Shown here piece after piece: positions 1-44,400 of a DNA stretch of 44,400 bases; position 1 is the stretch's first letter, and every line of letters begins with the position of its first letter. Source of the DNA: Enterococcus phage fHoEfm07. Location: sequence record PV296021.1; one strand, written 5' to 3'. The position numbers were made by a program, and so were the translations under genes. The notes beneath the pieces are model-generated. The model saw only the letters and a list, made by a program, of their open reading frames with translations, was not told where the DNA came from and did no database searches.

Positions 1-2
1 GA

Positions 3-608
3 TTGACGAAGAAAAAGCCGGCCGATCAAAAGAAGCGTGCAGGCCGTAAAAGCAAGTATGAAACACACGTCAAGCCTTACTTTGAGCGCATCGAACTAAT
101 GAAGAAAAATGGATATCATGATGAAGACATTGCAAAAGCATTGGACGTCAACAAGTCGACATTTTCATCTTTTAAAAGCAAATATCCCGAATTAAGAGAA
201 TTATTGGAAAAGGCAAACGTTGATCTTGAATTGAAAGTGATCGATTCACTAGCGCAACGAGCCGTAGGGATGAGATACACCGAAAAGAAGAAGATCATGC
301 GCAAAAAAGAAGGCCAGGTGGTATTTCAAGAGATCGTGGAAACAGAGAAATTCTTGCCACCAGACGTGGGAGCAATAGCGTTATACATGAAGCGTAACAA
401 CATTTACAACACAGCAGAAGAAGAATTGACGAAAGCCCGGATCAGAAAGGCCAACGCCGAAACAGATATGCTAACCGGAGAAAGCCAGGGAGAAGATGCA
501 AACAATTGGGCGCAAGGCGTGCTAAGCCTTACAGAAAGGCAAAGGATGGCCAACGGAGAGCGCAGGCGCATCTTTGATGATGAGGAAACGGACAAAATGG
601 AAGAGTAA
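3..608 (+). CDS. terS: Terminase small subunit (P27-like, HTH-containing); 5' end may lie upstream of the window
   Basis: Basic N-terminus (KKRAGRKSKY) followed by an HTH-like segment (DIAKALDVNKSTF). Sits immediately upstream of the large terminase gene. The ORF begins at window position 3 on a TTG. Confidence 0.65.
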   Translation: MTKKKPADQKKRAGRKSKYETHVKPYFERIELMKKNGYHDEDIAKALDVNKSTFSSFKSKYPELRELLEKANVDLELKVIDSLAQRAVGMRYTEKKKIMRKKEGQVVFQEIVETEKFLPPDVGAIALYMKRNNIYNTAEEELTKARIRKANAETDMLTGESQGEDANNWAQGVLSLTERQRMANGERRRIFDDEETDKMEE

Positions 609-727
609 CGTTATTTTTATTTTGTGCCGCCACCGGAGCAGTATCAAACAAAAGTATTGATATATCAACAATCATGAAAAAACGGCAATTTTAGCAGACT
701 GTTATTTTTGCCAGAAAGGAAAGAAAT

Positions 728-2203
728 ATGACTGAAAAAGATAAAACCATCGAAGCGGATAAGATCGATTGGGCAGAGATTGTCAGCGTATATTACAATG
801 ATCCAGTCGCATTCGCAGAAGACTTTTTGAATTTTGTGCCGGACGATTGGCAAGCAAAGGTCATGTATGATATATGTGATCATCCATTCGTTGCCGTCAA
901 GTCCGGTCAAGGTGTAGGGAAAACAGGGGTCGAATCAGCGGTGATCTTGTGGTACTTATGCACAAGGCCGAACGCAAGGATTGTGGCAACAGCACCAACG
1001 AAACAGCAGTTGCAAGATGTCTTGTGGGCGGAGGTTTCGAAGTGGCTTGTAAACACGAAGCTCGAACGATTGATCACGTGGACGAAAACAAAGATATACA
1101 TGAACGGTCATGGGGAACGATGGTTCGCAGTAGCTAAGACATCTAACCGGCCAGAAAACATGCAAGGTTATCACGAAGAAAACATGATCTTTATTGTGGA
1201 CGAAGCATCCGGGATCGATGATGAAGTAATGGAAGCCGTATTGGGTACGTTGTCCGGTAAAAACAACAAGCTTTTGATGATGGGAAACCCCACGAAAGTT
1301 TCCGGGATATTCTACGATGCATTTCATAAGGATCGCAGAGATTACAAAACACACACAGTCGATTCCAGGAACAGCCCAAGAGCATCCAAAGAAAACATCC
1401 GGCGTTTGATCAATCGATACGGCGAAGAAAGTGACGTGGTGGCAGTCCGTGTCAAAGGCGATTTCCCAAGTGGAGAGCCGAACGCATTCATTTCACTAAC
1501 CGAAGTAGAAAAGGCCGTATCAAGAGATTTGGAAGGCTACGAGAAACGCAGGTTCGATGCTTACAAGTTTTATACAAACGGCGTGATCCAAAACATCATC
1601 GATATTCCAAAAGATGCAGAAATACGGATCGGGGTCGATATTGCCAGACATGGGGATGATGAAACAGTTCTCGCACCACGTGTCGGCCTTTACTCGCTAC
1701 CATTGCAAACATTCGGCAAGCAAGACTTAATGACCACCACAGGGCGCATCATGCTAATGGCGAAGGAACTACACGAGATATACAACCGTAAGATCGCAAT
1801 CACGTTGGATGACACAGGGGTCGGCGGTGGTGTCACAGACCGACTGAAAGAGATCGTGACAGAAGAAAATTTGGATTGGATGCAGGTCGATCCGGTCAAC
1901 TTTGCTGAAAAGGGTAACGATGATTATATGGGCGTTATCTCTTTGATGTATGGGAACTTTAAAGATTACATCGATTCCATCAAGTTGCCAGATGATAACG
2001 ACATGATCGGACAACTTACGATCCGCCGGTTCGATGTCGAGAGCAAAGGGCGCATCAAGATCGAATCCAAAAAGGAAATGAAGCGCCGTGGCCATCCGTC
2101 ACCGGATAGAGCCGAAGCCGTTGTGATGTCGTATTACAAACCGCCATTCGATGCTACTCAATTCAAGATAACGCCACAAATGATCAAAATTAATAAGAAA
2201 TAG
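728..2203 (+). CDS. terL: Terminase large subunit (ATPase/nuclease)
   Basis: 491 aa with a Walker A-like motif (KSGQGVGKTG) near the N-terminus and acidic nuclease-type C-terminal half. Position between terS and portal. RBS AAAGGAAAG precedes the ATG. Confidence 0.85.
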   Translation: MTEKDKTIEADKIDWAEIVSVYYNDPVAFAEDFLNFVPDDWQAKVMYDICDHPFVAVKSGQGVGKTGVESAVILWYLCTRPNARIVATAPTKQQLQDVLWAEVSKWLVNTKLERLITWTKTKIYMNGHGERWFAVAKTSNRPENMQGYHEENMIFIVDEASGIDDEVMEAVLGTLSGKNNKLLMMGNPTKVSGIFYDAFHKDRRDYKTHTVDSRNSPRASKENIRRLINRYGEESDVVAVRVKGDFPSGEPNAFISLTEVEKAVSRDLEGYEKRRFDAYKFYTNGVIQNIIDIPKDAEIRIGVDIARHGDDETVLAPRVGLYSLPLQTFGKQDLMTTTGRIMLMAKELHEIYNRKIAITLDDTGVGGGVTDRLKEIVTEENLDWMQVDPVNFAEKGNDDYMGVISLMYGNFKDYIDSIKLPDDNDMIGQLTIRRFDVESKGRIKIESKKEMKRRGHPSPDRAEAVVMSYYKPPFDATQFKITPQMIKINKK

Positions 2204-2215
2204 GGGGATAACACA

Positions 2216-3736
2216 ATGAATTTTTTTAACAAGAGCATCCGGGAAAAGAAAGAACGTGAGAAAGCCAGCAAGGAAAAGCGAAGTCGTGAATTAGTCATGC
2301 AACAGTTGGATGCAGTAGGCAACCAGGCCAGGGATATGATTTCGGTCATGGCTGTTAAGAAAGCCGAAAAGAATCCAAAAGGACGGCAGACAGAACCAAA
2401 ATATGAGCAGTTTAATCTAATTAAGAACATGCCGATTAAACGTGAATATTATCGATCAAAACAAGCGATCGAATTGCTTTATTATATTTTGAATGTCACA
2501 CCGGATGGATCGCAGGCAAAGAACAATTATTTGCGATTAGCTAACAAGGGGCATTATGTCGAAGTGTTGGGATTTGATGGTAAACCGCACGCAGAAGGCA
2601 CAGCCTATATCAACGAAGAACTTGCGCCACGAATCGGCAAGATATACGGCAAGGGCGCTGATGGCCTGGTAGACGTGTTGAATCTATCGGCATATGTTTC
2701 CGGAGCGGAAGCGATGGAAGTCGAATTGACGGAAAACCTCGATGATGTCGTAGACTTTCACATCATTTCGCCAGAAACCTTGCAATACATCATCAAGGAA
2801 GAAGATGGAACGTTGCAATTGGCGCAAGTTTTAACAGACGGAACAACACAGGAATTGAATGATCAAGTCCGATATATCCCAATTGATCCGATGATTGATG
2901 ATCCTTACGGAGTAAGCCCAATCATTCCGGCATTACAAGCGTTGATCTTTCAAAAAGAATTCATTGACGATCTGAAAGCAGTAGCACATCATCAAGGCCA
3001 CGCCAGAATGGATGTTTCCATCGTAGCCGATAGCATAATTTCATCAGCACCAGACAGCATCAAGAATGATCCAGAACGATTGACAACATTTGTGAATCAG
3101 CAGATCGATCAGATCAAGTCAGACTTTGAGGAATTAGAGCCAACAAGCGACTTTTTCCACACAGACGGCGTGCAGGTAGATATGGCAGGTGGAACGCAAG
3201 GAAGATCGATGGATTTCACACCGCTAATGACCGTAGTCGATAGACAAGTTATGCAGGCATTGAAACAATTGCCGATCTTAATGGGTCGAAATGAATCGAC
3301 AACAGAAACGCATGGATCAATCCAATGGCAAATCTTTGTTGATACTATCGAAGCATGGCAGAACGTCACAAAGCGGATGCTTGAATGGGGATACAACCTG
3401 GCATTGCAGGTCAAAGGCATCCCGGCAAAAGCGACAGTGACATTTGAGAAGGTACGTGCGGAAGATCGCAAGGCAGAAGCCGAAGCATACGAAATCGAGA
3501 TCAGAAACAACCAAGCTTTATATCAACAAGGCATCATCGATCAAGAAACGTTTGCTATGAATACCACCGGAGAAGACCCGGCAGAAGAAACGCCACGATC
3601 CCAGGGAACAGGCACAAGCGGTTCGGGAACGAACTTTTCATCGCTATTGGCTAAGTACAGCACACCGGACAATGAAGAAGGCACAGAAGAGGACGAAGAG
3701 AACGCCGGTCGTAGTCGTTCGGCATTTCCCTATTAA
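2216..3736 (+). CDS. Portal protein (SPP1 gp6-like)
   Basis: 506 aa directly downstream of terL. Acidic, Gly/Ser-rich C-terminal tail. Gene order terS-terL-portal-head morphogenesis. Confidence 0.8.
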   Translation: MNFFNKSIREKKEREKASKEKRSRELVMQQLDAVGNQARDMISVMAVKKAEKNPKGRQTEPKYEQFNLIKNMPIKREYYRSKQAIELLYYILNVTPDGSQAKNNYLRLANKGHYVEVLGFDGKPHAEGTAYINEELAPRIGKIYGKGADGLVDVLNLSAYVSGAEAMEVELTENLDDVVDFHIISPETLQYIIKEEDGTLQLAQVLTDGTTQELNDQVRYIPIDPMIDDPYGVSPIIPALQALIFQKEFIDDLKAVAHHQGHARMDVSIVADSIISSAPDSIKNDPERLTTFVNQQIDQIKSDFEELEPTSDFFHTDGVQVDMAGGTQGRSMDFTPLMTVVDRQVMQALKQLPILMGRNESTTETHGSIQWQIFVDTIEAWQNVTKRMLEWGYNLALQVKGIPAKATVTFEKVRAEDRKAEAEAYEIEIRNNQALYQQGIIDQETFAMNTTGEDPAEETPRSQGTGTSGSGTNFSSLLAKYSTPDNEEGTEEDEENAGRSRSAFPY

Positions 3737-4709
3737 GCCCGGAACGAACCGGGCAGAAGGATCAGACGAATTCATCGCAGAGATCGGACAGCCATTTTCG
3801 GATGAGGTAGCTAAGCGATCGATAAAGATGCAAGATGAGATCACTAAGCTATTAAGCAAACAACGTGGCTATTTCGAAAAGATGATCAAAGAATCAACAG
3901 CTTTGCCGGATTTGCTTGTGGATAAGTATGTCGGAGAGAAAGAAGAAAGTGAAAAGCGGATCGATTTCGAAGATTTTGGCTTTGAGTTTGACACAGAGCA
4001 GGAGAAAGAAGCGTTCCTTTTATGGTTCAAAGCGAATTTTTACACCGATGAAATGGATAAATTGATGCAAGAGGAATGGACGGAAATCCTTATGCGTTGG
4101 ATCACAGACATCGTGACAGTGGTCGGCGAAATTAATCTTGCAGTTATCGGCATCGATACGGATTTCGGTTGGATCGATGATGCATTAGTCGAACAAGTCG
4201 AATACATGGCCACCACATCCACCAGGGAAATAGTGGGAACGAATTATCGATCAGTCATGAAAAACATCCTGGGAACGGTCAAAAAGGGCAATTGGTCGAT
4301 TCCAGAAGCCGTGAAGAACCTCAAAAAAGAGTTTGCCTTTTCAAATAAGCGTGCAAAAGTGATCGCACGAACGGAGATATTGCGAGCGCAGTCAACAGGC
4401 CAATTCGGATCGGACATTGATGCATATGATCGGGGATTGATCATCGGCAAGGAATGGCACAGCACACACGATCATCGCACAAGAGATTCGCACGTGTCAG
4501 CAGATGGCCAGATTCGGGAGTTCCTAGAGCCGTTCGAAGTAGTCAGCAATGGCACAGTATCTTATATGTTTTATCCAAGAGATACATCGCTATCAGCGCC
4601 GGCAAACGAGGTCATTCAGTGCAGATGTTTCTATACTCGTATCATGGCAGGCCAGGAACAAAAAATGATCGATGCCGGATATAGCGTTGACGAAAAAGAA
4701 AGCAACTGA
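3672..4709 (+). CDS. Minor head / head morphogenesis protein (SPP1 gp7 / Mu F-like)
   Basis: 345 aa immediately after the portal gene. The 5' end overlaps the portal gene by 65 nt in another frame, so the true start may be an internal ATG. Position and size are typical of gp7-like proteins. Confidence 0.6.
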   Translation: MKKAQKRTKRTPVVVVRHFPIKPGTNRAEGSDEFIAEIGQPFSDEVAKRSIKMQDEITKLLSKQRGYFEKMIKESTALPDLLVDKYVGEKEESEKRIDFEDFGFEFDTEQEKEAFLLWFKANFYTDEMDKLMQEEWTEILMRWITDIVTVVGEINLAVIGIDTDFGWIDDALVEQVEYMATTSTREIVGTNYRSVMKNILGTVKKGNWSIPEAVKNLKKEFAFSNKRAKVIARTEILRAQSTGQFGSDIDAYDRGLIIGKEWHSTHDHRTRDSHVSADGQIREFLEPFEVVSNGTVSYMFYPRDTSLSAPANEVIQCRCFYTRIMAGQEQKMIDAGYSVDEKESN

Positions 4710-5090
4710 TAGTATTAAATTTATCAGAAGAACCGAACACAATTATACAAAACTAAAAAATTCACTATTTTTTATCGGTTTGACTGATTCTTTCTTTTTC
4801 TGAAATGCATGTGAGGTCGTAAGGGGAAACGATCAGCGGATGAGGGTTGCGAAAGCAATCCTTTTCGTTTATACTTATCTCATACCTACTTTTTCATTTG
4901 TTTTTTTCCATACAAGGGAACTCTTTCATTCGAGAAGCGGTGCTGATGTTTTCAGTGCCGTTTTTTTATGTTAAAATGAACATACCATGCGGAAACATGG
5001 CGTGTTTAACAAAAACCATTCTTTCGACAAGGGGCGATCTCATCTTTTGATGGGGTTGCCTTTTTATTTTGCGCAGAAACACTTGTTTGC

Positions 5091-5099
5091 TGATATAAT
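5091..5099 (+). promoter_or_regulatory. Extended -10 promoter element TGATATAAT with no good -35, inside the non-coding island upstream of the 5137 gene
   Basis: Sequence tgcTGaTATAATcg. The same extended -10 architecture recurs at about 11099, 29561, 34107 and 37353. Confidence 0.35.
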
Positions 5100-5105
5100 C
5101 GAATT

Positions 5106-5119
5106 GTTACATGTGAAAC
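5106..5119 (+). promoter_or_regulatory. Inverted-repeat element GTTACAtgTGAAAC (copy A), between the promoter and the RBS
   Basis: ttGTTACATGTGAAACAtAAGGAGGGGaaagaaATG. Same arms, opposite centre orientation, as copies at 11136, 36092 and 43525. Confidence 0.4.
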
Positions 5120-5136
5120 ATAAGGAGGGGAAAGAA

Positions 5137-5487
5137 ATGGTGCTAAGAAGAGAAAGAGGGATCAGAATGCCAGTGCCGGACAAATACGACAAACGTCCGC
5201 CGGTTTGCAAAGATATGTTCGGCTTTACAATACCAGCAGATCGTAAGCCACCACAACCACCAGAACCAGTGAAAACACAAATAAAGATCGATTTTGAAGG
5301 CCAGATGTTTGATTGCGATGTAATTGACGGAGTGGCCAAGATACCAGATAAAATCGTGCAGAAAATGAAGAAAACTAACCAAAAATACGAAAAAACAACA
5401 GAAATAACAATCAAAACCGGATATGACAAGCAAAACGAAGACATTTCTGCTAAAATTCTAGTGAAGACGAAAGGAGGTGGAGAATAA
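5137..5487 (+). CDS. Hypothetical protein (117 aa), Pro/Lys-rich, with its own promoter inside the head module
   Basis: Strong RBS AAGGAGGGG 7 nt upstream of the ATG (Met51 of the longer tracked ORF 4987..5487). Preceded by about 430 bp of non-coding DNA. Confidence 0.45.
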   Translation: MVLRRERGIRMPVPDKYDKRPPVCKDMFGFTIPADRKPPQPPEPVKTQIKIDFEGQMFDCDVIDGVAKIPDKIVQKMKKTNQKYEKTTEITIKTGYDKQNEDISAKILVKTKGGGE

Positions 5488-6624
5488 ATGAATTTATACG
5501 AAAGACAAATGGCGGTTCAAACAGCATCCGGAAACGTGGAGCAATACATGGATCGCATTAATCAAATGTCACATGTGCAATTAAGCGCAGAAGATGTGTT
5601 CGTGTATCAAGGTATTATCTCATCAGATGCGATGGATAGTTACTACACAAAAATGGATGCAGAAACTTCCTTGCGAAACTATGCCAACGATTTGAAAGCA
5701 GGCACGCCATTAATGACGTATCACGAAACATCACAGTCACCGATCGGCCGATCCTTTGATTCATCAATTGATGTCAAAGAGGATGGGAAAACAGTTGTTC
5801 GGGGATTGTTTTACATCGTTCGTCATACGAAAATCAATGGAGAAAGCACAGATGATCTTATCCGCCAGATCGAAACAGGAACATTGACAGAAATGTCAGT
5901 GGGATTTGGTGGGATAAATTTATGGTATAAGTCGAGTTACGATGGCAAAGATATCTTTGAATCACGCTACTATCCAGGAGATAAAGACGAAAACGGCAAT
6001 TTAGTGTATTATTACATTATGGATGCGACATTGCGAGAAGTATCTCTCGTTTACAAGGGAGCTTGTCCGGATGCCGTAGTCGAACGAATCAGAAACGATT
6101 TGCCGAATATGGAGGATGCCGAAAGACAAATCCAGAAATATGAAACACGTTTCAACGTTCGGATCGATATGCCAAAACAGCGAAGCAAGGAGGGAAAACG
6201 GATGAACATTGAAGAAATCACAAGAGCAGTAGAAAAAGGCGATTTGCAACGTGGCGAATTGCTGAAAGCATTGAAAGTCGATGCGATCACAGACGGTCAA
6301 CGTTCGATCCTTAAGGAGTTGGGCGAAGATGCAAGCATCGAAACCGTTCGATCACTGAAAGAAAAAGCAGAGATCGGAAAACGAGCATTCGAAGAAAAAT
6401 TGGATGAGTTAGTGAAAGCACGTGTTGCGATCGGTCAAGAGTTCGATCAAGAAAAATACAAAGAACAAATGCGATCAATGGATGTCGATTTCATCGAAGA
6501 TCAAACACGATTATTCGAAGATATCAAGAAAGCAGAGTTCAAACCAGGCCGACAAACACAAAAACAAAATGACGAAGACGGCAAAGCTATTTTCGTAAGT
6601 GAATCATACAAGGGGGAGAAATAA
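5488..6624 (+). CDS. Prohead serine protease (HK97 gp4 / peptidase S78-like) fused to a C-terminal scaffold-like coiled-coil domain
   Basis: N-terminal half carries His and Ser motifs (LMTYHETS; TEMSVGFGG) resembling the S78 catalytic dyad context as I recall it. C-terminal ~150 aa is highly charged with E/K/R heptad-like sequence typical of scaffolding proteins. Position just before the capsid gene. Confidence 0.55.
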   Translation: MNLYERQMAVQTASGNVEQYMDRINQMSHVQLSAEDVFVYQGIISSDAMDSYYTKMDAETSLRNYANDLKAGTPLMTYHETSQSPIGRSFDSSIDVKEDGKTVVRGLFYIVRHTKINGESTDDLIRQIETGTLTEMSVGFGGINLWYKSSYDGKDIFESRYYPGDKDENGNLVYYYIMDATLREVSLVYKGACPDAVVERIRNDLPNMEDAERQIQKYETRFNVRIDMPKQRSKEGKRMNIEEITRAVEKGDLQRGELLKALKVDAITDGQRSILKELGEDASIETVRSLKEKAEIGKRAFEEKLDELVKARVAIGQEFDQEKYKEQMRSMDVDFIEDQTRLFEDIKKAEFKPGRQTQKQNDEDGKAIFVSESYKGEK

Positions 6625-6625
6625 A

Positions 6626-7033
6626 ATGGCAAAAAGAACGCAAGTTTTAACACCAACAAACGGCATCAATCTAACCGTATATCCTAAAGCCGGCCAAGTA
6701 ATCAAACCTGGCGATGCTTTAGTATTAGATACAACGGATGCGCTAGGTTATGGCGTTAAGTTAGCAGGAGCAAACGAAGCGCCTTTATTCGTTGCTATGA
6801 TCGGCAATGAGATCGGCGAAGCGAAAACAAAACGCAACGCAATTTCCGCAAAAGTAGTCGGAAAATACAACACTGTTTTATCATTGCCAAGCGATGATAG
6901 TGCAAACATTGGCGATTATGTATTGCCAGATGGAAACGGCGTATATGTCAAAGAAACAGTTTTAGAAGAAGGAACGCCAAAAGGATTCCTAGTTGTCTAT
7001 AAAGACAGCAAAAAAGTGGAGGTGCTATTCTAA
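6626..7033 (+). CDS. Hypothetical capsid-associated protein (possible decoration or auxiliary head protein), 135 aa
   Basis: RBS AAGGGGGAG upstream of ATG (Met10 of the tracked ORF). Lies between protease/scaffold and major capsid genes. Gly/Val-rich, beta-type composition. Confidence 0.4.
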   Translation: MAKRTQVLTPTNGINLTVYPKAGQVIKPGDALVLDTTDALGYGVKLAGANEAPLFVAMIGNEIGEAKTKRNAISAKVVGKYNTVLSLPSDDSANIGDYVLPDGNGVYVKETVLEEGTPKGFLVVYKDSKKVEVLF

Positions 7034-8127
7034 TGAAAATCTTTAAACAACCGAAAATCGAAGTGAAAAACCGTTTCGGCCAATTGGTCACATTGGAAGA
7101 AGCTAATTTCATCGAAACAGTTCGTGAACATGCAAAAAACGAACGCAACATCAGCGAAAATTTTATCAATGAAGATTCATCTATGATGGTTCGTTCATTC
7201 CTGGAAGATAATGGATTGACAATGGGAGATTTCGACAATTTCTTATCACGTGATGTAAAAGATGCACGTGTTCGTGATTTCATTTACAACACAGGACTTG
7301 AGCCAATATTCACAACAATTGTAGAATCATATGTACGTGGTCAATACGAATCAATTGATGAATTGGGCGATCTTGTGATGTCACGTGTGCCAATGGATCA
7401 AATGACACAAGCTTATTATTCAGCAATCAGCGAAGACGGCGAAGCATATGAAATGGTTATCGTGGCAGAAAGTGCAGATATCCCAGTTACTAAACTAGTA
7501 ACAGATACAAAACACATCATTGTCGCAGAGAAAAAAGGCCGTGGGCTTTCATTAACTGATGAAGCAGTGAAATCACAACGTATCGATCAATTACAAGCAT
7601 TCTTCCGCAAATTGGGGATTCGCTTGCAAAAATCCGAAGTTAAGCAAGCAATCAGCGTGCTATTAAACGGCTATTTCGGCGATATCGATGCGCCACAAAC
7701 AATCGGTGTGAAAAGCACAACATCTTATGATCTAACTGATTTATGGTTCGCACATCGTGTCATGACGGATGATTATGGTTTCGTTCCTAACGAATACATC
7801 ATGAACCGTAAGACAGCAACAGAATATCTAGGGTTGAAAGATGGCCAGGGCAATTTCTTCTTTTTACAAAACATTTTGAATGCATCATTGCCAGAAGGTA
7901 TCCAAAACGCAACGATCCGCATCAATGAAGAAATCACAGATGATAAAATCTTGCTCGTGGATAAACGCAACGCCTTGCAAGAATACGTGTTCAAAGACTT
8001 ATCAAGTGAAACAGAACGTTCAGCAAGCAAACAAGCATCAACAGTCTACACATCTAAGATCAATCAATTCGTTCCATTTGAAAAGAACGCACGCATGATC
8101 CTAGACTTGAAACAAGCACGCAGTTAA
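7033..8127 (+). CDS. Major capsid protein
   Basis: 364 aa directly after the protease-scaffold gene and followed by a strong rho-independent terminator. Stop/start overlap (TAATG) with the upstream gene. Confidence 0.6.
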   Translation: MKIFKQPKIEVKNRFGQLVTLEEANFIETVREHAKNERNISENFINEDSSMMVRSFLEDNGLTMGDFDNFLSRDVKDARVRDFIYNTGLEPIFTTIVESYVRGQYESIDELGDLVMSRVPMDQMTQAYYSAISEDGEAYEMVIVAESADIPVTKLVTDTKHIIVAEKKGRGLSLTDEAVKSQRIDQLQAFFRKLGIRLQKSEVKQAISVLLNGYFGDIDAPQTIGVKSTTSYDLTDLWFAHRVMTDDYGFVPNEYIMNRKTATEYLGLKDGQGNFFFLQNILNASLPEGIQNATIRINEEITDDKILLVDKRNALQEYVFKDLSSETERSASKQASTVYTSKINQFVPFEKNARMILDLKQARS

Positions 8128-8160
8128 GCCGGCTATTATAGCCGGTTTCCATTAATTTTT
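8128..8160 (+). terminator. Rho-independent terminator after the major capsid gene
   Basis: gCCGGCTAttaTAGCCGGt followed by ttccattaatttttt. A 7-8 bp GC-rich stem plus T-tract. Confidence 0.7.
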
Positions 8161-8175
8161 TAGGTGGTGTAAAAG

Positions 8176-8409
8176 ATGGCCAAAAAGAGTGAAGAAACAA
8201 AGAAGAAAACCAAAGAAGAAGTGAAACAGGAAGAGAAAGCGCCGGAAGAAAAGCCAGAACGCTATCGGGCGAAAAAAGGTTATCCAGTTTTCTATTACAA
8301 ATACGGCGTGATCGATCACGAATGGCGTGAACTCGATGGAGCAATGCCGTTGCTGATGAAGAGAAGAATTGAAGATGGTATGATCGAAGTAGAATCAGAG
8401 GTGCAATGA
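8176..8409 (+). CDS. Hypothetical Lys/Glu-rich small protein (77 aa)
   Basis: RBS TAGGTGGTG upstream of the ATG. Very charged N-terminus. Lies between the capsid and connector genes. Confidence 0.4.
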   Translation: MAKKSEETKKKTKEEVKQEEKAPEEKPERYRAKKGYPVFYYKYGVIDHEWRELDGAMPLLMKRRIEDGMIEVESEVQ

Positions 8410-8843
8410 TTATGTTTATAACCATCGATGATTTGAAAACGAAAGGCCGTTACAAAGAACAACGTTCGAAGATGGCTGATAATGATCTAAACGATTTGCT
8501 TGATCGGATCGATATTTATATCGAATCAAGAACCGGATGCAGTAAGTTGGAAGAAACGGACGATCCGAAGATCAAGAAACGTTTGGCCATCGCATCGATT
8601 GGCGTTGCTGATTATCTTTATTTTGTGGATAACGTCATGAAGATCGAACAAAACATGATGGGCGTTAAAAGCGAGAACATCGGAGATTATTCTTATTCGC
8701 TATCTGATGGGGGCATCGATTACAGCAAGATCGGCAATCCGGAAATCGATAGCATTTTAGATGGTTTAAGTTGTAAGAGCGAATCAGTGTTCGCATTTAG
8801 CATTTCACATCCGGAAAAACACAGATGGGGAAAGCGGTGGTAA
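8406..8843 (+). CDS. Head-tail connector / DNA-packaging protein (gp6/gp15-like)
   Basis: 145 aa, first gene after the capsid block. Call rests mainly on position in the conserved siphovirus order. Confidence 0.4.
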   Translation: MIMFITIDDLKTKGRYKEQRSKMADNDLNDLLDRIDIYIESRTGCSKLEETDDPKIKKRLAIASIGVADYLYFVDNVMKIEQNMMGVKSENIGDYSYSLSDGGIDYSKIGNPEIDSILDGLSCKSESVFAFSISHPEKHRWGKRW

Positions 8844-8844
8844 A

Positions 8845-9219
8845 ATGTTTGGCGATTTTATGATTCATACAGCAGACGTCACGGAACAAATCAAAGATGA
8901 GAACGCAGGCACAGACGAATTCAATAGACCAATCACAACCGAAAAGACCACGAGGGGAATTGAATGCCGTTTTGTCACATCCATTAAGCCGGTTTTAGAT
9001 GGAGATAAGTCCGGATTGCTAGAAACAAGCTATATTCTAGTAGATGCCGACAGCGTTCCAGACATCACTTTCAATCAAAGCACAACTGTTTCGAACATCC
9101 GGCTAAAATCGGATGATTCTATCGTTTCAGATGGCACATTCACTGTTTCCACCGTTGGCAAACAAAATGCCATGATGGGCATCCACCACCTAAAAATCTA
9201 TTTGGAAAGTGGTGGTTAA
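8845..9219 (+). CDS. Head closure / head-tail adaptor protein
   Basis: 124 aa, translationally coupled to its neighbours. Positional call only. Confidence 0.4.
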   Translation: MFGDFMIHTADVTEQIKDENAGTDEFNRPITTEKTTRGIECRFVTSIKPVLDGDKSGLLETSYILVDADSVPDITFNQSTTVSNIRLKSDDSIVSDGTFTVSTVGKQNAMMGIHHLKIYLESGG

Positions 9220-9639
9220 ATGGCCAAAAAATCGATGGTTGCATTTGGCTTTGATGAAGAAGCCAGGAAATGGATGAATAACCTAGAAAAGAACGTGCAG
9301 AAGGCCTCAAATGATGCAGTCGAAGCGATGGGCATGGTTTGGGCGGATAATGCGAAGCTTATGACCAGGAACGATCAACATATCGACACCGGGGCATACG
9401 TGAACAGCATTGCATATGCCACCAGTTTTCCCGGAAAAGATGGTGGATTCGCAGTCGGTGCAGTGATCAACGAAAAGAAGGCATTGCACATGATGGAACA
9501 GATCACTCTAGGCAGTGGAGTTTCATATGCGGTTTATCTTGAAAAAAGATATAATATATTTGCACGTTCGTTGGATGCTAGTATGGCAGAAATGAAACGT
9601 GTCGGCACAGAAGTATTCAAAAGGTCATTGGGGGTGTGA
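9220..9639 (+). CDS. Tail component (HK97 gp10-like)
   Basis: 139 aa. ATG overlaps the upstream stop (TAAATG). Positional call. Confidence 0.4.
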   Translation: MAKKSMVAFGFDEEARKWMNNLEKNVQKASNDAVEAMGMVWADNAKLMTRNDQHIDTGAYVNSIAYATSFPGKDGGFAVGAVINEKKALHMMEQITLGSGVSYAVYLEKRYNIFARSLDASMAEMKRVGTEVFKRSLGV

Positions 9640-9642
9640 TAA

Positions 9643-10011
9643 GTGCAGTACAAAGATATATCACTAAGCATCGCACGTGCGGTCGATCGGGAAATGCCTG
9701 GCAAATTCAAATCGATCCGCAAGATGATTGCTGATGATGGGGAAAAACCGCAGTTAGTGGCCAAAATGGCAGGAACACAAACGATCATGCTATCTGTTTA
9801 CACTGACAAGGCGCAACCTGGATCGGATTCATTGGCTTACAGCCTATGTGTGGATGCAGTGAACGTGCTTATCGATCCCACAACGGCAATTGATGAAATG
9901 ATTCAAAGCATCGATTTACAAAGCACGCCGGATTTGGTAAACGATGCAGATCGTAACGCCTGGCAGGCGTGGTGCTATTTGGATGTAACTCATTTATATA
10001 CAGGAGGTTAG
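9643..10011 (+). CDS. Tail completion / tail terminator protein
   Basis: 122 aa, GTG start just after the upstream stop. Lies before the major tail gene. Confidence 0.4.
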   Translation: MQYKDISLSIARAVDREMPGKFKSIRKMIADDGEKPQLVAKMAGTQTIMLSVYTDKAQPGSDSLAYSLCVDAVNVLIDPTTAIDEMIQSIDLQSTPDLVNDADRNAWQAWCYLDVTHLYTGG

Positions 10012-10015
10012 GAAA

Positions 10016-10240
10016 ATGGCAAAGGAAGAATCAAAAGCGCCAAAAACAGAAGCGAAATCTAACACGTTCAAAGCGAAAGTAAAAATGCCTGGTTATAGCA
10101 AACGAGCAATCGTGACAGCTAAAATCGGCAATAAAGAAATTGCTTTGATGGAAAACGAAGTTATCGAAGTAACACAACAAGAGTTCGATCAATTAAACCT
10201 TGCAACGTCAAGCGCAGTCGAAATCGTAAAAGTTAAATAA
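10016..10240 (+). CDS. Hypothetical small protein (74 aa)
   Basis: RBS GGAGG upstream. Lys-rich. Lies between the tail terminator and major tail protein genes. Confidence 0.35.
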   Translation: MAKEESKAPKTEAKSNTFKAKVKMPGYSKRAIVTAKIGNKEIALMENEVIEVTQQEFDQLNLATSSAVEIVKVK

Positions 10241-10256
10241 GAGAGGATGAAGAAAA

Positions 10257-11093
10257 ATGCCAGAAACAGGATCAAACGTGATGAAATGGAACAAAGCGGA
10301 AATTTTAGGTGGGCCAGGTCGTTTAGTAATCAACGATGATATTTCTTTACGTCCTACAAAAATTTCTGATGTTATGGATTTAACAGCGCCATTCGCTTTG
10401 AAAGAAGGATGGAGAGATTTAGGAGCAACACAAGAAGGAATCAACATTTCACGTGGTTTCGATACAGAAGATTTCGAGATCGATCAATCAGTACAACCTA
10501 TTGATCGCACGATTTCAAGTTTCACAACATCACTAAGCACAACATTAGCACAAGATTCCATCAACAACCGTCAATTGGCCATGATCGGCGGAACGATCAA
10601 AGAAAATGCAGCCACATTAGGCACACCGGTTGCATTGACAGCGCCAACGCTTATCGGTGCGAAAGTAATCAAAGTTGATGCAGTCACAGGCATTCAAAAA
10701 GATGGATTCGTGATCGTTGGGGATGAAACACGTCAGGTTGCAAACGTTGATGCAGGAACAAAAACAGTGACATTGAAAAAATCGCTTGAAAAAGCACACG
10801 AAGCAGATGTATCAGAAGCAAAATCAGTAACACCAGTTACCGAATTAGGTACAAAAGAAATCGGCTACGGTGCGCCAAGCGAAATCGATCACTTTCAAAC
10901 AGCGATCATTTCTAAAATGGACGATGGCACATTGCGCTTAACTGTATTCTACGATACAACATTATCCGGCGATGAAGTAGAAACAACTTACGGAAAAGAT
11001 AAGAAAGTCTTACCAATCGGCTTGACGGCGTTCCCAGTTGATGATCTACCAGAAGACGAAAATGTGTTCAAAGAATTCCAACAAACAGTATAA
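10257..11093 (+). CDS. Major tail protein
   Basis: 278 aa. RBS GAGAGGATGAAG. Lies immediately upstream of the chaperone G/G-T pair and tape measure. Thr/Ser/Gly-rich beta-type composition. Confidence 0.6.
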   Translation: MPETGSNVMKWNKAEILGGPGRLVINDDISLRPTKISDVMDLTAPFALKEGWRDLGATQEGINISRGFDTEDFEIDQSVQPIDRTISSFTTSLSTTLAQDSINNRQLAMIGGTIKENAATLGTPVALTAPTLIGAKVIKVDAVTGIQKDGFVIVGDETRQVANVDAGTKTVTLKKSLEKAHEADVSEAKSVTPVTELGTKEIGYGAPSEIDHFQTAIISKMDDGTLRLTVFYDTTLSGDEVETTYGKDKKVLPIGLTAFPVDDLPEDENVFKEFQQTV

Positions 11094-11098
11094 GTTTT

Positions 11099-11107
11099 TG
11101 ATATAAT
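11099..11107 (+). promoter_or_regulatory. Extended -10 element TGATATAAT at the end of the major tail gene
   Basis: tttTGaTATAATgg, identical to the element at 5091. It is followed by a small hairpin GGCGAtgttatTCGCC (11114-11129). Confidence 0.3.
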
Positions 11108-11135
11108 GGTGGTGGCGATGTTATTCGCCATCACT

Positions 11136-11149
11136 GTTTCACATGAAAC
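11136..11149 (+). promoter_or_regulatory. Inverted-repeat element GTTTCAcaTGAAAC (copy B), immediately upstream of the chaperone G RBS
   Basis: TGTTTCACATGAAACAccaatcAGGAGGGAAAtcaaATG. About 35 nt nearly identical to copy C at 36092. Confidence 0.45.
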
Positions 11150-11170
11150 ACCAATCAGGAGGGAAATCAA

Positions 11171-11680
11171 ATGACAGAATTAGAAAACCAATTAAAAAGC
11201 ACAGATGTAACAACAAAACCAACTCATATCGAGTTATCAGATGGAAAAGTTATGGCAGTTCCGAAATTAGACGTTGGGAAAACGTTGGGGCTTGCACGTG
11301 TTATCGCAGGCGATGGTTTCGCATTATGGCGCAAGGCACAAGGCCTATTCACAGAAGTTGAAAAGAAAGATGATTTTGGCAATCCAATGTTAGATGATGA
11401 AGGCCAACCGGTCGTTGAAATCATCGAACCGGAAAACGAACAAATTTTCGCATTCATCGTGGAAAACGTGGGTGAAGATTTATTGCCAAAAGTATTGGGC
11501 ATTTTGTTCGGTATCAAAGCAGAAGAAGTCGAAAATATGGAGTTATACGATGCCATTGAATTGTTGACAGCTTTAATCGATGCAAACGACTTAAAGAAAA
11601 CTTTTTTAGCAGTGAAGAAACTGACGGAAAAACTAGTGTCACGTCAGGCGAACGAACCGATAGCAACGCCGGCAGATTAA
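11171..11680 (+). CDS. Tail assembly chaperone (gpG-like)
   Basis: 169 aa, acidic, between the major tail protein and tape measure genes. Contains a U_UUU_UUA slippery heptamer near its 3' end with an open -1 frame continuing downstream. Confidence 0.65.
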   Translation: MTELENQLKSTDVTTKPTHIELSDGKVMAVPKLDVGKTLGLARVIAGDGFALWRKAQGLFTEVEKKDDFGNPMLDDEGQPVVEIIEPENEQIFAFIVENVGEDLLPKVLGILFGIKAEEVENMELYDAIELLTALIDANDLKKTFLAVKKLTEKLVSRQANEPIATPAD

Positions 11681-12084
11681 CATGGAAAGAACAAATTGAT
11701 TTTTTAAAAGGGATTTTCGAAGCAAACGTGTTGACCATCATCCGACAAGTGGACGAAGTGGCAGACCATTTCAATTATACGGATGAATATATCATGGATC
11801 ATTCGTTATCCTGGTTAAAAAGAAAATACAGCTTTGCAATGAACAAACAAAAAGATCGATTGGTTCAATCGCAACGATCAACATTCAGCGCCATTCAAGC
11901 GGTTGTTTCGTCATTCATGGGATCAAAAGTGAACATCGATGAAATACTAATACCACAACGAGAACCATCGGAAGCAGAGAAACATCTAACGGAATTGCTT
12001 GAAAGTCTTAAAGAAGGCAATACGAAGGTTTCCGGCGTTAACGAAGAAGGGTTCGTGGTGGATGAATGGTGGAAAACAACATAA
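11171..12084 (+). CDS. Tail assembly chaperone G-T fusion made by programmed -1 frameshift at T_TTT_TTA (11602-11608)
   Basis: In the G frame the codons are act.TTT.TTA (T144-F145-L146). The -1 frame stays open from 11608 (read by hand: SSEETDGKTSVTSGERTDSNAGRLTWKEQIDFLKGIFEANV...) through the tracked ORF 11728..12084 to a stop at 12082-12084. Confidence 0.5.
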
Positions 12085-12096
12085 ATTTTTGGAAGG

Positions 12097-12128
12097 CTAT
12101 GAATTTTCGTTCATAGTCTTTTTTTATT
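12097..12128 (+). terminator. Terminator-like hairpin between the G-T and tape measure genes (possible attenuator)
   Basis: CTATGAAttttcgTTCATAG followed by tcttttttta. The stem is AT-rich, so probably only partial termination. Confidence 0.35.
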
Positions 12129-12148
12129 AAGAAAGGGGAGAAAATCAG

Positions 12149-15100
12149 ATGGCAGACGGAAAAAGAATCGGTGGTGCGTTTTTAGATTTTCAAGTTGACT
12201 ATTCACAGCTAAAAACGTTTCTAAGCACGATGAACAGCCTATCAGACCAGACGAACAAACAAATATCCGGAATCGGGTCAGTGATCGAATCAACGATCCA
12301 GAAAACAAAGAACTTGACGAAGGAAACGGCAAGCGGTGCGAATCAGCAAAAGAATGCCATAAGTAACATCATGACACAGTATGCAAACGCATCGAAAAAA
12401 GTCGAAGAAATGACCAACAGCATTTCTAAAACAAAGGCAACATCATCAAACGCCACAAAATCGATTCTAAGCGATTCAAAGAGCATAGCAGGAGAATCAT
12501 CCAAAACAGCTTTTAAAATGTCGCAGTCGACATCACAGGCGTTCGATTCGATGAAAAAAGACAGCCGTTCTTTGAATCAAACACTTGTGGCCGGAATGAA
12601 AGCTAATGTGCAGGAGTTTGGTCAAAGTTTCAAAAATCTAGGCTCGACATTCAGCGGAATCGCATCATCGATCATTAACACGTTCAAAAAGATTCCATCC
12701 GGGATCGCATCGATTCCGAAAACGATCGCAACACAGATGAAAAATCTAGCCGGATCGATTACATCAGGATTCGCACGTGCGAAAGATTCAGCAATCTCAC
12801 AGATAAAGAAAATACCGGATGCAGTACGATCGGCAGGTAATTCAATCAAGACAGGATTTGCAACGGCGTTCAATACAGTTGTTTCCACAGCTACAAACGT
12901 AGTCAACAAGACGAACAGAGCGATCCAGACATTGCCACAAACGATCTCACGTGCAGGCAGTGCCATCAAGAACGGATTTTCGAATGGGATCAAAGCAATT
13001 CCACAGATTGCAAGTAACGTGGCTAAGTCAGCAGGAAACGCCTTTTCATCCATCGGAACAACCGTGAAGAATGTCGCATCGGCATCCGGAAGCGCAATGA
13101 AATCATTCCTATCCAGTGGGATGCAAAATGTACTTTCGAAAGCACGTTCGGTTTTCCCTGGTGTCAAGAAACAGATTCAAGACGGCGTAGACGAACCAGC
13201 CAAAACAGCATCGCTTTCATTAGGTAAAATCGCAGGCGCTATCGGCGTGATGAAAGTCGCATCCAAAGCCTTTTCGATGATTGGATCATCGATGGAAGGT
13301 GCGATCAATCGGATTGATACACTAGCAAATGCCGATCGTGTGTTCGAAAACATGGGATTCAAGGCAGAAGAAACACAAAAGATGATGCAGGCGCTAAACA
13401 AATCAATAACCGGGCTACCTACGGCGCTGAATGATGCCGTTTCCGGCGTTCAGTTGTTAGCATCATCAACAGGGGATATAGGCAAATCACAAAAGATTTT
13501 CGAAGCGTTGAATAATGGGATTTTAGGGTTCGGCGGATCGGCTGACATGGTAAACAATGCCATCGTTCAGTTATCACAATCATTCTCAAATGGGAAAGTA
13601 GATGCCGAAACATGGAACTCAATGATCAATAGTGGATTAGGGCCAGCTTTGAACGCTGTTGCAAAACAGATGGGCAAGACGGCCGGAGAATTAAAAACAG
13701 GGCTATCCGAGGGAAGTATTTCCGTTAAAGATTTCCAAGATCGTTTGATTGAATTAAACGAAAAAGGTGGCGGAGGACTGAAATCCTTGCAACAAATCGC
13801 ACAGGATGCCACAAAAGGGATCAAGACATCCATTGCCAACTTTAAAACGTCAGTGACACGTGGTGTCGCAGAGATCATCAAGGCGTTTGACAAGTTTATC
13901 ACAGCAGTAACAGGCAAAGGCGTTGCGGATTGGATCGGCACGTTTGCATCCGGATTCGAAGCAGGATTGAAGAAAGTTGCATCCGGATTCGAAGCAGTCA
14001 CGCCATTAGCTAAGAAGCTTTATGATACGTTGAAACCATTTGCGCCAGTGATCGGCGGAGTGGTGGCCGGTTTGCTCGCAATGGGCGGAATCAACTCAGC
14101 GATCTTTGCCATTAGCAAATTATCAGGAGTATTCGCAATGTTTACGAAGGCATTGTGGGCAAATCCAATCGGGTTAGTTGTCGGCCTTATCGTAACATTA
14201 GGCGTTGTATTCTATAACACTTATAAGAAATCAGAAACATTCCGCAAGAGTGTTGATAACTTGCTGAAACCGCTGAAAAAAGTCGGAGAAATGGCACAGT
14301 TAGCAGGCAAGATGATCCAATTGTATTTATTCGGAGAATATACACAGGATAAAGGGGAACAATTCGCTAAAACACGCAAAGCGTTGGAAGAAATGTTACC
14401 AAAACAAGTGGTCGATGCATTTGTAAAACAAATTCAACGTGTGAGTGATGCAAAAGAAAAATTGACGACTATCATCAAAGCCATATCGTTATCATTCCAA
14501 GATTTAAAACCGGAAGAATATGGCGAAAAAATGAAATCTTTGCATGATTATCTCGGTCAATTCATTCCACAAGAACAATTGAATGCAATTTGGGTCAGAA
14601 TCGCTAATTTTAACAATGCGATAAACCAGTTCAAAGATATATTTAGTATTTTCTATGATGCTTTAAAAGGTAATTTTAAAGATTTTAATCAATTGTATGA
14701 GGAATACGGAGATATTTTCGATATTAGCCAACTGTTCGATATAGTGTATATTTCTCAAATATTGAATCAAGTAGGCGATACGTTTAGATCAGCGTTTACG
14801 CAGATTAAACAAGCCATTTTGACAGGTGTCACAGAAGGAGATTTCACACAGCTTTATACATTGATCCAACAAATAGCGCCAACAATTATCGGGATGCTAT
14901 TGGGCGGTATTCCACAGATTGCCATCGCAGGCGGACGGCTATTGCTTTCGATTGCTGATGGTATGGGCTTAAATATTCCACAGTTGATCACGAAGCTAAC
15001 AACTGAAATCTTGCCTAACATCGTTAACACATTGGTAACCGGAGCAATTACATTTGTGAATGTCGGTATCCAATGGATCAACAACATCATTGCCGGCATT

Positions 15101-18100
15101 AATCAATCATTGCCAACATTATTGCCGATCGCATCGGGTATCATTTCGAACCTGGTAACGTTTATCATGCAGGCATTGCCAGTGATCGTGCAAACAGGTT
15201 GGACAATCCTTTCAAACTTGATGGATGGGATCATGCAGGCGTTGCCTAACTTGATCAATATTGCCGTTCAATTGGTGGTATGGCTTGCACAGACCATCGC
15301 ACAAAACTTGCCGATAATTGTCAACAAGGGGATGGATATCGTTCTGAACTTGTTGCAAGGGATTCTCAAGAAGTTCCCTGAATGGTGGGAAATGGCAGTC
15401 AAGTTGATCATTCAATTTGGCACGAAACTAGCTGAAAACTTTCCATCAATCGTGAAAAAAGGTTGGGAATTACTGACAAAACTTGTGCAAGGGATTGGCG
15501 AAAGAATTCCGGCATTGCTTGCAATGGTCGTTCAATTTATGGGCGTTATGTTAGGCAAAATATTTGAGTATTTGCCAGACTTGATCATTCTAGGTGCGAA
15601 ATTGATCGTTGCTTTGATCAAAGGCTTGTGGGAGTTCGGAAAAGGTTTAGGCGGATTCATCAGCGGATTTTGGGATTCACTGAAAAAAGGTTTTGCTCAA
15701 ATTGATTGGGGCGAAATCGGTCGAAACGTAATCGATGGGATTGTCAAAGGGTTTACAAGAGGATTCAAGAAGGCAAAAGATGCCGTGACCGATCTTGCAG
15801 GAAACATCGGCGGATGGTTCAAAGAAAAAATGGGTATCAAGTCGCCGTCACGAGTTATGGCCAAGATTTCTCAATGGGTGCCGGCAGGGGTAGCGGTCGG
15901 AGTGGAAAAAGGTGCGCCATTAGTTGATAAAGCGATGGATGCATTAACAGCCACAATGACGAAAACTGTACAAAGCGCCGATCCAACCGTTAAAAATGAA
16001 ATCAAAGTCGAATCGAAACCGACATCGATGCCAGTAGATACGAAGCAGATCACAAACGATGGTTCGTTGAATGCATCGGCCTTTAATACCGGATTGCAAA
16101 CGATCGTTCCGCAAGTTACGAACACGATCGGCACAATGGCGAAGGCAGTTGATACAGCCTTGACGAATCAAGTGCCAGGAATGCTTTCAAGTGGTCGTGA
16201 ATGGATAACAACCATGAACAACGGAATTATTCAGACAGTACCACAGCTTACAACGAGCGTTTCGAGCATGGTCAATCAAACAAACAGCAGGATCGATGCG
16301 AACGATGCAACAATGACCAGAAACGGAACAGAATGGGGAAGAAACATTCTATCCGGGTTTAATTCGATTTATCCACAATTTATCAATCGGGTTGGGCAAT
16401 TCACAAATGATACTGTTAACCGCTTGAGATCGATCAACAACACTGTTTTATCCATTGGCAGACAATACATGCAGTTGCTTCTTAACGGAATCAATCAATT
16501 GTATGGCGCAGTTGTTTCACGTGTAACAGCGTTGGGAAATCAGATGGTTTCGTCCTTAAATTCAAAACGTGGCGGATTCTACAATGCCGGAACGTATTTG
16601 ATGAATGGGCTTATATCCGGAATAAATGCCGTGAAGGGTTCGCTTAATACGACAATGAACAGCGTTGCAAACGCGATGGTCGGAGGAATCGGAAAAGGTG
16701 TGAACGGCGTTGCCAGTGGTGTGAACTACATCATGGGTCAAGTTGAATCGAAAAAACGGATCAACAGTTGGAACGTTCCAAAATACGCAAGCGGTACTGA
16801 TGGCCATCCAGAAGATGGATTTGCAATGGTCAATGACCAACCAGGATCAACTTATCATGAGATCGTTCAACGTCCGAACGGCGAAACGTTTATCCCTAAA
16901 GCAAGAAATGCAGTGTTATGGTTAGAAAAAGGCACAAAGGTTGTCAAAGCATCCATGACAAAGCAAATCCTTAAAGCTAGAAAAAACGCCATTCCACGAT
17001 ATAAAAACGGTGTCGGGGATATCGATGTGGCAGATTTCATCGATGATGAAGATGCATTGAAACGATTTTTCCAAAGCAAAGTGAATTATTCGAAAATCAA
17101 GTCGCCATGGAATGGCATGACAAGAACAGCCGTTGACATGATCGGCCATGCATCAAATGACATGGTACAAACGGCATTGAGTGATTTCTTTAGTCACGGC
17201 AATTTTGATGGATCATTGTTTGCAGGTGGTGGAGCGTTCAACAACGTTTACACGTATCTTGTAGACGTAGCGCAAAAACTCATGACGAAGTTCCCTGGCT
17301 TAGTTCCTACATCCGGTTATCGTCCGGGCGATGCTTATTATCACGGAAAACACCAGGCAATCGATTTGGCTTATCCTGGAGTTTCAAACGATCCAAGATA
17401 TACCACGATCGCAAATTACGCTTTTGAGAAATTCAAGAATCAAATTGCTTACGTCATTACAAATGGCCGAGTGCGTGACCGCATGGGGCTATCCGGCACA
17501 GGCGCATCCGGCAAATGGGTAACATGGCCAGCACACGATCACTTTGACCATATCCATCTAAACGGAGCATTTGGCGGTGGCCAATTGCAAAGCGGTGGTG
17601 GCGGTGGCGTTGAAAAATGGCGTGGCCTAGCTATCAAAGCATTAAGAATGGAAGGACAATATTCGCCGGCCAACCTTAATGCACTATTGAATCAAATGCG
17701 GACAGAATCAAATGGCGATCCGAATGCCATCAACTTATGGGATCCGAACGCACTTAAAGGAACGCCATCAAAAGGGTTGATGCAGGTTATCGATCCAACG
17801 TTCCGAGCTTATGCACGTTCGCCGTACAATAAAAATATCTTTGATCCTATTTCGAACATCCTGGCATCGATCAGATACACGTTGAGAACGTACGGCAGTT
17901 TAATTGCCGGATGGCGTGGTGTAGGCTATGAAAACGGTGGAATGGTCACAAAAGATGGTCTTTATAGAATGGGCGAAGGCAACAAAGCTGAAATGGTACT
18001 ACCATTGACCAAACCACAAAGAGCGATGGAATTAATTATGCAAGCTATCCAATATATGGGCGGTGGCGGATTGATCAAATCGCTTTCAAATGTCGCAATT

Positions 18101-18349
18101 CCGGTCATGGATAATCTGACAGGATTCGCAATAAACAGCGCTGGCATTTCCGGTGGTGCGGATGATCCAACCAACAAAGCCATTTTAAGTGCTATCATGG
18201 AACAAAATGAAATATTGCGCCAGATTCTAGCGAAGAACACCGATGTCATTTTGAATGGCCGTGTTGTTTCACAAGAATTGTTGCCAGAATTGGATAAACA
18301 GCGTGCAAGAAATCAATTGTTAGAAAGACGAAAAGAAGGGAAGAAATAG
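12149..18349 (+). CDS. Tape measure protein (2066 aa) with C-terminal LAS-type zinc peptidase-like and lytic transglycosylase (SLT)-like domains
   Basis: Long low-complexity Ser/Ala/Lys/Gln helical N-terminal and central regions, with hydrophobic segments mid-protein. Near nt 17342-17560 an H-x6-D ... HxH pattern (HGKHQAID ... HDHFDHIHL). Near nt 17700-17900 an SLT-type motif (TESNGDPNAINLWDPNALKGTPSKGLMQVIDPTF). Position follows G/G-T. Confidence 0.85.
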   Translation: MADGKRIGGAFLDFQVDYSQLKTFLSTMNSLSDQTNKQISGIGSVIESTIQKTKNLTKETASGANQQKNAISNIMTQYANASKKVEEMTNSISKTKATSSNATKSILSDSKSIAGESSKTAFKMSQSTSQAFDSMKKDSRSLNQTLVAGMKANVQEFGQSFKNLGSTFSGIASSIINTFKKIPSGIASIPKTIATQMKNLAGSITSGFARAKDSAISQIKKIPDAVRSAGNSIKTGFATAFNTVVSTATNVVNKTNRAIQTLPQTISRAGSAIKNGFSNGIKAIPQIASNVAKSAGNAFSSIGTTVKNVASASGSAMKSFLSSGMQNVLSKARSVFPGVKKQIQDGVDEPAKTASLSLGKIAGAIGVMKVASKAFSMIGSSMEGAINRIDTLANADRVFENMGFKAEETQKMMQALNKSITGLPTALNDAVSGVQLLASSTGDIGKSQKIFEALNNGILGFGGSADMVNNAIVQLSQSFSNGKVDAETWNSMINSGLGPALNAVAKQMGKTAGELKTGLSEGSISVKDFQDRLIELNEKGGGGLKSLQQIAQDATKGIKTSIANFKTSVTRGVAEIIKAFDKFITAVTGKGVADWIGTFASGFEAGLKKVASGFEAVTPLAKKLYDTLKPFAPVIGGVVAGLLAMGGINSAIFAISKLSGVFAMFTKALWANPIGLVVGLIVTLGVVFYNTYKKSETFRKSVDNLLKPLKKVGEMAQLAGKMIQLYLFGEYTQDKGEQFAKTRKALEEMLPKQVVDAFVKQIQRVSDAKEKLTTIIKAISLSFQDLKPEEYGEKMKSLHDYLGQFIPQEQLNAIWVRIANFNNAINQFKDIFSIFYDALKGNFKDFNQLYEEYGDIFDISQLFDIVYISQILNQVGDTFRSAFTQIKQAILTGVTEGDFTQLYTLIQQIAPTIIGMLLGGIPQIAIAGGRLLLSIADGMGLNIPQLITKLTTEILPNIVNTLVTGAITFVNVGIQWINNIIAGINQSLPTLLPIASGIISNLVTFIMQALPVIVQTGWTILSNLMDGIMQALPNLINIAVQLVVWLAQTIAQNLPIIVNKGMDIVLNLLQGILKKFPEWWEMAVKLIIQFGTKLAENFPSIVKKGWELLTKLVQGIGERIPALLAMVVQFMGVMLGKIFEYLPDLIILGAKLIVALIKGLWEFGKGLGGFISGFWDSLKKGFAQIDWGEIGRNVIDGIVKGFTRGFKKAKDAVTDLAGNIGGWFKEKMGIKSPSRVMAKISQWVPAGVAVGVEKGAPLVDKAMDALTATMTKTVQSADPTVKNEIKVESKPTSMPVDTKQITNDGSLNASAFNTGLQTIVPQVTNTIGTMAKAVDTALTNQVPGMLSSGREWITTMNNGIIQTVPQLTTSVSSMVNQTNSRIDANDATMTRNGTEWGRNILSGFNSIYPQFINRVGQFTNDTVNRLRSINNTVLSIGRQYMQLLLNGINQLYGAVVSRVTALGNQMVSSLNSKRGGFYNAGTYLMNGLISGINAVKGSLNTTMNSVANAMVGGIGKGVNGVASGVNYIMGQVESKKRINSWNVPKYASGTDGHPEDGFAMVNDQPGSTYHEIVQRPNGETFIPKARNAVLWLEKGTKVVKASMTKQILKARKNAIPRYKNGVGDIDVADFIDDEDALKRFFQSKVNYSKIKSPWNGMTRTAVDMIGHASNDMVQTALSDFFSHGNFDGSLFAGGGAFNNVYTYLVDVAQKLMTKFPGLVPTSGYRPGDAYYHGKHQAIDLAYPGVSNDPRYTTIANYAFEKFKNQIAYVITNGRVRDRMGLSGTGASGKWVTWPAHDHFDHIHLNGAFGGGQLQSGGGGGVEKWRGLAIKALRMEGQYSPANLNALLNQMRTESNGDPNAINLWDPNALKGTPSKGLMQVIDPTFRAYARSPYNKNIFDPISNILASIRYTLRTYGSLIAGWRGVGYENGGMVTKDGLYRMGEGNKAEMVLPLTKPQRAMELIMQAIQYMGGGGLIKSLSNVAIPVMDNLTGFAINSAGISGGADDPTNKAILSAIMEQNEILRQILAKNTDVILNGRVVSQELLPELDKQRARNQLLERRKEGKK

Positions 18350-18350
18350 A

Positions 18351-19898
18351 ATGGTAGATCAAAAAGAGTTCCGAGGAACAAAGATGATCGTTGATGGGAA
18401 AAGGCTTTCGAGCCTTTTCCAGATCAACAAGATCAGTCGGCCATCAACACCGGTCGAACACGACAAGCAAGAAACGCAGTTCGGTTATAGATACATCCGG
18501 ACAAAAGAAAAGGATAACACCTTGAAAATTGACATAACCATCAGATCGAACGAAATCAATGACTTTCGGCCGGTTGCTGATTTAAGGGATGATATCATTC
18601 GGGAGTTATACAAAGACGGTTTGAGAAAGTACCAGTTTACCGATCAGCCAGATCGCTATTGGGAAGGAAAATTCGATGGATCGTTAGAATTGGAATATAT
18701 CAACAAGCGAAACGCAAAAACTACGATTGAATTGTGGATTCCGGCCGGTCATGCTATTTCGGCATTAAACGAAAAAGAATTCACGAATGACGTTGAAAAC
18801 GATCCTGGTGTAATCAATGCAGTAAACGGTGGAACAAGACGTGTTTATCCACTGACGGAGGTTTATTTTACTAAAGAATGCGGATATATTGCATTTATGA
18901 ATGAGAGTGGAAATCTATTGCAGTTTGGCAATCCGGACGAAGTAGATGGAACAGTCAAAGAAAAAAATGAACTTTTGTTCGATGATCACATGCAACAAGA
19001 ACGGCCGGGATGGGTTAGAAACCAGGGTATCACACCGCCAGTCACTTATCGCAGGGATCAAGTGGGAACAGTCAGCTATATTGATGATTCGGCCAACTAT
19101 CCAGACGTTCCGAACGAAGGTTATTTCAGATGTTATAACTACGGAGATACAACCTTGCCAAGTTGGCACGGATTGGCTATGACGAAAGAAATTCCATTGC
19201 CATCCGATGGGGAATATCCCACGAACTTTCATTCGGCATTCCGTTTCGATTTCAACAACGATGGAGTTCCTAACAAAGAAAAACCATCAAGAATCGGCCA
19301 TTTTTCGGTGACTTATTCAGACGAAAACGACAACATTATTTGTTCGTTCGGCATCGAGGACAACAATCCATCGGCAGAAAAGAGCGACATGTTTTTCTAT
19401 ATTGGCAACAAACGTGTGTTCGATGATCGTAATACGACAAAATATTATACAAATCAGCGATATCCAGGAAGATGGATCACGATCGAAAAAGTGGGTAATG
19501 TGATCACGATGCGTGCGCAAGCTTATGGCGTGACAAAAACGTTCAATATTCCGAGTGATGCTAATTTCGGAAAATTGAAGAAAGTCACGGTTTATCATGC
19601 ACAATATAAAAACAATAAAATAATGGGAAACATTGTTTTCCGTGCTTTGCAGGTAACAAAATACAATACGCAATATTGGTCAGATTTCAAAAACGTTTTC
19701 CAACCAGGAGATTTTCTTTCGATCGATTTCGAAGGGCGTTCGATCATGCGAAACGGCCAACCACTCGACAAATTAGGCGCATACGGTAACGAATGGTTTC
19801 CGTTAGTTCCTGGAGAAAATGAGGTGGTTGTCAGTTATTCAGATTGGGTTATCGAACCGCCACAAGTGAAAATGAAATTTAAGGAGTTGTGGTATTAA
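18351..19898 (+). CDS. Distal tail protein (Dit), enlarged ('evolved Dit' with probable carbohydrate-binding insertion)
   Basis: 515 aa immediately after the tape measure gene, roughly twice classical Dit size. ATG overlaps the tape measure stop region. Confidence 0.55.
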   Translation: MVDQKEFRGTKMIVDGKRLSSLFQINKISRPSTPVEHDKQETQFGYRYIRTKEKDNTLKIDITIRSNEINDFRPVADLRDDIIRELYKDGLRKYQFTDQPDRYWEGKFDGSLELEYINKRNAKTTIELWIPAGHAISALNEKEFTNDVENDPGVINAVNGGTRRVYPLTEVYFTKECGYIAFMNESGNLLQFGNPDEVDGTVKEKNELLFDDHMQQERPGWVRNQGITPPVTYRRDQVGTVSYIDDSANYPDVPNEGYFRCYNYGDTTLPSWHGLAMTKEIPLPSDGEYPTNFHSAFRFDFNNDGVPNKEKPSRIGHFSVTYSDENDNIICSFGIEDNNPSAEKSDMFFYIGNKRVFDDRNTTKYYTNQRYPGRWITIEKVGNVITMRAQAYGVTKTFNIPSDANFGKLKKVTVYHAQYKNNKIMGNIVFRALQVTKYNTQYWSDFKNVFQPGDFLSIDFEGRSIMRNGQPLDKLGAYGNEWFPLVPGENEVVVSYSDWVIEPPQVKMKFKELWY

Positions 19899-21355
19899 TG
19901 GCAGAATTTTATTTTGCGGATAGACGTATGGAAATTCAAGCCGTTGGATCGACTGATGAAACAGATGCGATTTTGGTCATGGAAGATGATCTACAAGAAA
20001 CATTGAAAACGGCATCCGGCATCTATACAATCACGATTTCCACGCTATCCGAGAAGTACAAACCGGCAGATATACAGGAATACACGAAAATTTTGAATTA
20101 TATTCTTGTAAAACGTCCGGATTCGAATAAGTGTGATTATTATACGATCATGGATATTGAAGAAGACTATGAGAATTTCACAAGATCGCTGACAGTTGAA
20201 AACGCCGGGCTTGATCTATTGAATGAAGTTTTGCCACCGTGGGGATTGCCGGCCGATCAACACAACATTGTTTGGTATATGGAAAAAGCTATATACGATT
20301 CCGGGTTCGTGATCGGTATAAATGAATATGGAAGCGACAAACGAAGAAAATTGCAATGGGATGGATCAAGTACGGCGCTAGAAAGAGCGCAATCGATTGC
20401 CACACAGTTTGACAATTGCGAATTAGGCTTTTCTTTCGAGGTAAAAGGCTTGCAGGTAACAAAAAAATATTTGGATATTTACAAGCATCGAGGATCGCAG
20501 GAAAGAAAGCAGTTGTTTTTCGGTCGTGAGATTAAAAACATCAAAAAGACTGAAAGTGCCTATGATCTTGCAACGGCTTTGCAAGCAACAGGCGGAACGC
20601 CAGAAGGCAAAGAAAAGCCAATCAATCTATATAGTTATGTGGGATCAAGTGACAACGGCCGATATTACACCGAAAAAAATTCATACTACGTGAAAGATCG
20701 GGATGCTTTGCAGATTTACAGCCGATACATTGCGCCGAATGAAACCGGGAAAGATGTCGGACACATCGTGGCGCAATACAGCTACGAAACAACGAGCCAA
20801 TCAGAGCTATTCAATCGAACCGTTGCCGAGTTGAAAAAAAGAAACCATCCAACAGAAGGATGGGAAGTTGAATTGTATTATATGCCGGATGGCTTATCAG
20901 TTGGCGATGAGGTGGCCATATTGCATCCGGAACGTGATTTGTATTTGGAAGCCAGGGTGGAAGAAATAACCTATTCGATAACCGGATTGCCAACCGTTAA
21001 ATTTGGGGATTTCTTGCAGGTTGATTCCGGGATTGATGAAGACTTGCGAAAAATGGCAGATGCCATCGCTAACATTGAAAAAACACAAATCTATTATAGA
21101 ATTGTATTTGTATCAACTAATGGATTTAATTTCATGAATGGCGAAGGTTATTCGGATGTTACGGCGCTTGTATTCAAAGGAAATGAAGACGTAACAGAAG
21201 CATTCGAACCAGAACGATTCGTGTGGCAAAAGTACGATGATCAAGGCGTACACGATACCGAATGGGAAGCGCAACACAACGGCACAGGCAACACGATTCG
21301 CATTTATGGGAATGATCCGGCAAATTATAGCGTAGACATCACGAAGGAGGAATGA
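19898..21355 (+). CDS. Tail-associated protein / baseplate hub (Tal-like N-terminal domain protein)
   Basis: About 485 aa from the internal ATG (TAATG overlap with Dit stop; Met4 of the tracked ORF 19889). Canonical Dit-Tal-RBP order. Confidence 0.5.
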   Translation: MAEFYFADRRMEIQAVGSTDETDAILVMEDDLQETLKTASGIYTITISTLSEKYKPADIQEYTKILNYILVKRPDSNKCDYYTIMDIEEDYENFTRSLTVENAGLDLLNEVLPPWGLPADQHNIVWYMEKAIYDSGFVIGINEYGSDKRRKLQWDGSSTALERAQSIATQFDNCELGFSFEVKGLQVTKKYLDIYKHRGSQERKQLFFGREIKNIKKTESAYDLATALQATGGTPEGKEKPINLYSYVGSSDNGRYYTEKNSYYVKDRDALQIYSRYIAPNETGKDVGHIVAQYSYETTSQSELFNRTVAELKKRNHPTEGWEVELYYMPDGLSVGDEVAILHPERDLYLEARVEEITYSITGLPTVKFGDFLQVDSGIDEDLRKMADAIANIEKTQIYYRIVFVSTNGFNFMNGEGYSDVTALVFKGNEDVTEAFEPERFVWQKYDDQGVHDTEWEAQHNGTGNTIRIYGNDPANYSVDITKEE

Positions 21356-21358
21356 CAA

Positions 21359-24300
21359 ATGGCCAATTTGGTTTCGGGTAGTTTCAAATCAACAAACGTA
21401 AACGATGGAGCAGATGCAAGATTGCTGATGCTTGAAGCATCGGGAAACGTGATCGGGTTTGATGCAGAAGGGAAAGCAGTACCAGGTCAAAAAGTAGATA
21501 TTGTTGCATACATTCAAAATATAGAGGGTTCGCCGGTATTCACGGCGATCCCTTACATTGGAGAAACAGCACAAACGCCGATCACATTAAAAGGATCGGG
21601 AAATGCTAGGTATATCACAGGGGAAGAATGGAATAAAGATTGGAACAGATTAATTGTTTCGGTATCGTTGGCAGGTTTCACAGATTCCACCACGATTGCA
21701 AAGGTACAAGATGGTTCGGGTAAAGATGGCCAAAACGCTATTGTCGGCCTTTTAACGAACGAAGCCATCACGTTATCCGCAGACGAAAACGGAAATATCC
21801 CGGACTTTTCCACAGCTACCGGAGAATTTCAAATTTACGATGGATTGACGAAAGTCACAGAAGGCGTTTCTTTTGCGATTTCCGGCCAAGTAGGCGCATC
21901 CGGTACAATTAACCAGAACGGCGTTTACAACGTCACAGCGATGACAGCAGACACAGCAACGATCGAATTCAAAGCTTCTTACAAAGGAACGGAGATTGTT
22001 AAGAAATTAAGCCTGGCAAAATCTCGCAAAGGCCAGCCAGGTAAAAACGCCAATTTGCTTTATTTATCCGTTTCAAACAATGTGATTGTATTTGATGCAA
22101 ACGATGTCGCATTTCCTAACCAACGCATTTCAATCGTGGCTAAGTTGCAAAACATTTCCGGCACAGCCACATTCAAAGCAATCCCTTACATCAACGCAAC
22201 AGCGCAATCAGAAATCGCATTATCGGGTTCGGGCAATGATCGATACATTTCCGGGGAAAATTGGGATAAGCGATGGACGAGCCTATCAGTTACGGCAACG
22301 ATCGGAGGTCTAAGCGATCAAACAACCATTTATAAGATCAGCGAAGTAAAAGGATCAGACGGCAAAAATACGATCATCGGCATCTTAACAAATGAATCGA
22401 TCACGATTTCAGCGGATGCAAATGGGAACGTTCCGGACTTCACAAAGGCAACAGGAACATTCCAGATTTACGATGGCATCGCATTGGTTGATCCGAAAAA
22501 TGTCACTTATGCAGTTCAGACACAAACAGGCGCAACGGCTACGATCGGCACAAATGGCGTTTATAGAGTTACCACAATGAGTGCAGACACAGCAACAATC
22601 GTTTTCAAGGCTACTTATGGCGGAGTTGAGAGAACGAAACAATTATCCATTGCAAAATCAAAAGCCGGCCAAAAAGGCGAAGCAGGTAACGGCATCAAGT
22701 CAACGAAAACACAATATCAAAGATCGGCGAATGGGCAAACACCACCAACAGGCACATGGCTTGATGAAATCCCGGTAGTTCCGCCAGGAGAATTTTTGTG
22801 GACGAGGGTCACGCAAACATTCGATGATAATACAACATCAGTCAGTTATAGTGTTTCAAAAATGGGGGAAGATGGCGAAAAAGGTAAGGATTCATACGTT
22901 CACACGATGTTTGCGAATGATATTGATTTCGGAGATTATGATTATTCCGGAAATCCTAACTTAATGACAGTATTAAAAGCTAGCGATTTTTTAACACAAT
23001 CAGGCGCAACAATAGAAGATTTCAACGGAGGATTGAAAGTTACTTTCACAAAAACAGATGGAGCTACTTTTTTAGAATCAAGAAAAAATATTCCAGCTTT
23101 ACTTCCTAACAAACAATACACGTTAAGCGCAGATGTTACTGTTTCTGAGGGATACACAGGTAAACTAGACAATTTAAGATTTGGTTATCGTAAATTTCCT
23201 AACGGAACAATCATATTGCCGTTAACGGCTAAAGATGCGCAAGTCGGCAAAAAGACGAAAATATTCATCACGGCAAATTCGAGTTCGGCAACCGATCCAT
23301 CGATTTTCGGTAGAATGTATTTCACGATCAATACGACATCAACAGAGCCTTTTGTCGGAACTGTTTTAATCGAAAATATCAAAGTCGAAGAAGGAACGAC
23401 AGCCACGCCTTATCAGCCGAACCTTATCGAAGAACCATATCAAATAAGCCATGAACCTTTAGGGGAAAATATTGCTGATAAGTCTGTTGCGTTCCCAATA
23501 AACACATCTGAATATCTAGTTTACAATAAACGAAACATAATTAATTATGAAGCTGGACAAACATATACGCTCACGATGAAGGCAACTAAGCCAGCAAATC
23601 AAAGTTTTACAGTATTTGTCAGAAGTGGAACTCAATTAGTTGGAACAATGAAACCAGTGGAGGGTAAAGTAGATGAGTGGGGACTTACATTCACCGTAGG
23701 TCAAGACGCAATTGACGCAGGTACTATTGATCTATTACAAGTCTATCAATACCCTAGCGCAACTAAAGGCGCTGTTAAAATTGATTGGATCAAGATTGAA
23801 AAAGGCGATACACGAACACCGAACATCGATGCTTTCAAATACGTTGGATTTTATACCGGAGAATTGGCAGAAGCGCCAAGCGATCCGACAATGTACAAAT
23901 GGAACAAGATCAAAGGCGAAGACGGTGTGGGGCTAGAATCAACAGAAATCTTTTATGTAGGTTCAGCAAACGGACAAACACCGCCAGAAAGCGGATGGCA
24001 AACAACTGTTCCTAACGTGCCACAAGGTCAATACATGTGGACGAAGGTTGTGTGGACTTATTCGGATGATTCCATAAAAACCGCTTATTCAGTGGGTAAA
24101 ATTGGTGCTAATGGAACAAACGGAAACGATGGCTTGCCTGGAAAAGATGGCGTAGGGATCGATGACACGTTGATTGAATATGCGGTCAGCACAAGTGGCA
24201 CAGTTAGGCCAACAAGTGGATGGTCTACAAACACACCAAGTGTTCCACAAGGTCAATATTTGTGGACGAGAATCACATGGACTTATACCGACAACACAAC

Positions 24301-27214
24301 AGAACAAGGCTATATAGTAGCTAGACAAGGAGCAAACGGCACTAACGGAAAAGATGGTGTGAGTGTTAAAACTATCGCAACGACATATCAGGCAGGCACA
24401 AGCGGAACGACACCGCCAACAGGTGCATGGCTACCGACACCACCGGCCGTTGCTGAAAATCAATTCTTGTGGACGAAGATCGAAATTTCATTGGATGATG
24501 GTACGAAAAGCACAGGGTATTCCGTTGGTAAAATGGGAGCGCAAGGACAGCCAGGAGAAAAAGGCGATCCAGGTGCGCCAGGAACGCCAGGGAACGGCAT
24601 CAAATCATCATCCGTCACTTATCAAGTTTCGACAAGCGGAACAACTACGCCAACAGGCACATGGGTATCTACACCACCGACAGTGCCACAAGGTCAATAT
24701 TTGTGGACGAGAACCGTGCTGACGTTCGACAACGGACAAAGCGTGACCGCCTATGCAGTAAGCAAAGCCGGAATAGATGGCGAAAATGGATTGAATAACG
24801 ATAACATGGTTTTCAACAGCCGTTTTGAGAAATTCAATGAATGGCCACAAAATTCGATGGGTTGGTACAAAACACAATTCACGCAGGCAACACAACCAGA
24901 AACAGACAAGCCAACAAACAATATTTTGAAAATCGGTGGCGATGCATCTAGTGGATCACGCTACACATTTTCACGAAATATCGCTGTTGTTCCGGGTACT
25001 ACGATCGAACTGTCGTTTGATGCGAAACTATCGAGATTATTCACGAATAAAAACATCGCTACCATTCGGATGTTTGATTCCGAACATGCAAATTCATCCA
25101 ACCAACCGGATACAGTCGGCGGAAACAGCTATATCAATCTATTTACAGATGGAACAGCAAGTGCCGGCGCAGGCGTGACGGAATATGACGGAAAAAATAC
25201 ACCGATCACAACCGCAAATACCTGGTATCGATACAAGGTTCGATTTTTAGTTCCGGATAACGTGACGAATGTCAAAATGTTTTTCACTGTAAGTGATCCG
25301 AATGCATCATCATTCCTTTTCGTTCGTGATCCGCAAGGCGTGATCTACAAAGATTTAAACGCCAACACACGAAATTTTGCGCTTGATTCACGTTTTCCAA
25401 GTGCCAAAACAATCGGAGGAACTACGACACGAAGAAAGAACATTCAGCTTTCAAGACCGACAAAAGCAGGCGAAAAATATACGATTGCATTCGATTATTC
25501 ATTGATTTCCGGAACGCTAACCAGTCAAATTCAAGTTTTTTTGAGAGATAAGAACGAAGCAGGCAAAGGAAATGTTTTGCTTAATACGTCCGGCAACAAA
25601 AACAGATTAGTCGGAGAGATCACAGCAACCGGCGAAGCTGATCATTTGCAAATCTTCCACGGTGTGAATGGAGCAACAACAGAAGCCACGAATTACGAGT
25701 TTGAAAAGATCATGTTTAATTTAGGCGATAAAACATTCGACTATGAACAAGCGCCGGAAGACGGTTTCAGCACAACGAATGTTTGGCCGAATAGTTCATG
25801 GAACATCGGAAAAGGTTCGTGGGTATTCACAGATGATCAGTTCGAAATTTTAGCGCCAGAAACAGATAAACCAGAATCATCGATCTTGCATGGCAAGCCG
25901 AAAAATATCAATTTCCAACAAACCTACCAGATACCACATCCAAGATTTGTGAATGCAGGGGATATCGTACACGTTTCTTTTGATTACAAGGAAAAAAACA
26001 GAACAGCAGATACAATGCTTGCTTGCGTTCGTATTTTCCCGGAAAAAGACACCGTGAACAGTTCGTCCAATGCGTTGATGGAGAAATATATAACGCCATC
26101 CGTTTTGGGGTGGAGTTTGGCAAATAATACAAATTGGATCAAAGTAGACTATGTTTTCAGATCAACGGTTTCGGGTTGGGTCGACATCTTGCCATACGAC
26201 AACGATGCAACCGGCAATCACGAAAGTTTTTATCGTGAAATATTCGTAACCAATGCAGGAAAGTTGCATGGCGAATGGAGTCCGGCACAAGTTGACTTTG
26301 CAACGCAAATCGACGGCATTCCAAAAGTGTTCGTACAAGCAAGCATGCCAACCGATCCAAGTGTCAAAAATGGGGATCAATGGTGGGTACAGTCCGGAAA
26401 CAAAGTGACATCGATCAAGGTATATGGAAATGGTGCATGGCACGATCAAGCGATCGATCAAGCCGTTTTGAATATCGTGCAATTGAATGCCGTCAATATC
26501 AACGGATCAGTCGTTAACGGTTCGCAGTTTATCAATACATTTGACATTAAAGACAGCGATCATTCGAAAATGAAGGGTACGACTAAAATCCAAGATGGAT
26601 TCATTATGCAAGATGTGGAAAATATCGGTTTGGATGCTTCAGGAGCAGAAACGAAAAAATTTCTTGAAAGTCATTTACGCTTGTCTTACGGTAGCCTTTT
26701 ATCACAAAACACATTGTTTGATGCTCAAGGAAACCAGACAAGCAATTCATCATCAAATTTGACAGGTGGATATTTGAACCTTACTTTGAAAGATTCGAGC
26801 GGTACTTACAACGGAACACTTGATGCGAAAGCCTTAACGAATACAGGTTGGAAAACATTCAGATTAGGGCCGTTGTTTGAGGTTAAAGAAGGAAATCCGC
26901 CACAATATAAAATTATCTATCAATTGGACGGATCAAAACTTGTCAAATTCCGTGGCCAGTTCGGTTTAAAATCCGGAAATATGCGAAAAGGATCAACTTA
27001 CTATCCTTTCAAAGCCGAAAATAATGCGAGTTCCGGAAAAAACTATGTGCCGGCAGAAATCACGCCGGACGTGACAGCGTTCGGATATGGCGCAACAAGC
27101 ACGGCGGAAGGCGGACGACTTGCAGCCACCACCGCAAGAAACATTTTGCTTTTCCCGGCATCCGATACATCTTATTGTTCGATCGAAGCATTCCAATACA
27201 TTATCGAACGTTAA
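21359..27214 (+). CDS. Receptor-binding / tail fibre protein (1951 aa) with tandemly duplicated N-terminal domains, five W-x-PP-VPQGQY-LWTR beta-modules and collagen-like G-X-Y stretches
   Basis: RBS GAAGGAGG. Two about 205-aa paralogous domains (about nt 21410-22030 and 22035-22655). Repeated modules such as ...GQTPPTGTW..VP.VPQGQYLWTR..W.Y.D...Y.V.K.G.NG. Collagen-like GANGTNGNDGLPGKDG and GAQGQPGEKGDPGAPGTPGNG. Large C-terminal region presumably carries carbohydrate-binding/receptor domains. Confidence 0.7.
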   Translation: MANLVSGSFKSTNVNDGADARLLMLEASGNVIGFDAEGKAVPGQKVDIVAYIQNIEGSPVFTAIPYIGETAQTPITLKGSGNARYITGEEWNKDWNRLIVSVSLAGFTDSTTIAKVQDGSGKDGQNAIVGLLTNEAITLSADENGNIPDFSTATGEFQIYDGLTKVTEGVSFAISGQVGASGTINQNGVYNVTAMTADTATIEFKASYKGTEIVKKLSLAKSRKGQPGKNANLLYLSVSNNVIVFDANDVAFPNQRISIVAKLQNISGTATFKAIPYINATAQSEIALSGSGNDRYISGENWDKRWTSLSVTATIGGLSDQTTIYKISEVKGSDGKNTIIGILTNESITISADANGNVPDFTKATGTFQIYDGIALVDPKNVTYAVQTQTGATATIGTNGVYRVTTMSADTATIVFKATYGGVERTKQLSIAKSKAGQKGEAGNGIKSTKTQYQRSANGQTPPTGTWLDEIPVVPPGEFLWTRVTQTFDDNTTSVSYSVSKMGEDGEKGKDSYVHTMFANDIDFGDYDYSGNPNLMTVLKASDFLTQSGATIEDFNGGLKVTFTKTDGATFLESRKNIPALLPNKQYTLSADVTVSEGYTGKLDNLRFGYRKFPNGTIILPLTAKDAQVGKKTKIFITANSSSATDPSIFGRMYFTINTTSTEPFVGTVLIENIKVEEGTTATPYQPNLIEEPYQISHEPLGENIADKSVAFPINTSEYLVYNKRNIINYEAGQTYTLTMKATKPANQSFTVFVRSGTQLVGTMKPVEGKVDEWGLTFTVGQDAIDAGTIDLLQVYQYPSATKGAVKIDWIKIEKGDTRTPNIDAFKYVGFYTGELAEAPSDPTMYKWNKIKGEDGVGLESTEIFYVGSANGQTPPESGWQTTVPNVPQGQYMWTKVVWTYSDDSIKTAYSVGKIGANGTNGNDGLPGKDGVGIDDTLIEYAVSTSGTVRPTSGWSTNTPSVPQGQYLWTRITWTYTDNTTEQGYIVARQGANGTNGKDGVSVKTIATTYQAGTSGTTPPTGAWLPTPPAVAENQFLWTKIEISLDDGTKSTGYSVGKMGAQGQPGEKGDPGAPGTPGNGIKSSSVTYQVSTSGTTTPTGTWVSTPPTVPQGQYLWTRTVLTFDNGQSVTAYAVSKAGIDGENGLNNDNMVFNSRFEKFNEWPQNSMGWYKTQFTQATQPETDKPTNNILKIGGDASSGSRYTFSRNIAVVPGTTIELSFDAKLSRLFTNKNIATIRMFDSEHANSSNQPDTVGGNSYINLFTDGTASAGAGVTEYDGKNTPITTANTWYRYKVRFLVPDNVTNVKMFFTVSDPNASSFLFVRDPQGVIYKDLNANTRNFALDSRFPSAKTIGGTTTRRKNIQLSRPTKAGEKYTIAFDYSLISGTLTSQIQVFLRDKNEAGKGNVLLNTSGNKNRLVGEITATGEADHLQIFHGVNGATTEATNYEFEKIMFNLGDKTFDYEQAPEDGFSTTNVWPNSSWNIGKGSWVFTDDQFEILAPETDKPESSILHGKPKNINFQQTYQIPHPRFVNAGDIVHVSFDYKEKNRTADTMLACVRIFPEKDTVNSSSNALMEKYITPSVLGWSLANNTNWIKVDYVFRSTVSGWVDILPYDNDATGNHESFYREIFVTNAGKLHGEWSPAQVDFATQIDGIPKVFVQASMPTDPSVKNGDQWWVQSGNKVTSIKVYGNGAWHDQAIDQAVLNIVQLNAVNINGSVVNGSQFINTFDIKDSDHSKMKGTTKIQDGFIMQDVENIGLDASGAETKKFLESHLRLSYGSLLSQNTLFDAQGNQTSNSSSNLTGGYLNLTLKDSSGTYNGTLDAKALTNTGWKTFRLGPLFEVKEGNPPQYKIIYQLDGSKLVKFRGQFGLKSGNMRKGSTYYPFKAENNASSGKNYVPAEITPDVTAFGYGATSTAEGGRLAATTARNILLFPASDTSYCSIEAFQYIIER

Positions 27215-27376
27215 AAGCAATTCTCTTTGTGGTGTGGCATAATGAAAAGGAAAGGAGGTGGAAGCCTATGCATTACACGAACAACTCAGTCGATGAAAGA
27301 GGGAAACCGGTATAATAACAATCCGGGTTTTCCCCAATCCGGATTGTTTCATGTGGAACAATCGGAGGTGGAAAAA

Positions 27377-27781
27377 GTGAAACGAGATAACAGGCTAAGC
27401 TATAAAGTTGGTTTTGTTTCCTTTTTTTATTGGCTATTTGTATACATCTATCCAACGGAACGCCTCATTTCCCCGGATGGGATTCCGTTGAATGGGATTG
27501 GTTTGATAATTGATAATTTTAGCGATGTGTTTGTTTCTCTTTTTGTCATGATGGTTGCATCCCTTTACTTGGTGGCCATCTATGCATCGAAAGAGAAACT
27601 AAGGATCGTTATGGCCGGCATTTTGTTTGGCGTATGGGTTACGTCAACAAGTGCGATGGTTTGGTGGGCTTTCATGCGTGGCCTAGTTTCGCCATCATTA
27701 GCAATCTACGCCGGATATTGTGTTTCAATTTTCATTGATATTCGGACGGGGGTTGATAATAAATGGATTGGCAAAAAATAG
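27377..27781 (+). CDS. Putative 4-TM membrane protein at the head of the lysis cassette
   Basis: GTG start with RBS GGAGGTGG (Val51 of the tracked ORF 27227). Four hydrophobic helices. Sits directly upstream of another membrane protein, the holin and the endolysin. Confidence 0.4.
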   Translation: MKRDNRLSYKVGFVSFFYWLFVYIYPTERLISPDGIPLNGIGLIIDNFSDVFVSLFVMMVASLYLVAIYASKEKLRIVMAGILFGVWVTSTSAMVWWAFMRGLVSPSLAIYAGYCVSIFIDIRTGVDNKWIGKK

Positions 27782-28149
27782 TTTTGGCCATAATCGCAAT
27801 GATTTCCGGATCATATGGGGTCATTACAGGTTTCATCAACTACAAAAAAGATGTGAACAAGGGAAGAAACCAACGTGATCAAATAGCGTGGGAAACGATG
27901 GAAAAACAATACAGAAACCTTGAAAAAAGTTATGATGATCTATCGAAAAAAGTTTCACAGCTAGAAAAAAAGTTGGATGAATTCCGGGAGGAAAACACAG
28001 CGAAAGACAAAATCATTTTAGAAAAAGATCGAATCATAATGAAAAAAGATGGCGAAATCGAAGACTTGAAAGAAGAGGTTTCCGATCTTAAAAAGACAAA
28101 TAAAGCGTTGAGAGTTAAAATGGCAGAGATGGGAGGTGTCAAAACGTGA
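27763..28149 (+). CDS. Membrane-anchored coiled-coil protein (N-terminal TM plus long E/K coiled coil); XhlA-like lysis accessory candidate
   Basis: N-terminal hydrophobic helix (IVLAIIAMISGSYGVITGFI) followed by about 90 aa of heptad-rich charged sequence. Lies between the membrane protein and holin. Confidence 0.4.
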   Translation: MDWQKIVLAIIAMISGSYGVITGFINYKKDVNKGRNQRDQIAWETMEKQYRNLEKSYDDLSKKVSQLEKKLDEFREENTAKDKIILEKDRIIMKKDGEIEDLKEEVSDLKKTNKALRVKMAEMGGVKT

Positions 28150-28400
28150 AAGATCAGATCATGCAAATGTTTAATTTGTCGGACGTTGCTTATAACCGTT
28201 TGAAATGGACAGTAAGCATTGTTTTACCGGCAATCATCACTTTTTTCGGAATTCTAGGTCAAACAATGGGCTGGGATTTCACTGATAAAGTGATCACGAT
28301 CGGGACGGCTTTTGTTGCGATGTTAGGGATCATTTTAGGGATTTCAACAAACGAATACAACAAAAACGAAGAAAACAAGGAGGAAAACAAAAATGAGTAA
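28146..28400 (+). CDS. Holin (class II, two TM helices, charged C-terminus; phiLC3/phage_holin_1-like)
   Basis: 84 aa with two TM segments and an EENKEENKNE tail. Overlaps the endolysin start. GTG start with RBS GGGAGGTG. Confidence 0.6.
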   Translation: MKDQIMQMFNLSDVAYNRLKWTVSIVLPAIITFFGILGQTMGWDFTDKVITIGTAFVAMLGIILGISTNEYNKNEENKEENKNE

Positions 28401-29436
28401 ACATTTAGCAGTATGCGGACATGGACAGGGCGATCCTGGAGCAATGGGAAACGGATATGGCGAAGCGGAATTCACACGCACAATCTTAAAGCCAAAAATG
28501 GAAGCATGGGCGAAGAAATTGAAACATAATTCAATCGAATGGTATGACACAAGCAAAGACATGTATCAAAACAGCAATGCAGGCGGTGGAGCGTATTCAG
28601 TCAGCACAAGTTATGCAAGTGTTACAGAATTCCATTTGGATGCAGTAGCGAGCGGAAGCGCAACAGGTGGCCACGTGATTATCTCATCACAATTCAGCCC
28701 AGATGCGAACGATCTAGCTATCGCAAAAGTTTTGGAGAAATATGTAGGTTTGTGGGGATCATCAAAACCAACAGGAACATATAAACGAAATGACTTGCTG
28801 AATTTGAATGTATTCGCAAAACGTGGCATTTCTTATCGTTTAGTTGAATTAGGATTCATTTCAAGCAAAAAAGACGTGGATAACATCGTTAAAAACATCG
28901 ATGCCATCGCAAAAGGAATGGTCGAAGCGATTACAGGCGAAAAGATCGAAGGCGGATCATCTAACAACAACAGCAACAACAATGCGAAACCATCAACACC
29001 AAAAACACACGATCAAATCATCGCAGAAAGTAAACCAAAAACCGTTGGAAACTACGTTGGAAAATTGGAAGTATTCAACGAATTAAAATGGGGCATTTTC
29101 CGGATTGCTGGTTGGTTAGTGCCGATCAACGGTGCGCCTTATTTGAATCATGGATATGTATTTTGGAAAGAAGCAGGCACAGGAAAAGAAATTGGACGTT
29201 GCCCATCAAAAGGCATCGCGAGAAACGATGCCAATAAAGCATATGGATTGCCTAACGGCTTGAAATTCGGCCTTGATGGCACGCTAGACATCAAGAAATT
29301 TGCAGGCAAAAAAGTATATCCATGTTTGCGCAGAACAAACGACAAAGCAGGAAACAGCATTGCAGGCAAAGCAAATGGCAATGGTTGGATCGATATCGAG
29401 TTTCCGGAATACGTTTTGACAATTCCAAAAAGATAG
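28393..29436 (+). CDS. Endolysin: N-acetylmuramoyl-L-alanine amidase (Amidase_3-type catalytic domain) plus C-terminal cell-wall-binding region
   Basis: N-terminal LAVCGHGQGDPGAMGNGYGEAEF matches the GHGG-DPGA zinc-binding signature of Amidase_3 (CwlA-type). A Ser/Asn-rich linker (GGSSNNNSNNNAKPSTPKT) is followed by a C-terminal domain. Holin-adjacent. Confidence 0.8.
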   Translation: MSKHLAVCGHGQGDPGAMGNGYGEAEFTRTILKPKMEAWAKKLKHNSIEWYDTSKDMYQNSNAGGGAYSVSTSYASVTEFHLDAVASGSATGGHVIISSQFSPDANDLAIAKVLEKYVGLWGSSKPTGTYKRNDLLNLNVFAKRGISYRLVELGFISSKKDVDNIVKNIDAIAKGMVEAITGEKIEGGSSNNNSNNNAKPSTPKTHDQIIAESKPKTVGNYVGKLEVFNELKWGIFRIAGWLVPINGAPYLNHGYVFWKEAGTGKEIGRCPSKGIARNDANKAYGLPNGLKFGLDGTLDIKKFAGKKVYPCLRRTNDKAGNSIAGKANGNGWIDIEFPEYVLTIPKR

Positions 29437-29488
29437 TTTATTCTTTATTTTGTCGTATTAATTGGCATGTTACTTCCTAAGAGAAAAG

Positions 29489-29520
29489 TTCGGTCAGAAA
29501 TGGCCGTTCTTTTTTTATTT
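29489..29520 (+). terminator. Rho-independent terminator after the endolysin gene
   Basis: CGGTCAgaaaTGGCCG (one G-U pair) followed by ttctttttttatttatttttt. Confidence 0.6.
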
Positions 29521-29540
29521 ATTTTTTATGTAGTAAATTG

Positions 29541-29569
29541 TTGCAAATTGTAACATATCATGATATACT
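29541..29569 (+). promoter_or_regulatory. Strong sigma-A-type promoter (TTGCAA-17-TGaTATACT) carrying a 12-bp perfect palindrome ATATCATGATAT (29555-29566) over the spacer and -10
   Basis: -35 TTGCAA, 17-nt spacer, extended -10 TGATATACT. The palindrome ATATCATGATAT is its own reverse complement. Confidence 0.6.
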
Positions 29570-29599
29570 TAATTCAGAAAGTTAAAGGAGGAAAAACAA

Positions 29600-30049
29600 A
29601 TGATTAGATCAGAAGTAGAGTTGGAAAAAGATTTATTGGATTTTTTACAAAAAGTGTTGGATTTTAGAAAGCGTGAAGAAATGCGAGGTTTATATGCCTA
29701 TGTGACAATCGAACAACCTATCTTTGCTAAAAAGGTTAACATGCTTGAACAATTTACCACAACAAACAACGGCGATGTAGTTTTTGTTTCAATCATTGAA
29801 AGGGAAGAAGAAATGAAAAAAGTAGAGGTTAACGGATATTTCAATTTATACAAATGTAAAGATGGAGTTTGGGATGGTGCTTTCGTTTGGTCAAGCACTG
29901 ATTATTCGGCTCTATACACATTTTTAGTTGATGTGGATAGCTTGGAAAAATTGGGTTACGACTACGAAGGATATAGACTTGTAGAGGTCAACGGCATTCA
30001 ATGCATTCCAATGACATTTTCAAATGCAGAAGTCGAAAGAGTTTGTTAA
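29600..30049 (+). CDS. Moron-like hypothetical protein (149 aa) with its own promoter and terminator
   Basis: RBS AAAGGAGGAAAAA. Bracketed by the promoter at 29541 and the terminator at 30052. Mixed alpha/beta sequence with no recognisable catalytic motif. Sits between the lysis and early genes. Confidence 0.5.
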   Translation: MIRSEVELEKDLLDFLQKVLDFRKREEMRGLYAYVTIEQPIFAKKVNMLEQFTTTNNGDVVFVSIIEREEEMKKVEVNGYFNLYKCKDGVWDGAFVWSSTDYSALYTFLVDVDSLEKLGYDYEGYRLVEVNGIQCIPMTFSNAEVERVC

Positions 30050-30051
30050 CA

Positions 30052-30083
30052 AAAAAATGCCGGGTGTAAAATCCCGGCTTTCT
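30052..30083 (+). terminator. Rho-independent terminator after the moron gene
   Basis: aaaaaaatGCCGGGtgtaaaatCCCGGCtttct. An A-tract upstream and T-tract downstream make it potentially bidirectional. Confidence 0.65.
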
Positions 30084-30095
30084 AGGAGGTAAAAA

Positions 30096-30311
30096 ATGAA
30101 GCCTAGTGTATCTTTGGAAAAATACAAAGAAATTATTTATGGATGTGATCATCAAGAATTGCACATCGAAGCAAAGGGATTTTTGAATGGCGGAATAAAC
30201 GAACACAACGAAGCATATGCGATCGCTTTATATGGGCGGTTGTGTATGTTAGGCAGTTGGATTTCAGCATTATTAGGGGAGGAAATAGAAAAATGGAAAG
30301 AAAACAAGTGA
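30096..30311 (+). CDS. Hypothetical small protein (71 aa)
   Basis: Strong RBS TAGGAGGTAAAAAATG immediately after the terminator. Overlaps the downstream HTH gene. Confidence 0.4.
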   Translation: MKPSVSLEKYKEIIYGCDHQELHIEAKGFLNGGINEHNEAYAIALYGRLCMLGSWISALLGEEIEKWKENK

Positions 30312-30496
30312 ACACAGCAAGAATTCGTGTACAAATGAAAATGAGAGGGGAAACAGATGAAACGATGGCGAAGCGTTTAAACGTTTCACGTGTAACATAC
30401 AACAAATTGATCAATAACAAATATGTTTCCGGAAACGCCGATGCTTATATCGAAACCATCGAAAAAATTCTTGGCATGGATCAAAATATCAGATAA
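30293..30496 (+). CDS. XRE-family HTH DNA-binding protein (Cro/Aca-like), about 67 aa
   Basis: Internal ATG (Met18 of the tracked ORF 30242) with RBS GGGGAGGAAATAGAAAA. HTH signature ETDETMAKRLNVSRVTYNKLIN. First regulator-like gene of the early region. Confidence 0.55.
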   Translation: MERKQVNTARIRVQMKMRGETDETMAKRLNVSRVTYNKLINNKYVSGNADAYIETIEKILGMDQNIR

Positions 30497-30512
30497 AAAA
30501 GGAGAATGAAAG

Positions 30513-31514
30513 ATGATAGATTTTGAAAAAGTAAACGAAAACATTTTGCGCACACAGGATGGCAAAGAAACAAAAGAATACACTTACAGCGCAACTGATG
30601 GCGAACGTGGGATGTCAGATGAAGAAGTTTTGATGTTTCAGCTACACAAAGAAAATGATGAACTGAAAAAAATGATCGAGGAATCAAATCAAGTGATCGA
30701 TCAAGCAGGCATGATCAAATCGCTTGCAAAGATGGCACAAAAGATCGCAAAAGTGATCGAGCAAACGAAAACGATTGAAAAATCCGGTTGGAATAGTTTC
30801 CACAAATACGAATATGCAACAGAATCAGATGTGAAAAAAGGCGTTCGAAACGTAATGGCCGAAAATAAACTGATTTTAATGAACAACGTCAAAAAGTATG
30901 AAGAAAACATCGTTCAGACAAAAAACGGCGGAAAAGAATCACAAGTGAAATTGCACATCGAATATACTTTGATCGACACAGAAACAGGATTTTCAAAAAC
31001 GTTCACAAAGATTGGTGTGGGTCAAGATGCCGGCGATAAAGCTTTCTACAAAGCCGAAACAGGCGCTTTGAAATATGCTTTGACAACGTTGTTCTTGCTT
31101 CCTAGTGGCGATGGCGATCCGGAGATAAACAGCCAGGAAAACGATGGCACAGATGCAAAAAGCAAACCGCAAGAAAAAGACTTACTGAAAATGAAAACAA
31201 CAGCCGAATTCATTTTGAAAGCAACGAAATTAGAGCAACAAAAAACAATAGTCGGATTTTTGCAAGACGTAGCCAACAAAAACAATATTTTGGATGATAA
31301 AGGCAATGCAAAAAATCCGGATGATTTAACGGTGGCGGATGTGGCCAAAATGAACAATTATCTTTCTAAGTGGAAATTGAAAGTCATTGATGATCTGAAA
31401 ACACAGCAAAAACAAAACGAACAAATGGATAGAGAGAGAATGCAACAGCAAACAGAACGACAACATCAACAAGCAAAACAACAAAAAGATGCAAAAAGCA
31501 TTTTCGGGGGGTAG
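30513..31514 (+). CDS. erf: ERF-family single-strand annealing protein (recombinase)
   Basis: Motifs resemble P22 Erf as I recall it: NSFHKYEYATESDV (vs NSFGKYKYRS) and ETGALKYALTTLFLLPSGDGDPE (vs SYARKYCLNGLFGIDD). Gln/Lys-rich C-terminal tail. Confidence 0.7.
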   Translation: MIDFEKVNENILRTQDGKETKEYTYSATDGERGMSDEEVLMFQLHKENDELKKMIEESNQVIDQAGMIKSLAKMAQKIAKVIEQTKTIEKSGWNSFHKYEYATESDVKKGVRNVMAENKLILMNNVKKYEENIVQTKNGGKESQVKLHIEYTLIDTETGFSKTFTKIGVGQDAGDKAFYKAETGALKYALTTLFLLPSGDGDPEINSQENDGTDAKSKPQEKDLLKMKTTAEFILKATKLEQQKTIVGFLQDVANKNNILDDKGNAKNPDDLTVADVAKMNNYLSKWKLKVIDDLKTQQKQNEQMDRERMQQQTERQHQQAKQQKDAKSIFGG

Positions 31515-31520
31515 ATAATA

Positions 31521-32567
31521 ATGGCAAACGAAATTCAAAAACAAGATAACAACATTGCAGACGTTTTGAAAATGGAGATCACGCCGGCCGTGATCTCTTT
31601 CCCAGGGGAAAAAGAATTGCGTGCTTATTTAGATGCAGAAATGAAAAAATATAAAAGCCTGGTAATCACTGATGAAAATATCAGCGATGCTAAAAAAGCA
31701 AAAACGTATTTAAATAAAATGAAAAAAGCGTTAAACGATGCCAGAATTCAAAAAGAACGTGAAGTGATGCAACCTTTTAACGAATTCAAAGCATCAATCG
31801 AAACATTGATCAAACAGCTTGATCAAACCATCGATCCAATTGATCAAAAAATCAAAGAAGCGGATGCATTGGCAAGAGAGCAGAAGAAAGAGAAAATCAA
31901 AAAAGAGATCATGGAAATAATAGATGGCCATGAAATTCCAGAAGAAGAAGCCGGCTTTTTTGAGATTGATCCGAAGTGGTTAAATAAAACGGCAAAAATG
32001 AAAGATATTAGAGAATCACTTGTCATGCAAGCAAGATCATATTTGCAACAAAAGAAGGAATACGAAGACGGTGTGAAACTTATCCACAACCTATCAAAAA
32101 CGCTTGACGTTACAGAAGACAATTACATCGAACTATTTAAAGACGGCATGAGCATCGATGATGTTTTAGCTTTCATGAAAAGAGAGAAAGAAAATCGTGA
32201 CCAATTGCGAGCAGAAGAAGAGAGAAAACGCCAGGAAAAAGAGTTGCGAAAATCCCAGGAAGAACAAACGAAGCAAGAAGAACAGCCCGATCCCGATTTC
32301 GATTATTTGGCCGGCATTGATCCCGAAGAATACCAGGGAGAAAAATCAGATGTGCAGTTCGATCTTACAGGGCTAAAAGGTTTTGATTTTGAAACAGGAG
32401 AAGTCTTTGAGAATGATTTGCCGGAAATAGAAAGTGACGTTCAAACGGTCACTTTGAAACTAAGCGGAACATATGAAAATTTAGAGCGTTTGAATAACGT
32501 TATGCAAGATTTGGGAATTTCATTCGAATTGATCGATCTTGCAAATGATTATGTACGTATCAGATAA
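31521..32567 (+). CDS. DUF1351-like phage protein (commonly paired with ERF/Sak recombinases)
   Basis: 348 aa. N-terminal ITDENISDAKKAKTYLNKMKKALNDARIQKERE-type region. Charged coiled-coil middle. Immediately downstream of erf. Confidence 0.45.
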   Translation: MANEIQKQDNNIADVLKMEITPAVISFPGEKELRAYLDAEMKKYKSLVITDENISDAKKAKTYLNKMKKALNDARIQKEREVMQPFNEFKASIETLIKQLDQTIDPIDQKIKEADALAREQKKEKIKKEIMEIIDGHEIPEEEAGFFEIDPKWLNKTAKMKDIRESLVMQARSYLQQKKEYEDGVKLIHNLSKTLDVTEDNYIELFKDGMSIDDVLAFMKREKENRDQLRAEEERKRQEKELRKSQEEQTKQEEQPDPDFDYLAGIDPEEYQGEKSDVQFDLTGLKGFDFETGEVFENDLPEIESDVQTVTLKLSGTYENLERLNNVMQDLGISFELIDLANDYVRIR

Positions 32568-32590
32568 ACCATTCAAATTTGAAACATTTT

Positions 32591-32623
32591 CCGGCCGATT
32601 TGGCGTTTTAAACGTCCGGCCGG
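32591..32623 (+). terminator. GC-only stem-loop (CCGGCCG...CGGCCGG, 19-nt loop); possible terminator or protein-binding site
   Basis: A 7-bp all-GC stem that stands out in AT-rich DNA. No clean T-tract follows. Confidence 0.3.
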
Positions 32624-32676
32624 CTAATTATTCATGAAAAGAGTAAAACGGCTTAAAAACGAAAAGAGGTGGCATT

Positions 32677-33354
32677 TTGAGCATCGGGAAAATAATCGGT
32701 AAAAACGAAAAATATTTGATGATCAAAATGGATGAAGATATAAACGAAAACTACATGAAGTTGCTTGCAGATGGCGGAAGCAATTGGATCGATGTCCGGT
32801 TGATCGATAACCGACCACGGTCGGTGGTACAGAATGCTTTATCTCATGCGCTTATTCGAGATATTGCAAGAAGTCAGCTAGATGATCCACGTTATATCGA
32901 AGAAGTGTTGAAATACGAATTTTATGAACGTACCGGCATCGACTTCTTTCATTCGGTGGCAACAGTAGACGAAGCCAGGAAATGGATTTCGTTTTTGATT
33001 GATCTCATGCTTGAGTTTCGTATTCCATTCAAAAAACGATATGCCTATCTTTTTGAGGATTCCACCTGGTTTTATCAAGCATGCAAACATCGTGTTTGTG
33101 CCGTTTGTGGAAAAGAACATGCAGACATCCATCACATAACGGCCGTAGGTAACAGAAAAAGGAAGCTAGTCGATCATCGATTGTTTCCGATGGTTGCGCT
33201 TTGCAGGGAGCATCATCAAATAGCGCATGCATTAGGTCAAATATTGTTTATTAAAAAATTCAAAATTATCCCGGTTTATTTATCGGGCGTTGATCTCGTT
33301 AAGATCGGCATCATGTCAAATGCGCAAATTAAAAGATTGGATGAGGTGGTTTGA
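32677..33354 (+). CDS. HNH endonuclease-domain protein
   Basis: C-terminal CxxC...D.HH...(28 aa)...CxxHH..AH pattern (CAVCGKEHADIHHITAV ... CREHHQIAH). TTG start with RBS AAGAGGTGG. Confidence 0.5.
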   Translation: MSIGKIIGKNEKYLMIKMDEDINENYMKLLADGGSNWIDVRLIDNRPRSVVQNALSHALIRDIARSQLDDPRYIEEVLKYEFYERTGIDFFHSVATVDEARKWISFLIDLMLEFRIPFKKRYAYLFEDSTWFYQACKHRVCAVCGKEHADIHHITAVGNRKRKLVDHRLFPMVALCREHHQIAHALGQILFIKKFKIIPVYLSGVDLVKIGIMSNAQIKRLDEVV

Positions 33355-33719
33355 TGGAAAAGAGAATGGAAGCATTAGTGTTGATCGATTTTGCCAGGTA
33401 CAAAAAGGATTTATACAAGACGAAAAAGAAACTTGAATCATTTGCAGATTTTTTGTTTAGTGTACACGATGAATATATGCAATTTTCGGCAGTTAATTAT
33501 CTAGGGGAAACGATAGCAAGAGAATATTTCCCGGAAGAATTGAAAGACGATTTGCATGCCATCGTAAAAAATGCGATCGAAGGGATCAACAAAGAGATAG
33601 ATCAAGCGGAAATGATTATTCAGAATTATCGAGCAGACGAAGCAAGCGAAGTTTTGAATGCTTATAACAAAGCTAGAATCAGAAGTGAAAAAATAAAAAG
33701 AAAAGGCGGTTTGGTGTGA
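33351..33719 (+). CDS. Hypothetical protein (122 aa)
   Basis: Translationally coupled (ATGA overlap) to the HNH gene. No recognisable motif. Confidence 0.4.
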   Translation: MMEKRMEALVLIDFARYKKDLYKTKKKLESFADFLFSVHDEYMQFSAVNYLGETIAREYFPEELKDDLHAIVKNAIEGINKEIDQAEMIIQNYRADEASEVLNAYNKARIRSEKIKRKGGLV

Positions 33720-34033
33720 TGAAGCAAAAAATATCGAATGAACGAAAATACGTGCTGATTTCAAATAGAAATAAAGGCGATAAAGATAAATTGTTGTTTT
33801 GGGGTCAATTGACATGGGATGATGAACGGCGAAGCTTTTCGGGATATACTCACGATTTCACTAAGTGCGAAAGATACACGTTGGAAGAAATTCAAAAAGC
33901 TAATTTCCCGAAAGAATATTTGGAAAAATTCAATCTCAAAGATTGGGTGGATTTTAAAGGCGAAACATTTTATTGTACCGCATTAGAATTGATCGAGATC
34001 ATGGGAGCGCCTAAGACTGTTTTTGTTTATTAA
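33716..34033 (+). CDS. Hypothetical protein (105 aa)
   Basis: ATGA overlap with the upstream gene. Followed by an AT-rich hairpin plus T-tract (about 34045-34078). Confidence 0.4.
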   Translation: MMKQKISNERKYVLISNRNKGDKDKLLFWGQLTWDDERRSFSGYTHDFTKCERYTLEEIQKANFPKEYLEKFNLKDWVDFKGETFYCTALELIEIMGAPKTVFVY

Positions 34034-34086
34034 TAGCAAAGGCCATCTTTCTTGAAAAAGAAATTTGGCTTTTTTAAATATTTTAC

Positions 34087-34141
34087 TTGTGCAATCAGTT
34101 GTACAATGATACAATGATCTTGTGAACAACCAATTGCACAA
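34087..34141 (+). promoter_or_regulatory. Promoter/operator cassette copy 1: TTGTGC-17-TGaTACAAT promoter embedded in four TTGYRCAA-type palindromic half-site pairs
   Basis: TTGTGCAAtcagTTGTACAATGATACAATgatcTTGTGAACAAccaaTTGCACAAaaGGAGGGG. About 80% identical to the cassette at 37333-37389. Confidence 0.55.
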
Positions 34142-34150
34142 AAGGAGGGG

Positions 34151-34342
34151 ATGGACATGGCAAACAAAGTGGATCGTGTCGAGTTGGAAAAAATGCGACT
34201 AGACAGCGGAAAAGAGTGGAAAGAGGTTGCCGAAGAAGTTGGCATGACAAAGTATTATCTTTCAAGATTGATCAATGGCGGAACAGGTCAAGAAGCCGTT
34301 GATAAATGGCTGCCAAAAATCAAAAACGCTTTGAAGCGATAA
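34151..34342 (+). CDS. Small HTH DNA-binding protein (63 aa), first gene behind promoter/operator cassette 1
   Basis: KEWKEVAEEVGMTKYYLSRLINGG helix-turn-helix segment. RBS AAAGGAGGGG. Confidence 0.5.
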   Translation: MDMANKVDRVELEKMRLDSGKEWKEVAEEVGMTKYYLSRLINGGTGQEAVDKWLPKIKNALKR

Positions 34343-34443
34343 AATCGTTTCTAAGACGTTTTGAAGCCTTTTGGGGTAATCATCCATGAAACGGATTAAA
34401 ACGCCGGAAACAAAAAAAGAAGTGGGAGAGGGAACGAAATAGC

Positions 34444-35205
34444 ATGGCAAAGATGAAAAAGGTAAAAAAAGATCATTTTGTTGTGATTGATAGCAATCTG
34501 ATTCGTGATGATCGGCTTTCATGGAAAGCACGTGGCATTTTCGGTTATTTGTGGTCAATGTCCGATGATTGGGAATTCTACGAAAAAGAAGTGATGAAGC
34601 ATTCAGCGGACGGCCTGGCATCTTTACAAAGCGGATTGAAGGAATTAGAACGATATGGCTATCTAAAGCGTATCAAGGTTCGTGACAAAGGGAAATTCAA
34701 AGGATATGAATGGTTATTGACGGATACGCCAGAAATCATCAAAAATGAAGAAAATGGCGATATACCAACGAATGAACCGAAATCAGAAAATCCGATCTCG
34801 GAAAAACCGTTCTCGGAAAAACCGTTCTCGGAAAATCCGATACTAAGTAATATAAATAATAAGCATTATCAAATACAAGAAAAATCAACAGAAGAAAAAC
34901 CTATGAGCGAATCAAATGATTCACTCGCAGAAGCGTTCGAAAAGCTTTGGAAATTGTATCCGAACAAAAAAGGCAAAAAGCCGGCTTTCACAGCATACAA
35001 ACGAGCGATCAAAAAAGGAACGACAAACAAGCAGATTCAAGATGGCATTGTCAGATACATTGCAGAAATCAAAAAAAGACGTACGCCGATCGACAAAGTG
35101 GCACATGGATCAACGTTCTTCAATCAAGAAAGATGGTTGGATGATTATGATCAACAAGCAACAGTTTCAGACGGTGGAAACAAATATTCTAATTTGGGAT
35201 GGTGA
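34444..35205 (+). CDS. Phage replisome organizer / DnaD-like replication initiator
   Basis: N-terminal FVVIDSNLIRDDRLSWKARGIFGYLWSMSDDWEFYEKEV...LKELERYGYLKR matches the phage replisome-organizer N-terminal domain family. Contains in-frame 15-bp tandem repeats. Followed by a DnaC-like gene. Confidence 0.65.
   Translation: MAKMKKVKKDHFVVIDSNLIRDDRLSWKARGIFGYLWSMSDDWEFYEKEVMKHSADGLASLQSGLKELERYGYLKRIKVRDKGKFKGYEWLLTDTPEIIKNEENGDIPTNEPKSENPISEKPFSEKPFSENPILSNINNKHYQIQEKSTEEKPMSESNDSLAEAFEKLWKLYPNKKGKKPAFTAYKRAIKKGTTNKQIQDGIVRYIAEIKKRRTPIDKVAHGSTFFNQERWLDDYDQQATVSDGGNKYSNLGW
34783..34842 (+). repeat. Four tandem 15-bp direct repeats (tcRgaaaaWccgWtc) inside the replisome organizer gene; candidate origin iterons
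   Basis: tcagaaaatccgatc / tcggaaaaaccgttc / tcggaaaaaccgttc / tcggaaaatccgata, encoding SENPISEKPFSEKPFSENPIL. Confidence 0.5.
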
Positions 35206-35211
35206 TACCTG

Positions 35212-36090
35212 GTGGAAAACATGAGAGATTCAATGCAAATGCTTATGAGCAAGTTCATGATCAAAACGGATGAAATGTGCGAAATCCACGGAATTTCGAA
35301 AGTGATTGCCAGAAATCAAAACGACATGAAACCTTTTTGCGTTGAATGTCGCAGGTTGGAAATCGAACAGCAAAACAAAGAAAGAGCGGATAAAGCCTTG
35401 CAAGCAGATATCAAGCGAAAAACATATGATGCACTGAAATATGATTCGATTTGCTCGGATGATGATGTTTGGAAAGCATCTTTCGACACGTTCCGGACGG
35501 ATGGCAAAGATGCAGAAGCTTTGAAGATCGCAAAAGACAAAGCCAGACACATTGCCGGAGAGTACCTGGCGAAACGAATTGAAGTTGACGAAAAAGGGAA
35601 AAAGAAGATCGTTAGAAACGAATTCAATACGATTTTAACAGGCCCGGCCGGATCGGGAAAAAGCCATTTGGCCATGTCGATTCTTAAAGCCGTTAACGAA
35701 CATTCCGATCCCTGGCAAAGTTGCATTTTCGTTTCAACAGTCGATTTGTTGATGCTTATCCGGGATAGTTTTGGCAAACCGGATTCGAAATTTTCAGAAG
35801 CAAACATGATCAATTTGTTAACAAGTTGCGATTTGCTCGTATTGGATGATCTAGGAACAGAATCAAGTTTGGTAAGAAGTGCGAATGAATCATCGGATTT
35901 TGTGCAAAAAGTTTTGTTTAGCATCTTATCGAGGAAAAGGACAATCATCACGACAAATCTTTCATCGGGTCAATTGATGGATATGTACAATCCTAAAATC
36001 ATTTCTCGAATCAATAAGGGAGTAGGATTTGACGGAAAGCACGTGATCAAGATGCCGGATGATGTCGAAGACAAACGTATTTTATTCTAA
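35212..36090 (+). CDS. DnaC/DnaI-like helicase loader (IstB-type AAA+ ATPase)
   Basis: Walker A LTGPAGSGKSHLA and Walker B LLVLDDLGTE. Directly downstream of the replisome organizer. Confidence 0.75.
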   Translation: MENMRDSMQMLMSKFMIKTDEMCEIHGISKVIARNQNDMKPFCVECRRLEIEQQNKERADKALQADIKRKTYDALKYDSICSDDDVWKASFDTFRTDGKDAEALKIAKDKARHIAGEYLAKRIEVDEKGKKKIVRNEFNTILTGPAGSGKSHLAMSILKAVNEHSDPWQSCIFVSTVDLLMLIRDSFGKPDSKFSEANMINLLTSCDLLVLDDLGTESSLVRSANESSDFVQKVLFSILSRKRTIITTNLSSGQLMDMYNPKIISRINKGVGFDGKHVIKMPDDVEDKRILF

Positions 36091-36091
36091 T

Positions 36092-36105
36092 GTTTCACAT
36101 GAAAC
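36092..36105 (+). promoter_or_regulatory. Inverted-repeat element GTTTCAcaTGAAAC (copy C), immediately upstream of the RBS of the 36128 gene
   Basis: TGTTTCACATGAAACcaaaaatcGGAGGGAAAattttATG. Near-identical to copy B over about 35 nt. Confidence 0.45.
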
Positions 36106-36127
36106 CAAAAATCGGAGGGAAAATTTT

Positions 36128-36565
36128 ATGAAATTAGTTATCAACAGCGAAAATTTGAAAGTATCGATCGAAGCAAAAGGAAATTTGGATGAACGTCATG
36201 TGATTTCAGCGTATCAGTTAGCAACAGGAGATTTCAAAGCTTTATTTGTGGAAGAAGAGCCAAAAACAGAAACAGTCAATTTAGATATCATAGAACTTGG
36301 AAAAAGGGTTTCCGGGGATATTTTACCAACAGTAGACAAAAAGCCTTTTGATCCAAGAGAAGCTGAATGGGTACAAACAGAATACATTTGTCCGGCGTGT
36401 GGGATGGAAGGGAGAAGAAACACGATAAAAACAAACAAATATGTCAAATGCTATGAATGCAATACGAAAATCAAACTAGAAAGAGCCGTGCCAGAAAACG
36501 AAGAAAAAGAAACAGACAAAGCAGGAAATTATTTCATCGCAAATGATTTCTTTGAAATTCAATAA
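36128..36565 (+). CDS. Hypothetical protein with C-terminal C4 zinc ribbon (CPACG...CYECN)
   Basis: Internal ATG (Met24 of the tracked ORF 36059) with RBS GGAGGGAAAA. CxxC-x17-CxxC. Confidence 0.45.
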   Translation: MKLVINSENLKVSIEAKGNLDERHVISAYQLATGDFKALFVEEEPKTETVNLDIIELGKRVSGDILPTVDKKPFDPREAEWVQTEYICPACGMEGRRNTIKTNKYVKCYECNTKIKLERAVPENEEKETDKAGNYFIANDFFEIQ

Positions 36566-36591
36566 ATAATCGGATGAAAGGTGGAAAAAAC

Positions 36592-36768
36592 ATGTGTAAA
36601 GTATGCAAAGGGGAAAAAGTGGTGGTTGTTAACGTTGGCGGAGGGATTGCATCTTTTCAACCTTGCCTAAAATGCAATAAACCAGAATACAACGAACGCC
36701 ACAAAGAAACATGGGCGGATTTGGAGCGCATTTTAAACGTGTGCGATCCTAATACTAAAATCGATTAA
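36592..36768 (+). CDS. Small CxxC...CxxC zinc-finger protein (58 aa)
   Basis: RBS AAAGGTGGAAAAAAC upstream of the ATG (Met7 of the tracked ORF). MCKVCKGEK...CLKCNKPE. Confidence 0.4.
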   Translation: MCKVCKGEKVVVVNVGGGIASFQPCLKCNKPEYNERHKETWADLERILNVCDPNTKID

Positions 36769-36775
36769 ATATATA

Positions 36776-36793
36776 GGCGTTGCTTAAAACGCC
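36776..36793 (+). terminator. Small hairpin GGCGTTgcttaaAACGCC after the zinc-finger gene (weak terminator candidate)
   Basis: Perfect 6-bp stem. Followed by ttaaaacgaaaaatag rather than a clean T-tract. Confidence 0.3.
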
Positions 36794-36832
36794 TTAAAAC
36801 GAAAAATAGAGGCTAATTCGGAGGGATAGGAA

Positions 36833-37315
36833 ATGACAAAAAAGGAGTTTCATCGTTTACGATCGATTTATCTTGCAATGTATGATCGAACCAAAAGCGC
36901 ATTTTGGTTCGATAAAGTCAAAGAACTAACAAGAAAGTATGAAGAAGAAAATGACTATCGGCGGTTTGATGGTTATATAAAAATCCATTATCCGGACGGA
37001 TCGGAATATTTGTATCGCAATTTGGATCGTGCAGGCGATCAATTCAAATTATCGGGATTGAAAATGTTTGACATGGCAAGAGCAGGCAAGAAGTTAAACG
37101 ATGGAACATTTTTCACGTTGGAAGAAATACCGAAGAAAAATCGGTTTGGCGTAACATTTGAATATCCGAACGGATGCATCAAGGAGTTTTTATCGGTCGC
37201 AAGCGCAAGCAAATCAATCGGATTTTCGATCGATACAATTTCCAGATATAAGAATTCAGATAAGTTGTTGCTAGGGGAAATCAAGATCACAACGCTTCTG
37301 CATGAAGAATTATAA
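36833..37315 (+). CDS. Putative DNA-binding protein with C-terminal NUMOD1-like HTH; possibly a degenerate GIY-YIG-type homing-endonuclease relative
   Basis: C-terminal FLSVASASKSIGFSIDTISRYKN fits the F.S..EAA..LG.S...IS pattern of homing-endonuclease DNA-binding modules. N-terminal GYIKIHYPDGSEYLYRN...TLEEIPKKN loosely recalls the GIY-YIG core and the I-TevI LEEIP helix. Confidence 0.3.
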   Translation: MTKKEFHRLRSIYLAMYDRTKSAFWFDKVKELTRKYEEENDYRRFDGYIKIHYPDGSEYLYRNLDRAGDQFKLSGLKMFDMARAGKKLNDGTFFTLEEIPKKNRFGVTFEYPNGCIKEFLSVASASKSIGFSIDTISRYKNSDKLLLGEIKITTLLHEEL

Positions 37316-37332
37316 AAAAGTTTTATTTTTTA

Positions 37333-37389
37333 TTGTACAATCAGTTGCACAATGATATAATACATTTGTAAGGACAACTAGTTGCATAA
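37333..37389 (+). promoter_or_regulatory. Promoter/operator cassette copy 2: TTGTAC-17-TGaTATAAT with TTGYRCAA palindromes
   Basis: TTGTACAAtcagTTGCACAATGATATAATacatTTGTAAGGACAActagTTGCATAAcaaaaAGGGAAAGAGGTGG. Paralogous to 34087-34141. Confidence 0.55.
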
Positions 37390-37411
37390 CAAAAAGGGAA
37401 AGAGGTGGAAA

Positions 37412-37597
37412 ATGATGTGGGCAATCGGATTTTTCGTTTTCGCATTCATCACGTTGGCTTTGCTATATAACGAATGGCAAAATGAGAAAGAAGCGAAATT
37501 GGAAGCTTTGAAAAAAATCGAGGATTTGGAAAAACAAGTGCGAGTTTTAGAAGAAGTCGCAAGCATCACGAAAGAAGATGGAGGGATGGAGTTTTGA
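37412..37597 (+). CDS. Small membrane protein (N-terminal TM plus short coiled coil), about 61 aa
   Basis: ATG (Met11 of the tracked ORF) after RBS AGAGGTGGAAA. MMWAIGFFVFAFITLALLY hydrophobic segment. Confidence 0.4.
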   Translation: MMWAIGFFVFAFITLALLYNEWQNEKEAKLEALKKIEDLEKQVRVLEEVASITKEDGGMEF

Positions 37598-38100
37598 AAA
37601 AGTGGTCGGAGTTTGAAAGAGAAATAGAGCAAACAAATGCATACTATCAAAGAAAAGGCCGTGGAGCGGTGGCGAAATTGCCGAATGGTGTGCAAACAGT
37701 CAAACAAGCAGGCACGATCAAAAATTTCCGGGTAAAAACGCCGTGTGATTTCATCGGACACGTTGACGGCGTTCCGGTGGCTTTCGATGTTAAAACGACA
37801 TCAAGAAAGACCGCATTTCCAATTTTCACGAGAGGAAAGAACAACAAAGAAACATACTCACTTAAGAAGCATCAAGCGATGTTTCTATCGCAGTTCGACA
37901 ACGGCGGAAGAGGTTATGTGCTAATCTATTCAATTCCGAAAGATATATCGTGGCTTGTGCCGATCGAAGAATATTTGATGCTTAGCCAGGCAATGAAGAA
38001 CAGTGGTAAGAAAAGCATTAATTTCATCCATTTTATCGGATATGAAATCGAAAGAAAAGGCATGTTTTGGGATTATGCCGAAAAAATTTTCGGAGGTTAA
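37594..38100 (+). CDS. recU: RecU-like Holliday junction resolvase
   Basis: EREIEQTNAYYQRKGRGAVAKLP ... VAFDVKTTSRKTAFPI resemble the B. subtilis RecU motifs LEKDINQTNDYYR and YIDFEAKETKNKTSFPL as I recall them. Confidence 0.65.
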   Translation: MKKWSEFEREIEQTNAYYQRKGRGAVAKLPNGVQTVKQAGTIKNFRVKTPCDFIGHVDGVPVAFDVKTTSRKTAFPIFTRGKNNKETYSLKKHQAMFLSQFDNGGRGYVLIYSIPKDISWLVPIEEYLMLSQAMKNSGKKSINFIHFIGYEIERKGMFWDYAEKIFGG

Positions 38101-38101
38101 A

Positions 38102-38281
38102 ATGATGTATATTATAGGGTTCATAATCAAAATGATTCTTGCGATCATCGTGATTGCTTTCGTTGGTTTTGGCATTTTGTGGATATTGTTTCCAGAAAAT
38201 CCGCTTGTTGTTTGGGTCGTTGCAATTGCTTTGCCGGTTATCATTTGGCAAGGGTACAAAGAATTGGAGGAAAATCGATGA
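38102..38281 (+). CDS. Small 2-TM membrane protein (59 aa)
   Basis: ATG (Met34 of the tracked ORF 38003) right after the RecU stop, with RBS GGAGG. Two hydrophobic helices. Confidence 0.4.
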   Translation: MMYIIGFIIKMILAIIVIAFVGFGILWILFPENPLVVWVVAIALPVIIWQGYKELEENR

Positions 38282-38604
38282 TCGATGCAAACGAAGTGGA
38301 AAAGATTATCGGCGTTCAGCTTGATGATTGGCAAAAAGAAATGATCGACAATTCTAATTCGATCAATTTCAATGCAAGTCGGAGAAGGTCGGGGCGTGGA
38401 CTTGTGATGATCATTAAATTTTTATTACAGGTTGGCCATCCATATTCCTTGCCTAAAAAATCAATGTTATTAGATAAAAATAAAGTTTATGCAATCAATT
38501 ATTTTGAAATGATGGTTGATTGCTATGAAAAACTAAAAGCGGAAGGCATTCCGGTTCGCACGCTTAAAAACACGGAAGAATATGAAAGAGAGGGAAACAA
38601 GTGA
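38278..38604 (+). CDS. Hypothetical protein (108 aa)
   Basis: ATG (Met34 of the tracked ORF 38179) preceded by GGAGGAAAATCG. Overlaps the upstream stop. Confidence 0.4.
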   Translation: MIDANEVEKIIGVQLDDWQKEMIDNSNSINFNASRRRSGRGLVMIIKFLLQVGHPYSLPKKSMLLDKNKVYAINYFEMMVDCYEKLKAEGIPVRTLKNTEEYEREGNK

Positions 38605-38921
38605 TCTGTATAGGCGCAAAACAACCAGGAGGGAACGCACAACCTATTCCGATCAGTGCCAGGCCTATTGATATGATCGACTTGCTGAAACGGCTAAAAC
38701 GAGCTTACACGCAATTTCAGCAAGTATCAGAATATATCTACGTTAACGGACTGACATTGATCGATGTAGAACTCGAAACGGAATTTGATCGGCCAATATT
38801 CATTTGTAGGAACTTAAATGGCAAACTATTGTATCTGTTTCACGATGGTTGTATCAAAAGTGTTCGGAATAAAAACGGTAACATGGAAATCGAAGAAAAT
38901 CATTTGTGGGATTGGAGGTAA
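38601..38921 (+). CDS. Hypothetical protein (106 aa)
   Basis: GTG start overlapping the upstream stop (GTGA). Confidence 0.35.
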   Translation: MICIGAKQPGGNAQPIPISARPIDMIDLLKRLKRAYTQFQQVSEYIYVNGLTLIDVELETEFDRPIFICRNLNGKLLYLFHDGCIKSVRNKNGNMEIEENHLWDWR

Positions 38922-38925
38922 AGAA

Positions 38926-39132
38926 TTGATATTTGTTAGCTATTTGATTCTTGTTTCGTTGGTCAGCGGTTTGGGGATTTTTACAATCAGCACATTTTTC
39001 CGCCAGGCATTCAATCACGATCAAGAAATTGATAATTTTAATGCAATATTTTGGTTTGGCATCGCAATTGTTTTGACCGTTGTCATATTGGCTTGCCTGG
39101 TATTCATCGGATTGGAGTTGAAACAGATATGA
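38926..39132 (+). CDS. Small 2-TM membrane protein (68 aa)
   Basis: TTG start 7 nt after GGAGG (codon 37 of the tracked ORF 38818). Two hydrophobic helices. Confidence 0.35.
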   Translation: MIFVSYLILVSLVSGLGIFTISTFFRQAFNHDQEIDNFNAIFWFGIAIVLTVVILACLVFIGLELKQI

Positions 39133-39452
39133 AAAAGCACGTGTTGGAAATCGTAGTCAAAAAGAAAAATGTGATCTTGAGGAAAACGGTCAAACATGCA
39201 GGATCAGAACAGATCGCAAGAGATGTGTTTCACGTGGAACATGAACGACTAAGAAAAATGCAAGTCGAACAAGACGTGAAAGAAATCCAAAAAGCGCAAC
39301 GGCGTGGCTTTTATGATGTTTATCTAAGATATATCAAGATGAACCAAAAAACGAACGGCTTGCAGGTGTCGGAAAGCTTTATGGAAGAACATTTCACTTT
39401 TGCCAACGATCAAAAATTCGGGAGGGTCGATGATGTTAGCAAAGCAAAATGA
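39129..39452 (+). CDS. Hypothetical basic protein (107 aa)
   Basis: ATGA overlap with the upstream gene (Met27 of the tracked ORF 39051). Confidence 0.4.
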   Translation: MKKHVLEIVVKKKNVILRKTVKHAGSEQIARDVFHVEHERLRKMQVEQDVKEIQKAQRRGFYDVYLRYIKMNQKTNGLQVSESFMEEHFTFANDQKFGRVDDVSKAK

Positions 39453-39536
39453 TCCGGATATTTTCAAAAGAGCAAGATGCGGAGTTTGTAAAAGCAGAGC
39501 GGCGAACGAATATTATACGAAAGAGGTATTTGGAAA

Positions 39537-40169
39537 ATGGAAATAATTACAAGAGAAGAATTCACAGTCAAAATCAAAAAAATGTTAGAAATGCAAGATG
39601 CACTTGATCAAGCAATACTCAAAGAAAAGGCGCTAGGCCTAACGAAAGATGATTTGTTTGCCTTAACTAAAACGGCGCTTATTGTCGAGGTGTCAGAAGC
39701 GACAAACGTTGCAGAATATTTCAAGCATTGGAAAGATCATCGAGGGAACAAAGCAGATGTAGGAAAGACACACGAAGAAACGTTGTGCGAAGAATTTTCA
39801 GATGCATTTCATTTTCTGTTATCACTTATCAATCAAAAGGGATCGTTTAAACATGTCGATGCGTATTTAGATAAATACATCGAAGAATGGTTCGATGAGA
39901 ATGTATTTAATTCAAAAACAGGATATTTAGAATATTTCGAAACCATGTACGATTTGAATTTCAATGGATCATCGACAGCGCTGTTTTTCACTATTTTAAA
40001 CGGCGAGTTATCAAATTTATTTTTGACATCGACATCATCCGAATATATAAATACGCTTTTTAATTTCCTGGCATATGCAAGGGTTTGTGGCGTAACATTC
40101 AACGATTTATACGAAGCTTATATGATCAAAAATAAGATCAATTATGAGCGACTAGAATCGGGGTATTGA
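39537..40169 (+). CDS. dut: Dimeric dUTPase (phi11-type, all-alpha NTP pyrophosphatase fold)
   Basis: FKHWKDHRGNKADVGKTHEETLCEEFSDAFHFLLSLINQKGSF and C-terminal LYEAYMIKNKINYERLESGY parallel the Staph phage dimeric Dut segments FKNWKKKPGK...ELADMLAFGLSIANQQGF and LIDAYKKKMKRNHERQDG as I recall them. Confidence 0.55.
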   Translation: MEIITREEFTVKIKKMLEMQDALDQAILKEKALGLTKDDLFALTKTALIVEVSEATNVAEYFKHWKDHRGNKADVGKTHEETLCEEFSDAFHFLLSLINQKGSFKHVDAYLDKYIEEWFDENVFNSKTGYLEYFETMYDLNFNGSSTALFFTILNGELSNLFLTSTSSEYINTLFNFLAYARVCGVTFNDLYEAYMIKNKINYERLESGY

Positions 40170-40355
40170 TCGATGCAACCAGTATATATTTTGTGGGCGG
40201 TATTTATCGCAATTTTTATCGGTGTAATTATTTTCAAAGATGACGAAGGAGATTAGAAATGGGAAAACGTGGCAAACGAATCAAAAAGAAAAACAGAAAA
40301 CGGAAAGAATCACGTGAAATCAACGAACAAAAAACAAAGAAAGTGAGTGATCAAA

Positions 40356-40664
40356 ATGGCGTTAGTGGAGTACACAGCAACAAAAGTCGTTTGTGATATT
40401 TGTGGAGCAGATGCAAATGGATCATGGTTTCGCAGGGAAGAAGTGAACGGCATTACAAATCGGCTGTTTATCATTCCAATCGATTTATGTGACACACATT
40501 CGAAGATGTATGACGAAGACGAAGCATTCAAAAAGTACGTTGTATTGGAAAGCGAGAAAAACAATTATCCACAGGAAAAGAAAGATGAATTGATCCAGGC
40601 GATGAAACAAAAATGGGAGGGTATGGAAGAATGGCAACAAGATCAAATGAAGAACAACAATTGA
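40356..40664 (+). CDS. Hypothetical protein with an N-terminal CxxC motif (102 aa)
   Basis: Internal ATG of the tracked ORF 40347. Weak RBS. Confidence 0.35.
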   Translation: MALVEYTATKVVCDICGADANGSWFRREEVNGITNRLFIIPIDLCDTHSKMYDEDEAFKKYVVLESEKNNYPQEKKDELIQAMKQKWEGMEEWQQDQMKNNN

Positions 40665-40879
40665 TCGCAGAAATCAAAGCAAATTACACAGGATTTGTGA
40701 ATAACTCTTTTATCGGAAACATAAGCACAAGCGGACATCCCAGGATTTTGGATGGTTTATTGGTCAATTTGATCGCAGACATCATCAACCGCAAAGAAAC
40801 GGACGAAGAGCGCCACAATCTTTGCTATCAGATTGACCAGGTTATTTCAGATCACTTGAAGCAGGAGGAAGATCGATGA
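40631..40879 (+). CDS. Hypothetical protein (about 82 aa)
   Basis: ATG (Met7 of the tracked ORF 40613) 10 nt after GGGAGGG. Overlaps the downstream start (ATGA). Confidence 0.35.
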   Translation: MATRSNEEQQLIAEIKANYTGFVNNSFIGNISTSGHPRILDGLLVNLIADIINRKETDEERHNLCYQIDQVISDHLKQEEDR

Positions 40880-41127
40880 AATATCGGGTTGGGGATAGGT
40901 TCATGGCAAGAGTGAAAGGAGAGTTCCTTATTCGTGAGGTGGTCGCAGTCGATTGCGATCATCCTCATGGATATCACTATAAAACGATGGCCAACGATTC
41001 AAAACCGTTTTGGCAAACAGAAAAGCAGTTGGATAAATATGTTCACGTTGGAAATGTCTTTCGGATAGAACGTTCTTACGAAATATACAAAGCAACACAA
41101 GAAAAAAGGTGTGAAAAGGGGTTATAG
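40876..41127 (+). CDS. Hypothetical protein (83 aa)
   Basis: Coupled ATGA start. RBS GGAGGAAGA. Confidence 0.4.
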   Translation: MKYRVGDRFMARVKGEFLIREVVAVDCDHPHGYHYKTMANDSKPFWQTEKQLDKYVHVGNVFRIERSYEIYKATQEKRCEKGL

Positions 41128-41128
41128 T

Positions 41129-41332
41129 ATGGAAATGTATCGTATCACTTACAAGCAAAAATTTGCCGGGAAAGTATTAGAAGATTCATATATAAAACGT
41201 GTTAGAAGTTACGAAGAAATCGACATGGCCATTGAAGCGTTATATGATGATCCTTGCGTTTTTGCAGTGGAAGCGATCCGGATCAATTCGACAGACGAAG
41301 CAGGCGGAGGGAATGGGAATGAATCAATTTAG
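41129..41332 (+). CDS. Hypothetical protein (67 aa)
   Basis: ATG (Met7 of the tracked ORF 41111) after AAAAGGGG. Confidence 0.35.
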   Translation: MEMYRITYKQKFAGKVLEDSYIKRVRSYEEIDMAIEALYDDPCVFAVEAIRINSTDEAGGGNGNESI

Positions 41333-41513
41333 CGCAGGCGATCGGATCATTTGCAAATATTCGGATGTTACTGATTGGATTTATAAAGTCGAGAAATTTG
41401 AAAAGAAGGATCGCAATGGCGTGTATCATTTACTTTCGCCATCCGGTGTGAATTTTGAATGTCAGCAATTGAACGTGGAAGATGTTTGCGAATTGTATGA
41501 GAAAGGACGTTAA
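41313..41513 (+). CDS. Hypothetical protein (about 66 aa)
   Basis: ATG after GGCGGAGGGAATGGGAATG (Met39 of the tracked ORF 41199). Confidence 0.35.
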   Translation: MGMNQFSAGDRIICKYSDVTDWIYKVEKFEKKDRNGVYHLLSPSGVNFECQQLNVEDVCELYEKGR

Positions 41514-41677
41514 CAAATGACAGAAATCGAATGGGCGTTGTTTATCGTAGCATTATTTTTCGGCAATATCTCATTTCGTGATAGACAAGGCGTGCCACGA
41601 TTTGAATATAGCGGATTGGTTGCATATCTAATCAAAAAGGCTTTTGAAGCTATAAAAGCGATGAAAGAGGATGATCG

Positions 41678-42175
41678 ATGATGGAAAAAAGACAATATAT
41701 GTGTGCTTTAAACGCAGATCAAGAAGTTTGGGAAGCAACAGAGCGTTTCAATACAAGGATCGAAGCGATTAATGCAGGCATTCAAGGTTTGGCAGAAAAA
41801 GACGAAGACATTTTCGGAGAAATCCCAGAAATAGGAACGACAAAATTCGCAGTTGGCAGAATAAGTGAATACAAAATCAATTTTGAAAACGTGGCAGAAG
41901 AGATCATGGAGATCATAAGCGAAGATGCCTATGATTATCTAGGGGAATCGGCAACGAACTATCTTGAAGACGTTGAGGACGATCAAAAGAAAAGACTTGC
42001 AGGTGTGATCGAAAAATTTTTCAAGGAAGAAGAATTGATGCCAAAATGTTTCAACATCGTTGACATTGAAGAATATGACATCACGGACTTATTCGGATCA
42101 TACGTAAAAAACAATACATTTCCGGATTTCACTAAGAAAGAATGGAGAAGCGGATTTGATGCAGGGATGGCTTAA
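41678..42175 (+). CDS. Highly acidic hypothetical protein (165 aa); DNA-mimic / anti-restriction candidate
   Basis: Roughly 45 Asp+Glu against about 20 Lys+Arg by eye. No TM segment and no catalytic motif. Lies in the early region. Confidence 0.4.
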   Translation: MMEKRQYMCALNADQEVWEATERFNTRIEAINAGIQGLAEKDEDIFGEIPEIGTTKFAVGRISEYKINFENVAEEIMEIISEDAYDYLGESATNYLEDVEDDQKKRLAGVIEKFFKEEELMPKCFNIVDIEEYDITDLFGSYVKNNTFPDFTKKEWRSGFDAGMA

Positions 42176-42638
42176 AGAATACCGAATGAAACAAGCAAAC
42201 GAGTTGATCCGAATGATTGCAAATCGTGGTCGGCGTTTCTTTGATTATACGACAGTTAAGAGAATGGATAACGAAGCACTTTTGGGGAGCGTGTCGCATT
42301 TCATTATCAAAAACAACCGTGTCTATTTCAAGGATGGTTATACACAAAAAGAAATGTTTGCTTATAACCATCTTTACATGAAAGAATTTACGCCAGGCGG
42401 AACGCTCGAAGCACTTGTGTTGGATTTGTCGGAGTTCATTCGAACAGGCGAACCAACTAACGGCAATAATGGATATGGCGGTGTATATGCGCCAACAGAA
42501 CATTGGGGCTATTCGATCGAAGAAATGGAAGAGATCAGAGCGTATGCAAAGGAAATCGGATTTGCTAAGGGGGAACGAAATGGAAGGGTTGAATTTGAAA
42601 ACGTTCGTTGTGGTCAACGGCAATCAATACATGGTTAG
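42156..42638 (+). CDS. Hypothetical protein (160 aa)
   Basis: Overlaps the upstream gene by 20 nt. No recognisable motif. Confidence 0.4.
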   Translation: MMQGWLKEYRMKQANELIRMIANRGRRFFDYTTVKRMDNEALLGSVSHFIIKNNRVYFKDGYTQKEMFAYNHLYMKEFTPGGTLEALVLDLSEFIRTGEPTNGNNGYGGVYAPTEHWGYSIEEMEEIRAYAKEIGFAKGERNGRVEFENVRCGQRQSIHG

Positions 42639-42810
42639 CACCGTTTATGTTTATGTTTTGGGATGGGAAACAATGGTTTTCAGAACAATCGGCGATCAAA
42701 CGGTTGTGGATTGGCAAGAAATAGATAAATATACCAGGCGTTACTTTTCCGAGGAAAAAGCAAGAGAAGGCCATCGGGAAACGATCATCGCTTTAAGGAG
42801 GGATGCTTGA
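42580..42810 (+). CDS. Hypothetical protein (about 76 aa)
   Basis: ATG (Met56 of the tracked ORF 42415) after GGGGGAACGAA. Confidence 0.35.
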   Translation: MEGLNLKTFVVVNGNQYMVSTVYVYVLGWETMVFRTIGDQTVVDWQEIDKYTRRYFSEEKAREGHRETIIALRRDA

Positions 42811-42992
42811 TGACTGACATCGTTTTCCGGGTAGCGTGTGGCATGGCAATTGTATTGCTGACTATATACGCAAAAAAAGAATTTAAAGAAACATCAAGAA
42901 GAAATGAACAGTTTCGCAGAACAATCACAGGAAGAAGGAGCAAACAGAATGAACCAACGCCAGAAGAAAAAACAACTGAAAAAGATCGTTGA
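42807..42992 (+). CDS. Small membrane protein (61 aa)
   Basis: Hydrophobic helix ACGMAIVLLTIYA then a basic tail. ATGA coupling. Confidence 0.35.
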   Translation: MMTDIVFRVACGMAIVLLTIYAKKEFKETSRRNEQFRRTITGRRSKQNEPTPEEKTTEKDR

Positions 42993-43293
42993 TCTTATGA
43001 ATCAAATCGAAATCGATGATTATGACGGCCAGGGGAATGAATTGTTTTATGTTTTGGCCGAAGCAAACGAAAAACATCAAGCAATCCTTGAAAAAATATG
43101 CAGTATAACGAAGGCGAACAAGTTACTCGTTCACATGATGTACGAATACGAAGATATGATGGATGATTTTAGGGATTGGGTCGTACAATTCGATTTAACA
43201 GAAGTATGGATGCTTATCAAGCAATGGCCGAAAAAATATGACATGGCTTATAACTCGAAAAAAGGATTTGTGATCGTGAGGGATCAAATGTGA
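42949..43293 (+). CDS. Hypothetical protein (114 aa)
   Basis: ATG (Met16 of the tracked ORF 42904) after GGAGCAAACAGA. Overlaps the preceding small ORF. Confidence 0.35.
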   Translation: MNQRQKKKQLKKIVDLMNQIEIDDYDGQGNELFYVLAEANEKHQAILEKICSITKANKLLVHMMYEYEDMMDDFRDWVVQFDLTEVWMLIKQWPKKYDMAYNSKKGFVIVRDQM

Positions 43294-43520
43294 CAAACAA
43301 AGAGATCAAAGAAGCATTGCAACAAGAGGGGATGCCAATGTTAAGAACCATGAAAGGAAATCTAGTTTTATATCTACCAATAGGATCAACAGATCGATAT
43401 AAACCGATCGCAGAAACTTGGCACAGAAAATGGATCATCCTTGATGATATCAAGCTTTTGGAAAATAAGGCGTTTGATGTAATAAAGCTATTAAACAAAT
43501 GGGATCATAAAACTAATTAA
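43290..43520 (+). CDS. Hypothetical protein (76 aa)
   Basis: Coupled start. Last gene of this early transcription unit before a terminator. Confidence 0.4.
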   Translation: MTNKEIKEALQQEGMPMLRTMKGNLVLYLPIGSTDRYKPIAETWHRKWIILDDIKLLENKAFDVIKLLNKWDHKTN

Positions 43521-43524
43521 TGAT

Positions 43525-43538
43525 GTTTCACATGGAAC
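43525..43538 (+). promoter_or_regulatory. Inverted-repeat element GTTTCAcaTGGAAC (copy D, one mismatch), 5 nt after the stop of the 43290 gene
   Basis: aTGTTTCACATGGAACAttagtgtataatg. A TATAAT-like hexamer follows. Confidence 0.35.
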
Positions 43539-43707
43539 ATTAGTGTATAATGAATGAAGATGCCACGGCATCGATCATTTGGTTTCTTCTTTCATGATTC
43601 AAGTCCGATTTTTGTTGGAGAAGTCGGCAACGATGTGGATTGATTGGACTACTCACAATTTTCCATTTCTTATCCTATCGAATTCGGCCGTTGGTGGTCG
43701 GGATGAA

Positions 43708-43734
43708 GGTTTGCTTAACAGCAAGCCTTTTTTT
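43708..43734 (+). terminator. Rho-independent terminator
   Basis: GGTTTGCTtaacAGCAAGCC followed by ttttttt. Confidence 0.5.
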
Positions 43735-43785
43735 GTTGGTTTCCGTGTATAATAGACGTATCAAATGCAAGAAAGGAGAAAGGAC

Positions 43786-44400
43786 ATGAAAAACAATGAT
43801 GAAATGATCGGATCAAAGGAAATAAAGATCGTTCCGATTGATCTCGTGATCCCTTACGAAGAAAATCCACGCTTGAATGATAAGGCGGTGGAGTACGTGA
43901 AGAATTCAATCAAACAATTCAAATTTGCACAGCCGATCGCAGTCGATAAAGATGGCGTGATCATTGCAGGGCATACGAGATATAGAGCATCGAAAGAATT
44001 AGGCTTGAAAAGCGTGCCGGTGGTCGTATTGGACTATTTAACCGATGAAGAAGTAAAGGCTTATCGATTGGCAGATAACAAAGTGGCCGAATTTGCTGAT
44101 TGGGATTTTGAAAAGCTGAATTTGGAACTAGACAGCTTATTAGATACAGAAATCAGCATGGAAGATTTTGGCTTTGCATTCAATACAGAATTAGAGTTCG
44201 AAGACGAAGAAGAGCAGGAAGCATCGGAAATGATACAGATCAAATTTGCATTAGCACCAGAGCAAGCCGAGATCATGGAAGGCGTGTTCCAGTTATTAGA
44301 ACCGAACTCGAAGACATATGGCAACGAAGATCAATTGGGAAACAAGTTCTTTTCATTAGCGGAACAGTGGGCTAAGATGAAGCAGGAAGCGAGGGGATCA
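43786..44400 (+). CDS. ParB-like nuclease domain protein (3' end beyond the window); possibly the N-terminal domain of a DNA methyltransferase-type protein
   Basis: RBS AAGAAAGGAGAAAGGAC. N-terminal IVPIDLVIPYEENPRLNDKAVEYVKNSIKQFKFAQPIAVDKDGVIIAGHTRYRASKELGL matches the ParB/Srx fold signature. No stop before the window end. Start counted by hand. Confidence 0.5.
   Translation, partial: MKNNDEMIGSKEIKIVPIDLVIPYEENPRLNDKAVEYVKNSIKQFKFAQPIAVDKDGVIIAGHTRYRASKELGLKSVPVVVLDYLTDEEVKAYRLADNKVAEFADWDFEKLNLELDSLLDTEISMEDFGFAFNTELEFEDEEEQEASEMIQIKFALAPEQAEIMEGVFQLLEPNSKTYGNEDQLGNKFFSLAEQWAKMKQEARGS

Follow-up and report, generated by a model that had tools for sequence, protein, structure and literature searches.

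Results

A parS-like palindrome repeated in a complete phage genome

The window, by which we mean the whole 44.4-kb stretch of DNA analysed here, is a complete circular phage genome, 5.7% of which is non-coding by our own gene calls. The phage appears virulent. Its probable host is an Enterococcus or a near relative; the assignment to the Enterococcaceae is based on tail genes similar in nucleotide sequence to Enterococcus phages and on the named homologues that are nearest. The Enterococcaceae are a non-sporulating family. A search of the endolysin against species genomes for host identification gave no match. IMG/VR and INPHARED yielded only near-identical relatives or none, and divergent relatives came from protein searches of Logan/ENA contigs; a scan of metagenomes with the Dit protein contributed close relatives only. 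The sister lineages share ~80% and 63–80% protein identity with the phage.

An earlier note on this DNA had described an inverted repeat in four places. All four copies (A–D) were found again at the same positions, but the count was too low, as the genome holds eight, the further cores starting at 16514, 27346, 30383 and 39227. The enrichment that the note had proposed to check is borne out at the 14-bp level, where 8 copies with ≤1 mismatch to GTTTCANNTGAAAC stand against 0.28 expected and 0/100 shuffles reach 8. Each copy (8/8) can be extended to 16 bp (t...a) and lies within two mismatches of TGTTTCACGTGAAACA, for which the chance expectation is 0.41 copies at ≤3 mismatches and 0.025 at ≤2 mismatches (the latter from second-order Markov simulations). 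An origin by chance or base composition is thus ruled out, with 8 copies against 0.025–0.41 expected.

By its sequence, the repeated palindrome is the universal chromosomal parS, i.e. the ParB/Spo0J site, with the host-type centromere consensus TGTTNCACGTGAAACA. Sites are by standard practice called parS when they differ from the 16-bp consensus at no more than two positions; on this operational definition a whole bacterial genome, that of E. faecalis included, carries 1–10 sites (PMC10197239). In the same test the positive control phi29 gave four sites TGTTTCACGTGGAACA and one weaker site, in agreement with the five parS reported for this phage (PMC2731898). The negative controls phiEf11, BUCT630, vB_EfaS_Max and Bacillus phage B83 gave 0 sites each, as did three distant relatives with 47% portal identity. 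Neither Noc-binding sites nor Spo0A boxes (TGTCGAA; 9 versus 10.8 expected) are enriched in the window.

A mismatch in the centre (CACATG or CATGTG) is present in 5/8 window sites, which counts against reading them as host-type parS. We inspected the CACATG-centred variant in 120 bacterial loci: in 62/120 a further parS-like site lies no more than 8 kb away, and in 48/120 a CACGTG-centred one. The variant is a natural member of parS clusters. Single CACATG-variant sites on contigs of Enterococcus larvae, Trichococcus and Streptococcus parasanguinis had no adjoining parB within 8-kb stretches and so are uninformative on the host parS repertoire.

Table 1 Palindromic sites and associated features of the phage genome (mismatches are to the 16-bp parS consensus).
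Feature	Position	Strand	Description
Intrinsic terminator	5029..5064	+	16-pair stem and T run; precedes site-A promoter
Extended -10 box	5091..5099	+	TGATATAAT; 5 nt upstream of site A
Site A	5105..5120		TGTTACATGTGAAACA, 2 mismatches; 14-bp core 5106-5119 GTTACATGTGAAAC
Extended -10 box	11099..11107	+	TGATATAAT; after major-tail gene stop codon
Strong hairpin	11108..11135	+	-19 kcal/mol; abuts site B
Site B	11135..11150		TGTTTCACATGAAACA, 1 mismatch; core 11136-11149 GTTTCACATGAAAC
Site T	16513..16528		TGTTTCACGTGTAACA, 1 mismatch; within tape-measure gene 12149-18349
Site L	27345..27360		TGTTTCATGTGGAACA, 2 mismatches; head of lysis cassette
Site H	30382..30397		CGTTTCACGTGTAACA, 2 mismatches; within small HTH_3 gene 30242-30496
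Site C	36091..36106		TGTTTCACATGAAACC, 2 mismatches; core 36092-36105 GTTTCACATGAAAC
Site K	39226..39241		TGTTTCACGTGGAACA, 1 mismatch, identical to phi29 sites; within gene 39051-39452
Site D	43524..43539		TGTTTCACATGGAACA, 2 mismatches; core 43525-43538 GTTTCACATGGAAC
Orphan ParB N-terminal-domain protein	43786..44400	+	206 aa; runs into bases 1-6 across circular junction

Placement at operon starts and spacing

Fully intergenic positions are occupied by 5/8 sites in a genome with 5.7% non-coding DNA (binomial P ~3e-5), so the positional bias that was to be checked is also real. The intergenic copies lie where operons begin, preceded by a -10 box or hairpin and followed by the Shine-Dalgarno (SD) sequence. 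Proximity to the ribosome-binding site, as first noticed, holds for four of the eight: A, B, L (core at 27346) and C end 2–8 nt upstream of the SD sequence. This placement may be partly due to the short intergenic gaps, which leave that sole room for a 16-bp palindrome. The sites are shared by structural and early regions, as described before, and several take promoter or RBS positions.

Site A falls close to the +1 position of the head-operon promoter, and the SD sequence of gene 5137-5487 follows 2–3 nt downstream. Site B begins 27 nt after its -10 box and ends 6 nt upstream of the SD sequence of gene 11171-11680, which is in the tail-chaperone position. The extended -10 boxes preceding A and B are identical, in line with the earlier observation, and the stretch that B and C were said to have in common, TGTTTCACATGAAAC...AATC(A)GGAGGGAAA, was recovered. 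Site C starts 1 nt past the stop codon of a DnaC/IstB-like gene, 8 nt separating its end from the SD sequence of the Zn-ribbon gene 36128-36565. Site L is flanked by a hairpin (27319-27346) and the SD sequence of gene 27377-27781. Site D overlaps the -35/spacer region of a TATAAT promoter (43546-43551), with the ParB_N gene ~250 bp downstream. Because of their weak -35 boxes, the extended -10 promoters at A, B and D are missed by a consensus promoter scanner; they were called by eye and by conservation.

Compared with random points, the window sites are over-dispersed (P(min gap ≥ 3 kb) = 0.004). Six sites of the relative L136 follow one another at 3.3 ± 0.4 kb, with P(CV) = 0.0006 when site D is left out post hoc and 0.024 for all seven sites including D.

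Conservation of the sites across lineages

The sister lineages retain sites at positions A, B, L, H, C, K and D despite diverged flanks, and perfect 16/16 parS copies, TGTTTCACGTGAAACA and TGTTCCACGTGAAACA, are found among them. Among the 27 site instances compared, 10 positions are invariant and only positions 1/16, 5/12 and 8/9 vary. Position 5/12 is the known N position of parS, and the centre (8/9) is never changed on both halves. Variation is restricted to positions that are variable among natural parS. The proposal of a symmetric site for a dimeric DNA-binding protein is supported.

ParB-family-type sites near several operon promoters (A, B and D) form an architecture conserved in the sister lineages. 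The site A slot holds TGTTCCACGTGAAACA in L128 and TGTTACATGTGAAACA in L147 between unrelated flanks, and the order terminator, -10 box, site and SD sequence is the same in both; hairpins analogous to the terminator are present, and the sister -10 box is TAAAAT or TATAAT, 5–7 nt upstream of the site. The sequence of site B is identical in a sister lineage with a different upstream flank, in which TGTTATAAT takes the place of the -10 box and a hairpin of other sequence (-17.2 kcal/mol) that of the hairpin. The slots of L and H contain TGTTTCACATGAAAC(A/G) in a sister lineage and TGTTTCACGTGTAACT and TGTTTCACGTGAAACG in sister lineages, respectively. Site T is kept in relatives at 98% and 86% identity (L268 and L269). 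The position of site C is kept in three lineages, even with a different downstream gene. Site K is kept in four lineages with CAC to CAT as the sole synonymous change, while the conserved codons flanking it vary freely. Individual sites are dispensable, as a natural variant (L002) has lost site C through an IS605/TnpB insertion and site D, conserved in L128 and L136, is absent in L129 and L147.

Phage-encoded proteins that might read the sites

No ParA was found in a Pfam scan of ORFs 27377-43752 or in the Pfam tables for the rest of the genome and the relatives, and the gene tables and Pfam scans of the phage and its relatives contain no HTH-ParB and no integrase. A self-encoded ParABS module of the P1 or N15 type, which would comprise a ParA gene and an HTH-ParB, is therefore absent. 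Two small Cro-like HTH_3 proteins are encoded, at 30242-30496 and 34151-34342.

The orphan ParB N-terminal-domain protein is encoded by a gene that overlaps terS (3-608). Its Pfam ParB_N match covers residues 12-98 only, and PDB sequence and fold comparisons align it with ParB, Noc and KorB solely across the CTPase-fold domain at its N-terminus. No HTH domain was detected by Pfam, PDB sequence search or fold search (Foldseek), and the C-terminal half contains an acidic stretch that the model shows as disordered. Among phage homologues, the N-termini of ParB-methyltransferase fusions come closest to this protein. All array-bearing lineages (3/3) have a ParB_N gene beside terS/terL. Stand-alone ParB_N genes in L145 and L146, 46–49% identical, are followed by a Mom-like gene, as is the annotated ParB-like gene of phiEf11. 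No parS site occurs in the ~20 kb sampled around the ParB_N genes of L145 and L146 or in the whole phiEf11 genome. The phage ParB_N protein was rejected as the reader, having no HTH and having homologues in DNA that, where sampled, is parS-free.

Discussion

Proposed loading of host ParB onto phage DNA

We consider it likely that the palindromes form an array of host-type parS that loads host ParB, with hijack of partition/SMC, gating of late operons, or both as the output. A dimer of host ParB (Spo0J) would nucleate on the phage sites. In other systems, ParB, once nucleated, forms a closed CTP-dependent clamp that slides away from the site. With sites every 3–6 kb, such clamps would spread ParB along the entire phage chromosome. 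The phage DNA may then be handled as a centromere-bearing replicon that is tethered, partitioned with the host origins and offered to the SMC condensin, a step modelled on the use of Spo0J by phi29.

The late units near sites A, B, D and L may be sensitive to ParB occupancy. The units gated would be the head promoter (A, at +1), the 5' leader of tail assembly (B), the lysis cassette (L) and, at D, the ParB_N-terminase genes, where the site covers the -35/spacer of the upstream promoter. ParB occupancy would act as a brake on these units that eases as replication multiplies the sites. ParB at parS represses nearby transcription at comCDE of S. pneumoniae (PMC4488948), and the ParB-family protein KorB does so on plasmid RK2 (PMC11790492). 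Sequence does not seem to favour either of the two candidate outputs, partition/SMC or late-operon gating. A more elaborate version, which we regard as speculative and rather doubtful, is that in this virulent phage of a non-sporulating host the ParB coat silences the late operons until it is titrated, or loads SMC, and that the ParB_N protein would engage the N-domain of host ParB and so lock, poison or redirect the clamp. The likely non-sporulating host removes the sole demonstrated benefit of phage parS, spore entrapment, and this weighs against the host-ParB array, as do the centre mismatches in 5/8 sites and the dispensability of individual sites.

Possible alternative readers of the palindrome

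It is unlikely, in our judgement, that the sites are operators of a phage HTH regulator, a global repressor or timer, that coincide with or mimic parS. Candidates exist in the two small HTH_3 proteins, perhaps competing with host ParB; site H is inside one of their genes, and A (+1) and D (-35/spacer) occupy classic operator positions. However, with 10 invariant positions, a degenerate 5/12 and 16/16 copies in sister lineages, a chance match to parS is very unlikely. Cro/CI operators cluster at one or two control regions; an array with regular spacing over structural genes, and with three conserved sites lying within genes, is atypical of them. The phage-encoded regulator that the earlier note had put forward as the reader is without support, the sequence being that of host parS, with 16/16 sister copies and no HTH-ParB encoded. 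We give still less credence to the idea that the ParB_N protein reads the sites and makes with them a self-contained par-like or packaging-related system. The proximity of its gene to site D and its occurrence in all three array lineages would fit, but a CTPase-fold domain without HTH, joined to a C-terminal half with a disordered acidic stretch, speaks against it, as do relatives that are N-termini of DNA methyltransferase fusions and the stand-alone genes of L145, L146 and phiEf11 with 0 parS in the DNA sampled.

Action of the motif in RNA, as an SD-adjacent hairpin serving as a translational operator or RNase processing signal, had also been suggested, and we find it highly improbable. Four copies do end close to an SD sequence, and for copies L and D folding gives extended hairpins (-10.8 and -7.6 kcal/mol). 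Yet copy A is unfolded (0 to -0.5 kcal/mol) while conserved in three lineages, the stability of copy C is no better than that of shuffled sequence, and the 14-nt core gives only a 6-bp stem with a 2-nt loop. The pair 5/12 is broken without compensation (TT, AA or CA) in 7/27 instances, three conserved copies are within ORFs, and no Rfam family was found over the whole window. The hairpin or RNase idea is disfavoured because of the unfolded copy A, the uncompensated 5/12 pair and the conserved intragenic copies.

Comparison with known systems

Phage phi29 is alike in being classed as lytic, in having no ParA or HTH-ParB of its own and in carrying several host chromosomal parS, and its sites TGTTTCACGTGGAACA equal window site K. 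Multiple host-type parS in a phage without its own HTH-ParB, as in a phi29-type hijack, are what we find here. The density is 4–5 sites per 19 kb in phi29 versus 8 per 44 kb. The host of phi29 is a spore-former, and the known pay-off is forespore segregation together with Spo0A boxes, namely Spo0J-dependent entrapment in the spore (Meijer et al. 2005, as summarized in PMC2731898). Here, in contrast, there is no enrichment of 0A boxes, and the host probably belongs to a non-sporulating family. Of the four strong sites in phi29, three are intragenic, whereas 5/8 are intergenic in this phage, at operon starts and with regular spacing, and this phage encodes an orphan ParB N-domain protein in addition.

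The KorB-OB system of RK2 likewise has palindromic ParB-family loading sites scattered over a mobile element, some at promoters and others far from them, and its CTP-dependent sliding clamp silences transcription (PMC11790492). RK2, however, encodes its own HTH-bearing KorB, along with KorA and TrbA as clamp-locking partners, and the OB sequence is unlike parS (PMC11790492), whereas this phage uses the host's parS and encodes no DNA-binding ParB. An element-encoded repressor of the KorB/OB type is thus lacking in this phage, which has no HTH-ParB. S. pneumoniae, of the Lactobacillales, has the same 16-bp consensus tGTTTCACGtGAAACa; parS-bound ParB recruits SMC there and damps the expression of a neighbouring operon (PMC4488948). 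Its chromosome has four origin-proximal sites in 2 Mb, compared with eight in 44 kb of phage DNA. In N15 single palindromic centromere sites (IR1-4) are dispersed over the phage genome and not clustered, but this plasmid-prophage is temperate, encodes SopA/SopB of its own and uses a site sequence of its own (PMC7205306).

A full-text literature search found no report of a lytic phage with the host's own centromere sites outside the phi29 family. An Enterococcus-type siphovirus with 8–10 conserved, regularly spaced parS at operon starts suggests that the hijack of ParB, and possibly of SMC, is more widespread among phages. For phi29, the benefit known from its parS is tied to sporulation, and the likely host here is non-sporulating. 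Possible uses include persistence in dividing cells, genome organisation and late-gene timing coupled to copy number. Since carrier states affect killing, the array may be relevant to phage therapy against enterococci, and the phage offers a natural system for the function of a stand-alone ParB N-domain protein.

Identity of the repeat

The window is the entire circular phage genome; its joined ends complete the 206-aa ParB_N gene exactly as in contigs with an identical terminase, and all of its genes lie on one strand. The earlier note described a 14-bp inverted repeat in four places. These copies (A–D) were located correctly, as were the AATC(A)GGAGGGAAA ribosome-binding region common to B and C together with the motif, and the TGATATAAT box upstream of A and of B. 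The count of four is too low. Eight copies with at most one mismatch to GTTTCANNTGAAAC are present, and no shuffle attained eight. As all eight are flanked by t...a, the repeat unit is 16 bp. The enrichment and positional bias that the earlier note had proposed examining are both found, with eight copies against 0.28 expected and five of the eight in intergenic DNA, non-coding sequence making up 5.7% of the genome (P about 3e-5).

In sequence, the 16-mer is parS, the universal chromosomal site to which ParB/Spo0J binds. All eight copies lie within two mismatches of the parS consensus TGTTTCACGTGAAACA (Bacillus form, TGTTNCACGTGAAACA); the chance expectation for parS-like 16-mers is 0.41 at three mismatches and 0.025 per genome at two (second-order Markov simulations). 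Bacterial genome annotation defines parS operationally as “consensus with up to 2 mismatches”, by which whole chromosomes, Enterococcus faecalis among them, carry 1–10 sites (PMC10197239), and S. pneumoniae shares the consensus (PMC4488948). Among lytic phages, host-type parS has a precedent in the phi29 family, phi29 being the one phage known with host parS (PMC2731898). As a positive control, phi29 gave four TGTTTCACGTGGAACA sites, to which site K is identical, and one weaker site; the same test found no parS in any of three Enterococcus phages, nor in the Bacillus phage whose terminase is closest. Neither Noc-binding sites nor Spo0A boxes were enriched. In full-text literature searches we found no report of host-type parS in Enterococcus phages or any non-sporulating host, nor of a regularly spaced, operon-start-associated parS array.

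The CACATG-centre variant is itself a natural parS: among 120 bacterial loci carrying it, a further parS-like site lies within 8 kb in 62 and a canonical CACGTG site in 48, and in some bacterial tandem arrays it is one unit amid perfect parS copies. Dense tandem arrays of perfect parS (for example, eight units at 46-bp spacing or six at about 125-bp spacing, some with one CACATG unit) were seen on bacterial contigs and also on IMG/VR contigs labelled viral (L018, L045, L046, L050). They may be plasmid or phage-plasmid centromeres.

Coordinates of the parS-like sites and associated features in the window and in contigs of other phages or bacteria (L-numbers).
Feature	Source	Coordinates	Start of GTTTCANNTGAAAC copy	Placement
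Site A	window	5105-5120	5106	between -10 box and SD, about +1 of promoter after strong terminator
Site B	window	11135-11150	11136	after major-tail gene stop, extended -10 box and strong hairpin
Site T	window	16513-16528	16514	
Site L	window	27345-27360	27346	conserved hairpin upstream, lysis cassette downstream
Site H	window	30382-30397	30383	HTH-coding part of small Cro-like gene
Site C	window	36091-36106	36092	between stop codon and next SD
Site K	window	39226-39241	39227	intragenic
Site D	window	43524-43539	43525	over -35/spacer of TATAAT promoter upstream of ParB_N-terS-terL genes
Site E	sister phages			between stop codon and next SD
Site H equivalent	L136	4732-4747		
Sister parS	L135; L136	8581-8596; 8026-8041		small-gene junction
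Decayed remnant	window	33706-33724		
GC-rich hairpins	window; L128; L135	11108-11135, 27319-27346; 19066-19093; 2243-2269		beside sites B/L
Non-coding stretch	window	43580-43735		between site D promoter and ParB_N gene
Its terminator	window	43705-43730		
Tail-gene segment	window	22922-23478		1951-aa tail protein gene
ParB_N and Mom-like pair	L145; L146; phiEf11 (L138)	10001-11292; 10001-11298; 40389-41505		
IS605-type element	L002	885-2390		equivalent of window 36091-36140
Cytosine-5 methyltransferase	L129; L130	3572-4762; 2456-3646		early region
Tandem parS arrays	L244; L182; L224	1014-1353; 2321-2962; 311-1014		bacterial contigs

Placement, spacing and conservation

At site A the order terminator, -10, parS, SD is common to all three lineages in unrelated sequences, and the hairpin at site B keeps its structure between lineages with a different sequence. 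Strong GC-rich hairpins (-14 to -19 kcal/mol), conserved between lineages in structure though not in sequence, abut sites B and L. Each ends precisely on the first base(s) of its site, and the TGTTT of the site occupies the place of a terminator U-tract. The sites are spaced more evenly than random points, the smallest gap in the window being 3.0 kb (P = 0.004). A run of six consecutive sites in L136 has a spacing of 3.3 +/- 0.4 kb; P is about 0.0006 for these six, site D being left out post hoc, and 0.024 with all seven. Where the sister lineage has parS GGTTTCAC(G/A)TGAAACA, the window holds only a decayed remnant, GGTTTGGTGTGATGAAGCA; if it is counted, the early region regains a spacing of about 3 kb.

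The sites are retained in near-identical contigs. The sister lineages, one of L128–L131, L135 and L136 (about 80% protein identity) and one of L147 (63–80%), are more telling, as both carry sites at matching genomic positions with flanking DNA diverged beyond recognition. There the sites drift among parS variants. Site A is TGTTACATGTGAAACA in the window versus TGTTCCACGTGAAACA in L128, the latter matching the B. subtilis spo0J site exactly; site L changes its centre from CATGTG to CACATG between lineages; site C is kept despite a different downstream gene; and there are extra sites, one a perfect TGTTTCACGTGAAACA. Ten positions are invariant across 27 site instances. The only variable positions are the ends (1/16), position 5/12, at which parS is known to be degenerate, and the central pair; this pair is CG, CA or TG and never TA, so one perfect half-site is always left. 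Relatives at about 47% portal identity, temperate and without the ParB_N gene, have no parS sites.

Within site K the codons are frozen except for a tolerated CAC/CAT change and conserved neighbouring codons vary at synonymous positions, a pattern that is no more than suggestive. Site H encodes N-V-S-R-V-T; in L136 a non-synonymous GTA to GAA change (V to E) brings the DNA nearer the parS consensus, which hints that the DNA site, not the protein alone, is under selection. In the otherwise near-identical contig L002, an IS605-type element (a TnpB/OrfB gene and a small reverse ORF) replaces site C and the first Zn-ribbon codons, so site C is individually dispensable. Some members of the first sister lineage encode a cytosine-5 DNA methyltransferase (396 aa, PF00145) that is missing from the window and L128.

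The stretch of about 160 nt downstream of site D ends in an intrinsic terminator with one GC-to-CG compensatory change. It is nearly invariant in lineages whose proteins are only 63–80% identical (L001, L128, L129, L136 and L147 aligned) and therefore appears more conserved than the surrounding coding DNA. It could be a pac site or a small RNA; Rfam gave no match for it.

Candidate readers of the sites

The earlier note had suggested a short RNA hairpin beside the Shine-Dalgarno sequence, or an RNase signal. This reading is disfavoured. Site A fails to fold, and the stability of site C does not exceed that of shuffled sequence. The stem would need positions 5 and 12 to pair, yet in 7 of 27 instances they do not and no compensatory change is seen. 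Three conserved copies are intragenic, and Rfam has no match. Nor is the note's phage-encoded regulator supported. The sole ParB-like protein of the phage consists of the N-terminal CTPase-fold domain alone (Pfam ParB_N, residues 12–98), to which the PDB sequence matches to ParB and Noc are confined. In its AlphaFold model (pLDDT 79) the similarity to ParB, Noc and KorB extends over only about 100–130 columns, beyond which come some helices and a disordered acidic linker, and no HTH domain. A Pfam scan of the non-structural half of the genome, and precomputed domain tables for the remainder and the relatives, gave no integrase, ParA or HTH-ParB.

The best phage relatives of the ParB_N protein are the N-termini of ParB-methyltransferase fusions. 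In the other phages sampled, namely L145 and L146 (proteins 46–49% identical) and phiEf11, where the gene is annotated as ParB-like, a Mom-like modification gene comes after the stand-alone ParB_N gene, the two forming a split version of these fusions; the window phage and the sister lineages lack this Mom-like partner, and terS comes directly after ParB_N. There is no parS in about 20 kb around the gene in L145 and L146, nor in the whole phiEf11 genome. With no HTH and homologues in parS-free sampled DNA, the ParB_N protein is an unlikely reader, and the best candidate left is the ParB of the host chromosome. A Cro-like HTH protein of the phage is a possible reader of the same sequence, but its target would then have to agree with parS at all constrained positions, through coincidence or design. 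We speculate that the ParB_N protein modulates host ParB through N-domain engagement.

The host is probably an Enterococcus or closely related to one. Over a tail-gene segment the DNA is 85% identical to that of Enterococcus phages, and for the portal and the DnaC-like loader the nearest named homologues are in Enterococcus and Vagococcus genomes. This segment of roughly 0.5 kb is the main clue to the host. Enterococcus phages that are otherwise unrelated (9183, TJE4, phiSHEF14, EF1 and BUCT630) have tail genes 79–85% identical to it in DNA, which suggests that a receptor-binding module was exchanged in mosaic fashion.

Proposed role of the sites

ParB in general nucleates at parS, closes as a CTP clamp and slides. 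Host ParB would do so at the eight sites, and their 3–6 kb spacing would load it over the whole phage chromosome. Two mutually compatible outputs are plausible. ParB at +1 or over the -35 region might damp late units, as the operon-start placement supports, until replication has made more sites than the available ParB can occupy; such damping would resemble KorB-OB silencing on RK2 (PMC11790492) and ParB-dependent damping of comCDE (PMC4488948). The regular spacing and the conserved intragenic sites support the other output, in which the phage DNA would be a centromere-bearing replicon, partitioned with the host origins and recruiting SMC. That is the logic of phi29 but without spores, and it would let the phage persist in dividing cells when lytic growth stalls.
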